NCBI GenBank assembly: GCA_050011535.1
Contig: JBEKIX010000005.1
Coordinates: 1,347 to 65,346 of the forward strand
Direction: 5' to 3'
Length of the DNA stretch: 64,000 bases
DNA from: Acidobacteriota bacterium
GTDB taxonomy: Bacteria; Acidobacteriota; UBA6911
The position numbers and the translations under genes were made by a program. This document shows positions 1 through 64,000 of the stretch, piece by piece. The notes beneath the pieces were generated by a model. The model was given only the letters and a program-made list of their open reading frames with translations. It was not told where the DNA came from and ran no database searches. Each line of letters starts with the position of its first letter. The first letter of the stretch is position 1.

Positions 1-2200
1 AGACTTGCGTGTCCGGCAAATTCAACGAGAGCGATCGCCACGTGTCGCCGTCATCATAGGAAATGTAAAAGCCGTGCTCCGTGCCGGCGTAGAGCAGCCC
101 GCGCCGCGTTTGATCCTCACGCACCGAGTGCACATAATCCTTCGCGCCAATCCCGTTCACAATCTTCGTCCACGTCCTGCCGAAGTCGTGGGTCCGGAAA
201 ATGTAAGGCGACATGTCGTTCAAGAGCGGCTTCTTCACCGCCGCATACGCCGTGCTTGCGTCAAACGACGAGGCATCGATGATGCTCACACGGCCGAAAT
301 CCGGCATCTCTTTCGGCGTCACGTTCGCCCACGTCTTGCCGCCATCGCGCGTGACGTTGATGAACCCGTCGTCCGATCCCGCCCAGAGCACGTTGACGTC
401 GGTCTTCCCGGGTCCAAGCGCGAACACCGTGGCATAGACTTCAGGCCCGTTCATATCATGGGTGATCGGCCCGCCCGAATCGCCCATCGTTTTCGGATCG
501 TGGCGCGTCAGGTCCTCGCTGAGTCGTTGCCACGTTTGACCGCCGTTGATTGTCTTCCAGACGTGCTGCGTGGCGGTGTAGAGCACATGCGGATCGACCG
601 GCGAGAAGATGATCGGGAAAGTCCACTGCACGCGCTCTACCAGGGCGCTCGATGCTTCTCCCGAGAACATGCGCGTATACGGCCCGACCTCCCGACTCTC
701 GCCCGTCCGGCGGTTTACCATGGTCAGGAACGAGCCGTTGTTGCCGCCGGCAAAAAAGACGTCGGGATCTTTCGGATCAGGTGCTATGTAGCCGGGTTCT
801 GCGCCCCCAGGACTGTATGTCGCCGGCGCAGCGGGGCCGCCACGGCCACCCCCGCCTCCGCCCCCGCGGCCGCCGAAGCCTCCGCCGAGGCCCGTGTCGC
901 TCGGCACGCAGATTGTGCTCGCGTCCTGCTGCGCGCCGCAGACGTGATAGGGAATGTGCTTCGTCGTGATGACGTGGTAAAACTGTCCGGTCGCATAGGC
1001 ACGCGAGGTAAAAGTCGTGGGTTGCGACAACGCACTGTACGTCACCGCGCCGCCGCTGTCACTCGCGTGCAAAACGTGATTCGAGTCGTCAGGGTCAATC
1101 CAGAGGTCGTGCGAGTCCCCGCCGGTAAAGTTCACCATCGTCTTGCCGCCGTCCGTCGACTTGAATGTTCCGACATTTTCGACGTAGACGAGATCCTTGT
1201 TCTTCGGATCGGCGAACACATGCGTGTAGTAGAACGCGCGCTGGCGGAGATTGTTGTTCGGATTCACGAGCTTCCAGGTAGCGCCGGCATCGTCCGAGCT
1301 GAAAAGGCCGCCGTCGGCTGCCTCGATGATGGCGTAGACGCGGTTCGAGTCGGCGCCGGAAACTGCGACACCGATCTTGCCCATCACGCCCGGCGGGAGG
1401 CCCGGATTGCGCGTGATCTCTTTCCAGGTCTCTCCCCCGTCGGTCGATTTGAACAGGCCGCTTCCGGGCCCGCCGCTCGACATCTGATACTCGAAGCGAT
1501 AGGCCTCCCAGAGCGAGGCGTACATCACGTCAGGATGGTTGCGGTCGATCGCGATGTCGGCCGCACCGGTCTTGTTGTCACGGAACAGCACGCGCCTCCA
1601 GTTTCTGCCGCCGTCCGTGCTCTTGTACACGCCGCGTTCGTCGCTCGTTGCCCCATACTTGCCGAAGGACGCGACGAAGACTATGTCGGGATTGGTCGGA
1701 TGAATGCGGATCTTCGAAATTGCATCCGAATCGGAGAAGCCGACATGCGTCCATGTCTTTCCTGCATCCGTCGATTTGTATACGCCGTCGCCCGGCAGAA
1801 TGTCGCCGCGGATGCACGACTCGCCCATGCCGATGAACACTTCATCAATGTTTGTCTCCGAGACGGCAAGCGCGCCGACAGAGGAGCTGTGAATCTGACC
1901 GTCGGTAATGGGCGCCCAGGTTTCGCCACCATCCGTGGTCTTCCACAATCCGCCCCCCGTCGCCCCGAAATAGCCTTCCTTCGGGCGTTCCCTCACGCCG
2001 GAGATCGCGATCGATCGCCCTCCGCGTTGCGGGCCGATGCTGCGCCAGTGAAGGGTGTTGAGGATGAGCGGATCGATTGGCCCGCTCACCGCCGGCACGG
2101 ACCCGGTTTGCCGCGCCGCCTGCAGGTACAAACTCAAAGCTCCGGTTATGGCGAAGGCACATACGATTGTTAAAATGACGAGGCGCGCTGGGTGACGCAT
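1..2200 (-). CDS. BNR/Asp-box repeat protein (GH74/sortilin-like), partial; the C-terminus runs off the left edge
   Basis: Minus-strand translation from ATG at 2200 gives MRHPARLVILTIVCAFAITGALS (signal peptide) followed by repeated S-x-D-x-G-x-T-W Asp-box motifs (WKTTDGGETW, YKSTDAGKTW, FKSTDGGETW, FKSTDGGKTM). RBS GGAGGAG lies upstream. The plus-strand 722-aa ORF here is an Arg-rich antisense artefact. Confidence 0.8.
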   Translation of the reverse strand, partial: MRHPARLVILTIVCAFAITGALSLYLQAARQTGSVPAVSGPIDPLILNTLHWRSIGPQRGGRSIAISGVRERPKEGYFGATGGGLWKTTDGGETWAPITDGQIHSSSVGALAVSETNIDEVFIGMGESCIRGDILPGDGVYKSTDAGKTWTHVGFSDSDAISKIRIHPTNPDIVFVASFGKYGATSDERGVYKSTDGGRNWRRVLFRDNKTGAADIAIDRNHPDVMYASLWEAYRFEYQMSSGGPGSGLFKSTDGGETWKEITRNPGLPPGVMGKIGVAVSGADSNRVYAIIEAADGGLFSSDDAGATWKLVNPNNNLRQRAFYYTHVFADPKNKDLVYVENVGTFKSTDGGKTMVNFTGGDSHDLWIDPDDSNHVLHASDSGGAVTYSALSQPTTFTSRAYATGQFYHVITTKHIPYHVCGAQQDASTICVPSDTGLGGGFGGRGGGGGGGRGGPAAPATYSPGGAEPGYIAPDPKDPDVFFAGGNNGSFLTMVNRRTGESREVGPYTRMFSGEASSALVERVQWTFPIIFSPVDPHVLYTATQHVWKTINGGQTWQRLSEDLTRHDPKTMGDSGGPITHDMNGPEVYATVFALGPGKTDVNVLWAGSDDGFINVTRDGGKTWANVTPKEMPDFGRVSIIDASSFDASTAYAAVKKPLLNDMSPYIFRTHDFGRTWTKIVNGIGAKDYVHSVREDQTRRGLLYAGTEHGFYISYDDGDTWRSLSLNLPDTQV

Positions 2201-2486
2201 TCGACTCCTCCTATATGGCAGGAACATTCCCGATTAGAAAGGGCTCGTCCTGACTGACACCACGGATTAGGACGAAACGTGGAAGCATTTTTATCCCGCC
2301 TGACTGCGTCGAGCAAGGAAATTCCGGTACGATCAGGGGCGCGCTTCACCGAACTTCATCCATCGCGCGAAATCAGTGATATTCTTGCCCCATGACTGTT
2401 TAGCATTTTTCTGAGATTCGGATCGCATTATCGAAAGGCAGGACAAACCTCGAAGACTCAAAGACTCTAAGAGCCTCGAAGAGGCA

Positions 2487-3326
2487 TTGGCGATGAGCAG
2501 CCTGGAATTCTGCGTTTTGACCGGCCTGGGATCCGTGGCGGCCGGATTGCTGGGATCGCTTACCGGATTGGGCGGCGGCGTGGTAATTGTGCCCCTCCTT
2601 ACTCTGGTCATGGGAGTGGATCTGCATTACGCGATCGGAGCCTCGCTCGTCTCGGTAATCGCCACCTCGTCGGGAGCGGCAGCGGCTTACGTAAGGGAGG
2701 GCTTTTCGAATATCCGCATCGGCATGTTTCTGGAGATGGCGACTACCCTGGGGGCGCTGTTCGGCGCTGGTTTGGTGGCCGTCGTGCCGGCCGCCGCCGT
2801 GGCAGTTATTTTCGGGCTCGTCCTGATTTATTCGGCGTGGGTATCGAGAGATTCAGGCGGCACGGCCGGCAATAGCTCCCCGGATCCGCTGGCCGCCCGG
2901 CTCGGCATGGATGGCAGTTACCCTGGTCTGGAGGGACCTGTGGCCTATAACGTGCACGCCGTTCCTACCGGTTTCAGCCTCATGTTTGTTGCGGGAACGC
3001 TTTCCGGTTTGCTTGGAATAGGGTCTGGAGCTGTAAAGGTCCTGGCCATGGATCGAGCCATGCGCATCCCTTTCAAAGTCTCGACCACGACCAGCAACTT
3101 CATGATCGGCGTCACGGCCGCCGCCAGCGCCGGAGTGTATCTCCATCGCGGGTACATCGATCCCCTTGTGAGCATGCCCGTGATGCTGGGGGTGTTGTCC
3201 GGCTCCATGGTCGGAGCGCGCATATTGATGAACACAAGAACGAAATCGCTGCGCCAGATCTTCCGGCTCATCCTCCTGGTGCTTGGCATGGAGATGCTCT
3301 ATAAAGCGGCGACGGGGAGCTTTTAA
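2487..3326 (+). CDS. sulfite exporter TauE/SafE (TSUP/DUF81) family membrane protein
   Basis: Gly/Ala-rich multi-TM protein with duplicated GxxxG-rich halves (LTGLGGGVVIVPLL ... GIGSGAVKV), typical of the TSUP family. Confidence 0.85.
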   Translation: MAMSSLEFCVLTGLGSVAAGLLGSLTGLGGGVVIVPLLTLVMGVDLHYAIGASLVSVIATSSGAAAAYVREGFSNIRIGMFLEMATTLGALFGAGLVAVVPAAAVAVIFGLVLIYSAWVSRDSGGTAGNSSPDPLAARLGMDGSYPGLEGPVAYNVHAVPTGFSLMFVAGTLSGLLGIGSGAVKVLAMDRAMRIPFKVSTTTSNFMIGVTAAASAGVYLHRGYIDPLVSMPVMLGVLSGSMVGARILMNTRTKSLRQIFRLILLVLGMEMLYKAATGSF

Positions 3327-3327
3327 G

Positions 3328-3717
3328 ATGCCCGGATCGAAGCACGCGTTAACGGATAAGCAGGTGGATCAGATCATCGGCAATCTGCTCAGGATCGGAG
3401 TTACAGTCGCCGCTCTCGTCGTGCTGGCCGGCGGCGTTGCTTATCTGGTCTTCCATCCTGGCGCGACGCAGAATTTCCGGGCGTTCTCTGGCGAACCCGC
3501 CGAGCTGCGGAGCGTATCTGCCATCGTCAAGGGCTCCCTGGCCCTGCACAGTGTCCAGATAATCCAGCTTGGCCTTCTGCTGCTGATCATCACGCCGGTG
3601 GCGCGCGTGACCTTTTCAGTCCTGGCTTTTGCGCTCCAGCGCGATCGCACCTACGTGATCGTCACGCTGATCGTGCTTTCGCTGCTCTTGTACAGCGTCC
3701 TGGGCGGGCGCTATTGA
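3328..3717 (+). CDS. DUF1634 membrane protein (usual TauE partner)
   Basis: Small 4-TM protein immediately downstream of TauE. Start ATG 3328 lies 1 nt after the TauE stop. Confidence 0.65.
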   Translation: MPGSKHALTDKQVDQIIGNLLRIGVTVAALVVLAGGVAYLVFHPGATQNFRAFSGEPAELRSVSAIVKGSLALHSVQIIQLGLLLLIITPVARVTFSVLAFALQRDRTYVIVTLIVLSLLLYSVLGGRY

Positions 3718-3730
3718 CCGGCAAAAAGGG

Positions 3731-5608
3731 CTACTTGGAAATCACCGGCAATTCGACGTGTGATGGGTATCGGGGGCTCCGATAGATTCGCTGAGTAGCC
3801 TTCTGGTAGTCGCCCGGCCCGGCCAGAAAGATGTTCGGCACGAACTTCTGAGGGTTGCGATCGATCAGGGGAAACCACGTGCTCTGCACCTGGACCATGA
3901 TACGGTGGCCCTTGCGAAACGCGTGATCATTTGTGTGAAGATCAATCACAAATTCGTACGGCTGGTTGGCCGCGAGCGGCTCGGCTTTTTCAAAACCGGC
4001 GCGGAAGCGCCCGCGGAAGACCTCATTCGCGATCATCAGCTGATAGCCGGCCATCGCCGGATCTTCAGGATAGGATTCCGGGTAGACATCGATGAGTTTG
4101 ACAATCCAGTCGCTGTCGGTGCCCGAGGTCGAGGCAAAGAGATGGGTGACAAGATCGCCCGCGACAGTCAGATCGGCCCCTAGCACTTCGGTTGCCCATC
4201 GGGCCGTGTCCGGCCGCAGATCCACAAACCGCTGATCTTCAACCAGCCACGTCGACCATGTGCTTCCCGGGCCGTAGGTCGGCTGGATCGGCCTGCGTCT
4301 GTAGGGTAACGGATAGGCGGGATCCGAGAGATAGCTGTCGAAGGCCTCGGCATCGCTGCCTTTCGGTTCCTCGAAAGCGAGCCTCGCGCCGGGCTGAAAG
4401 TAGAGCTTGCGCTTCGCGACATTTCCCTGAGGCGGCCATGAATCCCACGTGCGCCATTGGTTAGTGCCGGTTTCAAACGTCAGCGCTTCCTTCAGCGGCA
4501 GGGCGCCCTTGTCTTTCAGCCAGTAATCGAACCACGCCTTCTGGATGTTTTCGCGAAAGTAGCCGCTGGTGTTGCTGCCGAATTGGACCTGCCCGAGTCG
4601 AGTGCCGTCGCTACGAGCCCATCCGCCGTGATTCCAGGGGCCGGCGACGACATAGTTCATATGCGCGCCGTCGTTTTTTTCGAGCAGCTCATAAATCTTC
4701 AGCGGCCCGTAAAAGTCCTCCTGATCCCACCAGCCTCCGACGTTGAGGTTCGGCACGGTGAGTTTCAGGTCCTTCAGATAGCGAGGAAACGCCTGTTTCT
4801 GCCAGAACTCGTCGTAATCAGGGTGTGCCACGAAATCGTTCCAGGTGGGTATCTTTCCGTGAAAATAGAGTTCATTGGCGCGCGACAGCGGCCCGAGCCG
4901 CAGATACCATTCAAAGGTATCGGCGATGTCGAACGGAAACTGGTAGTTGGTCTTGTCGGTTTCCATTTCAGCCGCATACTCGAAGCCGTAGCTGAGGCGG
5001 AAGGCGCCGTTGTGATGAAAGTCGTCGCCGAGGAACATATCGGCGGGCGAGGCCTGTTCGGACGCGGCCTTCAGCGCCGGATGCGGCTCCAGCAATCCCA
5101 TCGTCGTCAGCCATCCGCCATAGGAGATTCCCAAAAGCCCCGCGCGGCCGTTGTTGCCCGGGATATTCTTCAGGAGCCAGTCTATGGTGTCGTAAGTGTC
5201 GGTGCCCTCGTCAATCGATTTGGGATTGGCGCGATCGCGCGGCGGCCGCTGCATGACGAACTGACCCTCGGATTGAAAGCGGCCGCGTATGTCCTGAAAA
5301 ATAAAAATAAATCCCTCGGGAACCAGTTCTCTGTAATTGCCAAAGGTCCGCGAAAATCCCTGAGGATCATCATTGACGCCGTAGGGAGTGCGGGTAATCA
5401 GAAATGGAAGTGCGGAACCGGCATTCCTGGGGACACAAATCTCGGTATGCAATCGCACGCCGTCGCGCATCGGGATCATCGCTTCCTTCTTGGTGAAGAG
5501 CTGACTCAAATCCGGAGCGTTCTGGCCTGCGCCGCGGATCGAAAAGAACGCGATGGTAATAAAGGCACAAAACAAGGCCGGAAATCCTAATGATCTTTGC
5601 AGCTTCAT
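3731..5608 (-). CDS. CocE/NonD family hydrolase (S15 X-Pro dipeptidyl-peptidase-like), secreted
   Basis: Signal peptide MKLQRSLGFPALFCAFITIAFF and GISYGGW nucleophile elbow, consistent with the CocE/NonD alpha/beta hydrolase family. Start chosen at MKLQ (5608) rather than the ORF-track 5635. Confidence 0.85.
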   Translation of the reverse strand: MKLQRSLGFPALFCAFITIAFFSIRGAGQNAPDLSQLFTKKEAMIPMRDGVRLHTEICVPRNAGSALPFLITRTPYGVNDDPQGFSRTFGNYRELVPEGFIFIFQDIRGRFQSEGQFVMQRPPRDRANPKSIDEGTDTYDTIDWLLKNIPGNNGRAGLLGISYGGWLTTMGLLEPHPALKAASEQASPADMFLGDDFHHNGAFRLSYGFEYAAEMETDKTNYQFPFDIADTFEWYLRLGPLSRANELYFHGKIPTWNDFVAHPDYDEFWQKQAFPRYLKDLKLTVPNLNVGGWWDQEDFYGPLKIYELLEKNDGAHMNYVVAGPWNHGGWARSDGTRLGQVQFGSNTSGYFRENIQKAWFDYWLKDKGALPLKEALTFETGTNQWRTWDSWPPQGNVAKRKLYFQPGARLAFEEPKGSDAEAFDSYLSDPAYPLPYRRRPIQPTYGPGSTWSTWLVEDQRFVDLRPDTARWATEVLGADLTVAGDLVTHLFASTSGTDSDWIVKLIDVYPESYPEDPAMAGYQLMIANEVFRGRFRAGFEKAEPLAANQPYEFVIDLHTNDHAFRKGHRIMVQVQSTWFPLIDRNPQKFVPNIFLAGPGDYQKATQRIYRSPRYPSHVELPVISK

Positions 5609-5648
5609 ATCAGCAACCCTCGTGGCATCAACCAATCTTTATGAAAAC

Positions 5649-5798
5649 CATAGCGCATAGGTAAGCCACTTCGTTCGTGGACCTGGACCTAAACCTCGAC
5701 CTGGACTTCGACGATCTTGTATTCGATACACTCGCGAATGTCCACGTCTACGTCCAGGACCAGGTCCAAGTCCAGGTCCACGTGCGGGGGGCTTATTT
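5649..5798. repeat. hexamer-periodic foldback repeat, copy A
   Basis: Leader CATAGCGCATAGGTAAGCCAC, arm (GACCTG/GACTTC)x6, central ATTCG..CGAAT mini-hairpin, then the inverted arm (GTCCAC/GTCCAG)x7 ending CACGTG, with a GGCTTATTTA tail. Lies between the S9 stop and the CocE start. Confidence 0.7.
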
Positions 5799-7826
5799 AC
5801 TGCTTTCCTTCGCAGGAACTTCGGGCTTGGCAAAGTCTGGAAGCGGATCGCCCCATAAGTAATGGTTGAACCATGACAGGTTGTGCTTCATCACGGCGCG
5901 AATCGATTTGGGCTTTGTGATACCGTGGCCGTAACCTTTGTAAACGACCATTTCCACTTTCACCCCGCGATTCAATAGGCCCAACCTGAGTTCATAGCCA
6001 TTCGGCGTCGGCACCCGCTTGTCCAGCTCTCCGTGCTGGATCAGAGTCGGTGTGCGCGCATTCTTGATGTACGTCATCGGGGAAGTCTTCTGATAAATCT
6101 CGGGGTCCTCGATAGGATCGGCGCCAAGGTAGTTCAATGTGAAGTCGGTGATATCGGTGTTGTAGTAATACGTCGCCCAGTCCGAGATCCCGGCGCCTAC
6201 GGAGATGGCCGCAAAGCGATCCGATGACGTGGTGAGGAACGCCGAGATGTATCCGCCCTCGCTCCATCCCATGCACGCGACCTTGGCCGGATCGACCCAC
6301 CCTTTGCCGATCAGATAGTCCACGCCGGAGATGACGTCCCAGGAATCCCCGACGCCGAGATTCCGCACATTGAGCATTCGGAATTTCTCTCCGTATCCGG
6401 AGCTCCCCCGGTAATTCACTTTGAGAATCAGCGCCCCGCGGCCTGCCCATATGTCCGCGGGATAGTAGCGGGTATCCGGCGTAAGCAGCACCGGACGATC
6501 GACTCCCGTCGGGCCGCCATGGATGATGCACAACAGCGGATACTTCCTGGCCGGGTCGAAATTCGCGGGTTTGATCAAGATGCCTTCAATAGCGGCGCCG
6601 TCACGACTTTTCCATGAGATGACCTCACGCGTGCCCAGAATGAAGTCTTTCGCCTGATCGGTCATATTCGTGAGCCGGCGGGGAGCGAAGTTCTGAACAT
6701 CAGAGACCATGACCTCGCCCAGCGCGCTCGGAGATGCAATCACGAGACCCATCCGCTTTCCGTCCCGTGTGATCGAAAATGCCGATCCGATCAGACTGTC
6801 CGGAACCGTGATCCTCGAAATGTTCCCTGTCGTAGGATCAACCCGGAACAAGTGCGATGCTGTTTTCTGTGCTCCCGAGAAAAAAATGCCGCCGGCGTTC
6901 CATGCCACGAATCCCGGATTTTCGTCGAAGCCGTCGGTAATCGAACGGGGCGTGCCTCCCTCGGCCGGCACAACGGCCAGCCGTGTATTTTGCGCGAATT
7001 GTCTCGCATTGCCCATGGCGCTGGAAAAAACAATCTGGCGTCCGTCGGGCGACCAGTGGGGACTGTTGTCCGGGCCCGGCGAGGAAACAATCTTCTTCAC
7101 CGCGTCGTCAGCCAGATTCAGGACATAGATGTCGGCAGTATTTCCTTGCGTCAGGTCCGGATTCACCGTTGCGCCGAAGGCGATCTTCGTGCCGTCGGGC
7201 GACCAGGAAAAAGAGCCGACGGTAAAATCACTGCCGCGCGTATGTTGTTTGCCGGCCGTTGCCGCGCGCAGGGCTTCCGCCACATCCACGACCCAAAGGT
7301 GAGTGTAGTTGTACTCTTCCCGCACCACCTCGTAATCGTCGTAATATTCCTTGCGGTCCTTCATGTACTGCGACGTGGTATCCGCGGCGCTGTAGGCGAT
7401 CTTCGTGCCGTTCTCAGACCAGGCGAAGCCGCTGACACCCGTTTCCGACTTGGTCAGCTGAACAGCTTCACCGCCGTCGGGGTGAATCATGAAGATTTGA
7501 TTTTTGTCTCCAACGCGGGCGCTGGTGAATGCCAGCCAGGTTCCATCCGGAGACCACTGCGGACTGGATGCGCCCTTCTCCCCTTGTGTCAATTGCCGGC
7601 TGGTACCCGCGCCGGCATCGGCTATCCAGATCTGAGTGACGAAGGCATCCTGCTTGAAGTCCGTTTCGCTGACCACATAGGCCACGTACTTGCCGTTCGG
7701 GGATATCTGGGCCGCGCCGACGGATTTCACCATCAGCAGGTCGTTGATTGTGGGAATACGCGGCGCGTCCGCACTTAAGGCGAGAGATCCACCCAGCAAG
7801 AGAAAGATCAAGGCGCGCGCAGTCAT
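5793..7826 (-). CDS. S9 family peptidase (prolyl oligopeptidase/DPP-like) with N-terminal TolB-like beta-propeller
   Basis: Signal peptide, then repeated 'SPDG' WD40-like (PD40) blades, then the C-terminal GWSEGGY nucleophile and HGELDKRVP..GHG catalytic residues. Confidence 0.88.
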   Translation of the reverse strand: MTARALIFLLLGGSLALSADAPRIPTINDLLMVKSVGAAQISPNGKYVAYVVSETDFKQDAFVTQIWIADAGAGTSRQLTQGEKGASSPQWSPDGTWLAFTSARVGDKNQIFMIHPDGGEAVQLTKSETGVSGFAWSENGTKIAYSAADTTSQYMKDRKEYYDDYEVVREEYNYTHLWVVDVAEALRAATAGKQHTRGSDFTVGSFSWSPDGTKIAFGATVNPDLTQGNTADIYVLNLADDAVKKIVSSPGPDNSPHWSPDGRQIVFSSAMGNARQFAQNTRLAVVPAEGGTPRSITDGFDENPGFVAWNAGGIFFSGAQKTASHLFRVDPTTGNISRITVPDSLIGSAFSITRDGKRMGLVIASPSALGEVMVSDVQNFAPRRLTNMTDQAKDFILGTREVISWKSRDGAAIEGILIKPANFDPARKYPLLCIIHGGPTGVDRPVLLTPDTRYYPADIWAGRGALILKVNYRGSSGYGEKFRMLNVRNLGVGDSWDVISGVDYLIGKGWVDPAKVACMGWSEGGYISAFLTTSSDRFAAISVGAGISDWATYYYNTDITDFTLNYLGADPIEDPEIYQKTSPMTYIKNARTPTLIQHGELDKRVPTPNGYELRLGLLNRGVKVEMVVYKGYGHGITKPKSIRAVMKHNLSWFNHYLWGDPLPDFAKPEVPAKESSK

Positions 7827-7942
7827 CGCAGGTCCTCCCCTTTTCAATTGGGGACAGGCCCCCTTTTGTCGCCATTAGCTGGCAAATCCGCCCAAATACT
7901 CCCGGCGACAAAAGGGGGCCTGTCCCCAATTGAAAAGCATTA

Positions 7943-9124
7943 TTATGACAGAATCAATTTGGCGATTGTCTGAAGCTGCATGTTGGAAGTGCCTTCGTAG
8001 ATCTTCCCGATCTTTGCGTCCCGATAAAACTTTTCCGCCGGAAACTCCTTGGTGTACCCATAGCCGCCGAACAGCTCCAGGCTCTGGCTGCAAACCATCT
8101 CCGCCGCTTCCGAAGCGAAGAGCTTGGCCATCGCAGCCTCTCTGGTGAAAGGACGATTGGACATGCGCAGCCGGGCGGCGTTATAGACCATGAGACGCGC
8201 CGCTTCCAGTTCCGTTGCCATGCGGGCAATCTGGAACTGAGCACCCTGGAAATTCGCAATCGGCTGGCCGAATTGCTTGCGCTCTTTCGAATATTGGATA
8301 GCGGCCTCAAGAGCACCCTGGGCTACGCCAATCATCTGCGCGCCGATGCCGATCCGTCCTTCGTTAAGCGTCTCAATCGACACCTTGTATCCCTTGCCGA
8401 CATCTCCGAGCACTTGCGCGGCCGGCACGAAACACTCCTCGAGAACCAACTCGCAGGTCGAGCTGGCGCGAATTCCCAGCTTGTCTTCCTTTTTGCCGAT
8501 GGTGAAGCCGGGTGTGCCGCGTTCAACCATAAAGGCGGTGATGCCCCGATAACCGGCCTGCGGATTTGCGTTGGCGAAAATGATGAAGAAATCAGCCTCG
8601 CCTGCATTGGTGATCCAGAGCTTGCGTCCGTCGAGCACGAAACCGCCATCACGTGCCGTGGCGCGCGTCGCGAGCGCGAAGGCATCGCTGCCGGAGCCGG
8701 CCTCGGAAAGAGCGTATGACCCGACGATGTCACTGCACAGCCGCGGAAGGTACTTGCGCTTTTGGTCCTCAGTTCCCCAGCGCAGCACGGCGTTGCAAAC
8801 GAGCGTGTTCTGCACATCGACAAGGACACCCACCGACGCGTCCACTCGGGATAGTTCCTCGACGGCTTGTACCGCCATGAAAAAGCTTCCGCCTCCGCCG
8901 TACGCTTCCGGCACGCCGACTCCCATCAGGCCCAGTTCGAAAAACTGCCGGACCAGATCGGGATTCATTTTTGCGTCACGATCCATCTGGCTGACGTGCG
9001 GCCGGATCTGTTCCTCGGCAAACTGGCGGACACTGGTCCGAAAAAGCTGTTCTTCTTCCGTAAAGACGGTCAGCGGCAATGCTCCGCTGTCAGTTTCAGG
9101 CATTTGGGCAGCCATGGGAGTCAC
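7943..9124 (-). CDS. acyl-CoA dehydrogenase
   Basis: ACAD N-terminal, middle and C-terminal domain motifs (YALSEAGSGSDA, GGYGYTKEFPAEKFYRDAKI). Confidence 0.9.
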   Translation of the reverse strand: MTPMAAQMPETDSGALPLTVFTEEEQLFRTSVRQFAEEQIRPHVSQMDRDAKMNPDLVRQFFELGLMGVGVPEAYGGGGSFFMAVQAVEELSRVDASVGVLVDVQNTLVCNAVLRWGTEDQKRKYLPRLCSDIVGSYALSEAGSGSDAFALATRATARDGGFVLDGRKLWITNAGEADFFIIFANANPQAGYRGITAFMVERGTPGFTIGKKEDKLGIRASSTCELVLEECFVPAAQVLGDVGKGYKVSIETLNEGRIGIGAQMIGVAQGALEAAIQYSKERKQFGQPIANFQGAQFQIARMATELEAARLMVYNAARLRMSNRPFTREAAMAKLFASEAAEMVCSQSLELFGGYGYTKEFPAEKFYRDAKIGKIYEGTSNMQLQTIAKLILS

Positions 9125-9229
9125 CTCGGTTGTAGATGTTGCGTTTCAGCAAGGTTTATACCACCAGGATCGGAACACATCCACTATAACTTGCAGACCC
9201 ACTGACGCATGAAAGTGCAGTTTGCCGTA

Positions 9230-9335
9230 TTACCCCTTGTGTCATGGCTCGTGGTCGTGATCGTAGTCGTGATGGGTTTTTTGCGTTCCGTACACCACCA
9301 ACTACGATTACGACCACGATCACGACCACGACATT
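9230..9335. repeat. divergent hexamer-periodic foldback repeat, copy D
   Basis: CCGTATTACCCCTTG leader-like segment, then GTCGTGGTCGTGATCGTAGTCGTGATG, a loop, and the inverse ACTACGATTACGACCACGATCACGACCACGAC. Same GTC-NN-R 6-bp periodicity as copies A-C. Confidence 0.55.
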
Positions 9336-9517
9336 CGTGGAAGGGGCAGTTTTCAAAGGAGTGCAAAGGCGAGCGGGATGAAAATTGCGGGAACGCGAGG
9401 TGCCTCTCTGTCGTTAAAAGTGCGGGAGATTCTGGCACCACGGATTCCAATCCTGAAGGGGAGACGGGAAAAATCGATCGTGCTACTGTATCGATCGTAA
9501 TTGAGGCGTGGGTGTGA

Positions 9518-9546
9518 ATTGACACCCTCCGGGACAAAACCTATAA
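9518..9546 (+). promoter_or_regulatory. sigma70-type promoter of the GWxTD gene (TTGACA-17-TATAAT)
   Basis: Perfect -35 TTGACA (9518-9523) and -10 TATAAT (9541-9546) with a 17-bp spacer, about 35 nt upstream of the start. Confidence 0.6.
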
Positions 9547-9579
9547 TCTAGCAGTAAGAATCCATCCTCAGGAGTAATT

Positions 9580-11283
9580 GTGGTGACCAAACGAACTATC
9601 GACATCAGGTTTTACTCGCTGCTGTTCGCTTTGGGAATAGCCTCTTTTCTGTATGGTGCGCGGCAGCCGGGTAAGGGTTCCGATCAGCAACAGGCCAAGA
9701 CCGACGGCCAGTCCCAGACTCAGGTGCCTCCGCCTCAGCGGCCCCCCGCAAAGCCCAAACAAAAGGCTGAGAACACGTTGGACAGCCATTACAAAAAGTG
9801 GCTGGACGAAGACGTGCGCTATATCATCACGCCGGAGGAGAAAAATATTTTTAAAGCACTCACCACCGACGAAGAACGTGAAAACTTCATCGATGGATTC
9901 TGGGCCCGAAGGAATCCGGACCCGCGCGAGCCGACCAATACGTTTAAGATAGAGCACTATCGCCGAATTCTCTATGCCAACGAGCATTTCGCCTCCGGGA
10001 TCCCCGGGTGGAAAACGGATCGTGGGATGATCTACATCATATACGGCGAACCCGATGGAAAAGAATCGCACCCCTCAGGCGGCAGTTATCAGCGCGAGTT
10101 CTGGGAAGGCGGCGGCGAAACGAGCGTATATCCGTTCGAGCGCTGGCGCTATCGTCACATAGATAATGTCGGTGATGATGTCGAGCTCGAATTCGTGGAT
10201 AAGACGATGACGGGCGAATATCGGCTTACCTCTGATCCGGAAGAGAAGGATGCTCTTCTGAACGTCCCGAACGCGGGATTGACCGATAACGAGCAGATGG
10301 GCCTCAGTCAGAAATCGGACCGCGTCAACTACGGCTATCAGGATCAAACCAACTTCCAGCGCTCCAAGGACGCGCCGTTTGAGCGCATGGCGCGCTACTT
10401 CAACGTTCAGCGCCCGCCGCAGATTAAGTTCACGGACCTCAGGAGCCAGGTAAACATCCGCATTTTCTACAATCAGCTTCCTTACACGTTGCGAACCGAT
10501 TTTATCAAGCTCTCGCAGGACCAGGTGCTGGTGCCGATCTCCATTCAGTTGGACAACAAGGACCTCCAATTCAAGAAGGAGATGCAATTCAATCGAACCA
10601 ACGTCCATGTTTACGGTGTAGTGAGCAGCCTGACGGGCAACGTCATCGCCGAGTTCGAGGACGATATTCACTCTGAGTATACGGACGAGACCTTCCAGCA
10701 GGGAAAAACCAAGCAGTCCATCTATCAGCACATCGTGCGGCTGCAGACCGGGCAGCGCTACAAGCTGGATTTGATTCTTAAGGATATAAACGCCGGCACC
10801 GCCGGCTCGATGAGCTATATGATCCCGGTCCCGAAATTCGATGGAGATGCACTGCAGTCCAGCAGCGTGATCCTGGCGAACGCAGTCTCGACGGTCGCTC
10901 CGACCTACGACCGGCTGGAGCAGTTTGTGATCGGGGACATGAAGGTGCAGCCGAACGTCAAGTCCGAGTACGTCAACGGGCAGGCTTTGATTCCGTATCT
11001 GCAGGTTTACAATGTCGCGCTCGATCAGACCACGCTTGAACCGTCGCTGCAGATTTCTTACACGATCAAATCCGGCGATACGATCGTGAAAGACGTCGAG
11101 GACATGAAGGGAAGATCGGCTCAATTTGTTTCTGGCCAGCGGGTTGTCATTGTGAGTGGTTTCCCGATCAAGGATATGGCGCCCGGCAAATACACCTTGG
11201 AAATCAAGGTTCTGGACAAGATTTCCAACAAGACGCTGATCATAAGCGCTGCGTTCCAGGTGATGGGCTCCTCTGGAACATAG
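9580..11283 (+). CDS. GWxTD domain-containing protein (PEP-CTERM/exosortase-associated family)
   Basis: Contains the GWKTDRG motif and a conserved DxRYIITPEEKNIF / FWARRNPDP region. GTG start with AGGAG RBS and signal-anchor. Confidence 0.8.
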   Translation: MVTKRTIDIRFYSLLFALGIASFLYGARQPGKGSDQQQAKTDGQSQTQVPPPQRPPAKPKQKAENTLDSHYKKWLDEDVRYIITPEEKNIFKALTTDEERENFIDGFWARRNPDPREPTNTFKIEHYRRILYANEHFASGIPGWKTDRGMIYIIYGEPDGKESHPSGGSYQREFWEGGGETSVYPFERWRYRHIDNVGDDVELEFVDKTMTGEYRLTSDPEEKDALLNVPNAGLTDNEQMGLSQKSDRVNYGYQDQTNFQRSKDAPFERMARYFNVQRPPQIKFTDLRSQVNIRIFYNQLPYTLRTDFIKLSQDQVLVPISIQLDNKDLQFKKEMQFNRTNVHVYGVVSSLTGNVIAEFEDDIHSEYTDETFQQGKTKQSIYQHIVRLQTGQRYKLDLILKDINAGTAGSMSYMIPVPKFDGDALQSSSVILANAVSTVAPTYDRLEQFVIGDMKVQPNVKSEYVNGQALIPYLQVYNVALDQTTLEPSLQISYTIKSGDTIVKDVEDMKGRSAQFVSGQRVVIVSGFPIKDMAPGKYTLEIKVLDKISNKTLIISAAFQVMGSSGT

Positions 11284-11412
11284 AACCCAGGCTCAGACGC
11301 AATTCTGTAATGTTCGCTCGGGCAGGGGCGCGGCGTGCCGTGCCCCTGTTCTCATTTGGGGACTGTGTCTCGTCAGTTCCTCCCCGGATAAACTCAAACG
11401 AAGCGGTCGCCG

Positions 11413-12393
11413 ATGAACGTATCTGTCGTCATCCCAACATGGAGAGGCCGAAACCTGCTGGAGAGTTACCTCCCGTCTGTACTGCACGCGGCTGTTTTTT
11501 ATGAAAAACAAACCGGCTGTGAAACCGAAGTCATCGTAGTGGAAGATGCGGGCGGCGACGGCACACCCGATTGGCTGAGAGGCGCGTACCCAGACCGGGT
11601 TCGTGTCATGGAGCACGACTACAACAAGGGATTCGCCGCGGCCTGCCAGACTGGCTTCGAAGCCGCGCGCTACCCGGTCGTGTTGCTCCTCAACAACGAC
11701 GTGCGTCTGCGTCAGGATTGCATAGAACCGCTCGTGGCACATTTCGCCGGTGCCGGGATGTTCGCAGTCACCGGCAAGCTCTTGAACCAGGGGGAAGAGA
11801 CCTTCTGCAACGGCGGCAAGGTGGCTCGTTTCCGCCGGGGCATGTGGAGCACCTACCAGAATTACGACCTCCTTCCCGGCGCCGGTCGGACCCAGCCGTT
11901 GCTTTCCTTCACCGCAATCGGTGCCTTCTCCGCTTATGACCGCGCCCGGTTTTTGGACCTCGGCGGGTTCGATCCGCTTACCGCAATGGTAGAGGACGTC
12001 GAGCTTTCTTATCGGGCGTGGAAGCGCGGCTGGACTATCGAGTATGAGCCCCGCAGCATCGCGTATCACGACGCGAGCCAAACCATGGACCGGCGTTATC
12101 GACGCCGGGCGCTCGACAAGATTTCGCGCCGGAGCCGCATCCTCATGCACTGGATGCTGCTGCACGATCCGCGAATGTTCCTCCGGCATCTCGCGTCGAT
12201 AGCGATCCGCATTCTGACGAGCTGGCTGGTCCTCGACTGGCGCTTCTATTGGGCGATTTGCACCGGCTTGGCCCATCTTCCCGCGATTCTGAAAAAGAGG
12301 CGCGCGACGCGCCGGACTATGACTCGGACGGATAAGGAACTGCTCGACATGCTTCAGCGCTTTTACCAAACAGCCCCGATTGCGCTACACTAG
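11413..12393 (+). CDS. family 2 glycosyltransferase
   Basis: MNVSVVIPTWRG ... DAGGDGT ... LLNNDV shows the GT-A fold DxD region. Confidence 0.85.
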   Translation: MNVSVVIPTWRGRNLLESYLPSVLHAAVFYEKQTGCETEVIVVEDAGGDGTPDWLRGAYPDRVRVMEHDYNKGFAAACQTGFEAARYPVVLLLNNDVRLRQDCIEPLVAHFAGAGMFAVTGKLLNQGEETFCNGGKVARFRRGMWSTYQNYDLLPGAGRTQPLLSFTAIGAFSAYDRARFLDLGGFDPLTAMVEDVELSYRAWKRGWTIEYEPRSIAYHDASQTMDRRYRRRALDKISRRSRILMHWMLLHDPRMFLRHLASIAIRILTSWLVLDWRFYWAICTGLAHLPAILKKRRATRRTMTRTDKELLDMLQRFYQTAPIALH

Positions 12394-12399
12394 GCCCCC

Positions 12400-13149
12400 A
12401 TGGAACGAATCTCGGCCACGCTGATTACCCATAACGAGGCGGCCAACATCGAGGAAGCGCTCCGGTCGCTGGCTTGGACCGACGAGATCGTCGTGGCCGA
12501 CAGCGGCAGCACGGATGCAACCGTGGAGATCTGCCGCCGCTACACCGGAAAAGTGTTCGCGCGGCCCTGGACCGGCTTTGTCGATCAGAAGAATTATGTC
12601 GTCGAAAAAGCAAGCCACGATTGGATTCTCTCGCTGGATGCGGACGAGCGCGTCACCCCCGATCTGACGGGCGAGATCGAGGCTCTGCGGCGCAACGGCC
12701 TCCGGTTCGCGGGATATCGCATCCCGCGCGTCGCATTCTTCATGGGCCGCTGGATCCGACACGGGGATTGGTACCCGGATTATCAACTGCGGCTCTTCGA
12801 TCGCAGGCGCGGCCGCTGGCAGGGCGGGCGCGTCCACGAATCGGTCCGGATCGAGGGAACGCCCGGCGTTCTTCGCGGCCAAATCCATCACTACACGTAC
12901 CGCAGCCTCTCCGATTACCTGCGGCGCCTGGAGACATATTCCACTCTGGCGGCCCAGGACTATATGCAAAGGGGTAAGACCGCGTCCGCGGCAAAGCTGA
13001 TGGCGCATCCGGCGGCTACATTCCTGAAAGCCTATCTGCTGAAACGAGGTTTTCTGGACGGTGCGCCCGGCCTGATGGTGGCGGCAATGGGCGCCGTTTC
13101 CGTTTACTTCAAGTACGCAAAACTCTACGAGCTGCAGAGAAATCGGTGA
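12400..13149 (+). CDS. family 2 glycosyltransferase (LPS core KdtX/WaaE-like)
   Basis: ISATLITHNEAANIEEAL ... SLDADERVTPDL is a typical GT2 lipopolysaccharide-core glycosyltransferase signature. Confidence 0.85.
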   Translation: MERISATLITHNEAANIEEALRSLAWTDEIVVADSGSTDATVEICRRYTGKVFARPWTGFVDQKNYVVEKASHDWILSLDADERVTPDLTGEIEALRRNGLRFAGYRIPRVAFFMGRWIRHGDWYPDYQLRLFDRRRGRWQGGRVHESVRIEGTPGVLRGQIHHYTYRSLSDYLRRLETYSTLAAQDYMQRGKTASAAKLMAHPAATFLKAYLLKRGFLDGAPGLMVAAMGAVSVYFKYAKLYELQRNR

Positions 13150-13172
13150 CAGACAGCTGTCTGTCACCGATT
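13141..13172. terminator. 32-bp perfect palindrome AATCGGTGACAGACAG|CTGTCTGTCACCGATT overlapping the GT2 stop
   Basis: Seen directly: 16-bp perfect arms with no loop, followed by TTCTG. Acts as a terminator or a protein-binding dyad. Confidence 0.5.
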
Positions 13173-13196
13173 TCTGTATGGCAGGATAGGTCTTAT

Positions 13197-14045
13197 ATGA
13201 AAATCATGGTGATCGGATGTCGCGGCATGCTGGGAACCGATCTGATGCGGACTTTTGCTTCCCACGATCCCCAGGGGCTCGACTTGCCGGAGTTCGATAT
13301 CACGGACCCAAAGCAGTGCCGCCAACGCATATCGGCGTTTGGTCCGGGCACCATCATACACGCCGCGGCTTTGACCAATGTCGATTACTGCGAATCGCAC
13401 GAGGAAGAGGCATTGCTTGTCAATGGCACGGGTACAGGCAATTTGGCGGCTGCGGCACATGCCGTGTCCGCGCTGCTGGTCTATTACAGCACCGATTACG
13501 TTTTCGACGGAACCAGCCAGGACGGATACCGCGAGGATGACGCCACAAATCCCATCTGCGTCTACGGCAAATCGAAACTGCGCGGTGAGGAACTCGTGCG
13601 CTCTTTGTGCCCGAACCATCTGATTCTGCGGACATCCTGGCTCTTCGGCTGCCATGGCAAGAATTTCATCCGCACGATCGTGGATGCCGCGAGGGAGGGC
13701 CGGCCGTTGCGCGTCGTAAACGATCAGCGCGGAAGTCCGACTTACTCGCTGGATCTGGCAGCACGCACTCTGGCCATGCTGGAAGCCGGCTGCCGGGGGA
13801 CCTACCACACAACGAACAGCGGCGCCTGCACATGGTACGAACTCGCGCTCCGTTGCGTGCAATGGGCCGCGGTGCCGCAGGCGAGCGTCGAGCCGGTCCG
13901 CACAGACCAGTACCCCCGCCCGGCGCCTCGCCCTGCCAATTCGATTCTCGCGAACACGCGCATGTTGCGGGAAGGGTTCGAGCCGATGAGGCCGTGGCAG
14001 GAAGCCGCGCGCGATTACATTGCAAGCTGTTTGTCCAAGTCTTGA
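13197..14045 (+). CDS. rfbD: dTDP-4-dehydrorhamnose reductase
   Basis: MKIMVIGCRGMLGTDL shows the NAD(P)-binding Rossmann start, with the YSTDYVFDG catalytic motif of RmlD. Confidence 0.88.
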   Translation: MKIMVIGCRGMLGTDLMRTFASHDPQGLDLPEFDITDPKQCRQRISAFGPGTIIHAAALTNVDYCESHEEEALLVNGTGTGNLAAAAHAVSALLVYYSTDYVFDGTSQDGYREDDATNPICVYGKSKLRGEELVRSLCPNHLILRTSWLFGCHGKNFIRTIVDAAREGRPLRVVNDQRGSPTYSLDLAARTLAMLEAGCRGTYHTTNSGACTWYELALRCVQWAAVPQASVEPVRTDQYPRPAPRPANSILANTRMLREGFEPMRPWQEAARDYIASCLSKS

Positions 14046-14163
14046 CCTGTGTTACATTTGTGCTAAGGTGTCTGCTCTGGGAGCAGGCATGGCGCTTTCC
14101 CGAAGCGAAGTCGTCGCCCGCTGCTTCTTGATCACATAGCGGCGGTCATTCGGATCGGAATTC

Positions 14164-14631
14164 ATGGACAAGGCGGCCTCCGGCGAGAAGCTCGTGGCTT
14201 CAAACCGGAAAGCATTTCACGATTATTTCATTCTGGAAAAGTTTGAGGCCGGGATTGCCCTCCTCGGCACGGAAGTGAAGTCGATCCGCGAAGGCCGGGT
14301 CAATTTGAAGGACAGCTTCGCGCTCGTCAAGGATGGCGAGCCTTATTTGATGAATTGCCACGTCAGCCCCTACTCGCACGGCAACCGGGAGAATCACGAT
14401 CCCACGCGCACGCGGAAATTGCTCCTGCACCGCAAGGAAATCCGCAAGCTCATCGGGAAGACCCAGGAAAAGGGGCTGACCCTGATTCCGCTGCGAGTCT
14501 ACTTGACCCGGGGCCGGGTCAAGGTGGAACTCGGCGTCGCGCGCGGCAAGAAGGAATACGACAAACGCGAGACCGAACGAAGGAAGGAAGTGGACCGCGA
14601 AACCAGAGCAGCAATGAAGACACGACGCTAA
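14164..14631 (+). CDS. smpB: SsrA-binding protein SmpB
   Basis: Diagnostic [29 protein letters not shown] near the N-terminus and a basic C-terminal tail. Confidence 0.95.
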
Positions 14632-14649
14632 AAGAGACCGGAGACGCTC

Positions 14650-16131
14650 ATGAGAATCGAGTTCCAGCCCAATAACTTTTCCGACGTCGAATGTGACCTG
14701 CTGGCCCATCCTGTATTTGAAGACGAAGCCCGCGATGGAACCTCCCTCCGGGCGCTGGACAACGCCACGAAAGGCGTGGCGTGTTCGGTGCTTTCCTCCG
14801 GTGAGTTCAAGCCGGAGCTGCACCATACATGTCTCATCCACCGTCCGGCACGGATCAAGGCGCAGCGCCTGCTTCTCGTGGGCGCGGGAAAAGAGCGTGA
14901 ATACACACTTGCCAGGCTGAGGGAAGTGGCGGGCACCGCCGTCCGCGCCGCCCGCACCGCGCATTGCGGGAGCGTCGCGCTCTGGCTGCGCAGGACCATC
15001 ACGGCGCCTGAAGCGATCCGCGTCGCGGCAGAAGGCGGGCTGCACGGCAATTACGAGTCTGAGATCTACAAGACCCGCGAAGTCGAAACCCAGGAAGTGG
15101 AACGGCTCATCCTTCTCAGTGAGCGCAAGATGCGACGGGGCGAGGTGAATGAGGGAATTCGCAGGGGAACCATCATCGGCAACGCCGTGAATTTTGCGCG
15201 CACGCTGGGAAACGAGCCCGCGAATATCCTGACCCCGGCCCGGCTCGCGGAGCGGGCGCTGGCGGAGGGTGCCAGGTCCGGTCTCGAGGTCCAGGTCCTC
15301 GAGCGCGACGAGATGGAAAAACTCGGAATGAACGCCCTGCTCGCGGTAAGCCGCGGCAGCGAGCAGCTGCCCAAGCTGATCCTCCTGCGCTTCCCGGGCA
15401 TGAAACCTCAGAAGAAGACTCCTTGTTTTGCTCTCGTCGGCAAAGGCGTCACGTTCGACAGCGGCGGGATTTCCATCAAGCCTACGGAAAAAATGGAGGA
15501 CATGAAGGCGGACATGTCCGGGGGCGCTGCCGTGATCGCCGCCATGAGCGCGCTCGCCGAACTCGGGTCGCAGCGCCCGGTTATGGGGCTGATTCCAGCC
15601 GTGGAGAATCTGCCGAGCGGCAGCGCAACCAAGCCGGGAGACGTAGTGAAGTCCTTCCTCGGAAAGACCATCGAAATCATCAACACCGATGCCGAAGGCC
15701 GGCTGATCCTCGCCGATGCTCTAGCCTATGCGCGCACGCTCGGCGCCAACCGCCTGATCGACATCGCGACCCTGACCGGAGCTTGCGTGGTGGCGCTGGG
15801 CCACATCAACGCTGGCATGATGGGAACGGATCTGGAAACCCTGGAGCGCCTGAAATCGGGGAAAAGCATCACCGGCGAACGATTCTGGCCGCTGCCGCTC
15901 GACGACGAGTACCGGAAGGTGATCCGCAGCGAAATCGCGGACATCAAGAACATCGGCGATCGCTGGGGTGGCGCCATCACTGCGGCGAAGTTCCTGCAGG
16001 AGTTCGTCGAGGACACACCGTGGGTGCACCTGGACATCGCCGGTGTCGACCTCGATCACGACGGCCAACCCTTTGCGGCCAAGGGTGCTACCGGCTTCGG
16101 CGTCCGCTCCCTCATCCAGCTCTTTACGTGA
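14650..16131 (+). CDS. pepA: leucyl aminopeptidase (M17)
   Basis: NTDAEGRLILADALAYA signature and the VGKGVTFDSGGISIKP metal-binding motif. Confidence 0.93.
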   Translation: MRIEFQPNNFSDVECDLLAHPVFEDEARDGTSLRALDNATKGVACSVLSSGEFKPELHHTCLIHRPARIKAQRLLLVGAGKEREYTLARLREVAGTAVRAARTAHCGSVALWLRRTITAPEAIRVAAEGGLHGNYESEIYKTREVETQEVERLILLSERKMRRGEVNEGIRRGTIIGNAVNFARTLGNEPANILTPARLAERALAEGARSGLEVQVLERDEMEKLGMNALLAVSRGSEQLPKLILLRFPGMKPQKKTPCFALVGKGVTFDSGGISIKPTEKMEDMKADMSGGAAVIAAMSALAELGSQRPVMGLIPAVENLPSGSATKPGDVVKSFLGKTIEIINTDAEGRLILADALAYARTLGANRLIDIATLTGACVVALGHINAGMMGTDLETLERLKSGKSITGERFWPLPLDDEYRKVIRSEIADIKNIGDRWGGAITAAKFLQEFVEDTPWVHLDIAGVDLDHDGQPFAAKGATGFGVRSLIQLFT

Positions 16132-16197
16132 GGGGGTCGTACCTTCAAAATTCAATTTTCCCCACCAAATATTGGATTTTGAAGGTACGACCCCCTC
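16130..16197. terminator. 22-bp perfect inverted repeat hairpin (loop 24 nt) at the pepA stop
   Basis: GAGGGGGTCGTACCTTCAAAAT ... ATTTTGAAGGTACGACCCCCTC with perfect complementarity. Confidence 0.6.
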
Positions 16198-16245
16198 ACA
16201 ATTGGAATTATTTAAACCACTGGAGTCGTTTCGGCGTCTATATCT

Positions 16246-17574
16246 TTGAATACATCCGCGACATCCTATTTTGGATTGGAGCCGACACACTTGCCCGGCA
16301 CTCAGGGATGGGCTCGAAAAAGTGTAAAGGTTGCGCTTGTGCTGGTCGCTTTCATGGGCACAATTGCCGCCGCAATCCTCTGGACATCACATCACGCTGC
16401 GATCAAGCTGTCACTGGCTCAGACTCAAAACGCCCCTGCCTCTTCCCAAAACTCATCGTCCTCGGACATCGTCGAAGTAAAAAGAGGCGAGATCACGAAG
16501 ATCTTGCTTCTGAGCGGTGAGTTGAGGGCGGTGCACGCCCGCTCCGTATTTGCCCAGTCTCCGCAAGAGACCAAGATAACGTATCTGGCGCCGGAAGGCA
16601 GTGTTGTCAAGCCGGGCGACCGGCTTATGGAGCTGGACGGCGGCACCATGATCCAGAAGATCAAGGATCTGGAGGAGAAGATCGTCGCCGCCGACAATGA
16701 GATCCTCAAGACCCAATCCGGCCATGAGGCCGCGTTGCGCGATATGGATGTGCAGCTCAGCCAGCTCTGGCTCACTCTCGAGCAGGCAAAGATCAAGGCC
16801 ACGCCACCCGTTGACCTTGTCCCGCGCCGCGATTATCAGGAGAATCAGCTCGCGCTCGCCAAGGCGACGACGGAGTATGCAAACCAGGTGACCAAGATCG
16901 AGCAGACGAAAAAACAACAGGCTGCCGAACTGGAGGCGAAACTGATCGACAGAAAAAGCCTGGATGGCCAGCTGGAACAAGCGCGCAGAAACCTCGACGA
17001 CGTGACTGTCAAAGCTCCTTCCGAGGGAATGGTGATTTACAGCGACCACTGGGACGAAAGAAGGAAGATTCAGGTAGGCGATGTCGTTTGGAGCGGACTC
17101 ACCGTGCTACAGCTGCCGGATTTGCGCGAGATGGAAGTCTTTGCTCAGGTCAACGAAGTGGATGGACCCAGAGTATCGCCGGGCCAAAAGGCCACGATAC
17201 GGCTCGACAGCTATCCGGATGTGCAGATCTCCGGATCGGTGCGGGAAATCTCCCAGACTGCGATCAAGGCCGGCTGGATGGCGAAGGCGAACGTTTTTGG
17301 AGTGACCATCAGTCTCGACTCGACCATGACCGGGATCATGAAACCCGGAATGTCGGCCCAGGTCGCCATCGACATCGATCGGTCAGGGCCCCAGCTTCTC
17401 GTTCCACGTTCGGCCGCCAGATTCGACAAAGACGTCATTGAAGTCATCAGGATTGAGTCCGGCGGCGCGCGCAGACCGGTCGCCGTCACCGTCCTGATGT
17501 CGGATGCATTCCAGTTTGCTGTTGCTCAGAACGGCGCTCTCAAAGAAGGGGATCGAATTCTTTCCGGCCGCTAG
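16246..17574 (+). CDS. HlyD-family efflux periplasmic adaptor (membrane fusion protein) 1
   Basis: N-terminal TM, a long coiled-coil (KIKDLEEKIVAADNEILKTQ...) and a C-terminal beta-barrel region. Confidence 0.85.
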   Translation: MNTSATSYFGLEPTHLPGTQGWARKSVKVALVLVAFMGTIAAAILWTSHHAAIKLSLAQTQNAPASSQNSSSSDIVEVKRGEITKILLLSGELRAVHARSVFAQSPQETKITYLAPEGSVVKPGDRLMELDGGTMIQKIKDLEEKIVAADNEILKTQSGHEAALRDMDVQLSQLWLTLEQAKIKATPPVDLVPRRDYQENQLALAKATTEYANQVTKIEQTKKQQAAELEAKLIDRKSLDGQLEQARRNLDDVTVKAPSEGMVIYSDHWDERRKIQVGDVVWSGLTVLQLPDLREMEVFAQVNEVDGPRVSPGQKATIRLDSYPDVQISGSVREISQTAIKAGWMAKANVFGVTISLDSTMTGIMKPGMSAQVAIDIDRSGPQLLVPRSAARFDKDVIEVIRIESGGARRPVAVTVLMSDAFQFAVAQNGALKEGDRILSGR

Positions 17575-17634
17575 CCGAAAGCTCTCGAACTTCGCTCGAT
17601 GTGCGTTCGAGACCGCCGGAGTTGGAGAAACGAG

Positions 17635-18912
17635 ATGTCCTGGAGAAGCGGTTTCACCCGTGCACTGATTCTCCTTGTGATTGCGGGCGTTGTCGCGGGA
17701 ACGGCCATCTTGCGACCATCGCTATTGCCTCATTCACTTGGCAGCCTGCTCTCGAGTGGTCACGACCATGTCGATGAATTGACCGTCTTGCCCAAATCAC
17801 TGAGCTTCGGGGTCGATGCGACCGGCATCCTGCGGGCGACTTCCGTGCAGTACTTCGGCGCACCGCCGGAGTTCGGCAGTTACTGGGAGTTTCAGATTGT
17901 CAGCATGGCTGCCGAAGGGAAGACCGTCAAAAAGGGAGAATCTCTGATCTCTTTCGATGCACAAAAGGTCAGAGAGGATCTTCAGCGGTTTCAGAACGAG
18001 CTGGAGCAGGCGGCCAAGGAACTCGAGCGGACCCGGGATCAGATCGACCTGGAGAACCAGGAACTGAGTGCAAAACTGGCGGACGTAGAGAACCGATATC
18101 AGAAGATGCGCTTGAAGCAGGAAGGGATAAGCCCCGACCTGCAGGCGTTCAGGGACATAGAATTGGACCGCCTGTCCGTGGAGCAGGCGCGCCGTGAAGT
18201 CGAGGCGCTGAAAGACCGCATCCGCTGGCATCAGAGCTCGAGCGACGCCACGGTCAAGATCATCGCGAGCAAGAAAGCCCGGGCGGAAAATCAAGTCGAG
18301 GAAATCAAGAGAGGCATGGAGGGTTTTGAGGTCAAATCCGATCGCGACGGGATCCTTGTCTACAAGTTGAAATGGAACAACAACCGCTATCAGGTCGGAG
18401 AGACCTGCTATTCGGGGCAACCCTTGATGGAGATCCCTGACCTGAACACAATCCTGGTCGAGGCCAATGTTCCTGAGGTCGACATCGGAAAAGTCAAGCC
18501 CGGGCAGCACGTGGAGGTCTCGATTGATGCCTTGCCGGGAAGTTCTTTCCCCGGCGCAGTGAAGAGTGTCGGCACACTGGTCCGCACCAAATCCTGGGAC
18601 GTCCCGAACAAGGTTTTGGAAGTGCTTATTTCCCTCGAGCACGTGGACCCCGCAACCATGAGGCCGTCGATGACAATCCGCGCGCGGATTGAGACGGCGG
18701 CTTACAGCGACGTGCTGGCGATTCCGCTCAGCGCGGTGCGCACGGTCGCAGGAAAGGTGGTGGTTAGGGTGAGGGAGGGCACGCAATGGCGCGATCGCAG
18801 CGTTGAATTGGGCGAGTCCAACGGTACCGAGGTCATCGTCAGGCAAGGCCTGCAACCGGGTGATCGAATTGCAACCGACTACATCAAAACCTCTACCGGG
18901 TCTGCAAAATGA
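17635..18912 (+). CDS. HlyD-family efflux periplasmic adaptor 2
   Basis: TM plus coiled-coil plus lipoyl/beta-barrel architecture, paralogous to its neighbours. Start at MSWRSG with a GGAG RBS. Confidence 0.85.
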   Translation: MSWRSGFTRALILLVIAGVVAGTAILRPSLLPHSLGSLLSSGHDHVDELTVLPKSLSFGVDATGILRATSVQYFGAPPEFGSYWEFQIVSMAAEGKTVKKGESLISFDAQKVREDLQRFQNELEQAAKELERTRDQIDLENQELSAKLADVENRYQKMRLKQEGISPDLQAFRDIELDRLSVEQARREVEALKDRIRWHQSSSDATVKIIASKKARAENQVEEIKRGMEGFEVKSDRDGILVYKLKWNNNRYQVGETCYSGQPLMEIPDLNTILVEANVPEVDIGKVKPGQHVEVSIDALPGSSFPGAVKSVGTLVRTKSWDVPNKVLEVLISLEHVDPATMRPSMTIRARIETAAYSDVLAIPLSAVRTVAGKVVVRVREGTQWRDRSVELGESNGTEVIVRQGLQPGDRIATDYIKTSTGSAK

Positions 18913-20165
18913 AAAAGCCGTTGAAGACTCTGCGCACAACTGTCGCCACCATTGTCATCCTGGCAATTGCCTCCATGGGGGTCTGGGCGGCTTGGCGCGC
19001 GTGGCCCGCGCATTCTTCGGACCTGGTTCCGCTGACCATGAAGGTGGAAGCCGGAGATTGGACCATCAACATTACCGCCTCAGGGGAACTCCAGGCTGCC
19101 GAATCCGTCGCGGTGGCCGTGCCGAACGTGCCTGTCAACGGATTGCGTCTCGCCAGCGCCATACCCGACGGCCGGCGGGTGAACAAAGGGGATGTGCTGG
19201 TCGAGTTCGATCCGGCCGAGCTTAATCTTCAGGCGCTGGACCACCAATCGAGCCTCGCGATGGCCAACCAGAAAATAACCCAGGGTGAGATCGGCAACGA
19301 AATAGAAAAGGCGGATTTGCAGAGAGACAGGAAACTGGCGGAACTCGAGCTTCAGAAGATCAACGAATTTCTCCCGCGGGACGTACAGATCTACTCCCGG
19401 CGGGAAATCGTGGAAGGGGAACTCGACAAGAATTACAGCGAGCAGAAGATCGTCTTTGCCGATGCCCGGCTCGAACTCAAGGATAAGGTCTACTCCCTCG
19501 ATGAGGCGATTCTTCTGCTCGAACGGAAACAGGCGGAAAACAAGATCTCCCAGGTCGAGAAGGGCCTCGCTGCGGTCAAACTTCTCGCGCCCCGGGCCGG
19601 GATTGTGGTTTACAACAACCCGGGCTATTACGTGAGCGGGTCGATGCTTACACCCGGAAGGGTTCTCTGGAGCGGCCTGACTCTTCTGAACCTGGTCAAT
19701 CCCGACCAGATGGAAGCCCGGTGCTACGTCCTCGAGAAAGATGCCGGAGAGTTGCGCGCCGGAGAGCAGGTGACGGTCACGCTCGACCCGTACCCCGGCG
19801 TCCCGTTTGGCGGCCGCATCAAGAACATCGACCGGCTGGCCCGCCCGCTGGATAGCGACTCACCGGTGAAGTACTTCCAGACGGTTATCGCGCTCGACAA
19901 GACCGATACGAAGCTGATGAAGCCCGGTGTCAAAGTCAAAGCCGCAATTTCCGCGCTGCTGCTGAAGTCGGCAATCGTGGTGCCGCGCAGCGCTATCGCA
20001 AAGAAAGATGCGGGCTATGTCATTTTCGTGCAGAAAACCGCGGATCGTTTCGAGGCAATTCCGGTCAAATTGGGGCGGGGAGATCTCATCAAAGTTGAAA
20101 TCGTGGAAGGCATCAAACCGGGGCAAATCATTGCGCTCAACCCTCCTGACATGAAGCAGGAGTGA
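18909..20165 (+). CDS. HlyD-family efflux periplasmic adaptor 3
   Basis: Same architecture. The ATGA start/stop overlap with adaptor 2 indicates translational coupling. Confidence 0.85.
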   Translation: MKKPLKTLRTTVATIVILAIASMGVWAAWRAWPAHSSDLVPLTMKVEAGDWTINITASGELQAAESVAVAVPNVPVNGLRLASAIPDGRRVNKGDVLVEFDPAELNLQALDHQSSLAMANQKITQGEIGNEIEKADLQRDRKLAELELQKINEFLPRDVQIYSRREIVEGELDKNYSEQKIVFADARLELKDKVYSLDEAILLLERKQAENKISQVEKGLAAVKLLAPRAGIVVYNNPGYYVSGSMLTPGRVLWSGLTLLNLVNPDQMEARCYVLEKDAGELRAGEQVTVTLDPYPGVPFGGRIKNIDRLARPLDSDSPVKYFQTVIALDKTDTKLMKPGVKVKAAISALLLKSAIVVPRSAIAKKDAGYVIFVQKTADRFEAIPVKLGRGDLIKVEIVEGIKPGQIIALNPPDMKQE

Positions 20166-20172
20166 GGAGATC

Positions 20173-21411
20173 ATGATCCACACGGCCGACATGCGGCACG
20201 CGCTCGACAACTTGCGCATTCACAAGCTGCGCAGCTTCCTCACCATGCTCGGCATGATCTTCGGGGTCGGCGCTGTGATCGCCATGCTGTCCATTGGGGC
20301 CGGCGCCGAGAGCGAGAGTCTGAATATCATCGATGCCATGGGCCTCAGAAACATCATCATCCGGGACCGCGAGATCAAGGACGAGAATTTGAAGAAGGTG
20401 CGCGAGGAATCTCTCGGCCTCTCCTTGAGGGACGTGGAATCAATTCTGGCGGTGACTCCCGACACCACTGGATATTCTGCCAGGAAGCGAATCAAGACCT
20501 ATCAGATCTTTTCTTTCACGGGCCGGTGTGACGATGCGAACGTTGTCGGCGTCAGCCCATCGCATTTCCGTCTGGCGCGCTATGACCTGGCGGAAGGGAG
20601 CTTGTTCACGGATGTCGATGCCAGAGGCTACGAGCAGTACTGCGTCATTGGTTCCGCCGTGCGAAGGAAGTTGTTCGGATATCTGCCGGCCATCGGACAG
20701 GCGATCAAGATCGACGACAAATGGTTCGTCGTGACCGGTGTGCTGGAAGATCGCAATCTTGCCAAGAGCGAGTTCGAAGGGATCAAGATTCAGGATTTCA
20801 GCAACGACATCTATATTCCCCTGGCGACGGCGCTCAAGAAGCTCGAGCTCAAGAGGCTGGAATCGGAACTGGATGAAGTTGTGGTCAGCATCAAGAACGT
20901 CGCCGCGCTCAAGGCGAGTGCGGCGCTGATCAGCCGAATACTGGAGACAACTCACGGGAAGGCGGACGACTATTCGATCATCGTGCCTTGGGAACTGTTG
21001 GAGCAGAACCGGAGCACCCAGCGGATTTTCAATATCGTCATGAGCTGCATCGCCGGCATCTCGCTGCTCGTGGGGGGCATCGGCATCATGAACATCATGC
21101 TCGCGAATATCCTCGAAAGGACCCGTGAAATCGGCATACGCCGCGCCGTCGGCGCGCGCAAGCGCGACATTTCGGTGCAGTTTTTAATCGAGGCGCTCGT
21201 GATCGCCTTCGTGGGAGGCCTGATCGGCATCCTGTTCGGGTTCGGGGTATCCAAGGGCGTAGCTCTGTACGCAGGGTGGAGCACCCTTGTGACCTGGACC
21301 TCAATTATTTCGTCTTTCGGTGTCTCCGCCGCCGTCGGCCTCGTGTTCGGCCTCTATCCCGCCATGCGTGCGGCCCGTCTTGACCCTGTCGAAGCGTTGC
21401 GATATGAATGA
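20173..21411 (+). CDS. ABC transporter permease, FtsX/MacB-type, without an ATPase domain
   Basis: MacB-like N-terminal TM, a large periplasmic domain and the C-terminal FtsX 3-TM bundle (ILERTREIGIRRAVGARKRDI). No Walker motifs. Confidence 0.85.
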   Translation: MIHTADMRHALDNLRIHKLRSFLTMLGMIFGVGAVIAMLSIGAGAESESLNIIDAMGLRNIIIRDREIKDENLKKVREESLGLSLRDVESILAVTPDTTGYSARKRIKTYQIFSFTGRCDDANVVGVSPSHFRLARYDLAEGSLFTDVDARGYEQYCVIGSAVRRKLFGYLPAIGQAIKIDDKWFVVTGVLEDRNLAKSEFEGIKIQDFSNDIYIPLATALKKLELKRLESELDEVVVSIKNVAALKASAALISRILETTHGKADDYSIIVPWELLEQNRSTQRIFNIVMSCIAGISLLVGGIGIMNIMLANILERTREIGIRRAVGARKRDISVQFLIEALVIAFVGGLIGILFGFGVSKGVALYAGWSTLVTWTSIISSFGVSAAVGLVFGLYPAMRAARLDPVEALRYE

Positions 21412-21540
21412 GTTGCTCTACCGACTCATCACGATCAATCAGATGTGCTTCAATAATGAATTCAAGGCTGTAGGTTCTCCGCAATGCAGAAATGTTTTAT
21501 AGGATCGGGGGGATAGGCTGCGCCTTCACTCGTCTTCCTT

Positions 21541-21687
21541 ATGAATGCGATTGACGTGACTTCCTATGACGCCGCCTATCACTCCGTGGCGCTCAAGCAC
21601 AGGGGAACCTACGTGTCTGCCGACGACAAATATGTCCGCAAGGCCCTCTCCATCGGACATGTCATCGCGTTGAGAGATTGGAAATGA
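21541..21687 (+). pseudogene. C-terminal remnant of a PIN-domain (VapC-like) toxin
   Basis: The 48-aa ORF ends ...DAAYHSVALKHRGTYVSADDKYVRKAL, matching the conserved C-terminal third of PIN nucleases. No N-terminal part or antitoxin is present. It sits in a locally low-GC patch (21412-21540). Confidence 0.45.
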
Positions 21688-21734
21688 GACTACTGCATCG
21701 AGGTAGACACGATACGTCAGTGACTGAGGCGGCG

Positions 21735-22490
21735 ATGCCGGTTGGCTCGCCGTACCGCTTGCTTGCCGAATATTACGATCGCCTGTTTGGATTCGGAATC
21801 CCGTGGTCTGAAGCCGCGCGCGCAAAGTTGTTGGGTCACATTCTGCCGCGGGTCCAGGCTGCGTGCGATCTGGCGTGCGGGACGGGAACGACAGCGGTTG
21901 CGCTGGCCCGCGACGGCATCAAGATGTATGCCGTCGATCTCTCGCCGACGATGTGCCGCCTCGCCCGGCAAAAAGCCGAGAAGGCAGGTGTGTCCCTGCG
22001 CGTCCTGCGCGCGGATATGCGAACCTTCAAACTTCCAGAGCCTGTGGATTTGGTTCTCTGCGAATTTGACGCGATCAACCACGTGCCGCGCACGGCCGAC
22101 CTGGGCCTGGTGGCCGCCTCGGCGGCGCGCGCGCTCCGGGCAGGCGGATACTTTTATTTCGACGTGAACACACGCCTCGCCTTCAAGAAGCTCTGGCCAA
22201 GGGCATGGTGGATGGAGCAGCCGGACTTTGCGCTTGTGCTGCACGGCGGTTACGATCGGGCGCGCGACAAAGCCTGGACCCACGCGGAGTGGTTCTTCCG
22301 CGAGGGCTGTTATTGGCGGCGGCGGAAGGAGCGCGTCGAAGAAGTCTGCTGGAACGCTAGCGAGATCCGGAGGGTGCTGTTGAAAGCTGGGTTTGAGCGG
22401 ATTCGCGCGTTTGACGGCACACCGTTTCTGCGACACTCCCCCGGAATGCGTCGCGGTTGTCGGACGTTTTACCTGGCCCGCAAAGGATAA
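21735..22490 (+). CDS. class I SAM-dependent methyltransferase
   Basis: DLACGTGTTAVALA (motif I) and VDLVLCEFDAINHV (motif II/III). The start is ambiguous between 21678 and 21735. Confidence 0.8.
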   Translation: MPVGSPYRLLAEYYDRLFGFGIPWSEAARAKLLGHILPRVQAACDLACGTGTTAVALARDGIKMYAVDLSPTMCRLARQKAEKAGVSLRVLRADMRTFKLPEPVDLVLCEFDAINHVPRTADLGLVAASAARALRAGGYFYFDVNTRLAFKKLWPRAWWMEQPDFALVLHGGYDRARDKAWTHAEWFFREGCYWRRRKERVEEVCWNASEIRRVLLKAGFERIRAFDGTPFLRHSPGMRRGCRTFYLARKG

Positions 22491-22569
22491 AGCGAAATCG
22501 GGACAAGTGGGTCGTATCTTTCATTTTCCTTTCAACGTTTTCACAATCGCTTGAGTCTATAGTAGGTAG

Positions 22570-23232
22570 ATGGCAGTTCTTGAGCAGGATCCGCAGATGC
22601 TTCTTGGTGAAGCAGGCGCCCTACAGATTGCGGGAGAGAATCCGCTGACGATACGAGACGAATCCGACGCCTCGTCGGTCGCCAGGAATCTCGTCCTGCG
22701 CGCACAGGCGGGCAAACCCTATGCCTTCGAGCAGCTGATGGTTTGCTGCGAGAGGCAGGTGTTGTGCACGGCGACCCGGATTCTGCATCGATCCGAGGAT
22801 GCCAAAGATGCGGCGCAGGAAGTTTTTCTTAAGCTTCATCGGTACCTGCCGCGGATCAAGCCCGAGGCCGTGCGGACCTGGCTCTACCGGGTTACAGTCA
22901 CTGTCTGCAGTGACATGGCGAAAAAGAGCTCGCGAGTCCCGACGAGCAGTTTGGAGGACGAGCCGGCCAGAGAAGGGACGTCCGTTGCGGATGAGCAGAG
23001 AATCGAAGCGGGCATCAACCTGGAAGAACAGCGAGCTATTCTGCAGGATGCTTTGCGAGCACTTCCGTTCAAGGAGAGAGCCGCTCTGGTGTTGCGCGAC
23101 ATCGAAGGGCTGAGCACCGAGGAAGCGGCGCGAATCCTGGGTAGTTCCGCGGCGACTGTACGTTCCCAGATCTCGACCGCCCGCGTAAAGGTGAGGCATT
23201 ACTGCGAGCGCGCCATGGAGAGAACAAGATGA
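22570..23232 (+). CDS. RNA polymerase ECF-type sigma-70 factor
   Basis: Region 2 (AFEQLMVCCERQVLCTATRILHRSEDAKDAAQEVF) and region 4 HTH (LRDIEGLSTEEAARILGSSAATVRSQ). Confidence 0.9.
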   Translation: MAVLEQDPQMLLGEAGALQIAGENPLTIRDESDASSVARNLVLRAQAGKPYAFEQLMVCCERQVLCTATRILHRSEDAKDAAQEVFLKLHRYLPRIKPEAVRTWLYRVTVTVCSDMAKKSSRVPTSSLEDEPAREGTSVADEQRIEAGINLEEQRAILQDALRALPFKERAALVLRDIEGLSTEEAARILGSSAATVRSQISTARVKVRHYCERAMERTR

Positions 23233-23897
23233 TGGGGCATGTTGAGGAAGAAAAGATCGCGTTGCTTGCAGGGGGCGATCTGAAGGCAAAAGAAGCGAAT
23301 GATCTTGCCGGACACATTGCCACATGCCCGGCCTGCTCGGCCAGACTGAGAAGTTATCAAGAAGGGCGCATGGCCTTCGCGTCACTCCGTGACGCAGGCA
23401 TCGGTGAGAGCGATTTCAATCAAGTCCGCCGGTCTGTGCTTTGTCGGCTGAAGGAAAAAAGAGCGCCTCGCTTTTGGCTGGGAGCGCCGCTGCAATGGGG
23501 CGCTTTGGCCGCCGCAATCGTTATGGTCGTGGTAATGTTTGCGTGGTGGCGAATCAGGATGCCTGCCGTCCACATTTCGAATACCTACGATTCTGGCAGC
23601 GCTATTACGTCCAAACACATTCCTGAGATTCCAAAGGCTATCGTCGGTGAGAACGTGAAACCACCGGCACAGGATATAAAGCATCCCAGGCTTGCTGCAA
23701 ACACGGCGACGCTATCGTCTACAAAGGTTCATGCGCCGCAATCCAGCGGGCAACCTGCATTCGCGCAGATTGATCCAAGCCTTGTTGCGCCGGCAGAGTC
23801 GAAGCCTGTCCTTGACCGCATCGCTATTAAGCTGGAAACACCAGATCCGAATGTAATCATCATCTGGCTTGCCAGCTCAGAGGAGAAGATAAAATGA
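23229..23897 (+). CDS. anti-sigma factor, zf-HC2 type, single-pass membrane protein
   Basis: HIATCPACSARL zinc-finger motif, one TM (AAIVMVVVMFAWW), ATGA overlap with the sigma factor gene. Confidence 0.8.
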   Translation: MMGHVEEEKIALLAGGDLKAKEANDLAGHIATCPACSARLRSYQEGRMAFASLRDAGIGESDFNQVRRSVLCRLKEKRAPRFWLGAPLQWGALAAAIVMVVVMFAWWRIRMPAVHISNTYDSGSAITSKHIPEIPKAIVGENVKPPAQDIKHPRLAANTATLSSTKVHAPQSSGQPAFAQIDPSLVAPAESKPVLDRIAIKLETPDPNVIIIWLASSEEKIK

Positions 23898-24673
23898 CAC
23901 GTAAATCTATTTGGCTGGTCGCGATCTTGGCAATGTTTTGCTTTGGATCAATATCGGGGTACGCGCAAGAGGTGAAACTGGGAGACACGGTCACAAGGCT
24001 CGTAAAGGTCGAATATGTAAACCCGGAGGATCTTGCCAAAGTTTTACAGCCGTTTGCTTCGTCAGGACATGCGATCGTGATTGCCAGTAGGGTCCTGAAG
24101 ACGTTGACCCTTTCGGGAAACGCTGATGTCGTTGATGCCATGGAACAGATCGTGCGGCAGCTTGATGAAGAGCCTCCTGCGCCCAAGGCGCCTCGGGACA
24201 TTGAGACCATTGCCTACCTGCTAGTGGCCTCCGACGCGGCGGGTCCTGACCAGAGCATGCCTGCGCAGCTCGAGCCTGTTCTGAAACAGCTCCGTTCGAC
24301 GTTTAGTTACAAGTCTTACAAGCTGCTGGACACGATTGTCCTTCGCAGTCGCGAGAGGGAGAGTGCGTCGACCTCTGGGGTCGTTTCTTTACTTGGCGAG
24401 TCGACCAAGGGTGTGTCGTACGGCTTCGCATATAGCACCGCTGGTCTGGAAGAGACAGGCGACACCATCCGTTTTGACAAGTTGTCCTTGAACTTGAATT
24501 TTCCGGCCGAGACCATAAATTCCGACGGAAAACCGCTTCCCTATAATGACAGAAGAGGATTCAGTACTTCGCTTGACCTCCGCATGGGCCAGATGGCCGT
24601 CGTGGGAAAGTCGAATTTTGAGGTAGGCAACAACGCTCTGATCACCGTCATCACCGCCAAAATCGTCAATTGA
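23894..24673 (+). CDS. secreted Secretin_N-like domain protein (possible minimal secretin or periplasmic signalling component)
   Basis: Signal peptide, then VKVEYVNPEDLAKVLQPF ... VLKTLTLSGNADVVDAMEQIVRQLD, which resembles the secretin N / STN short domain. ATGA overlap with the anti-sigma gene places it in the same operon. Confidence 0.55.
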   Translation: MTRKSIWLVAILAMFCFGSISGYAQEVKLGDTVTRLVKVEYVNPEDLAKVLQPFASSGHAIVIASRVLKTLTLSGNADVVDAMEQIVRQLDEEPPAPKAPRDIETIAYLLVASDAAGPDQSMPAQLEPVLKQLRSTFSYKSYKLLDTIVLRSRERESASTSGVVSLLGESTKGVSYGFAYSTAGLEETGDTIRFDKLSLNLNFPAETINSDGKPLPYNDRRGFSTSLDLRMGQMAVVGKSNFEVGNNALITVITAKIVN

Positions 24674-25030
24674 CCTCTTGCTGCTGTGCCGCGCCTTCGG
24701 CGCTCCTTTCAGAGGCACGCGCAATTCCCGGCCTGACGGCCGGGCCTATTTATTGCCGGCCCTTCGGGCCTCATCGTGAATTGAATCAGATGGGCGCTAT
24801 CGCAATGTCGTCTTCCGGAAGCTCGGCCAATCCGAATGCTTCGCGGCATACGCTGATGGCCGCAAGCCCAGGCGCGAAGCGCCGGCAATGAATAGCCCCG
24901 CGCGTGAGCGCGGGGTTAGGGAGATTTTTGCGACGAGGCCCAAAGGGCCGGCACAATATTTTCGCCTACGTCTAGGCCCGCAATGACCGTAGAAGGTGCA
25001 GGGCAACCCACCGCACCCCAAAGGCTCTGC

Positions 25031-26062
25031 TCATTTTCGAATCAAGCGGAGGGCCCAGCGGATGGCGGCGATCATGCTGTCGGGGCGCGCGCAGCCTTGT
25101 TCGGCGATGTCATAAGCCGTGCCATGATCCACGGAAGTGCGGACAAACGGCAGGCCCAGCGTGACATTCACGGCTTCCCCAAAAGCGAGCAGTTTGATCG
25201 GCGCCAATCCCTGGTCGTGATAGAGCGCCAGCACGGCATCAAAATCGCCCTGCGCCGCGCGATAGAAGAGCGTGTCGGCGGGCACCGGGCCTTCAATCGT
25301 GACCTCGCGGAAACGAGCGCGCGCCCAGGCAAGAGCCGGCTCGATCTGCTCGATCTCTTCGCGGCCCAGCAGGCCGGCCTCGCCCGCGTGCGGGTTCAAT
25401 CCGGCTACGGCAATCTTGCGGCACGGCAGCCCTAACCGAGGAAACTCCTCGATGATCGTCGCCAGCTTCTCCTGGATGAGTTCCGGAGTAATGCGTTCGA
25501 TAGCCGCGCGCAACGGAAGGTGAATGGTCGCCAGCACCACCTTGAGCCGGTCGCACAGAAACGCCATCGCAAAGCGCGACGCGCCCGAGAGGTGCGCCAG
25601 ATACTCCGTGTGCCCCGGGAAAGCATATCCGGCTTCATGGAAGAACTTCTTGTTCAGCGGCGCCGTCACCATGGCATCCAGACATCTGCTCAGACAGGCA
25701 CGCGCGCATGCCTCGATATTTCTCGCGGCAGCCTCGCCGCTTGCCCGCGAACCGCGGCCAACAATAATCTGCTCCCGCTGCGCGGGAACATCGACGAACG
25801 CACGTTCAGGCAGAGCCGGCGATGAATGCAAACTCTCCAAAGATATCGGATCGAAGTCGAAAGAAATTCCCAGGCGCGCCGCGCGGGAGCGCAGAATCTC
25901 CGCATCGCCGAAGAGCACGAGGCGGCAACGCTCCCGCAGTTCGGGGTCCAGCGCCGCTTGCAGAGAGACTTCCGGACCTATGCCTGCAGGATCTCCGGTG
26001 GTGATGCCCAGCCTCGGGGATGCAAATTGGTAGGATTCAGCGTGCAGTGTCATTCCCTCCAA
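25031..26062 (-). CDS. pdxA: 4-hydroxythreonine-4-phosphate dehydrogenase
   Basis: GITTGDPAGIGPE N-terminus and the HTEY / NPHAGE / DHGTAYDIA metal-site motifs of PdxA. Confidence 0.92.
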   Translation of the reverse strand: MEGMTLHAESYQFASPRLGITTGDPAGIGPEVSLQAALDPELRERCRLVLFGDAEILRSRAARLGISFDFDPISLESLHSSPALPERAFVDVPAQREQIIVGRGSRASGEAAARNIEACARACLSRCLDAMVTAPLNKKFFHEAGYAFPGHTEYLAHLSGASRFAMAFLCDRLKVVLATIHLPLRAAIERITPELIQEKLATIIEEFPRLGLPCRKIAVAGLNPHAGEAGLLGREEIEQIEPALAWARARFREVTIEGPVPADTLFYRAAQGDFDAVLALYHDQGLAPIKLLAFGEAVNVTLGLPFVRTSVDHGTAYDIAEQGCARPDSMIAAIRWALRLIRK

Positions 26063-26155
26063 AGAAAAAGGGACATGCCAATTTCCCGGCCGAACTGTCC
26101 CTCTGCGTAAGTCGGCGGAAAATCAGAAATGTCCCTTTCCTTTCCGATGTCCTTG

Positions 26156-26494
26156 CTATTCCAAGTCTACGTCATCGGGCTCCTGATCGGGTTCCTGATC
26201 TTCATTCTGCTTGTACATGTACTTGATCACATGTTTGAGAATCAAGAGATTGGGCCCGTCCTGTCTGTGTACCTTGATGCAGCTGCGATCGTACCACTCG
26301 ATAACCCCGCGAATCTCCTCGCCGTCAAGCAGCTTCACGACCATTGGAGTCTTGGCCGCCATCTGCTTGATGTAATAATAATTCTCAGCATTAGTCAGTT
26401 CCGGCGGCACCCGCTTGCGCGGCGCGGCGCCGTATCGCGGCATCTGGTCCTTGATTTCAGATAGGCTTGGGCGGATCAATTTACGATTGACCAT
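26156..26494 (-). CDS. Sm-like (Hfq-like) RNA-binding protein with an acidic C-terminal tail
   Basis: [26 protein letters not shown] (Sm1-like) and [12 protein letters not shown] (Sm2-like, KH.I) align with Hfq Sm motifs. The C-terminus is [26 protein letters not shown]. Confidence 0.55.
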
Positions 26495-26733
26495 AAATGC
26501 TTCCTCCCATGGAGGCTTCATAAATCCCTGGCATTATCAAATATATTCCAAAGAAACGCGCCAATTCACAGTTTGGAATCGAATGCGATTGGGTTTTTTC
26601 GGAAATGCCGAATTGGTAGAATGATAGCGGACGGCCGGACTTTTGACAAGGGGAAATTAATCCGTCGGGCATCGTCATGCATTGATAATCCAAGACTTAG
26701 GTCAAGCCCAGCCATGCGGGAACAGGAGGATAC

Positions 26734-27171
26734 ATGTTTCATATCGTGAGATTTTCCCCGCGCCTGATCTTAAGCGCGTTGGTCATTACCGGCATCGGAA
26801 TTGCCCAGGAGCTTCCCAAGAAGCCGCCGGTACTCATTCGGGACACCGACGTAGCAGAGGGAAAAACGGATGCCGAGACCGCCAAGAAAAAAGAGTACAG
26901 TCCTGTCAAGGCGCAAGCGGACTTAAAGGTCGGCGACTACTACTACAAGCAGGGGAATTATGCAGCGGCTATCAGTCGCTACCAGGAAGCCATCGAGTAT
27001 CAACCAAGCCTGGTCGAGGCTTTCGAAGGACTTGGCCGAACCTACGAAAAAAAGGGAGATAAAGAAAAAGCCCTCGCTGTCTACAAGAGTTTCCTGAAAA
27101 ACTTTCCGGACTCTCCAAAAGCGCAGGAGTTCCAGACCCTGTGCGCCAAACTCGAAAAAAAGAAGCAATGA
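26734..27171 (+). CDS. tetratricopeptide-repeat protein (secreted or lipoprotein)
   Basis: Signal peptide plus TPR motifs (GDYYYKQGNYAAAISRYQEAIEYQP; AFEGLGRTYEKKGDKEKALAVY). Confidence 0.7.
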   Translation: MFHIVRFSPRLILSALVITGIGIAQELPKKPPVLIRDTDVAEGKTDAETAKKKEYSPVKAQADLKVGDYYYKQGNYAAAISRYQEAIEYQPSLVEAFEGLGRTYEKKGDKEKALAVYKSFLKNFPDSPKAQEFQTLCAKLEKKKQ

Positions 27172-27189
27172 GTCCTGAGCGCTGCGCGC

Positions 27190-28173
27190 TCAGGACTGTT
27201 GGAGGAGCAGCGCCTCGAGAGCGATCTGGCGGTTGAGGTTGAGCGGCAGCGTCGCACGAAGGTCCTTGATGGATTCAATAGCAGCCACCACTCGTTGATG
27301 CGATGCAGCCCGCGCAAGGTCCTTCAGCTCGGCGGCGATATCGACCTGACGCATTCGCTCCGGAGCAATTTGCGCATAGTAAACATCCTGCAGCAGAGTG
27401 GCCGCAATCTCCAGCCAAGGCGGAAATGATTCTTTGTCTTTGGAGATTCCGGCTGCCAGCGCGCTGCCTTGGGCAAAGCTTTCCCTGCGCAGAAGCAGTG
27501 AGATGAAGCGGAGCGCCTGGCGGCGCAGTTCCCGGTTTTCCGCAACGTCGAGCGCCAATGCCGTGCCCAGGCTGCCGTTGCTCAGCACGGCGGCCAGCCG
27601 GGCATCTTCCCGCGTGCGCGCCGCTTGCTGCACAAGATATTCCTCAATCAGGTTTTCGGGGATGGGCCCGAACTGCAGCAGGCGGGCGCGTGAGCGAATC
27701 GTTCCGAGGAGCGAGTACGGCTTGGCCGTCACCAGGATGAGGAAGGACTGGCTGGCCGGTTCTTCCAGAGTTTTCAGAAGGCAGTTCGCGCCTTCCTGGC
27801 GCATCTGATCGGCGCCGTTGAGAATTGCAAAACGGTAGCGCCCTTCGAAGGGCTGGAATGCGATCTCTTCAATCAAAGCGCGCACCTGATCGATTTTGAT
27901 GAAGGCGCCGTCCGGCTCGATCATCCGGACGTCCGGGTGTGTGCCGGCTCGGATCTTGCGGCAACTGCCGCATGAGCCACAGGCCGTGCCATCGCGCGGG
28001 CGCAGACAGTTCAGGTCTTGCGCCAAAAGGAGAGCGAGCGTCTTCTTTCCCACCCCTTGCGGGCCGGCGAAGATCAGCGCGTGAGGGAGGCGTTCCCGGT
28101 CGATTGCGCGCCGGAGGACTTCCAGAACGGGCCGGTTGCCCACGAAGGAATCGAAGCTCACGACAGATGTCAT
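27190..28173 (-). CDS. holB: DNA polymerase III subunit delta'
   Basis: HALIFAGPQGVGKKTLA P-loop-like motif, CGSCGSC zinc module and the LLKTLEEP sensor-1 motif. Start at MTSVVSF (28173); the longer ORF-track N-terminus is Arg-rich and non-coding in appearance. Confidence 0.9.
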   Translation of the reverse strand: MTSVVSFDSFVGNRPVLEVLRRAIDRERLPHALIFAGPQGVGKKTLALLLAQDLNCLRPRDGTACGSCGSCRKIRAGTHPDVRMIEPDGAFIKIDQVRALIEEIAFQPFEGRYRFAILNGADQMRQEGANCLLKTLEEPASQSFLILVTAKPYSLLGTIRSRARLLQFGPIPENLIEEYLVQQAARTREDARLAAVLSNGSLGTALALDVAENRELRRQALRFISLLLRRESFAQGSALAAGISKDKESFPPWLEIAATLLQDVYYAQIAPERMRQVDIAAELKDLARAASHQRVVAAIESIKDLRATLPLNLNRQIALEALLLQQS

Positions 28174-28207
28174 CAGAATAATCTCGATGAACGCAGGCGC
28201 GCGGCCG

Positions 28208-28864
28208 TCATCGCACTGACTCTCTTCCATTCCTGGAGCCGAACCAGGATTCGAGAAGCGGTTCGATGCGGGCGAACACCTCATCCGGGGTTCCCGCCGC
28301 ATCGATGATGCAGATGCGGCCCTTGGACGACTCCGCCAGCGCCAGATACGCGGCGCGCACGTCCCGGTGAAAGGAAAGGTCCTCGTCTTCAAATCGCCCT
28401 TCCGCGCCGGAGGATCCGTCGGACTGGTTGCGCGATCGGGCGCGCGCGAGTCCGATCTCCGGATCCAGATCAAGCAAAATGGTCTTGTCGGGTTCAGGGA
28501 TTGCGAGCAGCTGCGCCAGGCTCAGGACGGTCGCCGGGGGAATGCGCCGAGCGGCGCCCTGGTATGCGCGCGTGGCATCGTGGTATCGGTCCGATAGCAC
28601 GGTGACGCCCTGCCGCAAGGCAGGCTCAATCAGCTCGTGCAAGTGCTGATAGCGGTCCGCGAGATAGAGCAAAAGCTCGCTCACGGGCTCGCGCACCGGA
28701 CCTGCGGAATCAAGCAGGACTTGGCGCACGGCATTGCCGAAAGCGGTCCCTCCGGGCTCGCGCGTGCGCAGGCACAAAATGTTTTTGCGCTTGAGGTAGG
28801 CTTCGACGCGGCCGATCTGGATGCTCTTGCCGGACCCTTCAATCCCCTCGAACGTGATAAACAT
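28208..28864 (-). CDS. tmk: thymidylate kinase
   Basis: MFITFEGIEGSGKS P-loop and the DRY motif. Confidence 0.95.
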   Translation of the reverse strand: MFITFEGIEGSGKSIQIGRVEAYLKRKNILCLRTREPGGTAFGNAVRQVLLDSAGPVREPVSELLLYLADRYQHLHELIEPALRQGVTVLSDRYHDATRAYQGAARRIPPATVLSLAQLLAIPEPDKTILLDLDPEIGLARARSRNQSDGSSGAEGRFEDEDLSFHRDVRAAYLALAESSKGRICIIDAAGTPDEVFARIEPLLESWFGSRNGRESVR

Positions 28865-28995
28865 GTCGCGCCCTTGCCTGCGATGGGAAATACAAATAGA
28901 ATTCGCTCGGCATCGCGGTGCAGCACGCAGAGTAGCAAAACATCGGGTTGGGAAACAACTCTGAATCCTTGCGGCCGCGATCGAAATGGCAGCCT

Positions 28996-29697
28996 ATGGG
29001 CGGGATTGCGGACAATATACAGCTTATTCGGGACCGGATAGCGGCGGCCGCCCTGGCTTGCGGCCGGCAGCCGCAAGAGATCACGCTGGTAGCGGTCAGC
29101 AAGAATTTTCCGGCGGAGTGCATCCATGAGGCCATTGCCGCGGGGCAATTTCACTTCGGCGAAAATCGCGTGCAAGAGGCGGAATCCAAGATCCCCGGTT
29201 TCCGCGCGACGCCGGATCTGCATTGGCACATGATCGGGCACCTGCAGTCCAACAAGGCGCAGCGCGCCGCCGAGCTTTTCGACGTGATCCACTCGGTGGA
29301 TTCGGTCAAGCTGGCCCGAAGGCTGAGCCAGGCCTCGGTTTCCCTGGGGAAGATCATCCCGATTCTGATCCAGGTGGATCTGGGACACGAAGAGACCAAG
29401 TTCGGCGCTGAGAGTCGCGAGGTCGCCGACATTACGAATGCTATTCTGAATCTCCAGGGGCTGCGCCTGGACGGGCTCATGACCATACCTCCATATTTCG
29501 AGGAGCCGGACCACGCGCGGCCTTATTTCGCCGCCTTGCGGGAACTGAGCCTTTCGCTTGCCAGGGAAATGCCGGGCTGTCTCGGGCGCGGGGATCTTTC
29601 CATGGGGATGAGCCATGACTTCGAGGCCGCCATCCAGGAAGGCGCGACTATTGTTCGCATCGGCACCGCCATTTTCGGAGAGCGCTCCCGTGGATAG
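28996..29697 (+). CDS. yggS: YggS family pyridoxal-phosphate homeostasis protein
   Basis: VAVSKNFP ... HMIGHLQSNK ... MGMSHDF signature blocks of the COG0325 alanine-racemase-fold protein. Confidence 0.9.
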   Translation: MGGIADNIQLIRDRIAAAALACGRQPQEITLVAVSKNFPAECIHEAIAAGQFHFGENRVQEAESKIPGFRATPDLHWHMIGHLQSNKAQRAAELFDVIHSVDSVKLARRLSQASVSLGKIIPILIQVDLGHEETKFGAESREVADITNAILNLQGLRLDGLMTIPPYFEEPDHARPYFAALRELSLSLAREMPGCLGRGDLSMGMSHDFEAAIQEGATIVRIGTAIFGERSRG

Positions 29698-29986
29698 CGG
29701 CGGCTGCCGGATCAGGGAAACGGCTGAGGGCCTGGAAGTGCCTCTGCACGTCCAGCCGCGAGCACGCCGCACCGAGCTCGTCGGAATTCACAACGGCGCG
29801 TTGAAACTGAAGATCTCAGCCCCTCCGGTGGACGACGCCGCGAACCGTGCCGTGGTGGAGTTCTTTTCCAAACTGATGGGGATCCCCAGATCCCGAATCC
29901 GGATTATTGCCGGCCTGAAATCGAGGGACAAAGTCCTGCGCATCTCCGGCGCATCTCTCCTCAATCTCCAGGCACTCCTCCCATAA
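29690..29986 (+). CDS. DUF167 (YggU-like) protein
   Basis: LHVQPRARRTELVGIHNGALKLKISAPPVDDAANRAVVEFFSKLMGIP matches DUF167. GTG start overlaps the yggS stop by 8 nt. Confidence 0.7.
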   Translation: MDSGGCRIRETAEGLEVPLHVQPRARRTELVGIHNGALKLKISAPPVDDAANRAVVEFFSKLMGIPRSRIRIIAGLKSRDKVLRISGASLLNLQALLP

Positions 29987-30196
29987 ACTTCGGGGTGTGC
30001 AACCCAAGAGCGCTGATGCCGGAGGCTTGTGAATTACCTGTGAAAATGGTTTTCAATTCACCTTGTTATCCATAGCAATGAAACAACTTGCGTGGATCTT
30101 TATGAACGTGGGGGTTTTGTGCATAACTTCGAGTGCATGCCGCGCGGGCCATCCAAGGTAAACAGATACACCGGAGGATCGCGGGCAAATTCACTC

Positions 30197-30466
30197 TCAG
30201 ATCTCGACCAGATGCAGGTGGCCTTGGCGGCGATGTTCCTTGAGTACGCGTTGCGCTTCCAGAGCCAGAGCGGCGGGGACAAAGATGCGGATTTCAGTCA
30301 GTCCTTCGCCGGATACGGGATAGAGCTGCTGCGGATGTTCAGATGAATAATGGCAGGGAATACCGTAGCTTTCCAACAGGCTCTTGATTACGGACGCCTC
30401 GCTCGACTTCCCGGTGGTCGTGACCACCACGGGGGCCTCGCTGTTGCTACCCATTTCGCCGCCCAT
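30197..30466 (-). CDS. DUF2007-like small protein (putative signal-transducing, PII-like fold)
   Basis: VVVTTTGKSSEASVIKSLLESYGIPCHY ... IRIFVPAALALEAQRVLKEH fits the DUF2007 pattern. Confidence 0.5.
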   Translation of the reverse strand: MGGEMGSNSEAPVVVTTTGKSSEASVIKSLLESYGIPCHYSSEHPQQLYPVSGEGLTEIRIFVPAALALEAQRVLKEHRRQGHLHLVEI

Positions 30467-30498
30467 TCGACCCTACTTCTTGAAAGGGTCCTCGAATC

Positions 30499-31380
30499 TC
30501 ACCTGGAATCCGGCGGCATGGTCTTTTTTGGCGCCCCCTGTGGAATTGTTTTTGGCCCTTTCTTTCGCTGAAAAGCCTGGAATTCATAGGTTACCCCTAT
30601 CTTCAGCCCCGAGCCAGGACTGAAGTGCTTGAGGCCGGCGAGGCCGGCGACATCCCAGCGCAGTCCTGCCGCATGCACACGCGCGCCCAGGAGAGCCTGA
30701 GAAAGACTCTCGTTGCCGACGCGCGGCGGTCCCTGGCGCCCGTTCACCTCTCCGACCAGTTCCAGCTTGTTTCTCACCGGAAGAACGAATGCGGCGCCGT
30801 AGGTGAGCAAATCGGCCTGCGTATTGGGAATGATAGAGGATCCGAGAATCGCCATGCCGATGTTTCCAATCACCTCTGCCTTGCCGAAGTGCTTGGCGAC
30901 GAGGGTGCGCGCATAAAACTCCGTCTCGTCGGCGCCCAGCCCGCTTTCATTTGTGGCATTCGGGAGCTGAACGGCAAACTTGAATGAAATCGCCGGACGC
31001 TTCGCGCTTTCACCCGCGAGCTTCAGTTTCGTGCCCAGAATAATGTCGCCGAAATCGCTGGTGGAATTGCCGGCGAACGTGGGGGGGATGACTGGAGTCG
31101 TCCGGTTCGCCACAGTCAAAAAGTCGCGAAAAACGCCCGAGATTTGGAATTCCGCGTATTCCCCGACGCCGACGCGCACGGAGGTTACACCGAGCCGCAT
31201 CAGGTCCCCTTCAAGACCCGACAACGTGTAAAGTTGCCGGTGGTAAAATTCGACCCCGAAGTCGGCGTGGACGATGCCTAAGGACAGCAGTTCGGGATTC
31301 TCGGTGACAAGCGGACGATCTTGCCCGAAGGCAGGAGCAGCTACTAACACTAGAGCCAGGAGTGCCACCTTTGTACGCAC
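30499..31380 (-). CDS. putative outer-membrane beta-barrel protein
   Basis: GTG start with a GGAGG RBS and signal peptide VRTKVALLALVLVAAPAFGQ, then alternating amphipathic beta-strands, ending ...GVTYEF. Confidence 0.6.
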   Translation of the reverse strand: MRTKVALLALVLVAAPAFGQDRPLVTENPELLSLGIVHADFGVEFYHRQLYTLSGLEGDLMRLGVTSVRVGVGEYAEFQISGVFRDFLTVANRTTPVIPPTFAGNSTSDFGDIILGTKLKLAGESAKRPAISFKFAVQLPNATNESGLGADETEFYARTLVAKHFGKAEVIGNIGMAILGSSIIPNTQADLLTYGAAFVLPVRNKLELVGEVNGRQGPPRVGNESLSQALLGARVHAAGLRWDVAGLAGLKHFSPGSGLKIGVTYEFQAFQRKKGPKTIPQGAPKKTMPPDSR

Positions 31381-31458
31381 TTGCCCTCCTCTATCGAAGA
31401 CCTGCAAGAATGACTCCCCGACAGTGCCATTCATGCCGGCTAAAGGTCTGATGATACC

Positions 31459-32202
31459 CTATCGCCGCGGGTTATCCAGGAGGAACTGGAGAATCGCAGA
31501 GGCTGCAAGAGCCGCAGTTTCGGCTCGCAGAACTCTCGGTCCGATGCTGACGATTCGGAAACCGGCTTCTCCGGCTGCACGGGTTTCCGTTTCTTCCCAT
31601 CCGCCCTCAGGACCTACACAAAGCAGAACCTTTTTTGGTGTGAAGTCCGCCGCGTTCAGGCGCTCGTTCGCCCTTTCGTGAAGCATGAATCGGGCATACC
31701 CTGCATGCTCAGTTGATGTCAAGAGTGCATCAAACGCCAACGGTGGCCGGATCTTCGGAACCGTGAGCCTCCTGCTTTGCCTGGAAGCTTCCCGGAGAAT
31801 GCGATCCCAGCGTTCCAGACGGGCTTCGAGCCGCGACGCCGGGATGCGCACGGAACAGAAACGAGTCTCGAGAGGAAGAAATTGATCTACTCCCAGCTCG
31901 GTTCCCTTTTGCAGCATCCACTCGAACCGGTCCAGCTTTATGAGGGCGGCAGCGAGCACGAATGTAGTGCCGGATTGTGCGGTGGAATCAAGTCGCGCGA
32001 GGGAGGCAATATGGGTCTCTTTGCCCAGGAACTCAACCCGGCCTGAGTAAGCGTGGCCCTCTCCATCGAACACTTCGACCTCATCGCCGGCACTGAGACG
32101 CAGGACGGCGCGCAGGTGATGGGCCTGCTCGGGTCCGAGGACGGCTGCTCCGTCCAGGATTTGATCTTTCAGGATGAAGAAGCGCCTTCGGGACATAGGC
32201 AC
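31459..32202 (-). CDS. rsmE: 16S rRNA (uracil1498-N3)-methyltransferase
   Basis: RFF N-terminal PUA-like start and the C-terminal LLCVGPEGGWEE ... SIGPRVLRAETAALAA SPOUT motif. Confidence 0.9.
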   Translation of the reverse strand: MPMSRRRFFILKDQILDGAAVLGPEQAHHLRAVLRLSAGDEVEVFDGEGHAYSGRVEFLGKETHIASLARLDSTAQSGTTFVLAAALIKLDRFEWMLQKGTELGVDQFLPLETRFCSVRIPASRLEARLERWDRILREASRQSRRLTVPKIRPPLAFDALLTSTEHAGYARFMLHERANERLNAADFTPKKVLLCVGPEGGWEETETRAAGEAGFRIVSIGPRVLRAETAALAASAILQFLLDNPRR

Positions 32203-32205
32203 CGA

Positions 32206-33327
32206 CTACCCGAAGATATCTTTTACTTTCTCGAATATGTTTCGTTCGTGAGAGCTTTCGTCGTCTTTGTTCAGGCTCGCCAGGCTTTCATACAATTGGC
32301 GTTGCTCTCTGCTGAGGTTCGAGGGAATAACCACATTGACCGTGACGAACTGATCTCCACGCCCCCGCTCGTTCAAACTGACTATGCCTTTGTTGCGCAG
32401 CCTGAATACGGTGCCTCCTTGCGTTCCTTCGGGAAGCTTCAGCTTCTCCTCGCCTTCGAGGGTGGGCACGGCGACGTCGGCGCCGAGAACGGCCTGTGTG
32501 ATTCCAATGGGTATCTGGCAGTAAATGTTGTTCCCCTGGCGCTGGAAAAACGGGTGCTCTTCAACGAGGATGACCACATAGAGATCGCCCGCCGGTCCGC
32601 CTCGTCCACCCGCCTCACCTTCTCCCTGAATACGCAGCCGCGAGCCGTTGTCCACGCCCGCGGGAATCTTCAGCTCGAGCACTCTTTCTTTCCGCACGAG
32701 GCCGCGGCCATGACAAGCGTCGCAAGGGTCGCGAATAATCCGTCCTTCACCATTACATTGATGGCAAGCGCGGCTGATGGAAAAAAAGCCCTGCTGATAA
32801 CGTACCTGGCCGGCGCCCTTGCATGTCGGGCAGGTCACGGCGCTCTTTCCCTTCGTGGCACCGCTTCCCCCGCATGCGCTACAGGTTTCCTGGCGCGGAA
32901 TCTTGATTTTTGTCTTGAGGCCGAAGGCGGCATCTCGAAAAGAGATCTTGAGGTCGTAGCGAAGGTCCGCGCCGCGTTCGGGCCCATGACGACGCCTGGA
33001 CCCGCCGAAGAGGTCTCCAAACCCGAAAAAGTCTCCGAGTATGTCGCCAAAATCGCTGAAGATCGCGGGATCGAAACCGCTGAAACCGCCCTGCATGCCG
33101 CTGTGTCCAAAACGATCGTACCGGGCGCGTTTTTCCGGATCGCTCAAGACGCTGTACGCCTCGGCGGCCTCCTTAAACTTCTCCTCGGCTTCTTTGGATC
33201 CCGGGTTTTTATCGGGGTGGTATTTGACGGCGAGCCTGCGATATGCGCTCTTGATCTCCTGATCGGAGGTATCTCGGGAAACACCGAGCACCTCGTAGTA
33301 GTCTCTCTTCTGGTTCAAACGACTCAC
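32206..33327 (-). CDS. dnaJ: molecular chaperone DnaJ
   Basis: J-domain HPD (KYHPDKNPG), G/F region, four CxxCxGxG zinc repeats. Confidence 0.97.
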
Positions 33328-33333
33328 TCCACG

Positions 33334-35250
33334 CTACGGTTTTTTCCCGTTCGCCTCGTCCAGGGCAGATTTCATCAGTCTTTGCAGGTCCTGTTCCTCG
33401 ACATCCGCATCCGGATCCTTCTGAGGCTGGGCACCGGCGTCGGCGGGCAGGTTGAGCATTGCCGCCGTCAACTTCGCGGCTCCCGATTCCAGCTCCGTTA
33501 GCAGGTCCCTGAAAACACCCGGGTTCGCCTCTTTCTCAGGCAGCGATCTTGTTTTCAGGATCGCTTCTTTAATGGATGCCTGGTCTACATTGCTCAGAAG
33601 CCAGCCGAACTCCCCGAAACTCCTGGCAATCGTAGCAACATGGCCCTGAATGCGGTTGCGCAACTCCGCGCACTCCTTCAGTCTTCGATCGCCCTCGGCA
33701 AACTGGCGTGCTTCGAAGATCATCTGATCGATTTCTTCCTTGCTTAGTCCCGTCGAAGGCGTGATGCGGACGACTTGTTCCTTTCCAGAAACCTTGTCGC
33801 GCGCCGACACGCTCACGATTCCGTTGGCGTCGATGTCGAAGCTGACCTCGATTTGCGGCGCTCCACGGGGCGCTGGGGAGATGCCGACCAGCTCGAAACG
33901 AGCCAACGAGCGGTTGAATTGTACCAAATCACGTTCGCCCTGATAAACGTGCACTTCCACGGCGGATTGGTTGTCGGCTACGGTGGTAAAGACCGTCGTC
34001 TTTCTCAGGGGAATGGTCGAGTTATGCTCGACGATCCGCGCGAATAGCCCGCCTTGGGTTTCCACACCCAGCGTAAGTGGCAACACGTCCAGGAGAACGA
34101 TGTCTTTCAACTCGCCGTCGAGTACGCCGCCCTGCAAGGCGGCCCCTACGGCGACGACCTCATCAGGATTCATTTCCGCGGAGGGTTGCTTCCCGAATAT
34201 CTTCGCCACATGCCGTTGAACCGCGGGCGTACGCGTCTGCCCGCCTACCAGGATGACCTTGTCGATCTCGGCAGGCTTGAGTCCCGCGTCTTTCAGCGCC
34301 TGCTCGCAGTAAGAGGTCGTGCGCTCGATCAATACCTGGACCAGAGACTCAAACTTCGCGCGCGTGAGAACTTTGTCGAAGTGCTTGGGGCCCTTGGCAT
34401 CTCCGGCGATGAAGGGGAGATTGATGTGTGTTTCCACCATGGTGGAAAGCTCGCACTTCGCTTTTTCGGCCGTTTCCTTGAGCCTTTGGCGCGCGAGTAT
34501 ATCCTCGCCGAGGTGGATGCCGCACTCGGCTTCAAACTCGCCAATCATCCATTCCATGATGCGCTGGTCGAAATCTTCGCCGCCGAGAAAGCTGTCGCCG
34601 CAGGTCGAAAGCACCTCGAAAATGCCTTTGTTCAATTCGAGGATCGAGATGTCGAAAGTTCCCCCTCCCAAGTCGAAAATCGCTACGCGCTCCCGTTCCT
34701 TCTTTCCCAGTCCATAAGCCAGCGCGGCCGCGGTCGGTTCGTTGATGATACGTCTCACATCGAGCCCGGCTATCCGGCCGGCATCCTTTGTGGCCTGGCG
34801 CTGCGAATCATCAAAGTAGGCGGGCACCGTGATGATCGCTTCCGTTACCGTTTCGTTGGTGAATTCCTCCGCCATTTTCTTCAGGTACTGCAGAAGCATG
34901 GCGGAGATCTCTGGAGGGCTGTAGTCCTTGCCCTGGATTGAGATGCGAACGTCTCCCTTATCTGAAGCGGCAAGCTTGTAGGAGAGGTACGATTTAAGCC
35001 TCTGAACTTCCGGGGAGTCAAATCTGCGACCCATGAGACGCTTAACGGCATAGACTGTATTCCCGGCATTCGTCACCATCTGGCGCTTGGCGATCTGGCC
35101 AAGCAGCCGATCGCCTTTTCCAGCGAAGGCAACGATTGAGGGAGTAGTCCTGCCCCCCAAGCTGTTGGGCACAATTTGAACCGCGGAGCCCTCGAGGACA
35201 GCAACACACGAGTTGGTCGTGCCGAGATCAATTCCGATGGTTTTGGCCAT
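33334..35250 (-). CDS. dnaK: molecular chaperone DnaK
   Basis: [22 protein letters not shown] and [11 protein letters not shown] Hsp70 signatures. Confidence 0.98.
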
Positions 35251-35256
35251 GTTTCA

Positions 35257-35880
35257 CTATTGAGTGGCGCCTTCGTTGGTTTTTAGCCGGATATTGCTGG
35301 CGACAACCACCTGTGCCGGCCTGAGCAGGTGGTCCTTGAAAAGATAGCCGCGCCTAAGTTCCTCGATGACCGTATTGTCTTCGAATTCCAGTGTTTCCTC
35401 GCGAGTCAACGCCTCATGAAAATGGGGATCGAATTTGTGCCCTTTGGCTTCGATGGGAATTACCCCCAGACGGCTAATAGTATCGACCAGCTGTTTGTAG
35501 ATGAGCTCCACACCTTCCCGATATTTCCGCAAGGTTGCCGCCTGTCCGGTCTCTTCCTGGAAGCTTTTCAACGCCCGTTCGCACCCATCTAGGATTGGCA
35601 AGAATTCCTCGATTACCGAGCTCATCACCAGCGTCGTCGTCTCCGCGCGCTCTCGATCGCTGCGCTTGCGGTAATTCTCAAATTCGGCCGCTTTGCGCAG
35701 AAATCGGTCTCGCCACTGATCCGCGTCGGCTTTTGCTGCCGCCAGGTCTGCCTGGAGCTGCACCGACTCGTCCTCCCGGGTTCCCTGCGTCCCGGAATCC
35801 GACTCATCCGACACGGCGGCCTTCTGTTCAGGAGCCGCCTCAGGGACGTCCGGCACATTGTTGGTCATCTTCGAAGTCAT
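35257..35880 (-). CDS. grpE: nucleotide exchange factor GrpE
   Basis: Coiled-coil N-terminus and C-terminal GrpE beta-domain (GHKFDPHFHEA). Confidence 0.93.
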   Translation of the reverse strand: MTSKMTNNVPDVPEAAPEQKAAVSDESDSGTQGTREDESVQLQADLAAAKADADQWRDRFLRKAAEFENYRKRSDRERAETTTLVMSSVIEEFLPILDGCERALKSFQEETGQAATLRKYREGVELIYKQLVDTISRLGVIPIEAKGHKFDPHFHEALTREETLEFEDNTVIEELRRGYLFKDHLLRPAQVVVASNIRLKTNEGATQ

Positions 35881-36947
35881 ACTCGCGTTCCTTCACTGCC
35901 CATGACACGGCCAAAAATCCTGGCTACATATTCGACCAGGGATATGGCCCGGGCATATTCCATGCGGGTAGGACCCAGAATCCCAAGAGATCCGATGGTC
36001 CTTTCATCCACGACATACCTCGAGGCGATCAGCGTGCAGTCCTCCACGCCGGGAAGAGCGTTTTCAGTTCCGATCGTGATACGCACCTCCTGGGTGTCGC
36101 CATGTATGCATTCGGATATGAGGGTCGCCAGCCGGCTCCTATGCTCGATGGTCTCAAAAAGGACCCTCATCCTTGTAATATCGGAGAACTCAGGATTCTT
36201 GATTAGATTTGAGGCGCCATCCAGATAAACCTCGGATTCGGATTCTTCGGCAGTCTCCGAGAAAGTCTCGGCGCTCAGCAGGATCACGCGACGTACAAGC
36301 TGGTCGTAGCGCGCCTTCTCCTCCCGTATCATTTTTGACAATAGCAATTTGATCTCTTTGAGCGTCTTATCTTTGAAGTGGTCGACGATGTAGCGCGCCG
36401 CCTGATCGAGTTCCGTCTGGCTGAACTCCTCTGTGGGATGGATGACTCGGTTTTGCACGATTCCCGACTTCGATACCAGGATGATCAGGATCCGATTATC
36501 CGACAGCTTCATGAACTGGATGTGTTGGAGTGCCACTTGGCTGATGGGGGGCGAAACCACGATTCCCAGGTTTTGAGACACATGAGAAAGAACCTGGCAA
36601 GTGCGCGTCATGAGCTGATCCGGGTTGTCTTGCGACATCAGGCTGCGATCGATCAACTGGCGTTCCCCAAGCGAGATCTCCTGCTTTTCCAGCATATAAT
36701 CGACATAGAGGCGGTAAGCCTTGTCCGTCGGAATTCGCCCGGCAGAGGGGTGCGGTTGACGCAGATAGCCCATCTCCTCCAGGTCCGCCATGATATTGCG
36801 CACCGTGGCAGGGCTCAGATGCTCGTGGCTCCGGCGGGCGACGGTGCGGGAACCCACCGGCCTACCCGTGGCTACAAAGGTCGAGATCGCCCATTGGAGG
36901 ATCTCGCGAGATCGTTCATCGAGGCTAAGGCCGGGTTTGGCATCCAT
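35877..36947 (-). CDS. hrcA: heat-inducible transcription repressor HrcA
   Basis: N-terminal winged helix (RSREILQWAISTFVATGRPVGSR) and C-terminal HrcA domain. A 4-bp overlap with grpE. Confidence 0.93.
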   Translation of the reverse strand: MDAKPGLSLDERSREILQWAISTFVATGRPVGSRTVARRSHEHLSPATVRNIMADLEEMGYLRQPHPSAGRIPTDKAYRLYVDYMLEKQEISLGERQLIDRSLMSQDNPDQLMTRTCQVLSHVSQNLGIVVSPPISQVALQHIQFMKLSDNRILIILVSKSGIVQNRVIHPTEEFSQTELDQAARYIVDHFKDKTLKEIKLLLSKMIREEKARYDQLVRRVILLSAETFSETAEESESEVYLDGASNLIKNPEFSDITRMRVLFETIEHRSRLATLISECIHGDTQEVRITIGTENALPGVEDCTLIASRYVVDERTIGSLGILGPTRMEYARAISLVEYVARIFGRVMGSEGTRV

Positions 36948-37045
36948 AAGATATTGACCGATTTCAATTTCCTCGGATTTTCCCGCTTGGGCAGCGGTGG
37001 TAGCGAGATATGTCCACTCTATCTCCAGACTCCTCCCACGGAAAC

Positions 37046-37073
37046 ATTATAATATGCCACAAGTCAAAGTCAA
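37046..37073 (-). promoter_or_regulatory. sigma70-type promoter of the hrcA operon (TTGACT-16-TATAAT)
   Basis: The minus strand reads TTGACTTGTGGCATATTATAAT about 100 nt upstream of the hrcA start. Confidence 0.55.
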
Positions 37074-37126
37074 CCAAGCCTTTATCTGCGGTCGAGATAC
37101 TGCAACTACAACCCGGGGAGCATGTC

Positions 37127-37295
37127 CATAAGCGCTAACTTAAGCCGTTACCCCCACCTGGACTTGGACCTAGACTTGGTCTTGGACTTGGACGTTCTTG
37201 TGCTAGACACATTTTCGAGAACCTCCTGCTTGGGAAACTTCACGTCAGGAAGGATAGTCCACGTCCACGTCGAGGTCCAAGTCCACGTCGAAGAG
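37127..37295. repeat. hexamer-periodic foldback repeat, copy B
   Basis: Leader CATAAGCGCTAACTTAAGCCGTTACCCCCAC, arm (CTGGAC/TTGGAC)x6, GTTCTTG-N15-CGAGAAC mini-hairpin, inverted arm (GTCCAC/GTCGAG/GTCCAA). Sits immediately upstream of the hrcA promoter. Confidence 0.7.
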
Positions 37296-37353
37296 CTACA
37301 GCGAGCATATCTTGGCGCCGAGATGAGCTTACGCCCTGAGCTGCTGCTACTTT

Positions 37354-38343
37354 CTAAAACTGAAACTCCGTTCCTATACCTCGTCTGGCAGCTTCGTCGA
37401 AAACGGCTTTGGCGGCCGAGACATCCTGGATTGCCAATCCCACGGATTTGAAAAGTGTGAGATCTTCCGCCGATGTTCTTCCGGGAACCTTACCGAGGAT
37501 GACATCTCCCAGATCGCCGGCGACCTTATCCCAAGTCCATGTACCTTCTTGTGCTGGGATCAGGAAATCCCCAGCCTCGGCTTTGCAGGCCGCCGTGAGA
37601 TCGCACACGATCCGGCTGCGATGCACGGTGAGCGTGTCGAGCTCGCGCATCTTCGGGGTATGAGAGCCAATGCCGTTGATGTGCGTCCCGTTTCTGAACC
37701 AGCTGCCCTCGACGATCGGTTCCGAGGCGCTCGTGGCAAGCACCACGATCTCCGCCTGTCGCACGGCCCCGGCTGGATCGCGTGCCAGTTCGACGGGGAC
37801 TCCGGTTTTTTCCGTGACCTTGCGGGCAAAAGCCAGCCGGGCATCTTCGGAATCCACCGACCAGACCAACAGCTTGCGGAGTGGCCTCGCCTCGTGAATC
37901 GCCAGCACCTGGGTAAATGCTTGCACTCCAGAGCCGAAGATCATGCCGACGCTTGCCTCCGGTCTGGCCATGTATTTCGTGGCAACGCCGGCGACGGCGC
38001 CTGTACGCATGGCGGTGAGGAACCCGCCGTCCATTATTGAAATGGGAAATCCCGTATCCTCATCGAGAAGGAGGATGGTTCCCAGCACCGAGGGCAGGCC
38101 GTGCTTTTTAACATTGTCCTTGTAGACCGTCACCACTTTGGTCCCGAGGGCTCCCAGGTTTCGAATGTACGCGGGCATAAATAGCGCCAATCCAGCCTTT
38201 TCGGGCAGTGCGATCGGCGTGCGCTGCGGCATGGAGGCATCGCCCTGAGCAAGGCCGGCGAACGCTTTTTCCACTGCCTCCATGCACATCTTCATTGTGA
38301 AGAAGCTCTCCATTTCCTTGCGCGACAGAAGTAGGGTTTTCAT
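37354..38343 (-). CDS. ornithine cyclodeaminase/mu-crystallin family protein
   Basis: Rossmann GSGVQA motif and an OCD-family N-terminal region. Confidence 0.85.
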   Translation of the reverse strand: MKTLLLSRKEMESFFTMKMCMEAVEKAFAGLAQGDASMPQRTPIALPEKAGLALFMPAYIRNLGALGTKVVTVYKDNVKKHGLPSVLGTILLLDEDTGFPISIMDGGFLTAMRTGAVAGVATKYMARPEASVGMIFGSGVQAFTQVLAIHEARPLRKLLVWSVDSEDARLAFARKVTEKTGVPVELARDPAGAVRQAEIVVLATSASEPIVEGSWFRNGTHINGIGSHTPKMRELDTLTVHRSRIVCDLTAACKAEAGDFLIPAQEGTWTWDKVAGDLGDVILGKVPGRTSAEDLTLFKSVGLAIQDVSAAKAVFDEAARRGIGTEFQF

Positions 38344-38430
38344 GGCACCTCCGAAACGATTGAAGGGTGACGATTGACGAATGCCGGGCGACGGGTTCCT
38401 GCATCATCACCCGTCATTCGCCACGATTGA

Positions 38431-39633
38431 TCAGGCTCGAGCGTGCTTGCGGCCGTGCTGGGTCATGAACTTTTCCAGCCGGTCAAACGCCTCTTCCAGA
38501 ATCTCTTCCTGGGGGAGAAAAACGATCCGCATGTGGCGGGTACCTGGCCGTTGGCCGAACCCGCCGCCGTGCACCACGACCACTCCGGTCTCCTGGATAA
38601 GATCTCCAACGAATTCCTCGTCCGGCTGTTCGATGTGAAGACGTGGAAAGGCATAAAAGGCAGCCGTCGGCTTCACACAGGAAATGCCGGGTATGGCGTT
38701 CAAGCGGCGGTGGGTGATGTCGCGCCGGCGGCGGAGCTTCGCCTTCACTTCCGCAAGGTGATCCTGAGGACCTTCGAGCGCCGGCTTGACAGCATATTGC
38801 AGCGGTGTCACCGCGCACAAACGGGCTCTGAGACACTTGTTGACGGCCTCGATGTACTCCGACATCATCGCTTGCTTCCCTGTCACGATCGCCCAGCCGA
38901 TGCGGAACCCGGGCACCAGGTAACTCTTGGCAAGTCCGTTAAACGTGACTATTGGCGCCTCATCCGAGAGCGATGCGATCGAAATGCTGTCCTCGCCGTC
39001 AAGCACCAGCTTGTCGTAGATCTCGTCCGAGAAGATCATGAGATTGTGCTTCAGACTGAGGTTAACGATCTCCTCGAGGACCTCCCTCGAGTACCTGGAG
39101 CCGGTAGGATTGTTGGGGTTGATCAGAACCAGGGCACGCGTTCGCGGGGAGATCTTTTTCTTCATATCGGCAATATCCGGTTCCCAGTTGTTCTCCTCGT
39201 CGAGGTAATAGGGAACGTTTTGCGCCTGCAGTTTCCCGAGAACGGCCGTGTAAAGCGGATACCCCGGAGACGGCGTCAGTATCTCGTCCCCCGGATTCAG
39301 CAAAGCCGTCAGGCAAAGCTCGATGCCTTCGGAGGCGCCGGAAGTGACGAACAGATCGAGCCAGCTCTTGATTCCCTTTCGTCTGGCGGCATTGCCGATC
39401 GCGTCGCGAGCTTCCTGGACCCCTGACGAATTTGCATAGCCCGTGTGATTATCGAGCAGCGCTTTATAGCATGCTTCGATCATGTGCGGCGGCGTTTTGT
39501 AGTCGAACACCATCGGGTCGCCGATGTTGAGATAGAGGAGCTGCTTTCCTGCGGCTTTCGCCTGTTCCGCTTTTTTCAAAATGTCGCGAATCGCGTATTC
39601 GACTTTTTGCGTGCGCTCCGCAGGATGGATCAT
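38431..39633 (-). CDS. pyridoxal-phosphate-dependent aminotransferase (class I/II, AlaA-like)
   Basis: NPNNPTG and SLSKSY-like (GLAKSY) PLP lysine motifs. Confidence 0.9.
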   Translation of the reverse strand: MIHPAERTQKVEYAIRDILKKAEQAKAAGKQLLYLNIGDPMVFDYKTPPHMIEACYKALLDNHTGYANSSGVQEARDAIGNAARRKGIKSWLDLFVTSGASEGIELCLTALLNPGDEILTPSPGYPLYTAVLGKLQAQNVPYYLDEENNWEPDIADMKKKISPRTRALVLINPNNPTGSRYSREVLEEIVNLSLKHNLMIFSDEIYDKLVLDGEDSISIASLSDEAPIVTFNGLAKSYLVPGFRIGWAIVTGKQAMMSEYIEAVNKCLRARLCAVTPLQYAVKPALEGPQDHLAEVKAKLRRRRDITHRRLNAIPGISCVKPTAAFYAFPRLHIEQPDEEFVGDLIQETGVVVVHGGGFGQRPGTRHMRIVFLPQEEILEEAFDRLEKFMTQHGRKHARA

Positions 39634-39838
39634 CGGAATCTCCTTCTAGATGGCCCCATGGGTACGCTATCCGCAGCGGATCTTGAGCAGCACCGGGGCG
39701 ATTGAAGGCTCAGCATAGCCCTTTCAAACGGCAATTTCAAATCACGTGTCAAAACTGGGGGTGCGCATTGCGAGAGGGCTGTGACGCGCGCCAATTTTTG
39801 ACTGAAAGGGAATCTGCCAGCAGGGAGGAAGGAGATGA

Positions 39839-39886
39839 TTTCGGATTGCAGGAATTGGGAATGAACCCAAAATCCGCAATCCGAAA
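39839..39886. terminator. hairpin with an 11-bp perfect inverted repeat TTTCGGATTGC ... GCAATCCGAAA just 3' of htrA
   Basis: Seen directly. The loop contains an additional AAATCC/GGATTT-type sub-repeat. Confidence 0.45.
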
Positions 39887-39906
39887 TCGAAAACCCGAAT
39901 TGGATC

Positions 39907-41529
39907 CTATGGCATTACAATACTCGTGTAACCAGTCGAGGTGGCGGGCTTGCCGAAGGCGTCCATTGCGATGCGCCCGGAGGCATCCATTGGAACGCGG
40001 AGGATCTTGAGAATCACCGCCTGGCCGCTCTTCAGACCTTTGAGAATATCCAGGAGGTCCTGCGCGACCTCGATCTTTTTGCCATTGGCCGTCTGGACGA
40101 TGTCGAAATTTCCTGCCTGATTTCGCTGCCCTACGAGCCCGGCATCCTCTGCCAGGCTTCCCGGGCTGACCGAAACCAGTAGCGCGCCACCGGAAATATT
40201 GAGACTCTGAGCAAGGCGCGTAGGAACGTTGTCGATGTTCATGCCGATTTCGGTCTTGGGTTCTGCCTTCGGCTCGAAGCTGATGCCTTGCTTCGCCTGT
40301 TCCTGGAGGGGCCTCTCTGCCAGTGTCACACTGAAGTCCTTGACCGTCCCGAAGCGCACGGCCTTGACATTGACGGTTCGCCCCGGCGGGGTGTTCGCGG
40401 CGGCGAGGCGAAGCTCCTGGACGCTTGTTATTTTCTTGCCATCAAATTCGATGATCACATCCTCGGGCTTGATTCCCGCTTTGGCGGCAGGGCCGTTCTC
40501 TTCGACCAACCCCGTGATGAGCACGCCCTTGCCCTGCTTCACGCCGAAGTAGTCGGCCATTGCCGGAGTAAAGGGAAACTCGATGTTCATATTCACGCTC
40601 AGATATCCGCGGCTGACTTTCCCTTTTTCCAGGATCTGGTTGTAGACTTCTACGAAAATGTGCGCCGGCACGGCGAATCCCACTCCAGCATTGGCGCGGT
40701 TCGTCGTGTTGATGAAGCTGTTGATGCCGATGACCTCTGCGTTCATGTTGACCAGAGGGCCGCCGCTGTTGCCCGGGTTGATGGCCGCATCCGTCTGCAG
40801 ATAATCATTGAATAGCATTTGTTGTTGATCCGCGCTCTCGACACTTTCAAAAACGCGGCCGATGGCGGAGACGATGCCGGCGGTGACGGACTGTTCCAAT
40901 CCGAAGGGGCTGCCGATCGCGATGACCCAGTCGCCGACCTTCATTGCTCTCGAGTCGCCGATCTTCACATAGGGAAATTCCTTGTCGCCGTCGATTTTGA
41001 TGACGGCAATGTCCGACAGCTCGTCGCCTGCGATGACTCGCGCCTGGTATTCCTTTCCGTCCTTCACATTCACTTTGATCTTGGTCGCATCCGCCACAAC
41101 GTGGTTATTGGTGATGATATAACCTTTCGGATCGACGAAGATCCCGGAACCAAGGCTGCTGAGGGTACGCTGTTGCTGAGGCGCGTTGGGAAACATTTGC
41201 CCGAACCAATCCGGCATCTGTTGGTTGTTTCGCCCTGACCCTCCGGGGCGCGTCGTGAACGAGATGACGGCCTCGGTATTGATGTTGACCACGGCAGGGC
41301 CGACTCTCTTCGCGACTTCCTCGAACGCCTGCGACATAGCCTGGATTCCCGGGTTTGCCAGGGACGTCCCGCCGCTTTGGATTTTGAGCTGGCTGTCCCC
41401 TGGCCCCATGGCTATGGCTCGATGGGATATCAAAGTTCCAATCCCAATCCCCAGACACAGAACGAATAGGACCACGAAGAATGAAACCAGATGTTTTGAC
41501 AGGCGCTGTTCGCGCGCTTCGTAGGTCAT
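39907..41529 (-). CDS. htrA: Do/DegP/HtrA family serine endoprotease with two PDZ domains
   Basis: His/Asp/Ser triad context (TNNHVV; DIAVIKI; GNSGGPLVN) and two PDZ domains. Confidence 0.93.
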   Translation of the reverse strand: MTYEAREQRLSKHLVSFFVVLFVLCLGIGIGTLISHRAIAMGPGDSQLKIQSGGTSLANPGIQAMSQAFEEVAKRVGPAVVNINTEAVISFTTRPGGSGRNNQQMPDWFGQMFPNAPQQQRTLSSLGSGIFVDPKGYIITNNHVVADATKIKVNVKDGKEYQARVIAGDELSDIAVIKIDGDKEFPYVKIGDSRAMKVGDWVIAIGSPFGLEQSVTAGIVSAIGRVFESVESADQQQMLFNDYLQTDAAINPGNSGGPLVNMNAEVIGINSFINTTNRANAGVGFAVPAHIFVEVYNQILEKGKVSRGYLSVNMNIEFPFTPAMADYFGVKQGKGVLITGLVEENGPAAKAGIKPEDVIIEFDGKKITSVQELRLAAANTPPGRTVNVKAVRFGTVKDFSVTLAERPLQEQAKQGISFEPKAEPKTEIGMNIDNVPTRLAQSLNISGGALLVSVSPGSLAEDAGLVGQRNQAGNFDIVQTANGKKIEVAQDLLDILKGLKSGQAVILKILRVPMDASGRIAMDAFGKPATSTGYTSIVMP

Positions 41530-41854
41530 GCCCTTACCTCCCTAAAGTTGTTGCATACGCTCAACATTTTACGTGAAACTCCAGGGGTAGTTCCAAACTT
41601 AATTAGAGGCGCGGCGATTCAGACAGTGACGAGCCCCCCAAAGCGAGGACCCGTCCACAGCCCAAAGTGTGAGCCCCATAAGCGCTAACTTAAACCACTT
41701 CCCCCACGTGGACCTGGACATGGACCTAGACGTGGACTTGGACGTTCTTGTACGGGAGACATTTTCAAGAACACCTGGTCACGCATATGAGCCTTCTTAG
41801 CATATATGTATCTGTATGCATGCAACGTGATACAATGCTATCAGGAGGTGACGT

Positions 41855-42073
41855 ATGGGTACAGCAATATCGGTGAGGCTTCCCAAAGAGCTGGCGGAGC
41901 AGCTTGACCACATCGCCAAAGAAACCGAGAGGCCGCGTTCGTACATCCTTCAAAAGGCTCTCGAATCCTACATTGAAGACTATTCCGATCTTCAAATAGC
42001 CCTCGACCGTCTTCTTGATAAAACGGATCCGGTGGTTTCCAGTAAAGAACTGAGGAAGTCTCTTGGCTTATAA
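41855..42073 (+). CDS. type II antitoxin, ribbon-helix-helix (RelB/ParD/CopG-like)
   Basis: ISVRLPKELAEQLDHIAKETERPRSYILQKALESYIE is an RHH DNA-binding fold. AGGAGG RBS, and an extended -10 TGATACAAT upstream. Confidence 0.8.
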   Translation: MGTAISVRLPKELAEQLDHIAKETERPRSYILQKALESYIEDYSDLQIALDRLLDKTDPVVSSKELRKSLGL

Positions 42074-42323
42074 TATTGTTTATAAGACATCCGTCGAGCG
42101 CGACCTCAAGAGTCTCTCAAAGGTAGAAGCCGCAAAAATCCTCGCTAAGATCGAAGGCGGACTCGCCAGGAAGCCAGAAACATCTCCGGTACTCAAAGGA
42201 CGCTTCATTGGCCTCCGCAAATATCGCGTCGGCGATTATCGGGTGATTTATGCCATACTCGGTGACGATGTTTTGATTCTCAGGATTGGTCACCGGTGCG
42301 AAGTTTATCGGCGCAAGATCTGA
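42063..42323 (+). CDS. type II toxin, RelE/ParE family
   Basis: GLRKYRVGDYRVIYAILGDDVLILRIGHRCEVY is the RelE/ParE C-terminal signature. An 11-nt overlap with the antitoxin. Confidence 0.85.
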   Translation: MAYNIVYKTSVERDLKSLSKVEAAKILAKIEGGLARKPETSPVLKGRFIGLRKYRVGDYRVIYAILGDDVLILRIGHRCEVYRRKI

Positions 42324-42468
42324 CAATCGCGGTCCAGCGAGAGCGCGCCGCCTGAAGCAGGATCACATCCAAGTCGAAGTCCACGTGCCGTAGCAATCTT
42401 ATGTTAGCACTCGTGGGGCTCGTGCCCTGTCGCCGTGTTATGCTTGTCCTGGACCCTCGAGTGACGAC

Positions 42469-43827
42469 ATGCGTGAAAAGATTGCCGGTTATCTTGCGAA
42501 GGCAGGTCGGCCACTTTCTGCTGAAGAGATTCTGCGCGACGTACTGAACATTCACTCTCCCAACTCCTTCGCAGCCGACAAAGTTCTGAGAGGCATCCTG
42601 AAACACGATGAGCGGTTTCAGGAGAGGCACGGCCTCTGGCACTTTAAGGCTCTACCGCCCGCCGGCCCGCTTGAAACCGCTGTGCTCTTCCTCCAATGGA
42701 CTGTGACGCATCCTCGTTTTTATCGGGGGGCACTTCATCTCCCCGGAACCGGCACATCCTGCGAATTTCAATTCCAGGGCGACGCGGCGGTTTCAAACCG
42801 GGAAGCTCTCCGTGCGGCGCGCAGGGAAGCGCAAGACCATTTACTGTTGGTCTGGAGCGTGCGCGAACTTCAGATCTGGAACCGGCTCTTGCGATCCGTG
42901 GGCATTTCGGAGTGGGATGGAGGGTCCCTGAAATTGAGCGCGCTTGCCGGGCGCGCCCTTCCGCGGAGATCGCGGCCCCGCCACCCTGAAGACCTGGCCT
43001 CCACTTTGAATCTGCCTCCGCCGGACACCGAACAGCCTGCCTCGATGGCTCGATTCCTCGCTAGCGCGTTCGAAGGCCTGGTTGATCTGGTCCCAATCAA
43101 TCGCCGCCACAGTCCGGAAGAGATAGAGCGTTGGATCGAAGAAGCGGTGGTCAAGGTCGATTTCAGCAGGTTTGCATTCGGCCGCGACCTGCTCACGCGC
43201 GTCCCGGCGTTACCCGGCGTCTACCTGATGAGAGACCGGGCTGGCGAGGTGATTTACGTTGGCAAGGCCGGAAACCTGCGGCGGCGGTTGCGATCTTACT
43301 TTGCGCCGCGAGCACTCGAAGATGCCAAAGTGGCAAGAATCCACAGCCAGCTCTATTCCCTTGAATTTCAAACCTGCGCGACAGAAGTAGAAGCGCTCCT
43401 TCTGGAGATGCGCCTGATCAGGGACTTTCACCCCGCCATCAATCTTCAGACAGAAGTCCACGAGCAGCCGGGCCGCTATGGCCGCGGGCGCAATCTGCTG
43501 CTTCTGGTCCCTGTCGGTGATGCTGCCAAGATCTACTTTCTGAAGAACGGTGCGTTCGTCGCCGAGCAATCTGTGCCGCTCGGCGGCGCTCCCTCCAAAA
43601 AACTGGGCGCAAAAATACGAAGCCTGTACTTCAGAACCCGGCGGAGCGAACCTGAAGGAATCGACGAACGGGAAAATGAAATCGTGGCACGTTGGATCTC
43701 CAAAAACAGAAGGCGCCTGAACTTTCTTGATGTGGATGGGGCCGGCACGTGCGAGTCGGTACTGAGGCAGCTCGGAGCATATTTCAAAGATCCGGACAGG
43801 CTGACCCGCAAAGTCTATTACCGCTGA
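42469..43827 (+). CDS. GIY-YIG nuclease domain protein with a 230-aa uncharacterised N-terminal domain
   Basis: Central LPALPGVYLMRDRAGEVIYVGKAGNLRRRLRSYF is a UvrC/Cho-type GIY-YIG motif with the catalytic Arg and Glu context (EVEALLLEMRLI). N- and C-terminal regions have no recognisable motif. Confidence 0.7.
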   Translation: MREKIAGYLAKAGRPLSAEEILRDVLNIHSPNSFAADKVLRGILKHDERFQERHGLWHFKALPPAGPLETAVLFLQWTVTHPRFYRGALHLPGTGTSCEFQFQGDAAVSNREALRAARREAQDHLLLVWSVRELQIWNRLLRSVGISEWDGGSLKLSALAGRALPRRSRPRHPEDLASTLNLPPPDTEQPASMARFLASAFEGLVDLVPINRRHSPEEIERWIEEAVVKVDFSRFAFGRDLLTRVPALPGVYLMRDRAGEVIYVGKAGNLRRRLRSYFAPRALEDAKVARIHSQLYSLEFQTCATEVEALLLEMRLIRDFHPAINLQTEVHEQPGRYGRGRNLLLLVPVGDAAKIYFLKNGAFVAEQSVPLGGAPSKKLGAKIRSLYFRTRRSEPEGIDERENEIVARWISKNRRRLNFLDVDGAGTCESVLRQLGAYFKDPDRLTRKVYYR

Positions 43828-43960
43828 AACCGTGGAAAACGCCTTGCCCCTTTTTCTTCACGATGATATTTGGGCTACATCGCGGTAGAATCGGTCGGCA
43901 GGCTCGAATGGCCCGTGGTTATCGAGCTACGGCACCCAACCTATAATGCGGAGGAAGAAG

Positions 43961-44941
43961 ATGGAAGAACTGCTGGGTCACCAATTCGTGGGAGTTGTGG
44001 AAAAGGCGGCCATGGCCTGCGCGCGCACCATGGGACTCGGAGACCGGAACTACTCCGACAAGGTGGCGGTGGAAGCCATGCGCGAGGCGATGTTGAGCCT
44101 CCCCATTGACGGCACGATTGTCATCGGGGAAGGCGAACGCGACGAGGCCCCGATGTTGTACATCGGCGAGAAAGTGGGCCGGGGTCCCGGAGATGCCGAG
44201 CACGAGCATGCAGTCGTGGACATCGCCGTTGATCCCCTGGAAGGCACGAATTTGTGCGCCACCGGAACGAACAATGCCATCGCGGTCCTGGCGGCCTCGG
44301 AAAAGGGCGGGCTGTTGAACGCGCCCGATTGCTACATGAATAAGATCATCGTTGGCCCATCCAGCCGGGGCGCGATCGATATCGACGCTCCCGTAAAAGA
44401 CAATCTGAAGGCCATTGCCAAACGTCTCGAACGCGACGTCGAGGATCTCGTGGTGGTCGTGTTGGACCGTCCCCGGCATCAGGATCTGATTCGCGACATT
44501 CGCCAGGCGGGCGCGCGCATCCGCCTGATCGGAGACGGCGACCTTTCAGCGGGAATCTCGGCGGCCGTCGTCGGCACTGGTGTGCACGCGGTAATGGGCA
44601 TCGGCGGCGCCCCCGAAGGCGTGCTCGCGGCCGCGGCGCTGCGCTGCCTGCACGGGGAGATGCAGGCACGGCTGGTTCCCGCCAAACCGGATCACGAGAG
44701 GCGCCTTAAAGAAATGGGGATCGACGACTTGAAGCGGGTCTATCAGACGGAAGATCTCGCTCCCGGCAGAAGGATGATTTTCGCTGCCTGCGGGGTAACC
44801 GACGGCGCCCTGCTCAAGGGCGTGCGTTTCTTCGGCGGAGGTGCGCGCACACACACGCTGACCATGACCCTCGAGTCGCGGAAAATCCGATTTATCGACG
44901 CGGTGCATCTGGAGCATCATGGCGTAAAGGTGCAATTCTAA
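43961..44941 (+). CDS. glpX: class II fructose-1,6-bisphosphatase
   Basis: GlpX signature (AVEAMREAM ... [11 protein letters not shown] ... [15 protein letters not shown]). GGAGGA RBS at the MEELLGH start. Confidence 0.93.
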
Positions 44942-46367
44942 AGGCGCGCTTCCAAGCGGCGAAGTTGCCGCCTGCACGCCATGCGTCGAGCGCTGCCATA
45001 CCCGCGTCTTCTCCTCCTTGCGCGAGCATGTACTCGACCCAGGCCCAGCGCGCGGAGGTGGGGCGGATCTCGACTTTGTCTTTCAAACAGGCTCGCAACC
45101 TTGCCAGCTTATTTTCCAGCGAGGAAATGGGCTCGAAAGGGGCTCCATCCAGAGGCGTGTTGCGCTTGGCCACAAAGGGGGAGATCGCCAGGGACACAGG
45201 CGTTATGCGCGCCAGCTCCATACAAAAGCGCGCGAGTTCGTCGATGTCCGCCAGCGTTTCATCCGGCAGTCCGATCATTTCGTAGAGCTTCAATTGCTCA
45301 TATTTGTATTTGTGCGCCAGTTCCGCCGCCCGGATCAGATGCCCCTCGTTCGTCCGGCGCTGCACCGCATTCCGCAGGCGTTGTGAGGCGCCGTCGGAAG
45401 CAGTCGTCAAGGTCCGGTATCCGCCCGAGCGCAGCAACTCGACAAGTTCGTCATTCAGGCGATCCGCGCGCAGGCTCGATATGCCGATCTCCCGCCCACT
45501 TTCCACGATTGCCCGCACGACGTCCTTGATTCTCGGATGGTCGGTCACGGCCGCGCCTACCAGTCCGACGCGCCGTGCAACATCCGGAACCAGGGACAGC
45601 ACCTTTTCAGGCGGCACAAGACGCATGCCGCCGTTGGTCGTGCGCCGCATGACACAGTAGGTGCAGCCGCGAGAACAACCGCGCTCGGGCTCGATCAAGA
45701 ACATCGATCTCAAGACCGTGTTTCGGGTGAGGATCTGCGAGCGCGCCGGCAGACGGTCGTCGCCCGCCTTGGCAATCGCCGACAAGCCGGGGGTCTGCCC
45801 GGGCACGAAGGATGACGGCAGCGAGGCAAAGTGGCGGAGCAGATCCTCACGATCGCCGCTCGCGGCCGCGTCCAGAAAGGCGTGGATCAACTCCTCCCCT
45901 TCGCCCAAGAGAATCAAATCGACGAACGGCGCCAGAGGCAGCGGATTCGAAAACGTCAGCGGTCCGCCTGCTATCACCAACGGGTGCCGGCTGCCACGAT
46001 CCGCGCGCAGCGGCGGTATTCTGCAAAGATCCAGCATCTCCAGAAGGCCGGCGATCTCCAGTTCGTAGGAAACCGAGAAAGCAATGACAGGAAAGCTGCC
46101 CAGCGGAGTCTCGGTCTCGTAAGTAAATACCGGCAATCGCAATTGCCGGTGCGCTTTCGCATCGTCGGGCAAAAAGGCGCGCTCCGCGGCGGCGCCCGGA
46201 TGCAGATGGATTTCGCGGTAGATGGTTTGAAACCCGAGCGAACTCATTCCAATCGAGTATTGGCTCGGATAGCAGAGCGCGATTCGGAGCGGCGCATGGA
46301 CGCGAAGCGCCCCCAGTTCCTCGTTCGCGCGCGCTCTCACCTGAGAGATGATTTCCCAGGAATTCAT
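44892..46367 (-). CDS. B12-binding-like domain / radical SAM family protein
   Basis: CSRGCTYC radical SAM cysteine motif after an N-terminal Rossmann-like domain ([21 protein letters not shown]). Start MNSWEII is 20 nt downstream of the queE stop. Confidence 0.8.
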
Positions 46368-46387
46368 GGCTGCCTGCCGCCGGACAC

Positions 46388-47026
46388 TCAGACTCCGCGT
46401 AAGACGCCTGGCCAGATGATCTTGTGCAGCTGCACCTGCATGCGCACCCGGAGCCCGCAATCCATGACCCAGCGAGCAAGGTCCGAATAAGGAAGCACGT
46501 TGTAAACCGGAGAGAAGAGCACGACCCCGACCCGCGAGGGCAAGTCGTGCTGGACGATAACCTCAAGGGCCCAGTCAAAATCGGCCCGGCCCCCGACTAC
46601 AAACTTGACTTCGTCATTCGGAGTCAAATGCTCGATGTTTTTGTAATCGTTGTGTTCGTGCATGCCGCTGGATGGGCACTTCAGGTCCATGATTTTGTGC
46701 ACGCGCCGGTCCACACCCTCCAGCGGGACCTGCCCTCCCGTTTCCACGCACACGGTGTATCCGGTGTCGAGCAGCCCTTGAAAAAGGCGGTGGACTTCCG
46801 GATGGAGCATCGGCTCTCCGCCGGTCACAAGGACAAGCCGCGCAGGATAAGCGGAAACCGTCGCAAGGATTTCTGTTTGCGACATCTCCTTCCCTTCGGA
46901 GAAGGCATACTCCGTGTCACAGTAGGAGCATCGCAAATTGCAGGCAGTCAGGCGGATAAAGGCGCTTGGCCATCCGGCAAAACTCGACTCACCCTGGATA
47001 CTGTAATAAATCTCATTCACTTTCAT
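46388..47026 (-). CDS. queE: 7-carboxy-7-deazaguanine synthase
   Basis: IQGESSFAGWPSAFIRLTACNLRCSYCDT radical-SAM QueE signature. Confidence 0.92.
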   Translation of the reverse strand: MKVNEIYYSIQGESSFAGWPSAFIRLTACNLRCSYCDTEYAFSEGKEMSQTEILATVSAYPARLVLVTGGEPMLHPEVHRLFQGLLDTGYTVCVETGGQVPLEGVDRRVHKIMDLKCPSSGMHEHNDYKNIEHLTPNDEVKFVVGGRADFDWALEVIVQHDLPSRVGVVLFSPVYNVLPYSDLARWVMDCGLRVRMQVQLHKIIWPGVLRGV

Positions 47027-47102
47027 GGCCAGAACTCATTCTATCAAGTGCAGGTTGCCTCGGATAGGTCCGCATGGGGTTTGCGCGGCGGGCTTAATGT
47101 GC

Positions 47103-47127
47103 GAAATTGGTGACAGTCACCAATTTC
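47103..47127. terminator. 25-bp perfect palindrome GAAATTGGTGAC-A-GTCACCAATTTC at the 3' end of the PP2C gene
   Basis: Seen directly. Shares the GGTGACAG / CTGTCACC core with the 13141 palindrome. Confidence 0.45.
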
Positions 47128-47863
47128 GGAGTTCATCCGGTTCCAGCTTGATGACGACAGCCGTAATATTGTCCGGCCCGCCTTCCTCATTTGCAGCTGC
47201 CACCAGAAAATCAGCAATTTCACGAGGTGTCTTTTGCGGATCGGAGAGCGCCTTGCAGATACGTTCCTCCGGGACAGTATCCGTCAGACCGTCGGAGCAC
47301 AGGAGATAAATGTCCCCGGCGAGCGCCTCTCCTTCCAGAACATCGATGTCTACCTGCGGATGAGATCCGATCGAGCGCGTGATCAGGTTCTTTTGCGGAT
47401 GTCGGATCAGCTCCGACTTTTGCATCATGCCGTTTTCATAAAGGGGCCAGACCAGCGAGTGGTCGCGGGTAAGCTGATCGAGAATGCCGCTGCGGAGCCT
47501 GTAGGCGCGCGAGTCGCCCGCATGGGCGATGCAATACTGGCGGCCGCGAAACAGCAGGGCGGTCAGTGTGCTGCCCATGCCGGCCAGGGCATGATTCTCT
47601 CGTTGCGCATCAAAAACGCGGGCGTTTGCTTGCAGCGCCCCCAGCCGCAGAACGTCCGCGAGTCTGCCATGGTCTTCCGCGTGGGTCTTAATCCAGTCGT
47701 CAACGGACGATGCAGTCAGCTGGCTGGCGATTTCACCGGCTGCGTGTCCTCCCATTCCATCCGCCACCAGGAAGAGCCCAGTCTCTCCGTTTTCCACGTA
47801 AGAGTCTTCGTTGGAGGTTCTGACTCGTCCCTGGTTGGTCTGGCTACCATGCAAGATCTGCAA
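47117..47863 (-). CDS. PP2C-family Ser/Thr protein phosphatase (Stp1-like)
   Basis: VADGMGGHAAGEIAS and CSDGL metal-binding motifs. Confidence 0.9.
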   Translation of the reverse strand: MQILHGSQTNQGRVRTSNEDSYVENGETGLFLVADGMGGHAAGEIASQLTASSVDDWIKTHAEDHGRLADVLRLGALQANARVFDAQRENHALAGMGSTLTALLFRGRQYCIAHAGDSRAYRLRSGILDQLTRDHSLVWPLYENGMMQKSELIRHPQKNLITRSIGSHPQVDIDVLEGEALAGDIYLLCSDGLTDTVPEERICKALSDPQKTPREIADFLVAAANEEGGPDNITAVVIKLEPDELRNW

Positions 47864-48051
47864 TTCTCACCTATCCCGCTTTGTGACGTTTTCAAAACAG
47901 ATTTTATAGCACGCGCATGCTGTTAGCTTCAAGGTGCGCCGATAAGGGTCAAATCAGACGCTGGCGGTCCATGGTCTGGAGTCTCTGTGTTATCATTGGG
48001 GGTTGTACGGATTTCACGGCGCCAGTTTGCCGCCAATGAAGGCCAAATTAT

Positions 48052-49836
48052 ATGAAGCCCGGGCATGCTCAAATCAAATCGATTCTGCTTACGGTCTGCG
48101 TGCTTGCGTGGAGCGCCGGCGCCGTGTTTGCCGGCGTCAGCCGCATCATCCAGGAACGTTACCGCGGCAATTATGAAAACAAAGCCCTCTACCTGAAGAT
48201 ACCGATCATCTCGGACAAACAGTACGTGTACATCACCGGCCAGAGTTTTCGGAATGACCAGGGGCTTGCGGGGGCTACACCGCGTTTCAAGGTGGGAGAA
48301 CAGGTGCGCGTGCTTGGCCTCGACTTTGGGGGAGACGAGATCAAGTTCAAGCTCGGCGCCATCACGGGCACCGCGATTGCGGGCACCACTGTTATCGAAC
48401 TGGTTTACAAGTTCGACGCCCCTCTGCAGGACAGTTTCCCCAACAGCGGTGTTTTCGACAAGGCTCTTGCGGCGACCTTCACCGAGGGTTTGAAGTACAC
48501 CGAGCTGGATGACGCAAAGCGAAATTACGTGGAGCAGGAATTCGAGCGCATTTCGCGCGAGATCGCAACCGCATCCGGCACCGATCGGGACACGGTCTTG
48601 AAGTACGTGGCGCCGCAGCTGCCCGCCTACCAGGACGCAATGCGGGAAATCACGAATCTCCAGAATCGAAACCAGGATCTCAGCCGGCAAGTCACTCAAT
48701 CGCAAGGCGAGAATCGCAAGCTCGAATCTGATTCGAAGAGCCAGCAGGCCGAGATCACCCGACTGCGTAACCAGGCATCGAGCCTGCAGGAGAAGATGGA
48801 CAACTCCTCCTCCCAGCTTCAGAGACTGAGCGATGACCTGCGCAGCGCCCGCGGAGTTTCGCAGAGTTACCAGCGGGAATTGGCGAACCTGGAACACTCT
48901 CTGAAGATCAAAATCGATCCCAACCGGGACCTTGCGTCGCAGATCGCCGAGCTGGGACAAGTGATGCAGAAAATACAGAAGGACAACGACGACCTCCAGA
49001 ACGAGAATGGATCCCTGCATTCCAACCTCGACAAAGAACAATCAGACAACGCCAAGCTGTCGGGAGAGAATCAGGACCTCAAGAATTCGGTCCGGCAGAA
49101 GGACGACACCATCAAGACCCTCACTTCGAAGGAGGATTCCCTCGCACGCCAGTATTTCATGCTCAAACAGACCAAGGAGAACCTGGAAAACGTCACGCTT
49201 TCGATCGCCAATTTGAACACGCGCCTTGTGGAGGAAAAGACCGACGGAGGCGTCCAGTCCGGCACCATCAATGCCTATCTGGGAGACACCCTGATCGGTT
49301 CATTCGGATGGCGGCTTCCGGAGCGCTTGAACTCCAGCCAGGAGAAAGAGGGGGACGCATATTTTTCGACGGAATCGATCGATTATGTGCGCATAACTCC
49401 AGAGGAGCGTCACATTTTGCAGTCGTTGGGCGAACCCCTCAAGCTGCATGTGAGCCTCGTGTCCCGTTCTGACTCTATGGAAGTGAAGCCGGAAAAGGAA
49501 GATGCGGTGCAGCAGGTCGGAGAGCGCGACAGGGCCACGTGGCGCTGGCAGATCGCCAACCGCGGAGGGCGGGACACTCATCTGTTGCTGGCGGTGCAGC
49601 TGGTTAACAAGAACGGTGACGGCATTCCCCTGATTCAGGCCGAGCAGCTCATTTCCACGTCGAATCTGGTGCGCCAGATCCGAAACTACCTGCAGCCGAT
49701 TCCGCTGCTCTTCGGCGCCGTGCTCGGTTCTCTGCTGGCATGCATTACCGGTCTTTTCAAACGTGTCCGGCACGGCGGTCCGGTACGACGGGAACCCCTG
49801 GCGAAGACGCCCTACGCGGGGCCGAAACAGCTCTAA
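48052..49836 (+). CDS. hypothetical secreted/membrane protein with a long central coiled-coil and a C-terminal TM anchor
   Basis: Signal peptide, a roughly 200-aa Q/E/L/N-rich heptad region (RLRNQASSLQEKMDNSSSQLQRLSDDLRSA...) and a C-terminal hydrophobic helix (IPLLFGAVLGSLLACITGLF). Confidence 0.6.
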   Translation: MKPGHAQIKSILLTVCVLAWSAGAVFAGVSRIIQERYRGNYENKALYLKIPIISDKQYVYITGQSFRNDQGLAGATPRFKVGEQVRVLGLDFGGDEIKFKLGAITGTAIAGTTVIELVYKFDAPLQDSFPNSGVFDKALAATFTEGLKYTELDDAKRNYVEQEFERISREIATASGTDRDTVLKYVAPQLPAYQDAMREITNLQNRNQDLSRQVTQSQGENRKLESDSKSQQAEITRLRNQASSLQEKMDNSSSQLQRLSDDLRSARGVSQSYQRELANLEHSLKIKIDPNRDLASQIAELGQVMQKIQKDNDDLQNENGSLHSNLDKEQSDNAKLSGENQDLKNSVRQKDDTIKTLTSKEDSLARQYFMLKQTKENLENVTLSIANLNTRLVEEKTDGGVQSGTINAYLGDTLIGSFGWRLPERLNSSQEKEGDAYFSTESIDYVRITPEERHILQSLGEPLKLHVSLVSRSDSMEVKPEKEDAVQQVGERDRATWRWQIANRGGRDTHLLLAVQLVNKNGDGIPLIQAEQLISTSNLVRQIRNYLQPIPLLFGAVLGSLLACITGLFKRVRHGGPVRREPLAKTPYAGPKQL

Positions 49837-49888
49837 AGAACTTGGGTTTCGTGGCAGCGCGCGCCGTTCCCGAGATGCGCCGCGCGGG

Positions 49889-51697
49889 CTAGATTCCCTT
49901 GAAATGAAGCGCTGCAAGGCGCCGCACCATGCTCGCGTCTGCCGGTTTGAGAAGCCTGAAGTTGTACTTCTTGTTGTTCCGCGTGCGCATCGAGATTTCG
50001 TCTCCTTCCACGGTGAAGCCTCGCAGGTCCCCATAGGCGTCGAAGAAACTGTGGTCGGATTCCGTGGTTTTGAATTCGACCCCTTCATCCGTGATGCGCA
50101 GCGTCCCACGGCAGCTCGAAAAGACATGCTTGTGCTCGACGGGGAACGCGGTGGCCTGCATCGCATTCAACTGCATGCGATCCTGCAAATCCTGGATCAT
50201 CACCGTGATCCGGTCGGGAGTGTACTTGTCGACGCCTCCCAGGGCTTTAGCCTTTTCGAAATGTTCCATCGCCTGCGCAAGGTCGTTTCGGTGCCGGTCA
50301 TAGAGCAGACCGAGGTTCATGTGTGCAAGTGTGTTGTTGGGATTGAGCGAGAGGCATTTTTCGAAATTCAGAATCGCAGTGTCCAGCTGTTTCTGATCCT
50401 GATAGATAGTCCCGAGGTAGAAATAGGCTTCGTCGCCGGTTGGATCGAGTTTGAGATACTCCTGCCACTCCGAAAGCGACTTGTCCCGCGCTCCCGCCCG
50501 ATACGCGGCAATGGCCGAGTTGCGCAGGGTGGCGAGTTTTTCGCGAAACTGCTGCTGTTCCTCCTGCTGGCGCTGAAGCCGCTGTTGCTCGGCGCGGGCG
50601 GCATCCGCCAGTCTGGCATCGATCATCACCACACGCGAGGCGCTGTACTTGTCATCCGGGAAATACTGAAGGATCTGTTTGAAGTCGCCGCGGGCGCCTT
50701 GCAGATCGCCGTTGCTGAGCTTGGTGTCCCCGCGATTCTGCAGGATCTCGACCAGGTGCGCGGTCGCACCCTGCGCATATACATTTTTCTTTTCGAGCCG
50801 CAGGATGTTGTGCAAGGCATCCCAGGCGTTGTCCTTCTCGGGAGGGAGCAGAATTCCCACCTTCAGGGCGGCCTCCGCCTTGTTCTTCCACTCCTCGATC
50901 TGCTTCTCCCTGTCCTGCACGCTGGCATCGATCTTAGCGGAAATGTCCGCCAAGCGCTCACTGATCGCGATGTCGTTCGGATAGATGACCACCAGGCTCT
51001 TATACCCGTTTTCCGCCGACAGCCAGTCCTCGCGAGCGTAAGCAAGATCTGCCTTCTGGCGGACCTCTTCCGCCACCGCATTCTTCGCCTCGGTGGCGTC
51101 GGCATTGCTGGGGTCGATCTCAAGCATCTTGTTGGCAAAATAAAGCACGTTGTAGTCGTCCGGAGGCGGGAGCAACATGTTTTCTTGGCGCGCGGTCTCC
51201 AGCTTTTTCTTCCAGGACTCCAGTTCGGCGAGTTGTTCGTTGGTGAGGATGGGCACGAGCGGCTTCAATGTCAGATGCAGGTTCTCCGTGGAGTAGGGCA
51301 TCACCTCCACCTGCTGTACCAGATCTGCATAGCCGTCCTTGGCCGCCTTTACCTGGTGCCCTCCCGCTTTTACGTCCCCCAGCGTAAGCGCGGATACACC
51401 GCGCTCCTTCCCATCCACAAAAATGGTTGCGCCCGGAGGGGTGGTCTTGATTACGAGGTTGCCGAACTTCGGCCGCAGGTAAATATAGGAAAAAACCCCG
51501 ACGAAGCTGACCGCGCTTGTCAACAGGAGGATTGCCAGGGCGATAAGCAGTGTCCGAACCTTGATCCGCGCCGGTTCGGAAGGATACTCTGCCTCTTGCG
51601 ATTTGTCCTCGGGCTCGAATTCCAGTTCGCCGCCCTCCACCGGACAGAAGTCAAACTGGTCGGGATAATTATTGCCGCACTTGGAGCATTTTTTCAT
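49889..51697 (-). CDS. zinc-ribbon / PEGA-domain / TPR-repeat membrane protein
   Basis: MKKCSKCGNNYPDQFDFCPVEG zinc ribbon, a TM helix, a PEGA-like beta domain (IKTTPPGATIFVDGKERG) and multiple TPR motifs (AYFYLGTIYQDQKQLDTAILNFEKCLSLNP). Confidence 0.75.
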   Translation of the reverse strand: MKKCSKCGNNYPDQFDFCPVEGGELEFEPEDKSQEAEYPSEPARIKVRTLLIALAILLLTSAVSFVGVFSYIYLRPKFGNLVIKTTPPGATIFVDGKERGVSALTLGDVKAGGHQVKAAKDGYADLVQQVEVMPYSTENLHLTLKPLVPILTNEQLAELESWKKKLETARQENMLLPPPDDYNVLYFANKMLEIDPSNADATEAKNAVAEEVRQKADLAYAREDWLSAENGYKSLVVIYPNDIAISERLADISAKIDASVQDREKQIEEWKNKAEAALKVGILLPPEKDNAWDALHNILRLEKKNVYAQGATAHLVEILQNRGDTKLSNGDLQGARGDFKQILQYFPDDKYSASRVVMIDARLADAARAEQQRLQRQQEEQQQFREKLATLRNSAIAAYRAGARDKSLSEWQEYLKLDPTGDEAYFYLGTIYQDQKQLDTAILNFEKCLSLNPNNTLAHMNLGLLYDRHRNDLAQAMEHFEKAKALGGVDKYTPDRITVMIQDLQDRMQLNAMQATAFPVEHKHVFSSCRGTLRITDEGVEFKTTESDHSFFDAYGDLRGFTVEGDEISMRTRNNKKYNFRLLKPADASMVRRLAALHFKGI

Positions 51698-51778
51698 CGG
51701 AGCTAAAATAGCACACCCGGCTCAGGCGGGCGAAAAAATCGGTTTTCCGGGAAACGCCTGTGCCGTGCCAAGATTAAG

Positions 51779-52435
51779 ATGTTCAGCCTGAAGTGTGACC
51801 TCGAACCGTTTCTTACCGGAGGATCGCCCACCGTGGCCATGGAACATGTTGTCAAGCAGGCGAAGATCCTGGAACTCGGCTGTGGCCGCACGAAGCGCCC
51901 GCATGCCATCGGCATCGACCGAATTCCGCTGCCCGGCGTCGATATCGTGCACGATTTGAATCAAGTGCCGTATCCGTTCGCGGACAACACATTCGACGAA
52001 GTCTATGCCATTCACGTGATCGAACATATGGATTCGATTCTGCTGGTGATGGAGGAGATTTACCGCATCACACGCCCCAACGCCCGCGTGGTCATCATTA
52101 CGCCTCATCATAGTGACGCCATCTCCTGGCAGGATCCATCACACAAATGGCATTTGAACTCGTATTCTTTCAGCTATTTTGATCCGGCCTACCACACCAA
52201 CTACTACACGACCGCCCGTTTTCGCATCAAAACCAAGCATCTCGAGATGGCCTCCATCTGGAAGTCGCTCGGGCTGCAGTATCTGATTAATCTCGACAAC
52301 CGTTATCCAGCGCTGCGCTTCCTGCGCAAACTCTGGGAGCAGCACCTCTGCTACGTACTGCGCGGCAAGCAGATGGAATTCATCCTCGAGACCGTAAAAG
52401 AAGAGTCCGCAGGGATGCGGCAAGCCGAGCCCTGA
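51779..52435 (+). CDS. class I SAM-dependent methyltransferase
   Basis: ILELGCG motif I and Methyltransf_11-like downstream blocks. Confidence 0.8.
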   Translation: MFSLKCDLEPFLTGGSPTVAMEHVVKQAKILELGCGRTKRPHAIGIDRIPLPGVDIVHDLNQVPYPFADNTFDEVYAIHVIEHMDSILLVMEEIYRITRPNARVVIITPHHSDAISWQDPSHKWHLNSYSFSYFDPAYHTNYYTTARFRIKTKHLEMASIWKSLGLQYLINLDNRYPALRFLRKLWEQHLCYVLRGKQMEFILETVKEESAGMRQAEP

Positions 52436-52478
52436 ACGGGCGACAGATAAATCTTTCCTTATCTAGGCTCCATTCGTC

Positions 52479-53855
52479 TCAGATCATGCCCGTCTTGGCG
52501 CGTGGCAGGAATTCGCCCCCTCCGGGGCGTCCCATGGCTTTTCCTTCGCGGGCGATGATTTTCCCTCGCTGCACCACAAGCCAGGGATACCCGTGTACTC
52601 TCATCCCTTCATAGGCGCAGTAATCGACGCGGGAGAGCCCCATTGCTTTCGACAGGATCTGATCGGTCCTGGGGTCGAAGATCACCAGATCCGCGTCGCT
52701 CCCTACCGCGATCGTCCCCTTGCGCGGGAACAGGCCGAAGAGCTTTGCCGGCATGGTGCAGAGCAGATCCACGGCACGGTTCATTGAAATCCGGCCTCCT
52801 TGCACGGCCTCCGAAGCGATGGCGCAAAAGCGTTCCTGCACTCCCGAGAAACCACGCGGAGCCTGGAGCACGATGTCTTTCCCCAGGTCTTTCTGGCCGG
52901 CAAAGTTGAAGGCAGCATGGTCGCTGCCGATGAGCTGGATGTCCCCCGAGCGGATCGCCTTCCAGAGAACATCCTGGTGCCACGCAGGTCGCAGCGGCGG
53001 AGTGACGTAGTATTTGACGGATTCGGCGTCCTCATAGCGGTCGCTGTTGAGAAGGAGGTATTGAGGGCATGATTCGGCATACACCGTTTGTCCCCGGTCC
53101 CGCGCCGCCTTGACCTTTTCCAATGCATGCGCCGAGGAAACTCCCATCAAGCAGACCGGGGTGCGGGCGAAATCGGCGAGGGCGATGACGCGCCCCGCCG
53201 CTTCCGCCTCTGCTTCAGGCGGACGGAGTGCAGGGAGGTACTTGGCGGAGGTTTTACCCTCGGCTGAAAGGCGCCGCCACAGCAGATCGATAAGCTCGCC
53301 GTTCTCGGCATGGATGCAGGCAAGCCCGCCTGCAGCCGTTACCCGCTGCAGGAACTCCAGCACGGCGCCATCGTTGATGCGGTGCTCACCGATGCCTTCC
53401 AGTGAAACCTGGAAACTCGTAACCCCTGCATCCACCACGGACGGAATCTCGCTCAGTATCCCGTCGTTTACTTCCGACAACGCAATGTGAAACCCATAAT
53501 CCACGACGGCGCGTTGCTCCGCCTTGACCTTCCATGCCTCCACTGCCTGCGCCAGAGTTGATCCCGGCGCTATATTCACAAGGTCCACTACCGTCGTGGT
53601 ACCGCCTGCGGCGGCGGCGGCGGTTCCGGTCTCGAAATCATCCACGGTGGTCATGCCGTCGACCTGGGTGTCGAGCCGGGTATGCATGTCAACCCCGCCC
53701 GGCAGAACCCACTTGTCAGTCGCGTCGATGATTTCGCTCGCGATCTTTGAAATTTCCCTGCCGATCTCGGAAACGATCCCGCTCTTTACCAGAATATCGG
53801 CCTTGTACATATCCGTAGAAGTGATGATGGTTCCATTCTTGATCAAGGTCGTCAT
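52479..53855 (-). CDS. dihydropyrimidinase / D-hydantoinase (cyclic amidohydrolase)
   Basis: IKNGTIIT ... VLPGGVDMHTRLD metal-binding His pair and hydantoinase-family blocks. Confidence 0.9.
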   Translation of the reverse strand: MTTLIKNGTIITSTDMYKADILVKSGIVSEIGREISKIASEIIDATDKWVLPGGVDMHTRLDTQVDGMTTVDDFETGTAAAAAGGTTTVVDLVNIAPGSTLAQAVEAWKVKAEQRAVVDYGFHIALSEVNDGILSEIPSVVDAGVTSFQVSLEGIGEHRINDGAVLEFLQRVTAAGGLACIHAENGELIDLLWRRLSAEGKTSAKYLPALRPPEAEAEAAGRVIALADFARTPVCLMGVSSAHALEKVKAARDRGQTVYAESCPQYLLLNSDRYEDAESVKYYVTPPLRPAWHQDVLWKAIRSGDIQLIGSDHAAFNFAGQKDLGKDIVLQAPRGFSGVQERFCAIASEAVQGGRISMNRAVDLLCTMPAKLFGLFPRKGTIAVGSDADLVIFDPRTDQILSKAMGLSRVDYCAYEGMRVHGYPWLVVQRGKIIAREGKAMGRPGGGEFLPRAKTGMI

Positions 53856-54134
53856 AAGATCTCCAGCACAAAATGAAGCGTTTCTTCCGAAAGATCGATA
53901 GCGGATGATCGGAATACGGCGGCGGGTTTGCGGGCGCGCTGCGCCTTCGGGCTTCTCCGAGTGCCGCAGAAGCAGACCGGCGGTTCGACTATGTCTGCTG
54001 GAGCTGATGCTGAGACCAGTCCAGCAGGCCTACTGCGTCGTCCGTGTCCCTCTTGTTGCACGTCAGAGAGGGGGAGATGCGGAACACGTTTCCGTAGAGC
54101 TCCCCATTGCCAAGTCCATCAGCCGGCGCTTTTC

Positions 54135-54827
54135 CTACACAGTCGGCTGATGGGTCTTGCGATCCCGCACCAACTCCACGCCCTGCACGAGGCCCATCCC
54201 ACGGACCTCTCCGAGGCGGAGGTGCCTTTTCTGCAGCTCCTCGAGTGAATCAGCGAGTTCCGGAGTTGCCCCGGTATCCCCGGCCGGGAGTGCGACAGCC
54301 AGCCCTTTCGCAATGGTAATCATGTTGGGCTGGACTCCCCAGGGGTCGAGGCCGAACCATGTTCCGCCGGCCCGGCCCAAGCCGGTCCGAACCTCGTCGC
54401 CAATCCAAACATCGCCGTACTTGCGTATAATCTTCGCTACGATCGCTTGGTACTCCTTGAGCGGGGCGATGAAACCAACCTCGCCGTCCATTGGTTCTGC
54501 AATTATGGCCGCCAGCTGCCGGCTGGCAGCCTTACAAATCAACTCCTCCATGTCCCGGGTGCAAACCAGGTCGCGTTCCGGACAAGTCCTTTCAAACAGA
54601 GTGCGATAACGACAATCAAGGGAGCGCTTCTGTTTCCCCGGGATGCCCTGACTCTTCCGCTGCATGAAACCCGCCTCTGCATTCCGCCGGCTGCCCATGG
54701 CAGCCTTCTCCTCACCGGGCTTTTCGAGCTGCACCTCCTTCACGAAGTCATTCCTACCGTCGGGTGCGTTCCCGCCGGTCATCTCAGGCGGCCTGCAGGT
54801 AAATGCCCGATTTCGCATCGGAGGCAA
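54135..54827 (-). pseudogene. truncated class III (omega) aminotransferase remnant
   Basis: Only the middle portion is AT-like (AAIIAEPMDGEVGFIAP ... DEVRTGLGRAGGTWF ... ITIAKGL ... VRGMGLVQGVEL). The first ~95 aa of the ORF are non-homologous read-through. The ~200-aa N-terminal domain and the C-terminal ~70 aa are absent. The hutU promoter abuts the 5' side. Confidence 0.5.
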
Positions 54828-54958
54828 TTATATCAAATTCGGGGACCGCCACCTCAATACCCTAATTCCCCTCCGCCGGTCGACTTGATGGTGGCCGGCA
54901 AATGTAATAGCATGCGCCTGTTTTTCCAGGGGAAAACCCCATCCGGCAGGAGGCTGTG

Positions 54959-56626
54959 ATGACAACAACCGACACGAATCGGAAGATCCGAGCGCCTCGC
55001 GGAACCAATCTGAGCTGCAAAGGATGGCAGCAGGAAGCCGCCATGCGCATGCTGATGAACAACCTGGACCCCGATGTCGGCGAGCGCCCTGACGAGCTGA
55101 TCGTATACGGCGGCAGCGGCAAGGCCGCGCGCAACTGGGAGTGCTACCACGCCATCGTCGCTTCGCTGCAGGCACTCGAAAATGATGAGACCCTGCTCGT
55201 GCAGTCCGGCAAGCCCGTAGGCATCTTTCGCACGCACGAATACGCTCCGCGCGTTCTGATCGCCAACGCAAATCTTGTCGGCAACTGGGACAATTGGACC
55301 GAGTTTCGCAGACTCGAAGCTCTCGGCCTGATGATGTATGGACAGATGACGGCAGGAAGCTGGATCTACATCGGCAGCCAGGGAATTGTCCAGGGCACGT
55401 ATGAGACCTTCGCCTCGATGGCGCGCAAACATTTCGGCGGAAGCTTGCGCGGCAAGATTCTGCTTACCGGCGGGCTCGGGGGCATGGGTGGAGCCCAGCC
55501 TTTGGCCGCTACCATGCTCGGCGCCGCCTTCCTCGGCATCGACGTGGATCCGGAGAGAATCCGGAAAAGACTGCACACAGAATACTGCCAGCGGATTTCT
55601 TACGACCTGGATGAAGCCCTGTCTCTCGTCGAAGGCGCGGCGCAAAAAGGGGAAGCCATTTCTGTTGGATTGGTGGGGAACTGCGCCGAGGTTCTGCCGG
55701 AGCTGGTGCGGAGGGGATTCACCCCGGATGCGCTCACGGACCAGACCAGCGCGCACGATCCGTTGAACGGCTACGTTCCGGCGGGCGTCACGCTGGAACA
55801 GGCGGCGCGGCTGCGCCGTGAGGATCCGGACGAGTATGTGCGCCGCAGCATGGATTCCATCGCCACGCACGTGCGCGCGATGCTCGACCTGCAGAAAAGC
55901 GGCGCCGTCACGTTCGACTACGGCAACAACATCCGCGGGCATGCGCTCAAAGCAGGTGTCGCCAACGCGCTCGATTTCCCCGGATTTGTTCCCGCGTATA
56001 TCCGCCCCCTGTTCTGCGAGGGACGCGGTCCTTTTCGCTGGGCCGCGCTGTCCGGCGATCCCGCCGACATCGCCGCGACGGATGACCTGGTGCTGGAGAT
56101 GTTCCCGGAAAACGAGGCGCTCTGCAACTGGATCCGCCTTGCCCGCGAGCGCATCCGCTTCCAGGGACTGCCGGCGCGAATTTGCTGGCTCGGCTACGGC
56201 GAGCGCGCCGCTTTCGGGTTGCGGATGAACGAGCTGGTGGCCTGCGGCAAGATCAAAGCGCCTATCGTGATCGGCAGAGATCACCTCGATTGCGGTTCCG
56301 TCGCGTCCCCATATCGCGAGACCGAGTCCATGAAAGACACATCTGATGCGGTTGCGGATTGGCCTATTCTGAATGCTCTGCTCAACACCGCCAGCGGCGC
56401 AAGCTGGGTGTCATTTCATGACGGCGGCGGCGTCGGCGTGGGATATTCGATGCACGCCGGCCAGGTCACCGTGGCCGATGGCACGAGCGCAATGGCTCGC
56501 CGTATCGAGCGTGTGCTCACCAACGATCCCGGCATAGGAGTCGCGCGCCACGCGGACGCCGGCTACGGCGAGGCTAAGGATTTCGCCCACAGCAAAGGCA
56601 TCAAGATCCCCATGCCCGCGGAATAA
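54959..56626 (+). CDS. hutU: urocanate hydratase
   Basis: Strong urocanase signature throughout ([28 protein letters not shown]). AGGAGG RBS. Confidence 0.95.
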
Positions 56627-56687
56627 TCATTGAAATAACCTCGCCTCTCGGGAAACAGTCCTGGTACCGCGGCACGTATGATTCCCC

Positions 56688-57343
56688 GTGGCGGACATGG
56701 ATAACCAAAGGTTCAGACTCCAGATCGATCTCAGGGAAAAGGGTTCGTGTCTCGCGGCCCTTGCGGCGGATTGCGATCTATTTGAGACAAGTTTCCAAAG
56801 GCTGCGTATTGGCGACTACATTGTCAACGGGACAACGGGACCGTTCTTATAGAGCGCAAAAGCGCTGCCGATTTTGCCGTGTCGATCGTTGACGGCAGGC
56901 TGTTTCGCCAGGCTCGGGCAATGGCGCGCACGTCTTTGCGCACCCTTTTTCTCATCGAATCTGCCGGTGCAGAGGAAGCATGTTCGTTGCATCCTCACGC
57001 TCTCTTCGGCGCTTGCATCTCCCTTGCGTTGATGTGGCGCCAGCCGGTGATCTTCAGCAGGAATCCTGAAGAATCCCTCTTGACGCTGCGGCTCGCTGCA
57101 GAACAGACGGGGTCGCTCGATGGACTGGAACTAATTCGCTGCGGCTATCGCCCGAAACGAATGGAGCGCCGCAAACTTTTTGTCCTTCAAGGTCTCCCCG
57201 GAGTCGGCCCCAAACTCGCGGCATCTCTCCTGTCCCATTTCGGTTCCGTCGAAAATGTGATGAAGGCCGGCGTGGAAGCACTTCATCAGGTGCGCGGATG
57301 TGGCCCGAAGAAGGCAGCAGCGCTCCGTGAAGTCCTCGGCTGA
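56688..57343 (+). pseudogene. ERCC4 (XPF/Hef-like) nuclease with HhH2 domain, frameshifted by an 8-bp tandem duplication
   Basis: Frame 0 gives MDNQRFRLQIDLREKGSCLAALAADCDLFETSFQRLRIGDYIVNG, then a stop. Frame +2 continues TVLIERKSAADFAVSIVDGRLFRQ ... LQGLPGVGPKLAASLL ... (ERK nuclease motif plus helix-hairpin-helix). The switch coincides with AACGGGAC AACGGGAC at 56826-56841. Confidence 0.6.
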
Positions 57344-57412
57344 GTTTTTGTCGCGAAACGTAGTCGGCTCTGCTCTTTCATGCCAGAGCCGACTACGTTT
57401 CGCGACAAAAAC
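57344..57412. terminator. 29-bp perfect inverted-repeat hairpin (11-nt loop) between convergent ERCC4 and DUF3467 genes
   Basis: GTTTTTGTCGCGAAACGTAGTCGGCTCTG ... CAGAGCCGACTACGTTTCGCGACAAAAAC. Acts as a bidirectional terminator. Confidence 0.6.
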
Positions 57413-57415
57413 TAG

Positions 57416-57718
57416 CTACTGGACCATGGTGCCGGTCGGTTTGCTCATGCCCGCCTGCTTCTCGCGCTGCGCCTGCAGGGCCTGGATCAGGCCGTCGACG
57501 ATCTGATTCGGGATCACCAGCACGGCACGCACGGGCGCGGGCAAAGTTCCGGTCTTTTGCATTCGCAGGGCCTCTTCATCGTTCATGGGGCCGAGCACGT
57601 CGCAGAAACTGAGGGTGCAATCGATCGGCGACATGCTCACCTGGACGTAGTTCGCGTAAACCCTCGGCGACGTCCGCGAATAGTCAGCAATGATCTGCAA
57701 AGGTCTTTCTTCACTCAT
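57416..57718 (-). CDS. DUF3467 domain protein
   Basis: YANYVQVSMSPIDCTLSFCDV matches the DUF3467 core. Confidence 0.65.
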   Translation of the reverse strand: MSEERPLQIIADYSRTSPRVYANYVQVSMSPIDCTLSFCDVLGPMNDEEALRMQKTGTLPAPVRAVLVIPNQIVDGLIQALQAQREKQAGMSKPTGTMVQ

Positions 57719-57847
57719 GGTTCGCTCCCATCAGGCTGCCCCCAACCTGGGCAGCAAACCTGGTGCAGGCTCCTGATCCGGCCAGGGAAGGCGTGTCTTC
57801 CGATCATCGGGCCGCAACAAAATGCCAAGTTATTCTTGCGCGAGCCC

Positions 57848-58195
57848 TTAGCCGGGGGGCCAGCGCATGGTTCTGCCGCCCATCACGTGCAGGTGCAGGT
57901 GAAAAACGGTCTGGCCCGCCTCCGCGTTCGTATTGATCACCGTGCGAAAACTGTGCAGGCCCTTGTCCTTCGCCACGCGCGCCGCGGCGAGCAGCAAGTG
58001 TCCCAGGAGTTGACCGTCTTCATCGCTGGCGTCCGCCAGCGTCGCAATGTGCTTGCGCGGCAAGACCAGCGCGTGGACCGGAGCCTTGGGGTGGACGTCC
58101 TCGATGGCAATGCAGTAGTCGTCCCCATGGATTACGCGCGCCGGCCTCTCGTCGGCGATGATCTGGCAAAAAACGCAACCGTTCCATTTCGTCAT
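57848..58195 (-). CDS. HIT-family (histidine triad) nucleotide hydrolase
   Basis: CVFCQII N-terminus and the HLHLHVMGG histidine triad. Confidence 0.9.
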   Translation of the reverse strand: MTKWNGCVFCQIIADERPARVIHGDDYCIAIEDVHPKAPVHALVLPRKHIATLADASDEDGQLLGHLLLAAARVAKDKGLHSFRTVINTNAEAGQTVFHLHLHVMGGRTMRWPPG

Positions 58196-58245
58196 GATTT
58201 TGCTGTAAGCATAAAGAAGCAGCCGCCGGACGGCAAATGGAATCA

Positions 58246-59502
58246 TTATTTCAGGCGCTCGATTTCGGCGCCGAGGCGGGCCAGCTTTGTTTCGATGTGG
58301 TCGTAGCCCCGGTCCAGGTGGTACACGCGATCCACGATGGTTTCACCTCTGGCGACCAGCCCTGCCAGCACCAGGGATGCGCTTGCTCGCAAGTCCGACG
58401 CCAGCACTTTAGCGCCGCTCAAAGGCCTGCCTCCCTTGACGATGGCGCGGCGGCCGTCGACGGTGATTTCCGCCCCCATGCGCACCAGTTCGTGTGCGTG
58501 CAGGAACCGGTTTTCGAAGATCGTTTCGGTGATGACGGCGGTCCCGCCGCCTTGCGTCATCAGGGCCATGTACTGGGCTTGCATGTCCGTCGCAAAGCCG
58601 GGATACGGAAGCGTGGTCAGGTCCTGAGACTGAATGGGATCGCGTCCCTGCACCCGGGCGGCGTCGGGCGCTTGGATCTGAATCCCGGCCCCGTTTCGTT
58701 CGAGCTGCGCGAGGAGCGAACCCATGTGATCCGGCCGGCAGTTGCATATTTCGACATCGCCGCGCGTAATCGCCGCTGCCACGGCGAAGGTACCGGCTTC
58801 GATGCGGTCAGCGATGATGCAGTGCCGGCAGCCGTGCAACTCATCGACGCCCTGGATTCGGATCGTGCGCGAGCCCTCTCCCTCGATGCGCGCCCCCATC
58901 TTCCGGAGGAGCTCCGCCAAATCGACCACCTCGGGTTCGCATGCGGCGTTGTCGAGCACGGTTTCGCCTCGTGCCAGACAGGCAGCCATCATCAGGTTCT
59001 CGGTCCCCGTCACGGTGACCGTGTCCATAAGAATCGTTGCGCCGCGGAGCTTTTCGCAGCGCGCCTCCACATAGCCGTGGACAATTTCGCAGCGCGCCCC
59101 CATTTTTTCAAGGCCCATGATGTGGAGATTGACCGGGCGCGCACCGATCGCGCAGCCTCCCGGGAGGGAAACGCGCGCGCATCCGAAGCGCCCGACCAAC
59201 GGCCCAAGCACGAGAATAGATGCGCGCATTGTCTTGACCAGCTCATAGGGCGCCTCAAGCGAGGAAATTCGCGCTGCCTTAAGCCGGGCAATCCCCAATG
59301 GGTCGATTTCAACATCGGCGCCCAATTCGGCCAGCAGGCGGCGTGTGGTGAATACGTCCTGTACGCGGGGAATGTTTTCGAGTTCCACGGTTTCCGCGGT
59401 AAGGAGTGCGGCAACCATGGCGGGAAGCGTCGCATTCTTCGCCCCGCTGATCTCCACGCGGCCCGACAGCGCTCTTCCACCCACGACTCGAATCTTGTCC
59501 AT
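58246..59502 (-). CDS. murA: UDP-N-acetylglucosamine 1-carboxyvinyltransferase
   Basis: MDKIRVVGG ... [11 protein letters not shown]-terminus, and a Cys-containing active-site loop region. GAGGGA RBS. Confidence 0.95.
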
Positions 59503-59616
59503 ATCATCCCTCGTCAGAAACGGTGCGAAATATGGGACAGGTCCAATGCTGCTAACGTAAGCAAAACTCAAGAAGACGCCACGAATTTCACAAATTCCAC
59601 GTAATCTTCCATTCGC

Positions 59617-60501
59617 CTAGATTTTCCTGCGCGCGACGATGCAGCGCGAAATCCCTTGAATGTCTGCCGCAATTTCGTCCACGGCCAGACGCGCGCGCTC
59701 GGCGAGTTCCGCGACTTCAGGCGCCTGTCCGGCGCCGATTTCCAGCAGAAGCCGGCCTCCCGGAACGAGACGCATGGCGGCCTGCGGAATGATCCGGCGG
59801 CATGGATCGAGTCCCGACTCTCCCCCGAAGAGCGCCTGGAAGGGCTCATGATCCCTGACCACGATGGACAGATTGGGCATATCCTGTCCTGCCACATATG
59901 GCGGATTGGAGAGTATGAGATCGAAAATCGAACCTTCCGGAAAGCACTCGAGCAGGTCACTACAGACGAAGCCGATGCGCTCGCGCACGCCGAGCCGAAT
60001 CGCGTTTTCCCGAGCCACGGCAAGGGCCTCCAGGGAGACGTCCGTCGCCCAGCCAACCGCATGCGGCGCTTCATGCGCCAGGGAGATCGCAATGCAGCCC
60101 GAACCCGTGCCCACATCTGCGAAGCGCACCGCGCCCCCATGGCTGCGCGCCAGTTCCAGTGCCTTTTCCACCAGGAGCTCGGTCTCCGGCCTGGGAATCA
60201 AGACCGCCGGAGTCACCCGGAACGAAAGCCCGAAAAACTCGCGCTTCCCCGTCACATATTGCAGCGGCTCACCCGCGACTCGCCTTTGCACAAGAAGCGA
60301 AAACTTCCCATATGCGCCAGAGGTCAGCTGATCCTGGATATGACCGAGAACGCGAGATCGTTCCCAGCCGAGAACATGAGCCATGAGAATTTCGGCCGTA
60401 AGCCGGGGAGAATCCACGCCTGCGCGCGCGAGCGATTCACTCGCCCCGCGCAAGGCCAGCCAGATCGTACCGGGAATCTCCTGCCTCGACTCCGAGTCCA
60501 T
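59617..60501 (-). CDS. prmC: release factor glutamine N5-methyltransferase
   Basis: DVGTGSGCIAISLA SAM motif and the NPPY catalytic motif. Confidence 0.93.
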   Translation of the reverse strand: MDSESRQEIPGTIWLALRGASESLARAGVDSPRLTAEILMAHVLGWERSRVLGHIQDQLTSGAYGKFSLLVQRRVAGEPLQYVTGKREFFGLSFRVTPAVLIPRPETELLVEKALELARSHGGAVRFADVGTGSGCIAISLAHEAPHAVGWATDVSLEALAVARENAIRLGVRERIGFVCSDLLECFPEGSIFDLILSNPPYVAGQDMPNLSIVVRDHEPFQALFGGESGLDPCRRIIPQAAMRLVPGGRLLLEIGAGQAPEVAELAERARLAVDEIAADIQGISRCIVARRKI

Positions 60502-60544
60502 TATGCCGGCTCGCGGAATGACGGGTTCATTCCCTCGTCATTCA

Positions 60545-61618
60545 TCAATTGCTACCTGCCTGCTTGAGTTTCTCCGCCTGAAAATGAGTGATCAGGGCCT
60601 CAAGGATGGGATCCAGGCCGCCGTCCAGAACGCCGGCCAGATCGTGTGTGGTCAGCCCGATCCGATGATCAGTCACACGGTTCTGCGGGAAGTTGTAGGT
60701 TCGGATCTTCTCGCTGCGATCCCCGCTTCCCACCTGGTTGCGCCGGTTTTCCGCGATGGATTTCTGCTGCTCCTGGACGGCGAGGTCGTACAGGCGCGAA
60801 CGCAACACGCGCATCGCCTTGGCCCGATTCTTGATTTGCGATTTTTCGTCCTGGCAAGACACGACCAACCCTGAAGGAAGATGCGTGATGCGCACCGCGG
60901 AATATGTGGTGTTTACCGATTGGCCACCCGGTCCGGAAGAACAGAAAGTGTCCGTGCGAATGTCCTTGGGATCTATTTTGATATCGACGTCATCCGCCTC
61001 CGCCAAAACCGCGACCGTGGCAGCTGAAGTATGGATGCGGCCGCTGGCTTCGGTGGCTGGAACCCGTTGGACGCGATGCACGCCGCTCTCGTATTTGAGC
61101 TTGCTGTACACGCGGTCTCCCTCGACAATCGCGATGATCTCCTTGTAGCCGCCCACTTCCGAAATGTGCTCTTCCGTAACCTCCACGCGCCACCCGCATT
61201 TTTCGGCGTGGCGGCTGTACATGCGGAATAGTTCGGCGGCAAACAGCGTAGCCTCGTCTCCTCCCGTCCCCGCGCGGATCTCCAGCAGGACGTTCTTCTC
61301 GTCGTTCGGATCCTTGGGCATCATGAGCCATTGGAGATTTTTCTGGCAAGCGCCGGCGCGCTCTTCCAGCGATGCCAGTTCCTCTTCCGCCATCTTGCGC
61401 ATCTCGGGATCCGATTCGGAGTGGAGCAGCGATTTCGTTCCCTCGATGCCTTGGAGCAGATCCTTGTACTCCCGGAATCTTTCAACGATCTCGGCCAACT
61501 CCCTGTGCTTCTTGGCGTGCTTCTGGTAGGTGGAAGGATTTGCCAGAACCTCCGGGTCCGCCAGCAGCCGGTTCAGTTCCTCGAATTTTTGTTCCAGTTC
61601 GTTCAGCTTATCGATCAT
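60545..61618 (-). CDS. prfA: peptide chain release factor 1
   Basis: PAT-type RF1 with the GGQ motif ([11 protein letters not shown]). Start at MIDKLNEL (61618) gives 357 aa. Confidence 0.95.
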
Positions 61619-61688
61619 GGGGTTATCCGTTGAGATTATAGGATATATCCCGGATTCCAGCCAGGAAGGGCGCGATGGGGGAGGGCCG

Positions 61689-62663
61689 CTAAGCCGCGGC
61701 CTGAGCTTCGCGAGCCTTGACGCTGTCCAGCTCCAGCGCTTCCTGCAGCGCGCGGATCGCCACTTCCAGCTGATCATCGCTCGGAGGCTTGGTTGTAACT
61801 CGCTGCAGAGTCAGGCCCGGAAGAACGATCAGCCGGAAAAAACCGCGCTGGGCGCGGGGCGCAGACAAGCGGATCAGTTCGTAGGACAGGCCGGAGATTA
61901 TCGGAATCAGGATCACGCGGGACAGGAAGATGGCCCAAAAGGCCTTGAACTTGAAAATGGAAAAAACCACGATGCTGACCACCATGACGAAGAGCAGGAA
62001 ACTGGTGCCGCAACGCGGGTGCAATGTCGACTTCCTGCGCGCGTTCTCGACCGTCAGCTCCTCTTTCGCCTCCCAGGTGAAAACAACCTTGTGTTCAGCG
62101 CCGTGGTACTGAAATACGCGCTTGATATCCTTCATTGTGCTGATCAGCAGGATGTAGGCAAGGAAAAAGACGACGCGAATCATGCCGTCGACCAGATTGA
62201 ACACGAACCAATTGTGGACGGCCGCGAAATAATTCTTCAGCCAGGTTGTGATCCAGAGCGGCGCCAGGATGAAGACCGCGACGGCCACGACCGCGGCAGC
62301 GCCCATGGACAGTGCCGTCGGGAGCCATCCGCCTTCCGGAGCCGCTGCGGCCGGTTCCGCGCCGGCGGTTTCCGACTTTGGCGCCGCGTCGGCCATTGCC
62401 GCGTTGAACGAAAAGTTCAGCGTGCTGATGCCGAGCATAAGAGATTGCACCAGGACCGCGAATCCCCGAATGATAGGCCAGGTGAGAGGTTTCCAGAGAT
62501 CCGCCAGGCGGCGCACTGCTTCCTTCTTGATCGCCATGGAACCATCCGCGCGGCGCACCGCGACGGCATAGGCATACGGCGTGCGCATCATGACGCCTTC
62601 GATCACAGCCTGCCCGCCGACAAGAATGTCTTCCGGCGAGCCTTTTGTACCGCTTCCTGGCAT
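61689..62663 (-). CDS. DUF1385 (YqhQ-like) membrane protein
   Basis: [13 protein letters not shown] start, multiple TM segments and YHGAEHKVV. Start chosen at MPGSGTKG (62663, GAGAGG RBS) to avoid overlap with rpmE. Confidence 0.8.
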
Positions 62664-62688
62664 GAAACGACCTCTCACGTCAGCAACG

Positions 62689-62889
62689 TTACTTCTTGCC
62701 GTACTTCTTCTGGAATTTTTCAATGCGTCCGGCGGTGTCGATCAACTTCTGCTTGCCGGTAAAGAAAGGATGACAGGCTGAGCAGATCTCCAGGCGTATT
62801 TCTTTCTTCGTGGAACGGGTCTCGAATTGATTCCCGCAGGCGCAACTTACCATCACTTTGTGATATTGGGGATGTATATCCTTTTTCAT
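62689..62889 (-). CDS. rpmE: 50S ribosomal protein L31
   Basis: [12 protein letters not shown] ... [10 protein letters not shown] zinc-ribbon L31. Confidence 0.97.
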
Positions 62890-63017
62890 ACGGACCTCGC
62901 AAAACTTTGGATTATACCAAAAGCCGCTGGAAGGCGAGGTACAAAAAACGCGTTGTCGTGATTTATGAGCTGCCCGACATCGATGTGTCGTCCGCTAATT
63001 GTTACAAAAACACGTAC

Positions 63018-63047
63018 TTGACAATGGTCGAAGGCTTAAGGTATAAA
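63018..63047 (+). promoter_or_regulatory. candidate sigma70 promoter of rpsA (TTGACA-18-TATAAA), with a roughly 180-nt leader
   Basis: TTGACAATGGTCGAAGGCTTAAGGTATAAA seen directly. Confidence 0.45.
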
Positions 63048-63227
63048 AGTCGGTCTTTATTCTTGTGATCGAAGGAATGTTAACCCTTGGTATCATTTCA
63101 GGCTTGGCACCTAAACTCTGCGGGTAATCCGCTTCTATTCCCACCGGATCACAGGGCTATAATCGAATTCATGAAGATCCTGAACAGGTGCTGTAGGGGC
63201 CGGTTCGGGTCAATTTAGGAGGAGAGA

Positions 63228-64000
63228 ATGTCATCGGATATCAACGACGCGCAGACAACCGCAGGAGGTTCTGCGGAAGGAAGCGCCCCATCCCGGGCGC
63301 AGTCCCACCCGGCCGCCGAGCACCAGGATGAAAACAGCTTTGAAGCGCTTCTCGCGGCGCACGAAGGAAGAACTCAGAGCTTCTCCGAGGGGGAGGTGAT
63401 CCGTGGAAAGGTCATCGCGATTTCAGGTGGCGGAGTCATAGTAGATGTTGGCTTCAAGTCCGAGGGGATTATCCCCGTCGCGCAATTCACGGACGAACAG
63501 GGCCGCGTCGGCATCAAGGTCGGCGATGCCGTCGATGTGTTTCTGGAGCAGACGGAAGATTCGGAAGGTTATGTCGTGCTCTCGCGCGAAAAGGCCGAGC
63601 GCATGAAGATCTGGGACGAGATCGAGCGCGCCTATCGAGAAGGCACGACGGTCAAGGGCCGCGTGATCGAGCGCATCAAGGGCGGCCTGGCAGTGGACGT
63701 GGGCGTGCGCGCCTTCCTGCCGGGATCGCAGATCGACCTCCGTCCAGTGCGAAACCTGGACAGCCTGCGCGGTGAAGAGTTCGAGATGCGTGTCATCAAG
63801 GTCAACAAGAAACGAGGCAACATCGTCCTTTCCCGTAAGGCAGTCCTCGAAGAGTCGATGAAGGAAGAAAAGGCCAAGACCCTCGAGGTGCTCGAGGACG
63901 GGAAAGTGATGGAAGGCATCGTCAAGAACATTACCGACTACGGCGCCTTCATCGATCTCGGCGGCGTCGACGGACTGCTCCATATCACGGACATGTCCTG
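63228..64000 (+). CDS. rpsA: 30S ribosomal protein S1, partial (the N-terminal S1 domains)
   Basis: TTAGGAGGAGAGAATG RBS. Repeated S1 domains (GEVIRGKVIAISGGGVIVDVGFKSEGIIP; VKGRVIERIKGGLAVDVGVRAFLPGSQ). The ORF runs off the window end. Confidence 0.93.
   Translation, partial: MSSDINDAQTTAGGSAEGSAPSRAQSHPAAEHQDENSFEALLAAHEGRTQSFSEGEVIRGKVIAISGGGVIVDVGFKSEGIIPVAQFTDEQGRVGIKVGDAVDVFLEQTEDSEGYVVLSREKAERMKIWDEIERAYREGTTVKGRVIERIKGGLAVDVGVRAFLPGSQIDLRPVRNLDSLRGEEFEMRVIKVNKKRGNIVLSRKAVLEESMKEEKAKTLEVLEDGKVMEGIVKNITDYGAFIDLGGVDGLLHITDMS

Follow-up and report, generated by a model that had tools for sequence, protein, structure and literature searches.

Hexamer foldback elements with IS186/IS421-type ends in a 64-kb stretch of an Acidobacteriota genome

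Hexamer foldbacks of the window

The window analysed here, a 64-kb stretch of acidobacterial DNA, contains three elements, A, B and C, in which arrays of NTGGAC units face arrays of GTCCAN units and form long hairpins (Table 1). The right end of A contains the stop codon (5793-5795) of the S9 peptidase gene upstream, while B sits between the stop of an ornithine cyclodeaminase gene and the sigma-70 promoter of hrcA (37073-37046). C lies between a GIY-YIG gene and htrA, where the intergenic region measures 940 bp compared to 177 bp in L129, and it is absent in relatives. A search for GGACNTGGACNTGGAC with at most two mismatches returned 27 matches in the window against 0.41 expected, 25 of them inside A, B or C, and hence the opposed arrays of the preliminary description are confirmed for these elements. 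Its left limits were kept and its right limits had to be corrected (Table 1). As claimed there, the elements form long hairpins as RNA or DNA: long-hairpin folding of A, B and D gave z scores of -3.5 to -8.5 for RNA and -3.8 to -5.3 for DNA.

Table 1. Features of elements A to D, with positions in the 64-kb window (limits of A, B and C are approximate)
Feature	Position	Strand	Remark
Element A, degenerate copy	5649..5805	+	best-preserved hairpin
A arms	5676..5713 / 5745..5782		82% complementary
Element D, foldback of GTGGTC/GTGATC/GTAGTC units	9249..9331	.	25-nt arms 92% complementary
Element B, putative complete non-autonomous IS186/IS231-type MITE, ~199 bp	37127..37325	+	
B left terminal inverted repeat CATAAGCGCTAACTTAAGCC	37127..37146	+	exact match: L141, L255 and E. 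coli IS421 ends
B left array, 6 NTGGAC units	37158..37193	+	
B mini-hairpin GTTCTTG...CGAGAAC	37194..37222	+	
B right array, 6 GTCCAN units	37257..37292	+	85% complementary to left arm
B degenerate right terminal inverted repeat TCTTGGCGCCGAGATG	37310..37325	+	compared with L176 right end ATCTTATCTTGGCGCTTATG
Element C, B-type element with toxin-antitoxin operon in loop, 739 bp	41677..42415	+	
C left terminal inverted repeat CATAAGCGCTAACTTAAACC	41677..41696	+	
C left array, 6 units	41708..41743	+	
C mini-hairpin GTTCTTG-N15-CAAGAAC	41744..41772	+	
RHH (CopG-like) antitoxin, 72 aa	41855..42073	+	Pfam PF01402 RHH_1, precomputed annotation
ParE-family toxin, 86 aa	42063..42323	+	Pfam PF05016 ParE_toxin
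C right array remnant ATCCAAGTCGAAGTCCACGTG	42367..42387	+	
C right terminal inverted repeat ATCTTATGTTAGCACTCGTG	42396..42415	+	15/20 bases identical to L176 right end

B and C are 82% identical across 97 nt. The 64-kb window contains the leader CATAAGCGCTAACTTAA in just two places, B and C (0.05 expected), and the mini-hairpin GTTCTTG-N15-CAAGAAC, exact in C and with one mismatch in B, is kept in L166, L176 and L205. The conserved leader described for all four copies is therefore real in B and C, only degenerate in A (CATAGCGCATAGGTAAGCC) and missing from D; D also lacks the mini-hairpin, and a common CACGTG terminus does not exist, because B ends otherwise. C had been taken for a 736-bp repeat (41677-42412), but it is a split foldback whose loop is occupied by a toxin-antitoxin operon (41855-42323). 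The reverse complement of its right terminal inverted repeat (TIR) reads CACGAGTGCTAACATAAGAT. The left edge of C is the exact break point of some metagenome contigs, and the exact sequence of its toxin was found at one locus only.

Element D is built from a different hexamer. It folds well (z = -5.8), no IS186-type end was found at it, and in a relative that is 95% identical its flanks are conserved but enclose about 330 nt that are unrelated to D. D thus appears to be a separate GTCGTG-type foldback without IS186-type ends, similar in architecture, whose membership in a family with A-C is unsupported; of the single family of four copies proposed before, A, B and C remain.

The arrays might be suspected to encode short peptides, (Val/Leu-Asp)n from one arm and (Val-His/Gln/Glu)n from the other, or to be coding relics. 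Every unit follows the pattern S-T-S-S-A-S, which resembles codons on either strand, canonical units are stop-free in all six frames, the array of L080 runs on in frame from a kinase ORF and in L176 a small ORF follows an AAGGGGG motif. Common variants such as CTAGAC and GTCTAG bring in TAG, however, neither a start codon nor a ribosome-binding site is conserved, the ORFs differ between copies without conservation and the ORF spanning D is missing from the 95% identical relative, so that we consider coding extremely improbable.

IS4-family ends and target duplications

The term leader is misleading: the sequence is the TIR of an insertion sequence (IS) of the IS186/IS421 type. It shares 18 identical nt with the ends of E. 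coli IS421 and is also found in many hexamer-free MITEs. L141 and L255 have ends identical to the left ends of B and C, which fit the IS231-subgroup signature CAT-------AA--TAA (PMC2266710 Table 1). The direct repeats of 10-12 bp published for this subgroup (PMC2266710 Table 1) agree with the duplications that we observe. In metagenomes, pairs of the leader-type TIR enclose elements of 1334-1354 bp with ORFs of 375-385 aa that score 146-151 bits on the NCBIfam IS4 transposase model (cutoff 115) and also match Pfam DDE_Tnp_1; L141 and L255 carry such transposase ORFs between their TIRs. The transposases of these autonomous relatives share 33-36% identity and a common NCBIfam IS4 model with IS421-type proteins, within an IS4 transposase family of more than 6000 protein clusters.

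The same TIR type also encloses dozens of unrelated metagenomic MITEs of 112-720 bp, many of them devoid of hexamers. Among 37 non-redundant TIR-bounded elements, perfect duplications were found of 11 bp in 12 and of 10 bp in three, and the duplicated targets have the form GGG-N5-CCC or CCC-N5-GGG. L176 and L190, complete array-bearing elements of the B/C type, have both TIRs, symmetrical ends and perfect 10-bp duplications. The left end of A, CATAGCGCATAGGTAAGCCACTTC, agrees with the TIR and linker of L190 at 20 of 25 aligned positions, the 11-mer TAAGCCACTTC among them, and both ends of A are degenerate.

Comparison of orthologous regions, already suggested in the preliminary description, showed that neither B nor C occurs at the syntenic sites in the related Acidobacteriota L127, L128 and L129 (80-85% HrcA identity), with conserved synteny and flanks too diverged to define the exact empty site of either element. 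B and C are lineage-specific. The proposal of a dispersed, possibly mobile MITE-like family instead of chance low complexity is thus borne out by the TIRs, the perfect duplications of the relatives, the IS4-family transposase and the absence at orthologous sites.

Movement of REP/REPIN-like palindromes as single-stranded hairpins by a tyrosine transposase (RAYT/TIRYT, IS200/IS605-type) would account for the hairpin shape of the entire element, which is REPIN-like. TIRYT genes and repeated TIR families do exist in Acidobacteria (PMC3733652), and a separate palindrome of the window (7840-7937) bears the TIRYT motif GGGGWSAS. Yet the ends belong to the IS4 family (DDE), the GTAG or CGTC tag is missing beside the arms of A, B and C, no Y1 transposase turned up in the neighbourhood of a copy and duplications of 10-11 bp are present. 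Y1 transposases are not known to generate target duplications. Such an origin is very hard to sustain, and for B and C it is largely refuted.

B and C, and very probably A as a degenerate, decayed copy, are therefore likely to be non-autonomous derivatives of an IS186/IS421-type (IS231-subgroup) insertion sequence of the IS4 family. By their sequence, B would be a MITE and C, owing to the ParE/RHH pair in its loop, a mobile insertion cassette, in which IS ends surround passenger genes that do not serve transposition (ParE_toxin and RHH antitoxin). A (about 157 bp) and B (199 bp) have neither a long ORF nor a transposase gene, C holds ParE/RHH only, and no cognate transposase gene was found within the 64-kb window. 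None of A, B and C has a clean target-site duplication that can still be recognised; all right ends are decayed, although those of B and C can still be identified, and mobility is for this reason deduced from the relatives. B is identical across every comparable same-species contig. Taken together, the decayed right ends, the lack of clean duplications and the identity across contigs of the species indicate that the window copies are most likely fixed fossils.

The ends have a common architecture, in which a TIR of 18-20 bp (CATAAGCGCTAACTTAAG) is followed by a linker of about 12 nt, CAC and 4-8 NTGGAC units. In each element the opposed arrays are separated by a loop, so that the entire interior forms a single long foldback. 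A cognate DDE transposase, supplied from elsewhere, would bind both ends and excise the element, which would then insert at GGG-N5-CCC-like targets and duplicate 10-11 bp. Tentatively, the foldback interior might be a structural module that perpetuates itself, is tolerated in intergenic positions and was possibly re-armed repeatedly with new IS ends. It might also keep the two ends of such a short element next to each other, although most MITEs with an IS186-type TIR have no foldback.

The arrays as passenger sequence

We show here by comparison of elements that the hexamer arrays behave as passenger sequence and not as transposase binding sites, because the autonomous IS lack them. Arrays are present in just 6 of 121 TIR matches, and near-identical copies differ in unit number; the arrays change through gain and loss of units and through transitions. 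MITEs with two other types of end also contain the NTGGAC foldback. It further occurs in families of Thermoanaerobaculia and Planctomycetota with conserved flanks of their own and, free-standing, in Myxococcota and other phyla; the Myxococcota copies are without conserved flanks and often lie 1-30 nt past stop codons. MITE biology leaves this recurrence in three settings unaccounted for.

One possible explanation is that the hairpin serves mainly as a structured RNA (an intercistronic stabiliser, RNase III site, insulator or U-tract-less terminator) spread by selection. Owing to the palindromic layout, both strands of the element would yield the same 5'-(NUGGAC)n...(GUCCAN)n-3' RNA. The folds are very stable, the gene-sense (minus) strand of A and B folds 4-5 kcal/mol better via G-U pairs, three of which occur in one unit of A, and the G-rich arm comes first in the sole orientation seen. 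The position of the Myxococcota copies, 1-30 nt past stops and with a tendency towards convergent gene pairs (11 convergent, 12 co-directional and three divergent cases, p = 0.08), is in line with this. On the other hand, Rfam gave no credible match to A or B even at E = 10, and the elements have neither a U tract nor a terminator-like call. The elements are intergenic and have no significant orientation bias (31 co-directional, 9 convergent, 10 divergent; p = 0.23), the sense strand is the better folder in just 13 of 31 co-directional cases and, with a second gene-strand method, in 7 of 18, unit order is not mirrored between the arms beyond chance (mean z = -0.05, n = 46) and many arms are unequal or have periodic mismatches. 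Since the spread is already explained by TIRs and target duplications, we regard an RNA function as unlikely; the regulatory role considered earlier finds no support in gene orientation, in the better-folding strand or in the units of the arms, which do not co-vary as expected for a selected hairpin.

Alternatively, the arrays could be sites for a host or element protein that recognises TGGAC/GTCCA, their inversion reflecting protein geometry and not base pairing. A small RHH-type, nucleoid or partition-like protein may be considered, or a DnaA-box-like titration site. In Chlamydiae and Desulfobacteraceae MAGs (L012, L078, L083, L085, L088, L095) the motif is retained despite changing spacing, one arm repeating (A/G)TGGAC at intervals of 6-11 bp and the opposite arm carrying GTCCA(Y). 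Arms can differ 2-4 fold in length without unit-by-unit co-variation, and some Desulfobacteraceae units read TGTCCACA, near the high-GC DnaA box TTGTCCACA. The acidobacterial CTGGAC/TTGGAC units fit a DnaA box poorly, however, no candidate protein was found among the neighbours of array copies and the recurrent neighbours belong only to large paralogous families (sigma-54 activators, Ser/Thr kinases, aminoacyl-tRNA synthetases), which makes protein sites a rather doubtful explanation.

Comparison with known systems

An intrinsic terminator was rejected for A, B, C and D, where no terminator-like site was called, as was a CRISPR array, given that 6-mer units directly adjoin one another in two inverted blocks, unlike 24-48 bp repeats with spacers. 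Rfam covariance models at gathering thresholds matched Acido-Lenti-1 only, away from the elements. REP, BIME and REPIN sequences are likewise abundant intergenic palindromes, often in inverted pairs giving larger hairpins, but the window elements have no GTAG/CGTC tag or RAYT and show DDE-type ends and family duplications. The earlier judgement that the elements are unlike REP/BIME, CRISPR and ordinary terminators thus stands.

Hairpin MITEs such as Correia/NEMIS, ERIC, RUP and BOX are short, TIR-bounded and intergenic, and some affect mRNA when transcribed (PMC3733652). The window elements share these traits and form a single hairpin as well, but have opposed tandem 6-bp arrays where the interiors of hairpin MITEs are unique sequence. 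The Foldback (FB) and Galileo elements of Drosophila have long inverted arms of short tandem repeats in variable number with optional central cargo, a design similar to that found here. They are eukaryotic, with arms of kilobases compared to 25-110 bp, and the Galileo repeats hold transposase (THAP) binding sites, while here the autonomous IS is free of repeats.

Closest at the ends is IS186/IS421 of Escherichia coli (IS4 family, IS231 subgroup), with a TIR identical over 18 nt (CATAAGCGCTAACTTAAG) and duplications of 10-11 bp at GC-rich GGG-N5-CCC-type sites, the target preference of IS186. The window elements differ in their host phylum, Acidobacteriota, in the lack of a transposase and in the hexamer foldback, which is missing from IS421 and its autonomous relatives. 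MIC231 and other IS231-derived modular elements of the Bacillus cereus group carry IS231-subgroup ends around unrelated DNA, passenger genes included (PMC2266710). C shares this design with ParE/RHH between IS231-subgroup-type ends, whereas MIC231 is without a hexamer-array foldback. Trans-mobilisation, reportedly demonstrated for MIC231 by Chen et al. in 1999, is putative for C. The elements are of a known kind, MITE or mobile insertion cassette, with a previously undescribed foldback interior.

Opposed hexamer arrays and other palindromes

Four foldback candidates in the window, A to D, had been grouped in the preliminary description as copies of one repeat sharing a leader, i.e. a left end of about 30 bp. 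Reading the sites directly, we find that A, B and C consist of a block of NTGGAC hexamers, a loop and a block of GTCCAN hexamers. A search with GGACNTGGACNTGGAC (up to two mismatches) gave 27 matches in the window against 0.41 expected, 25 of them within A, B or C, and repeat finders recovered the arms together with 6- and 12-nt periods, which confirms the opposed arrays. The leader common to B and C is also real: the 17-mer CATAAGCGCTAACTTAA occurs exactly twice in the window, once in each, and both elements are 82% identical over 97 nt. However, the leader is decayed in A, and D differs: its hexamers are GTGGTC, GTGATC and GTAGTC and it has neither leader nor mini-hairpin (GTTCTTG-N15-CAAGAAC, between left array and loop). 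C is a foldback, but it is split by two genes inside its loop, and the sequence of B does not end in CACGTG as had been stated. The long hairpin expected of each copy holds for A, B and D and is equalled by no shuffled sequence, both as RNA (z -3.5 to -8.5) and as DNA (z -3.8 to -5.3). A relative with a 95%-identical Acd keeps both flanks of D, with D itself replaced by a stretch of about 330 nt that is unrelated. An ORF spans D, with the left arm encoding a Val/Ile-rich hydrophobic stretch and the right arm an Arg/Pro-rich stretch; because of this replacement it is probably no gene.

Positions of the elements and neighbouring features
Feature	Sequence	Position	Detail
A	window	~5649-5805	left end CATAGCGCATAGGTAAGCCACTTC, 20/25 columns of the L190 TIR + linker
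B	window	37127-37325	right TIR decayed, TCTTGGCGCCGAGATG
C	window	41677-42415	right TIR matching 15/20 positions
D	window	9249-9331	
ORF over D	window	9209-9517 (+)	102 aa
Region with extra segment	window	5560-7960	~2.3 kb extra
Counterpart of that region	L263	11150-11300	95%-identical
hrcA upstream region	window	36947-37130	
hrcA promoter	window	37073-37046	near-consensus sigma-70
Acido-Lenti-1, first	window	24726-24771 (+)	38.9 bits
Acido-Lenti-1, second	window	24870-24915 (-)	52.7 bits
acd/S9 palindrome	window	7840-7937	34-bp arms, perfect
GTAG-tagged palindrome	window	57343-57413	71 bp
Third palindrome	window	16128-16199	32-nt arms, 94% complementary
In-frame array	L080	2650-2900	Planctomycetota MAG, 19 units
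Long or unequal arms	L029	6518-6741	
Long or unequal arms	L040	7178-7359	
Long or unequal arms	L016	2217-2300	

Other palindromes are found in the window as well. A single intergenic region contains two Acido-Lenti-1 RNA motifs (Rfam RF01687, gathering score 37) that point towards one another with 98 nt between them, and this inverted pair looks like the two ends of another small palindromic element. Between the acd stop and the ribosome-binding site of the S9 peptidase gene lies a palindrome (CTTTTCAATTGGGGACAGGCCCCCTTTTGTCGCC ...) containing GGGGACAG, which fits GGGGWSAS, a motif reported for terminal inverted repeats of acidobacterial tyrosine transposases (PMC3733652); the 95%-identical relative has a different palindrome of 45 bp in its place. 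The GTAG-tagged palindrome carries its tag in the core and has no hexamers, and its outer arms AGTTTTTGTCGCGAAAC are the ends of two hexamer-foldback MITE (short non-autonomous element) subfamilies in other Acidobacteriota. The third palindrome reads GTGAGGGGGTCGTACCTTCAAAATTCAATTTT ....

Element ends, insertion and cargo

Metagenome contigs were scanned with CATAAGCGCTAASWTAARCC, giving at least 119 loci, and in nearly all matches listed this sequence forms the outer edge of a discrete element and is paired with an inverted copy at a distance of 112 bp to 5 kb. Two such elements, L141 (1354 bp) and L255 (1334 bp), have one ORF each between the end copies (375 aa and 385 aa), matching NCBIfam NF033592 (IS4 family transposase) with 145.8 and 151.1 bits (cutoff 115) and also Pfam DDE_Tnp_1. 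With over 6000 clusters at E < 1e-20 this is a very large transposase family, whose closest named plasmid relatives, at 33-36% identity, are "IS4-like element IS421 family transposase". The one E. coli IS421 copy that we read, whose IS is found in 2221 of 5426 complete E. coli genomes, has the ends CATAAGCGCTAACTTAAGGGTTG, and the window leader is identical to it over 18 nt. The shared end sequence fits CAT-------AA--TAA, published as the end signature for the IS231 subgroup within the IS4 family together with direct repeats of 10-12 bp (PMC2266710 Table 1). Transposase ORFs between the copies, identity with IS421 and the subgroup signature thus identify the leader as a terminal inverted repeat (TIR) instead. 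In viral contigs the TIR had no match. The IS186-type TIR holds a CIRCE-like half-site, the right end of C reading TTAGCACTC, but a TIR forming part of CIRCE was rejected because the operator (TTAGCACTC-N9-GAGTGCTAA) is absent from the whole window at up to three mismatches. The window does encode hrcA-grpE-dnaK-dnaJ behind a sigma-70 promoter, yet without a canonical CIRCE.

Target duplications were tallied for 37 non-redundant TIR-bounded elements among the metagenome matches listed: perfect flanking duplications measure 11 bp in 12 and 10 bp in three of them, and the duplicated targets are GGG-N5-CCC or CCC-N5-GGG. For the autonomous L141 the duplicated target is GGGCTGCGCCC. Hexamer arrays follow the TIR in 6 of the 121 TIR matches listed. 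L176 (306 bp) and L190 (216 bp) are complete hexamer elements with both TIRs, arranged as left TIR, linker, arrays, mini-hairpin (GTTCTT...GAGA(A/G)C in L176, a variant thereof in L190), loop, arrays, linker and right TIR, and they have perfect 10-bp duplications, GGCTCACGCC and GGCTGAAGCC. At either end, B, C, L176 and L190 have the same layout: TIR (18 nt), a linker of about 12 nt and then CAC directly followed by GTGGAC.... This end layout and the other TIR-bounded elements set the limits of A, B and C; a target duplication is recognisable at none of the three in the window. Judged from these ends, the hexamer elements appear bounded and inserted like transposons. The possibly mobile, MITE-like family of the preliminary description is supported by the TIRs, the duplications at L176 and L190, the cognate transposase family and absence in relatives.

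The autonomous elements share with B and C just the TIR of 18-20 bp and are without hexamer arrays, and the interiors of most MITEs with the same TIR are of quite another kind, starting most often with GATTCTGATGCC among the matches listed. Hence, the hexamer arrays are passenger sequence and not the recognition sequence of the transposase. A shared interior with the TIR1-type family was considered and dropped: similarity is weak and limited to the loop of A alone (p = 0.002-0.014), with no such similarity in B, C, L176 or L190.

Look-ups of HrcA returned nine same-species contigs with the same structure and three relatives (HrcA identity 85, 83 and 80%) that keep the order GIY-YIG, HtrA, aminotransferase, ornithine cyclodeaminase (OCD), HrcA. 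The OCD-hrcA spacer has 406 bp in the window versus 242-290 bp in the three relatives, where it is alignable over the hrcA promoter only and B is absent. Likewise, the GIY-YIG-htrA spacer has 940 bp in the window versus 177-632 bp in the relatives, without C and without toxin-antitoxin genes. The empty-site comparison thus succeeds at the level of lineages, with B and C missing from three syntenic relatives, but not as base-exact empty sites. Within the species B and C are identical in all comparable contigs, with no unit-number polymorphism; some contigs end exactly at the edge of C, as expected for repeated sequence. An empty site for A is confounded, because the 95%-identical relative also lacks the whole S9 peptidase gene. 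Compared with L263, the extra segment in the window comprises this gene and A. In the window, the S9 gene has a ribosome-binding site and six initial codons (ATGACTGCGCGCGCCTTG) which in L263 are those of the S15/CocE peptidase. The S15 gene of the window starts anew, and each of the two junctions has a copy of GCCTTG; the difference arose through insertion of a gene or else through deletion between short repeats.

The loop of C contains two ORFs, which by Pfam family encode an antitoxin (RHH_1) and a toxin (ParE), and an exact look-up of the toxin found it at this one locus only. We show here that this toxin-antitoxin pair is a passenger in C, and that these elements combine IS4-family ends and a cognate transposase family with 10-11 bp duplications in relatives, passenger arrays and lineage-specific presence. 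On sequence grounds, B, C and the decayed A are best described as acidobacterial MITEs and, in the case of C, a mobile insertion cassette, all of the IS186/IS231 type. Given what is established for DDE transposases of the IS4 family, they would be mobilised in trans by cut-and-paste; the window copies are probably immobile fossils by now. The foldback may persist as harmless between genes, and it may help the ends of so short an element to stay close together.

The foldback beyond IS186-type ends

One genome per species was scanned with TGGACNTGGAC-N50-80-GTCCANGTCCA, which gave at least 117 loci, about 34 of them expected by chance according to our own estimate; about 65 of the loci listed are true two-armed arrays of 3-29 units. 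Long-range TIR pairs, indicative of autonomous copies, were absent among the genome loci listed. Acidobacteriota loci form discrete subfamilies among the matches listed, each an element of 230-260 bp with its own ends. One has ends TAATGCCGCATACTTT and imperfect 10-11 bp direct repeats of the GGCG-N3-CGCC type, and these ends fit an IS4-subgroup signature, -AATR--------WTW, with repeats of 10-13 bp (PMC2266710 Table 1). Two subfamilies have ends (T)AGTTTCTGTCGCGAAACTC with short direct repeats, TAGATA for instance, on both sides, and L098b is a chimera with IS186-type TIRs outside an interior still bearing one AGTTTC-type end. Families in Thermoanaerobaculia and in one Planctomycetota MAG each have distinct flanks that are conserved. 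Conserved flanks are missing from the Myxococcota copies, most of which begin 1-30 nt downstream of a stop codon. MAGs of Chlamydiae and Desulfobacteraceae show the TGGAC/GTCCA motif repeated every 6-11 bp. Viral contigs have foldback matches at chance level only. We found no prokaryotic description of opposed NTGGAC arrays in the literature, by sequence or by description. The opposed-array interior recurs in unrelated mobile shells and phyla. Tentatively, and with rather low probability, the NTGGAC/GTCCAN foldback might be an entity in its own right, with its own function or propagation, spanning Acidobacteriota, Myxococcota, Planctomycetota, environmental Chlamydiae and Desulfobacteraceae. 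Such an entity would be free-standing in Myxococcota and captured repeatedly in Acidobacteriota by ends of at least three IS types, and its basis could be, for example, an array for a TGGAC-specific protein or a strand-symmetric RNA/DNA hairpin.

A regulatory role had also been suggested for the hairpins. Among 50 elements, 31 lie between co-directional, 9 between convergent and 10 between divergent genes (p = 0.23 versus random). The first strand caller mis-assigned some strands (e.g. at L001); local GC3 as a second method gave 18/14/5 overall and 12/11/3 for Myxococcota alone (p = 0.08). The sense strand folds better in 13 of 31 cases by the first method and in 7 of 18 by GC3, and neither RNA-strand bias nor gene-orientation bias was found by the two methods. 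With A as an exception, the order of unit variants is not mirrored between the arms above shuffles (mean z = -0.05, n = 46). At the elements, Rfam scans, gathering and permissive, gave no match and terminator prediction no terminator-like call. Taken together, these results and the unit, orientation and neighbour data below speak against an RNA function tied to one strand, and also against the arms being selected to pair exactly. A peptide-coding reading of the arrays was rejected. No specific neighbour gene recurs, just members of large paralogous families (sigma-54 activators, Ser/Thr kinases, aminoacyl-tRNA synthetases).

Unit number varies among otherwise near-identical copies, and arms can be very unequal. 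The common variants TTGGAC, CTAGAC, GTCCAA and GTCTAG are, as read from the sequences, transitions from CTGGAC/GTCCAG. Only the orientation with the G-rich arm first was found, also in about 0.8 Mb of loci unselected for arrays (three cases there). The foldback may thus reflect neutral microsatellite dynamics in a tolerated palindrome, a strand-symmetric structure or a protein-binding array. In three Thermoanaerobaculia and Myxococcota loci (L029, L040, L016), very long or unequal arms, up to 29 versus 6 units, point to rapid one-sided expansion. In L080, the array extends the reading frame of a Ser/Thr kinase from its catalytic-loop sequence (HRDLKPANIMLGEHGE-ADLDLDLD...). As canonical units are stop-free in all six frames, genes could tolerate such arrays in their interior, like Rickettsia palindromic elements.

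Mobile cassettes and genome architecture

A class of repeats at which assemblies of abundant Acidobacteriota from peat break off now has a name and limits. IS186/IS231-type ends, formerly thought to be nearly restricted to few lineages, drive a large and diverse MITE and cassette population in soil and sediment bacteria. If a protein- or RNA-level role holds true, the foldback is a new widespread element of genome architecture; if not, it represents microsatellite-like dynamics inside bacterial transposons. One IS186/IS231-type cassette carries a toxin-antitoxin pair. IS231-type ends around passenger genes have been described in Bacillus as "mobile insertion cassettes" (PMC2266710), and C is built to the same design.

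Follow-up and report, generated by a model that had tools for sequence, protein, structure and literature searches.

The closest described relatives of the gene analysed in this study are the XPF nuclease of Aeropyrum pernix (2bgw/2bhn) and the C-terminus of Hef (1j22, 1x2i), both of which have the same architecture as the protein discussed below, with an ERCC4 domain followed by (HhH)2. In crenarchaeal XPF the PCNA-binding (sliding-clamp) peptide sits in the C-terminal tail that follows HhH2. The ERCC4/XPF/Mus81 family was listed under 'Archaea & Eukaryota' in a 2012 census of PD-(D/E)XK nucleases (PMC3424549), and a literature search for bacterial XPF/ERCC4 proteins found no dedicated study or experimental characterisation. 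The bacterial ERCC4-(HhH)2 family is under-described, though public annotation already says ERCC4-domain protein.

Two kinds of genetic event are also relevant to this locus, which carries a short tandem duplication. The first is the ordinary frameshift pseudogene. The allele described here resembles such pseudogenes in that a short unit, whose length is not a multiple of 3, has been copied exactly head to tail, in that an early stop follows within a few codons, and in that the intact allele is otherwise identical. Nothing essential differs between the two, except that the allele here recurs in environmental assemblies rather than in a single genome, and the duplication allele is an ordinary kind of frameshift pseudogene event. 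The second is the tandem-repeat genetic switch of Salmonella mutL, which works with 6-bp repeats (PMC2955026). The two cases are alike in that the copy number of a short tandem unit changes inside a DNA-repair gene and both states are found in natural populations.

Identity of the nuclease gene

The window, meaning the whole 64-kb stretch of DNA that was analysed, contains a locus that is predicted to encode a short bacterial XPF-type nuclease of 212 aa, composed of an ERCC4 nuclease domain and a C-terminal (HhH)2. An earlier sequence-only reading of this DNA had proposed a short ERCC4/XPF-type nuclease with a C-terminal HhH2, and both the profile alignments and the structure-chain alignments bear this out. 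The intact protein (P0121) aligns over residues 5-211 with residues 8-214 of A. pernix XPF (2bgw, E 4.9e-23), and its residues 164-212 match HHH_5 (E 3.5e-11) and HHH_2 (E 8.7e-10) and align to HhH2 of A. pernix XPF and Hef. The PDB chains, at 219 aa and 214 aa, are similar to it in length. A. pernix XPF and Hef share the conserved GDY-x8-ERK-x3-D arrangement and have no gap at the position of the duplication, where the alignment with 2bgw is likewise ungapped (query LRIGDYIVNGTVLIERKSAADFAVSIVDGRLFRQA vs LPMGDYLVSDSIIVERKTSSDFAKSLFDGRLFEQA). By homology to A. pernix XPF, the intact protein would be a homodimeric endonuclease that acts on branched DNA, for example 3' flaps or forks.

The protein also differs from the archaeal enzymes. 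The host here is bacterial (Acidobacteriota by the names given in the sources) and the sequence has diverged. In the intact allele the match to the Hef nuclease C-terminus spans profile positions 568-775 of 781 (E 7.8e-44), whereas the scores against the NCBIfam equivalog models fall below the cut-offs, both for archaeal Xpf (NF040956, 76.9 against a 300-bit cut-off) and for Hef (NF010337, 149.9 against a 610-bit cut-off). Judged by these scores, the nuclease is a homologue of archaeal Xpf/Hef and not an equivalog. Unlike crenarchaeal XPF, P0121 has no C-terminal tail after HhH2, ending one residue past the last aligned HhH2 position.

A homologue search returned 950 matches at E <= 0.001, and the organisms named by the sources were Acidobacteriota. 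The best 120 of these matches (P0001-P0120) were all single-frame proteins of ~180-290 aa with ERCC4 and usually HhH domains. The motif GD[Y]-x8-ERK-x3-D was present in 118 of these best 120; the remaining two each have a single substitution in the motif at unchanged spacing. Comparison with the 87%-identical orthologue in a related contig (L007) gave a dN/dS of 0.14 at a dS of 0.47, so the gene is normally under purifying selection. No second ERCC4 copy was found by tblastn within the 64-kb window, and PADLOC assigned neither the nuclease nor the adjacent 100-aa protein to a defence system.

The duplication and its effect on the protein

The window carries a perfect 8-bp tandem duplication at 56826-56841 (AACGGGAC x2), which can also be read as CAACGGGA x2 at 56825-56840; intact alleles have one unit. 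It is the sole perfect 8-bp tandem duplication in the window. However, the chance expectation for such a duplication in 64 kb is ~0.8 and at least one occurred in 55% of shuffles, so the repeat is statistically unremarkable alone. It is meaningful because it coincides with the frame break of the ERCC4-(HhH)2 nuclease gene, exactly at which it falls, and because an intact allele is available for comparison.

The 5' fragment of the gene runs on the plus strand from ATG 56697 (alternatively GTG 56688) to the premature TAG at 56850-56852, and gene calls on intact alleles begin at the ATG equivalent to 56697. This upstream frame encodes ...RLRIGDYIVNGTTGPFL, and its full translation up to the TAG is MDNQRFRLQIDLREKGSCLAALAADCDLFETSFQRLRIGDYIVNGTTGPFL. 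It contains the N-terminal part of ERCC4 with the GDY codons at 56811-56819, followed at the end of the fragment by 5 out-of-frame residues. The 3' part (56834-57343, plus strand) lies in the +2 frame and reads NGTVLIERKSAADFAVSIVDGRLFRQ...LQGLPGVGPKLAASLL...REVLG. It holds the ERK codons at 56852-56860, x3-D, the rest of ERCC4 and HhH2, and ends at TGA 57341-57343. When intact P0121 was aligned to the window by tblastn, the match divided into two segments, with residues 1-47 on 56697-56837 in the first frame and residues 44-212 on 56834-57340 in the other frame at 100% identity. The split lies precisely at the repeat, as the sequence-only reading had placed it. That reading had also held that dropping one unit restores a continuous nuclease of ~215 aa. 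Deletion of one AACGGGAC unit indeed gave an unbroken 648-nt ORF (215 aa from GTG, 212 aa from ATG), the 212-aa product of which is identical to P0121. The repaired product matches Pfam ERCC4 without a break (profile 1-134 of 140, E 4.7e-18), has the HhH domains, and matches the C-terminal nuclease part of Hef, again without a break.

The frame shift of +2 creates a stop 3 codons past the repeat, which divides the catalytic signature GDXnERKX3D. In the repaired or intact allele this signature lies on one polypeptide (GDYIVNGTVLIERKSAAD), whereas in the window allele GDY and ERK are in different frames and no ORF has both. The N-terminal peptide (51 aa from ATG) has GDY without ERK-x3-D. The internal starts of the 3' part, GTG 56879 and ATG 56921 (140 aa according to gene callers), both lie 3' of ERK, and the restart products of 140 or 154 aa lack the whole catalytic motif. 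Since no single polypeptide has the full signature, the allele would be a catalytic null. By this motif logic, a repair nuclease that is dispensable to the organism has most likely lost its function in the window allele. In the other duplicated alleles the GTG 56879 start is gone as well, through a change at 56881. One product of a duplicated allele, P0134, carries an L-to-F substitution within the conserved GLPGVG hairpin, which is a weak hint of decay.

The duplication in other contigs

At least 24 public contigs, spread over 33 index blocks, encode the intact protein P0121. Ten loci (L011-L020) have 0 mismatches to window 56620-57420 besides the 8-bp gap. In a comparison that used 10-kb flanks, two contigs, one of 376 kb from JGI 3300038429 (L033) and one from ENA ERZ27250073 (L034), were identical to window 46697-64000 (17,304 bp) except for the eight bases.

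Carriers of the duplication were reached through the 140-aa product reported by gene callers, while the 154-aa and 54/51-aa ORFs of the window had no match in the protein collection. The protein cluster includes members of 140 aa and 103 aa whose first residue is an internal methionine; JGI names these truncated calls 'Fanconi anemia group M protein'. In the contigs with the duplication the DNA reads AACGGGACAACGGGAC, as in the window. Five such contigs were found, in JGI 3300017998 (L003), JGI 3300038426 (L004), JGI 3300038415 (L006), Logan SRR7027865 (L005) and ENA ERZ27250006 (L021, with the 103-aa member P0132). These contigs differ mutually by SNPs, so they represent distinct haplotypes. 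A literature search on the sample accessions returned no paper. Single-unit contigs are obtained from JGI, ENA and Logan as well, in sister samples. It had been proposed earlier that the duplicated unit be checked for polymorphism in metagenome data, and one- and two-unit contigs do coexist across all three sources. The occurrence of the duplication in five contigs from other samples and pipelines indicates that it is present in the reads of several samples and is not an artefact of one assembly.

A search of the genome and metagenome contig collections with the junction pattern (variable gap, 1-3 units) gave no match, although the pattern does match the fetched loci. In a related-locus search of metagenome contigs, L007 was the only close relative returned. 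The 103-aa protein P0129 (L022) was considered as a further disruption of the gene and was rejected as a contig-end truncation.

Population structure of the two alleles

A single marker site separates most of the duplicated contigs from the rest. At 56881 (plus strand) the window and the 22 single-unit loci have G, whereas the five other duplicated contigs have C, a synonymous change (GTG to GTC, Val). The C is thus present in 5/5 non-window duplicated contigs and 0/22 single-unit loci, and the Fisher exact probability for this linkage is ~6e-5 (arithmetic on the counts for the 27 close loci). The flanking SNPs form a mosaic, in which L021 and L003 resemble the background of L035, L006 resembles that of L023 (57179C, 57286G), and the window has the L033 background. 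The haplotype of the window, which combines the duplication with 56881G, was absent from every other contig examined and could be a consensus chimera of co-occurring strains. Index counts for the near-identical lineage gave ~7 duplicated contigs plus the window against ~40-48 single-unit contigs, or roughly 15%; this is a rough figure, given that each contig is a consensus and that one sample may have been assembled more than once (L003 and L005, for instance, look alike). Substitutions within the close population were mostly non-synonymous (4N/3S vs L001, 2N/0S vs L023), counts that are too small to interpret.

The earlier suggestion that the inactivation is very recent holds only in part. 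It agrees with the identity of the window haplotype to intact contigs over 17.3 kb, but not with an allele class that has a linked SNP and is found on several backgrounds.

Neighbourhood of the nuclease gene

The neighbourhood consists of housekeeping genes and is syntenic in all relatives, with urocanase and the nuclease followed by a minus-strand 100-aa protein, a HIT protein, murA, prmC and prfA. An NCBI Acidobacteriota MAG has the urocanase as MGD0308064.1 and, under locus tag ABSC02_02150, the 100-aa protein as MGD0308066.1; the one record between them, MGD0308065.1, therefore falls at the position of the nuclease gene. In syntenic contigs dnaA begins ~10.5 kb downstream of the nuclease gene (L033 20501-20639), so the locus lies near the probable replication origin, and the window ends ~3 kb before dnaA.

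The nuclease gene and the minus-strand 100-aa gene, which converge, flank a hairpin (57345-57410) whose stem is perfect over 30 bp and whose loop is 11 nt long. It is unique in the window and has a folding energy of ~-56 kcal/mol (76-nt stretch folded as RNA). Its sequence is 100% identical in L007, against 85-93% for the coding DNA on either side, so conservation is higher in the hairpin than around it. Its probable role is that of a bidirectional terminator or of a site for protein binding. In L004 there are 10 scattered mismatches in the last ~45 bases inside the hairpin, which look like contig-end assembly noise. The mismatches in L004 10415-10482 (window 57335-57402) were considered as compensatory variation, and this was rejected on the grounds that the stem is not kept.

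Two other features of the window are recorded here. On the minus strand at 54135-54827 there is a remnant of a class-III aminotransferase that matches only positions 171-276 of 403 of the Pfam Aminotran_3 profile. The same truncated gene occurs in relatives (215-aa calls), and in L001 it is split into pieces of 144 aa and 42 aa. It looks like an older pseudogene common to the whole population. The window also has two perfect 9-bp tandem duplications, at 25339-25356 (GCTCGATCT x2) and at 30631-30650 (GAGGCCGGC x2), where ~0.24 would be expected in 64 kb; by their length, these preserve the reading frame.

Origin of the duplicated allele and alternative explanations

The data presented in this study make it very probable that the duplication is a real, natural loss-of-function allele segregating beside the intact allele. 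A tandem copy of the 8-bp unit CAACGGGA would have been made, with replication slippage or a microhomology-mediated event as the most likely cause, and this copy would have landed between GDY and ERK, the two halves of the catalytic motif, breaking the frame. In the single-unit sequence (GTC AACGG GA CCGTT C) a 1-nt microhomology (C...C) bounds the copied unit, and there is a 5-bp inverted repeat, AACGG-GA-CCGTT. Slippage or template-switching during replication is the standard explanation for duplications of this kind.

In the simplest history, the null allele had one main origin, persisted and spread. The duplication would have arisen once on the commonest haplotype (L033/P0121), and the window would retain this original duplicated state with 56881G. 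A descendant of the duplicated haplotype would then have acquired 56881C, after which recombination, or the mixing of strains in assembly consensus, would have moved the segment onto other backgrounds. An independent second duplication in the lineage of the window, or reversions, are possible as well. The linked SNP and the several backgrounds suggest that this organism pays at most a small fitness cost for losing the nuclease, and that the loss is perhaps close to neutral.

The alternative that survives best, though it is unlikely, is that slipped-strand mispairing adds and removes the 8-bp unit again and again, so that the nuclease is switched off and on within the population. Exact loss of one unit from a perfect tandem duplication is mechanistically easy. 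One- and two-unit states coexist in the same sample series, and the tandem repeats of mutL provide a precedent (PMC2955026). The duplication also has at least three different flanking backgrounds, which resemble L033 in the window, L035 in L021 and L003, and L023 in L006, although these mosaic flanks are explicable by homologous recombination or consensus chimeras. Additionally, the duplicated haplotype of the window lacks 56881C and equals intact contigs over 17.3 kb, which would fit a separate event of very recent date, or else a reversion that took place recently in the other lineage. However, 56881C is fully linked to the duplication in the carriers other than the window, which points to one origin followed by recombination. 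A phase-variable tract would have several units and multiple copy-number alleles, whereas only 1 or 2 units, and no 3-copy allele, were seen across the 27 loci and the window. Wild type has no pre-existing repeat, just the 1-nt microhomology. These same features set the locus apart from the mutL switch, as here the wild type has a single unit, the unit is out of frame, there are two states only, and the linkage of 56881C indicates a single origin. A recurrent on/off switch whose OFF state is kept at ~15% by way of altered recombination or mutation behaviour under some conditions is slightly harder still to credit.

It is very improbable that the true genome has a single unit and that the duplication in the window is an assembly or sequencing artefact. 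This was one of the two readings that had been offered beforehand, the other being real inactivation, and only the latter stands, since the identical 8-bp duplication is present in five further, independent contigs, which were assembled from different samples and come from three sources, namely JGI, ENA (k141_ contigs) and Logan. An artefact would agree with the fact that the window otherwise equals single-unit contigs over 17.3 kb and that its combination of duplication and 56881G was not found elsewhere. However, over those 17.3 kb the eight bases are the sole indel between the window and either L033 or L034, so the assembly is not indel-prone. Sequencing platforms are not known for errors that take the form of an exact tandem copy of 8 bp.

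A programmed -1 or +2 ribosomal frameshift, or other recoding, that yields a full-length nuclease from the two frames is more improbable again. The frames overlap by ~20 nt ahead of the stop and a shift there would join them, but the product would gain 2-3 residues in the GDY-x8-ERK spacing, which is invariant across the family. There is no X XXY YYZ heptamer in 56784-56852, from the upstream stop of the +2 frame to the TAG, and RNA folding of 56800-56930 showed nothing unusual (z = -0.45). Orthologues sharing the two-frame arrangement had been named in advance as the sign of a programmed frameshift. This layout was found in 0 of the best 120 homologues (of 950) and in none of the near-identical alleles, and the DNA of L001, L002 and L007 has one unit.

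Eukaryotes have non-catalytic ERCC1-like partners, and a truncated 140- or 154-aa product from an internal start could in principle be a non-catalytic DNA-binding protein with its own function, in keeping with ORFs from GTG 56879 and ATG 56921 that stay open and score for HhH and with the 140 aa that gene callers report, but this is just as improbable as recoding, given that the GTG 56879 start is gone in the other duplicated alleles, that P0134 has its L-to-F change in the GLPGVG hairpin, that no ribosome-binding site or promoter evidence was found, and that the window holds no catalytic partner copy.

Implications

For annotation, the locus is best recorded as a real pseudogene allele with a frameshift, and should neither be 'corrected' as an assembly error nor split into two hypothetical proteins. 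The reversible switch, if true, would also highlight a widespread, conserved and unstudied bacterial XPF branch. Read as a natural loss-of-function allele, the duplication provides a clean natural case of a null allele of a DNA-repair nuclease persisting and spreading in an uncultured, presumably soil-dwelling bacterium, and its persistence points to the bacterial XPF-type enzyme being dispensable under in situ conditions.
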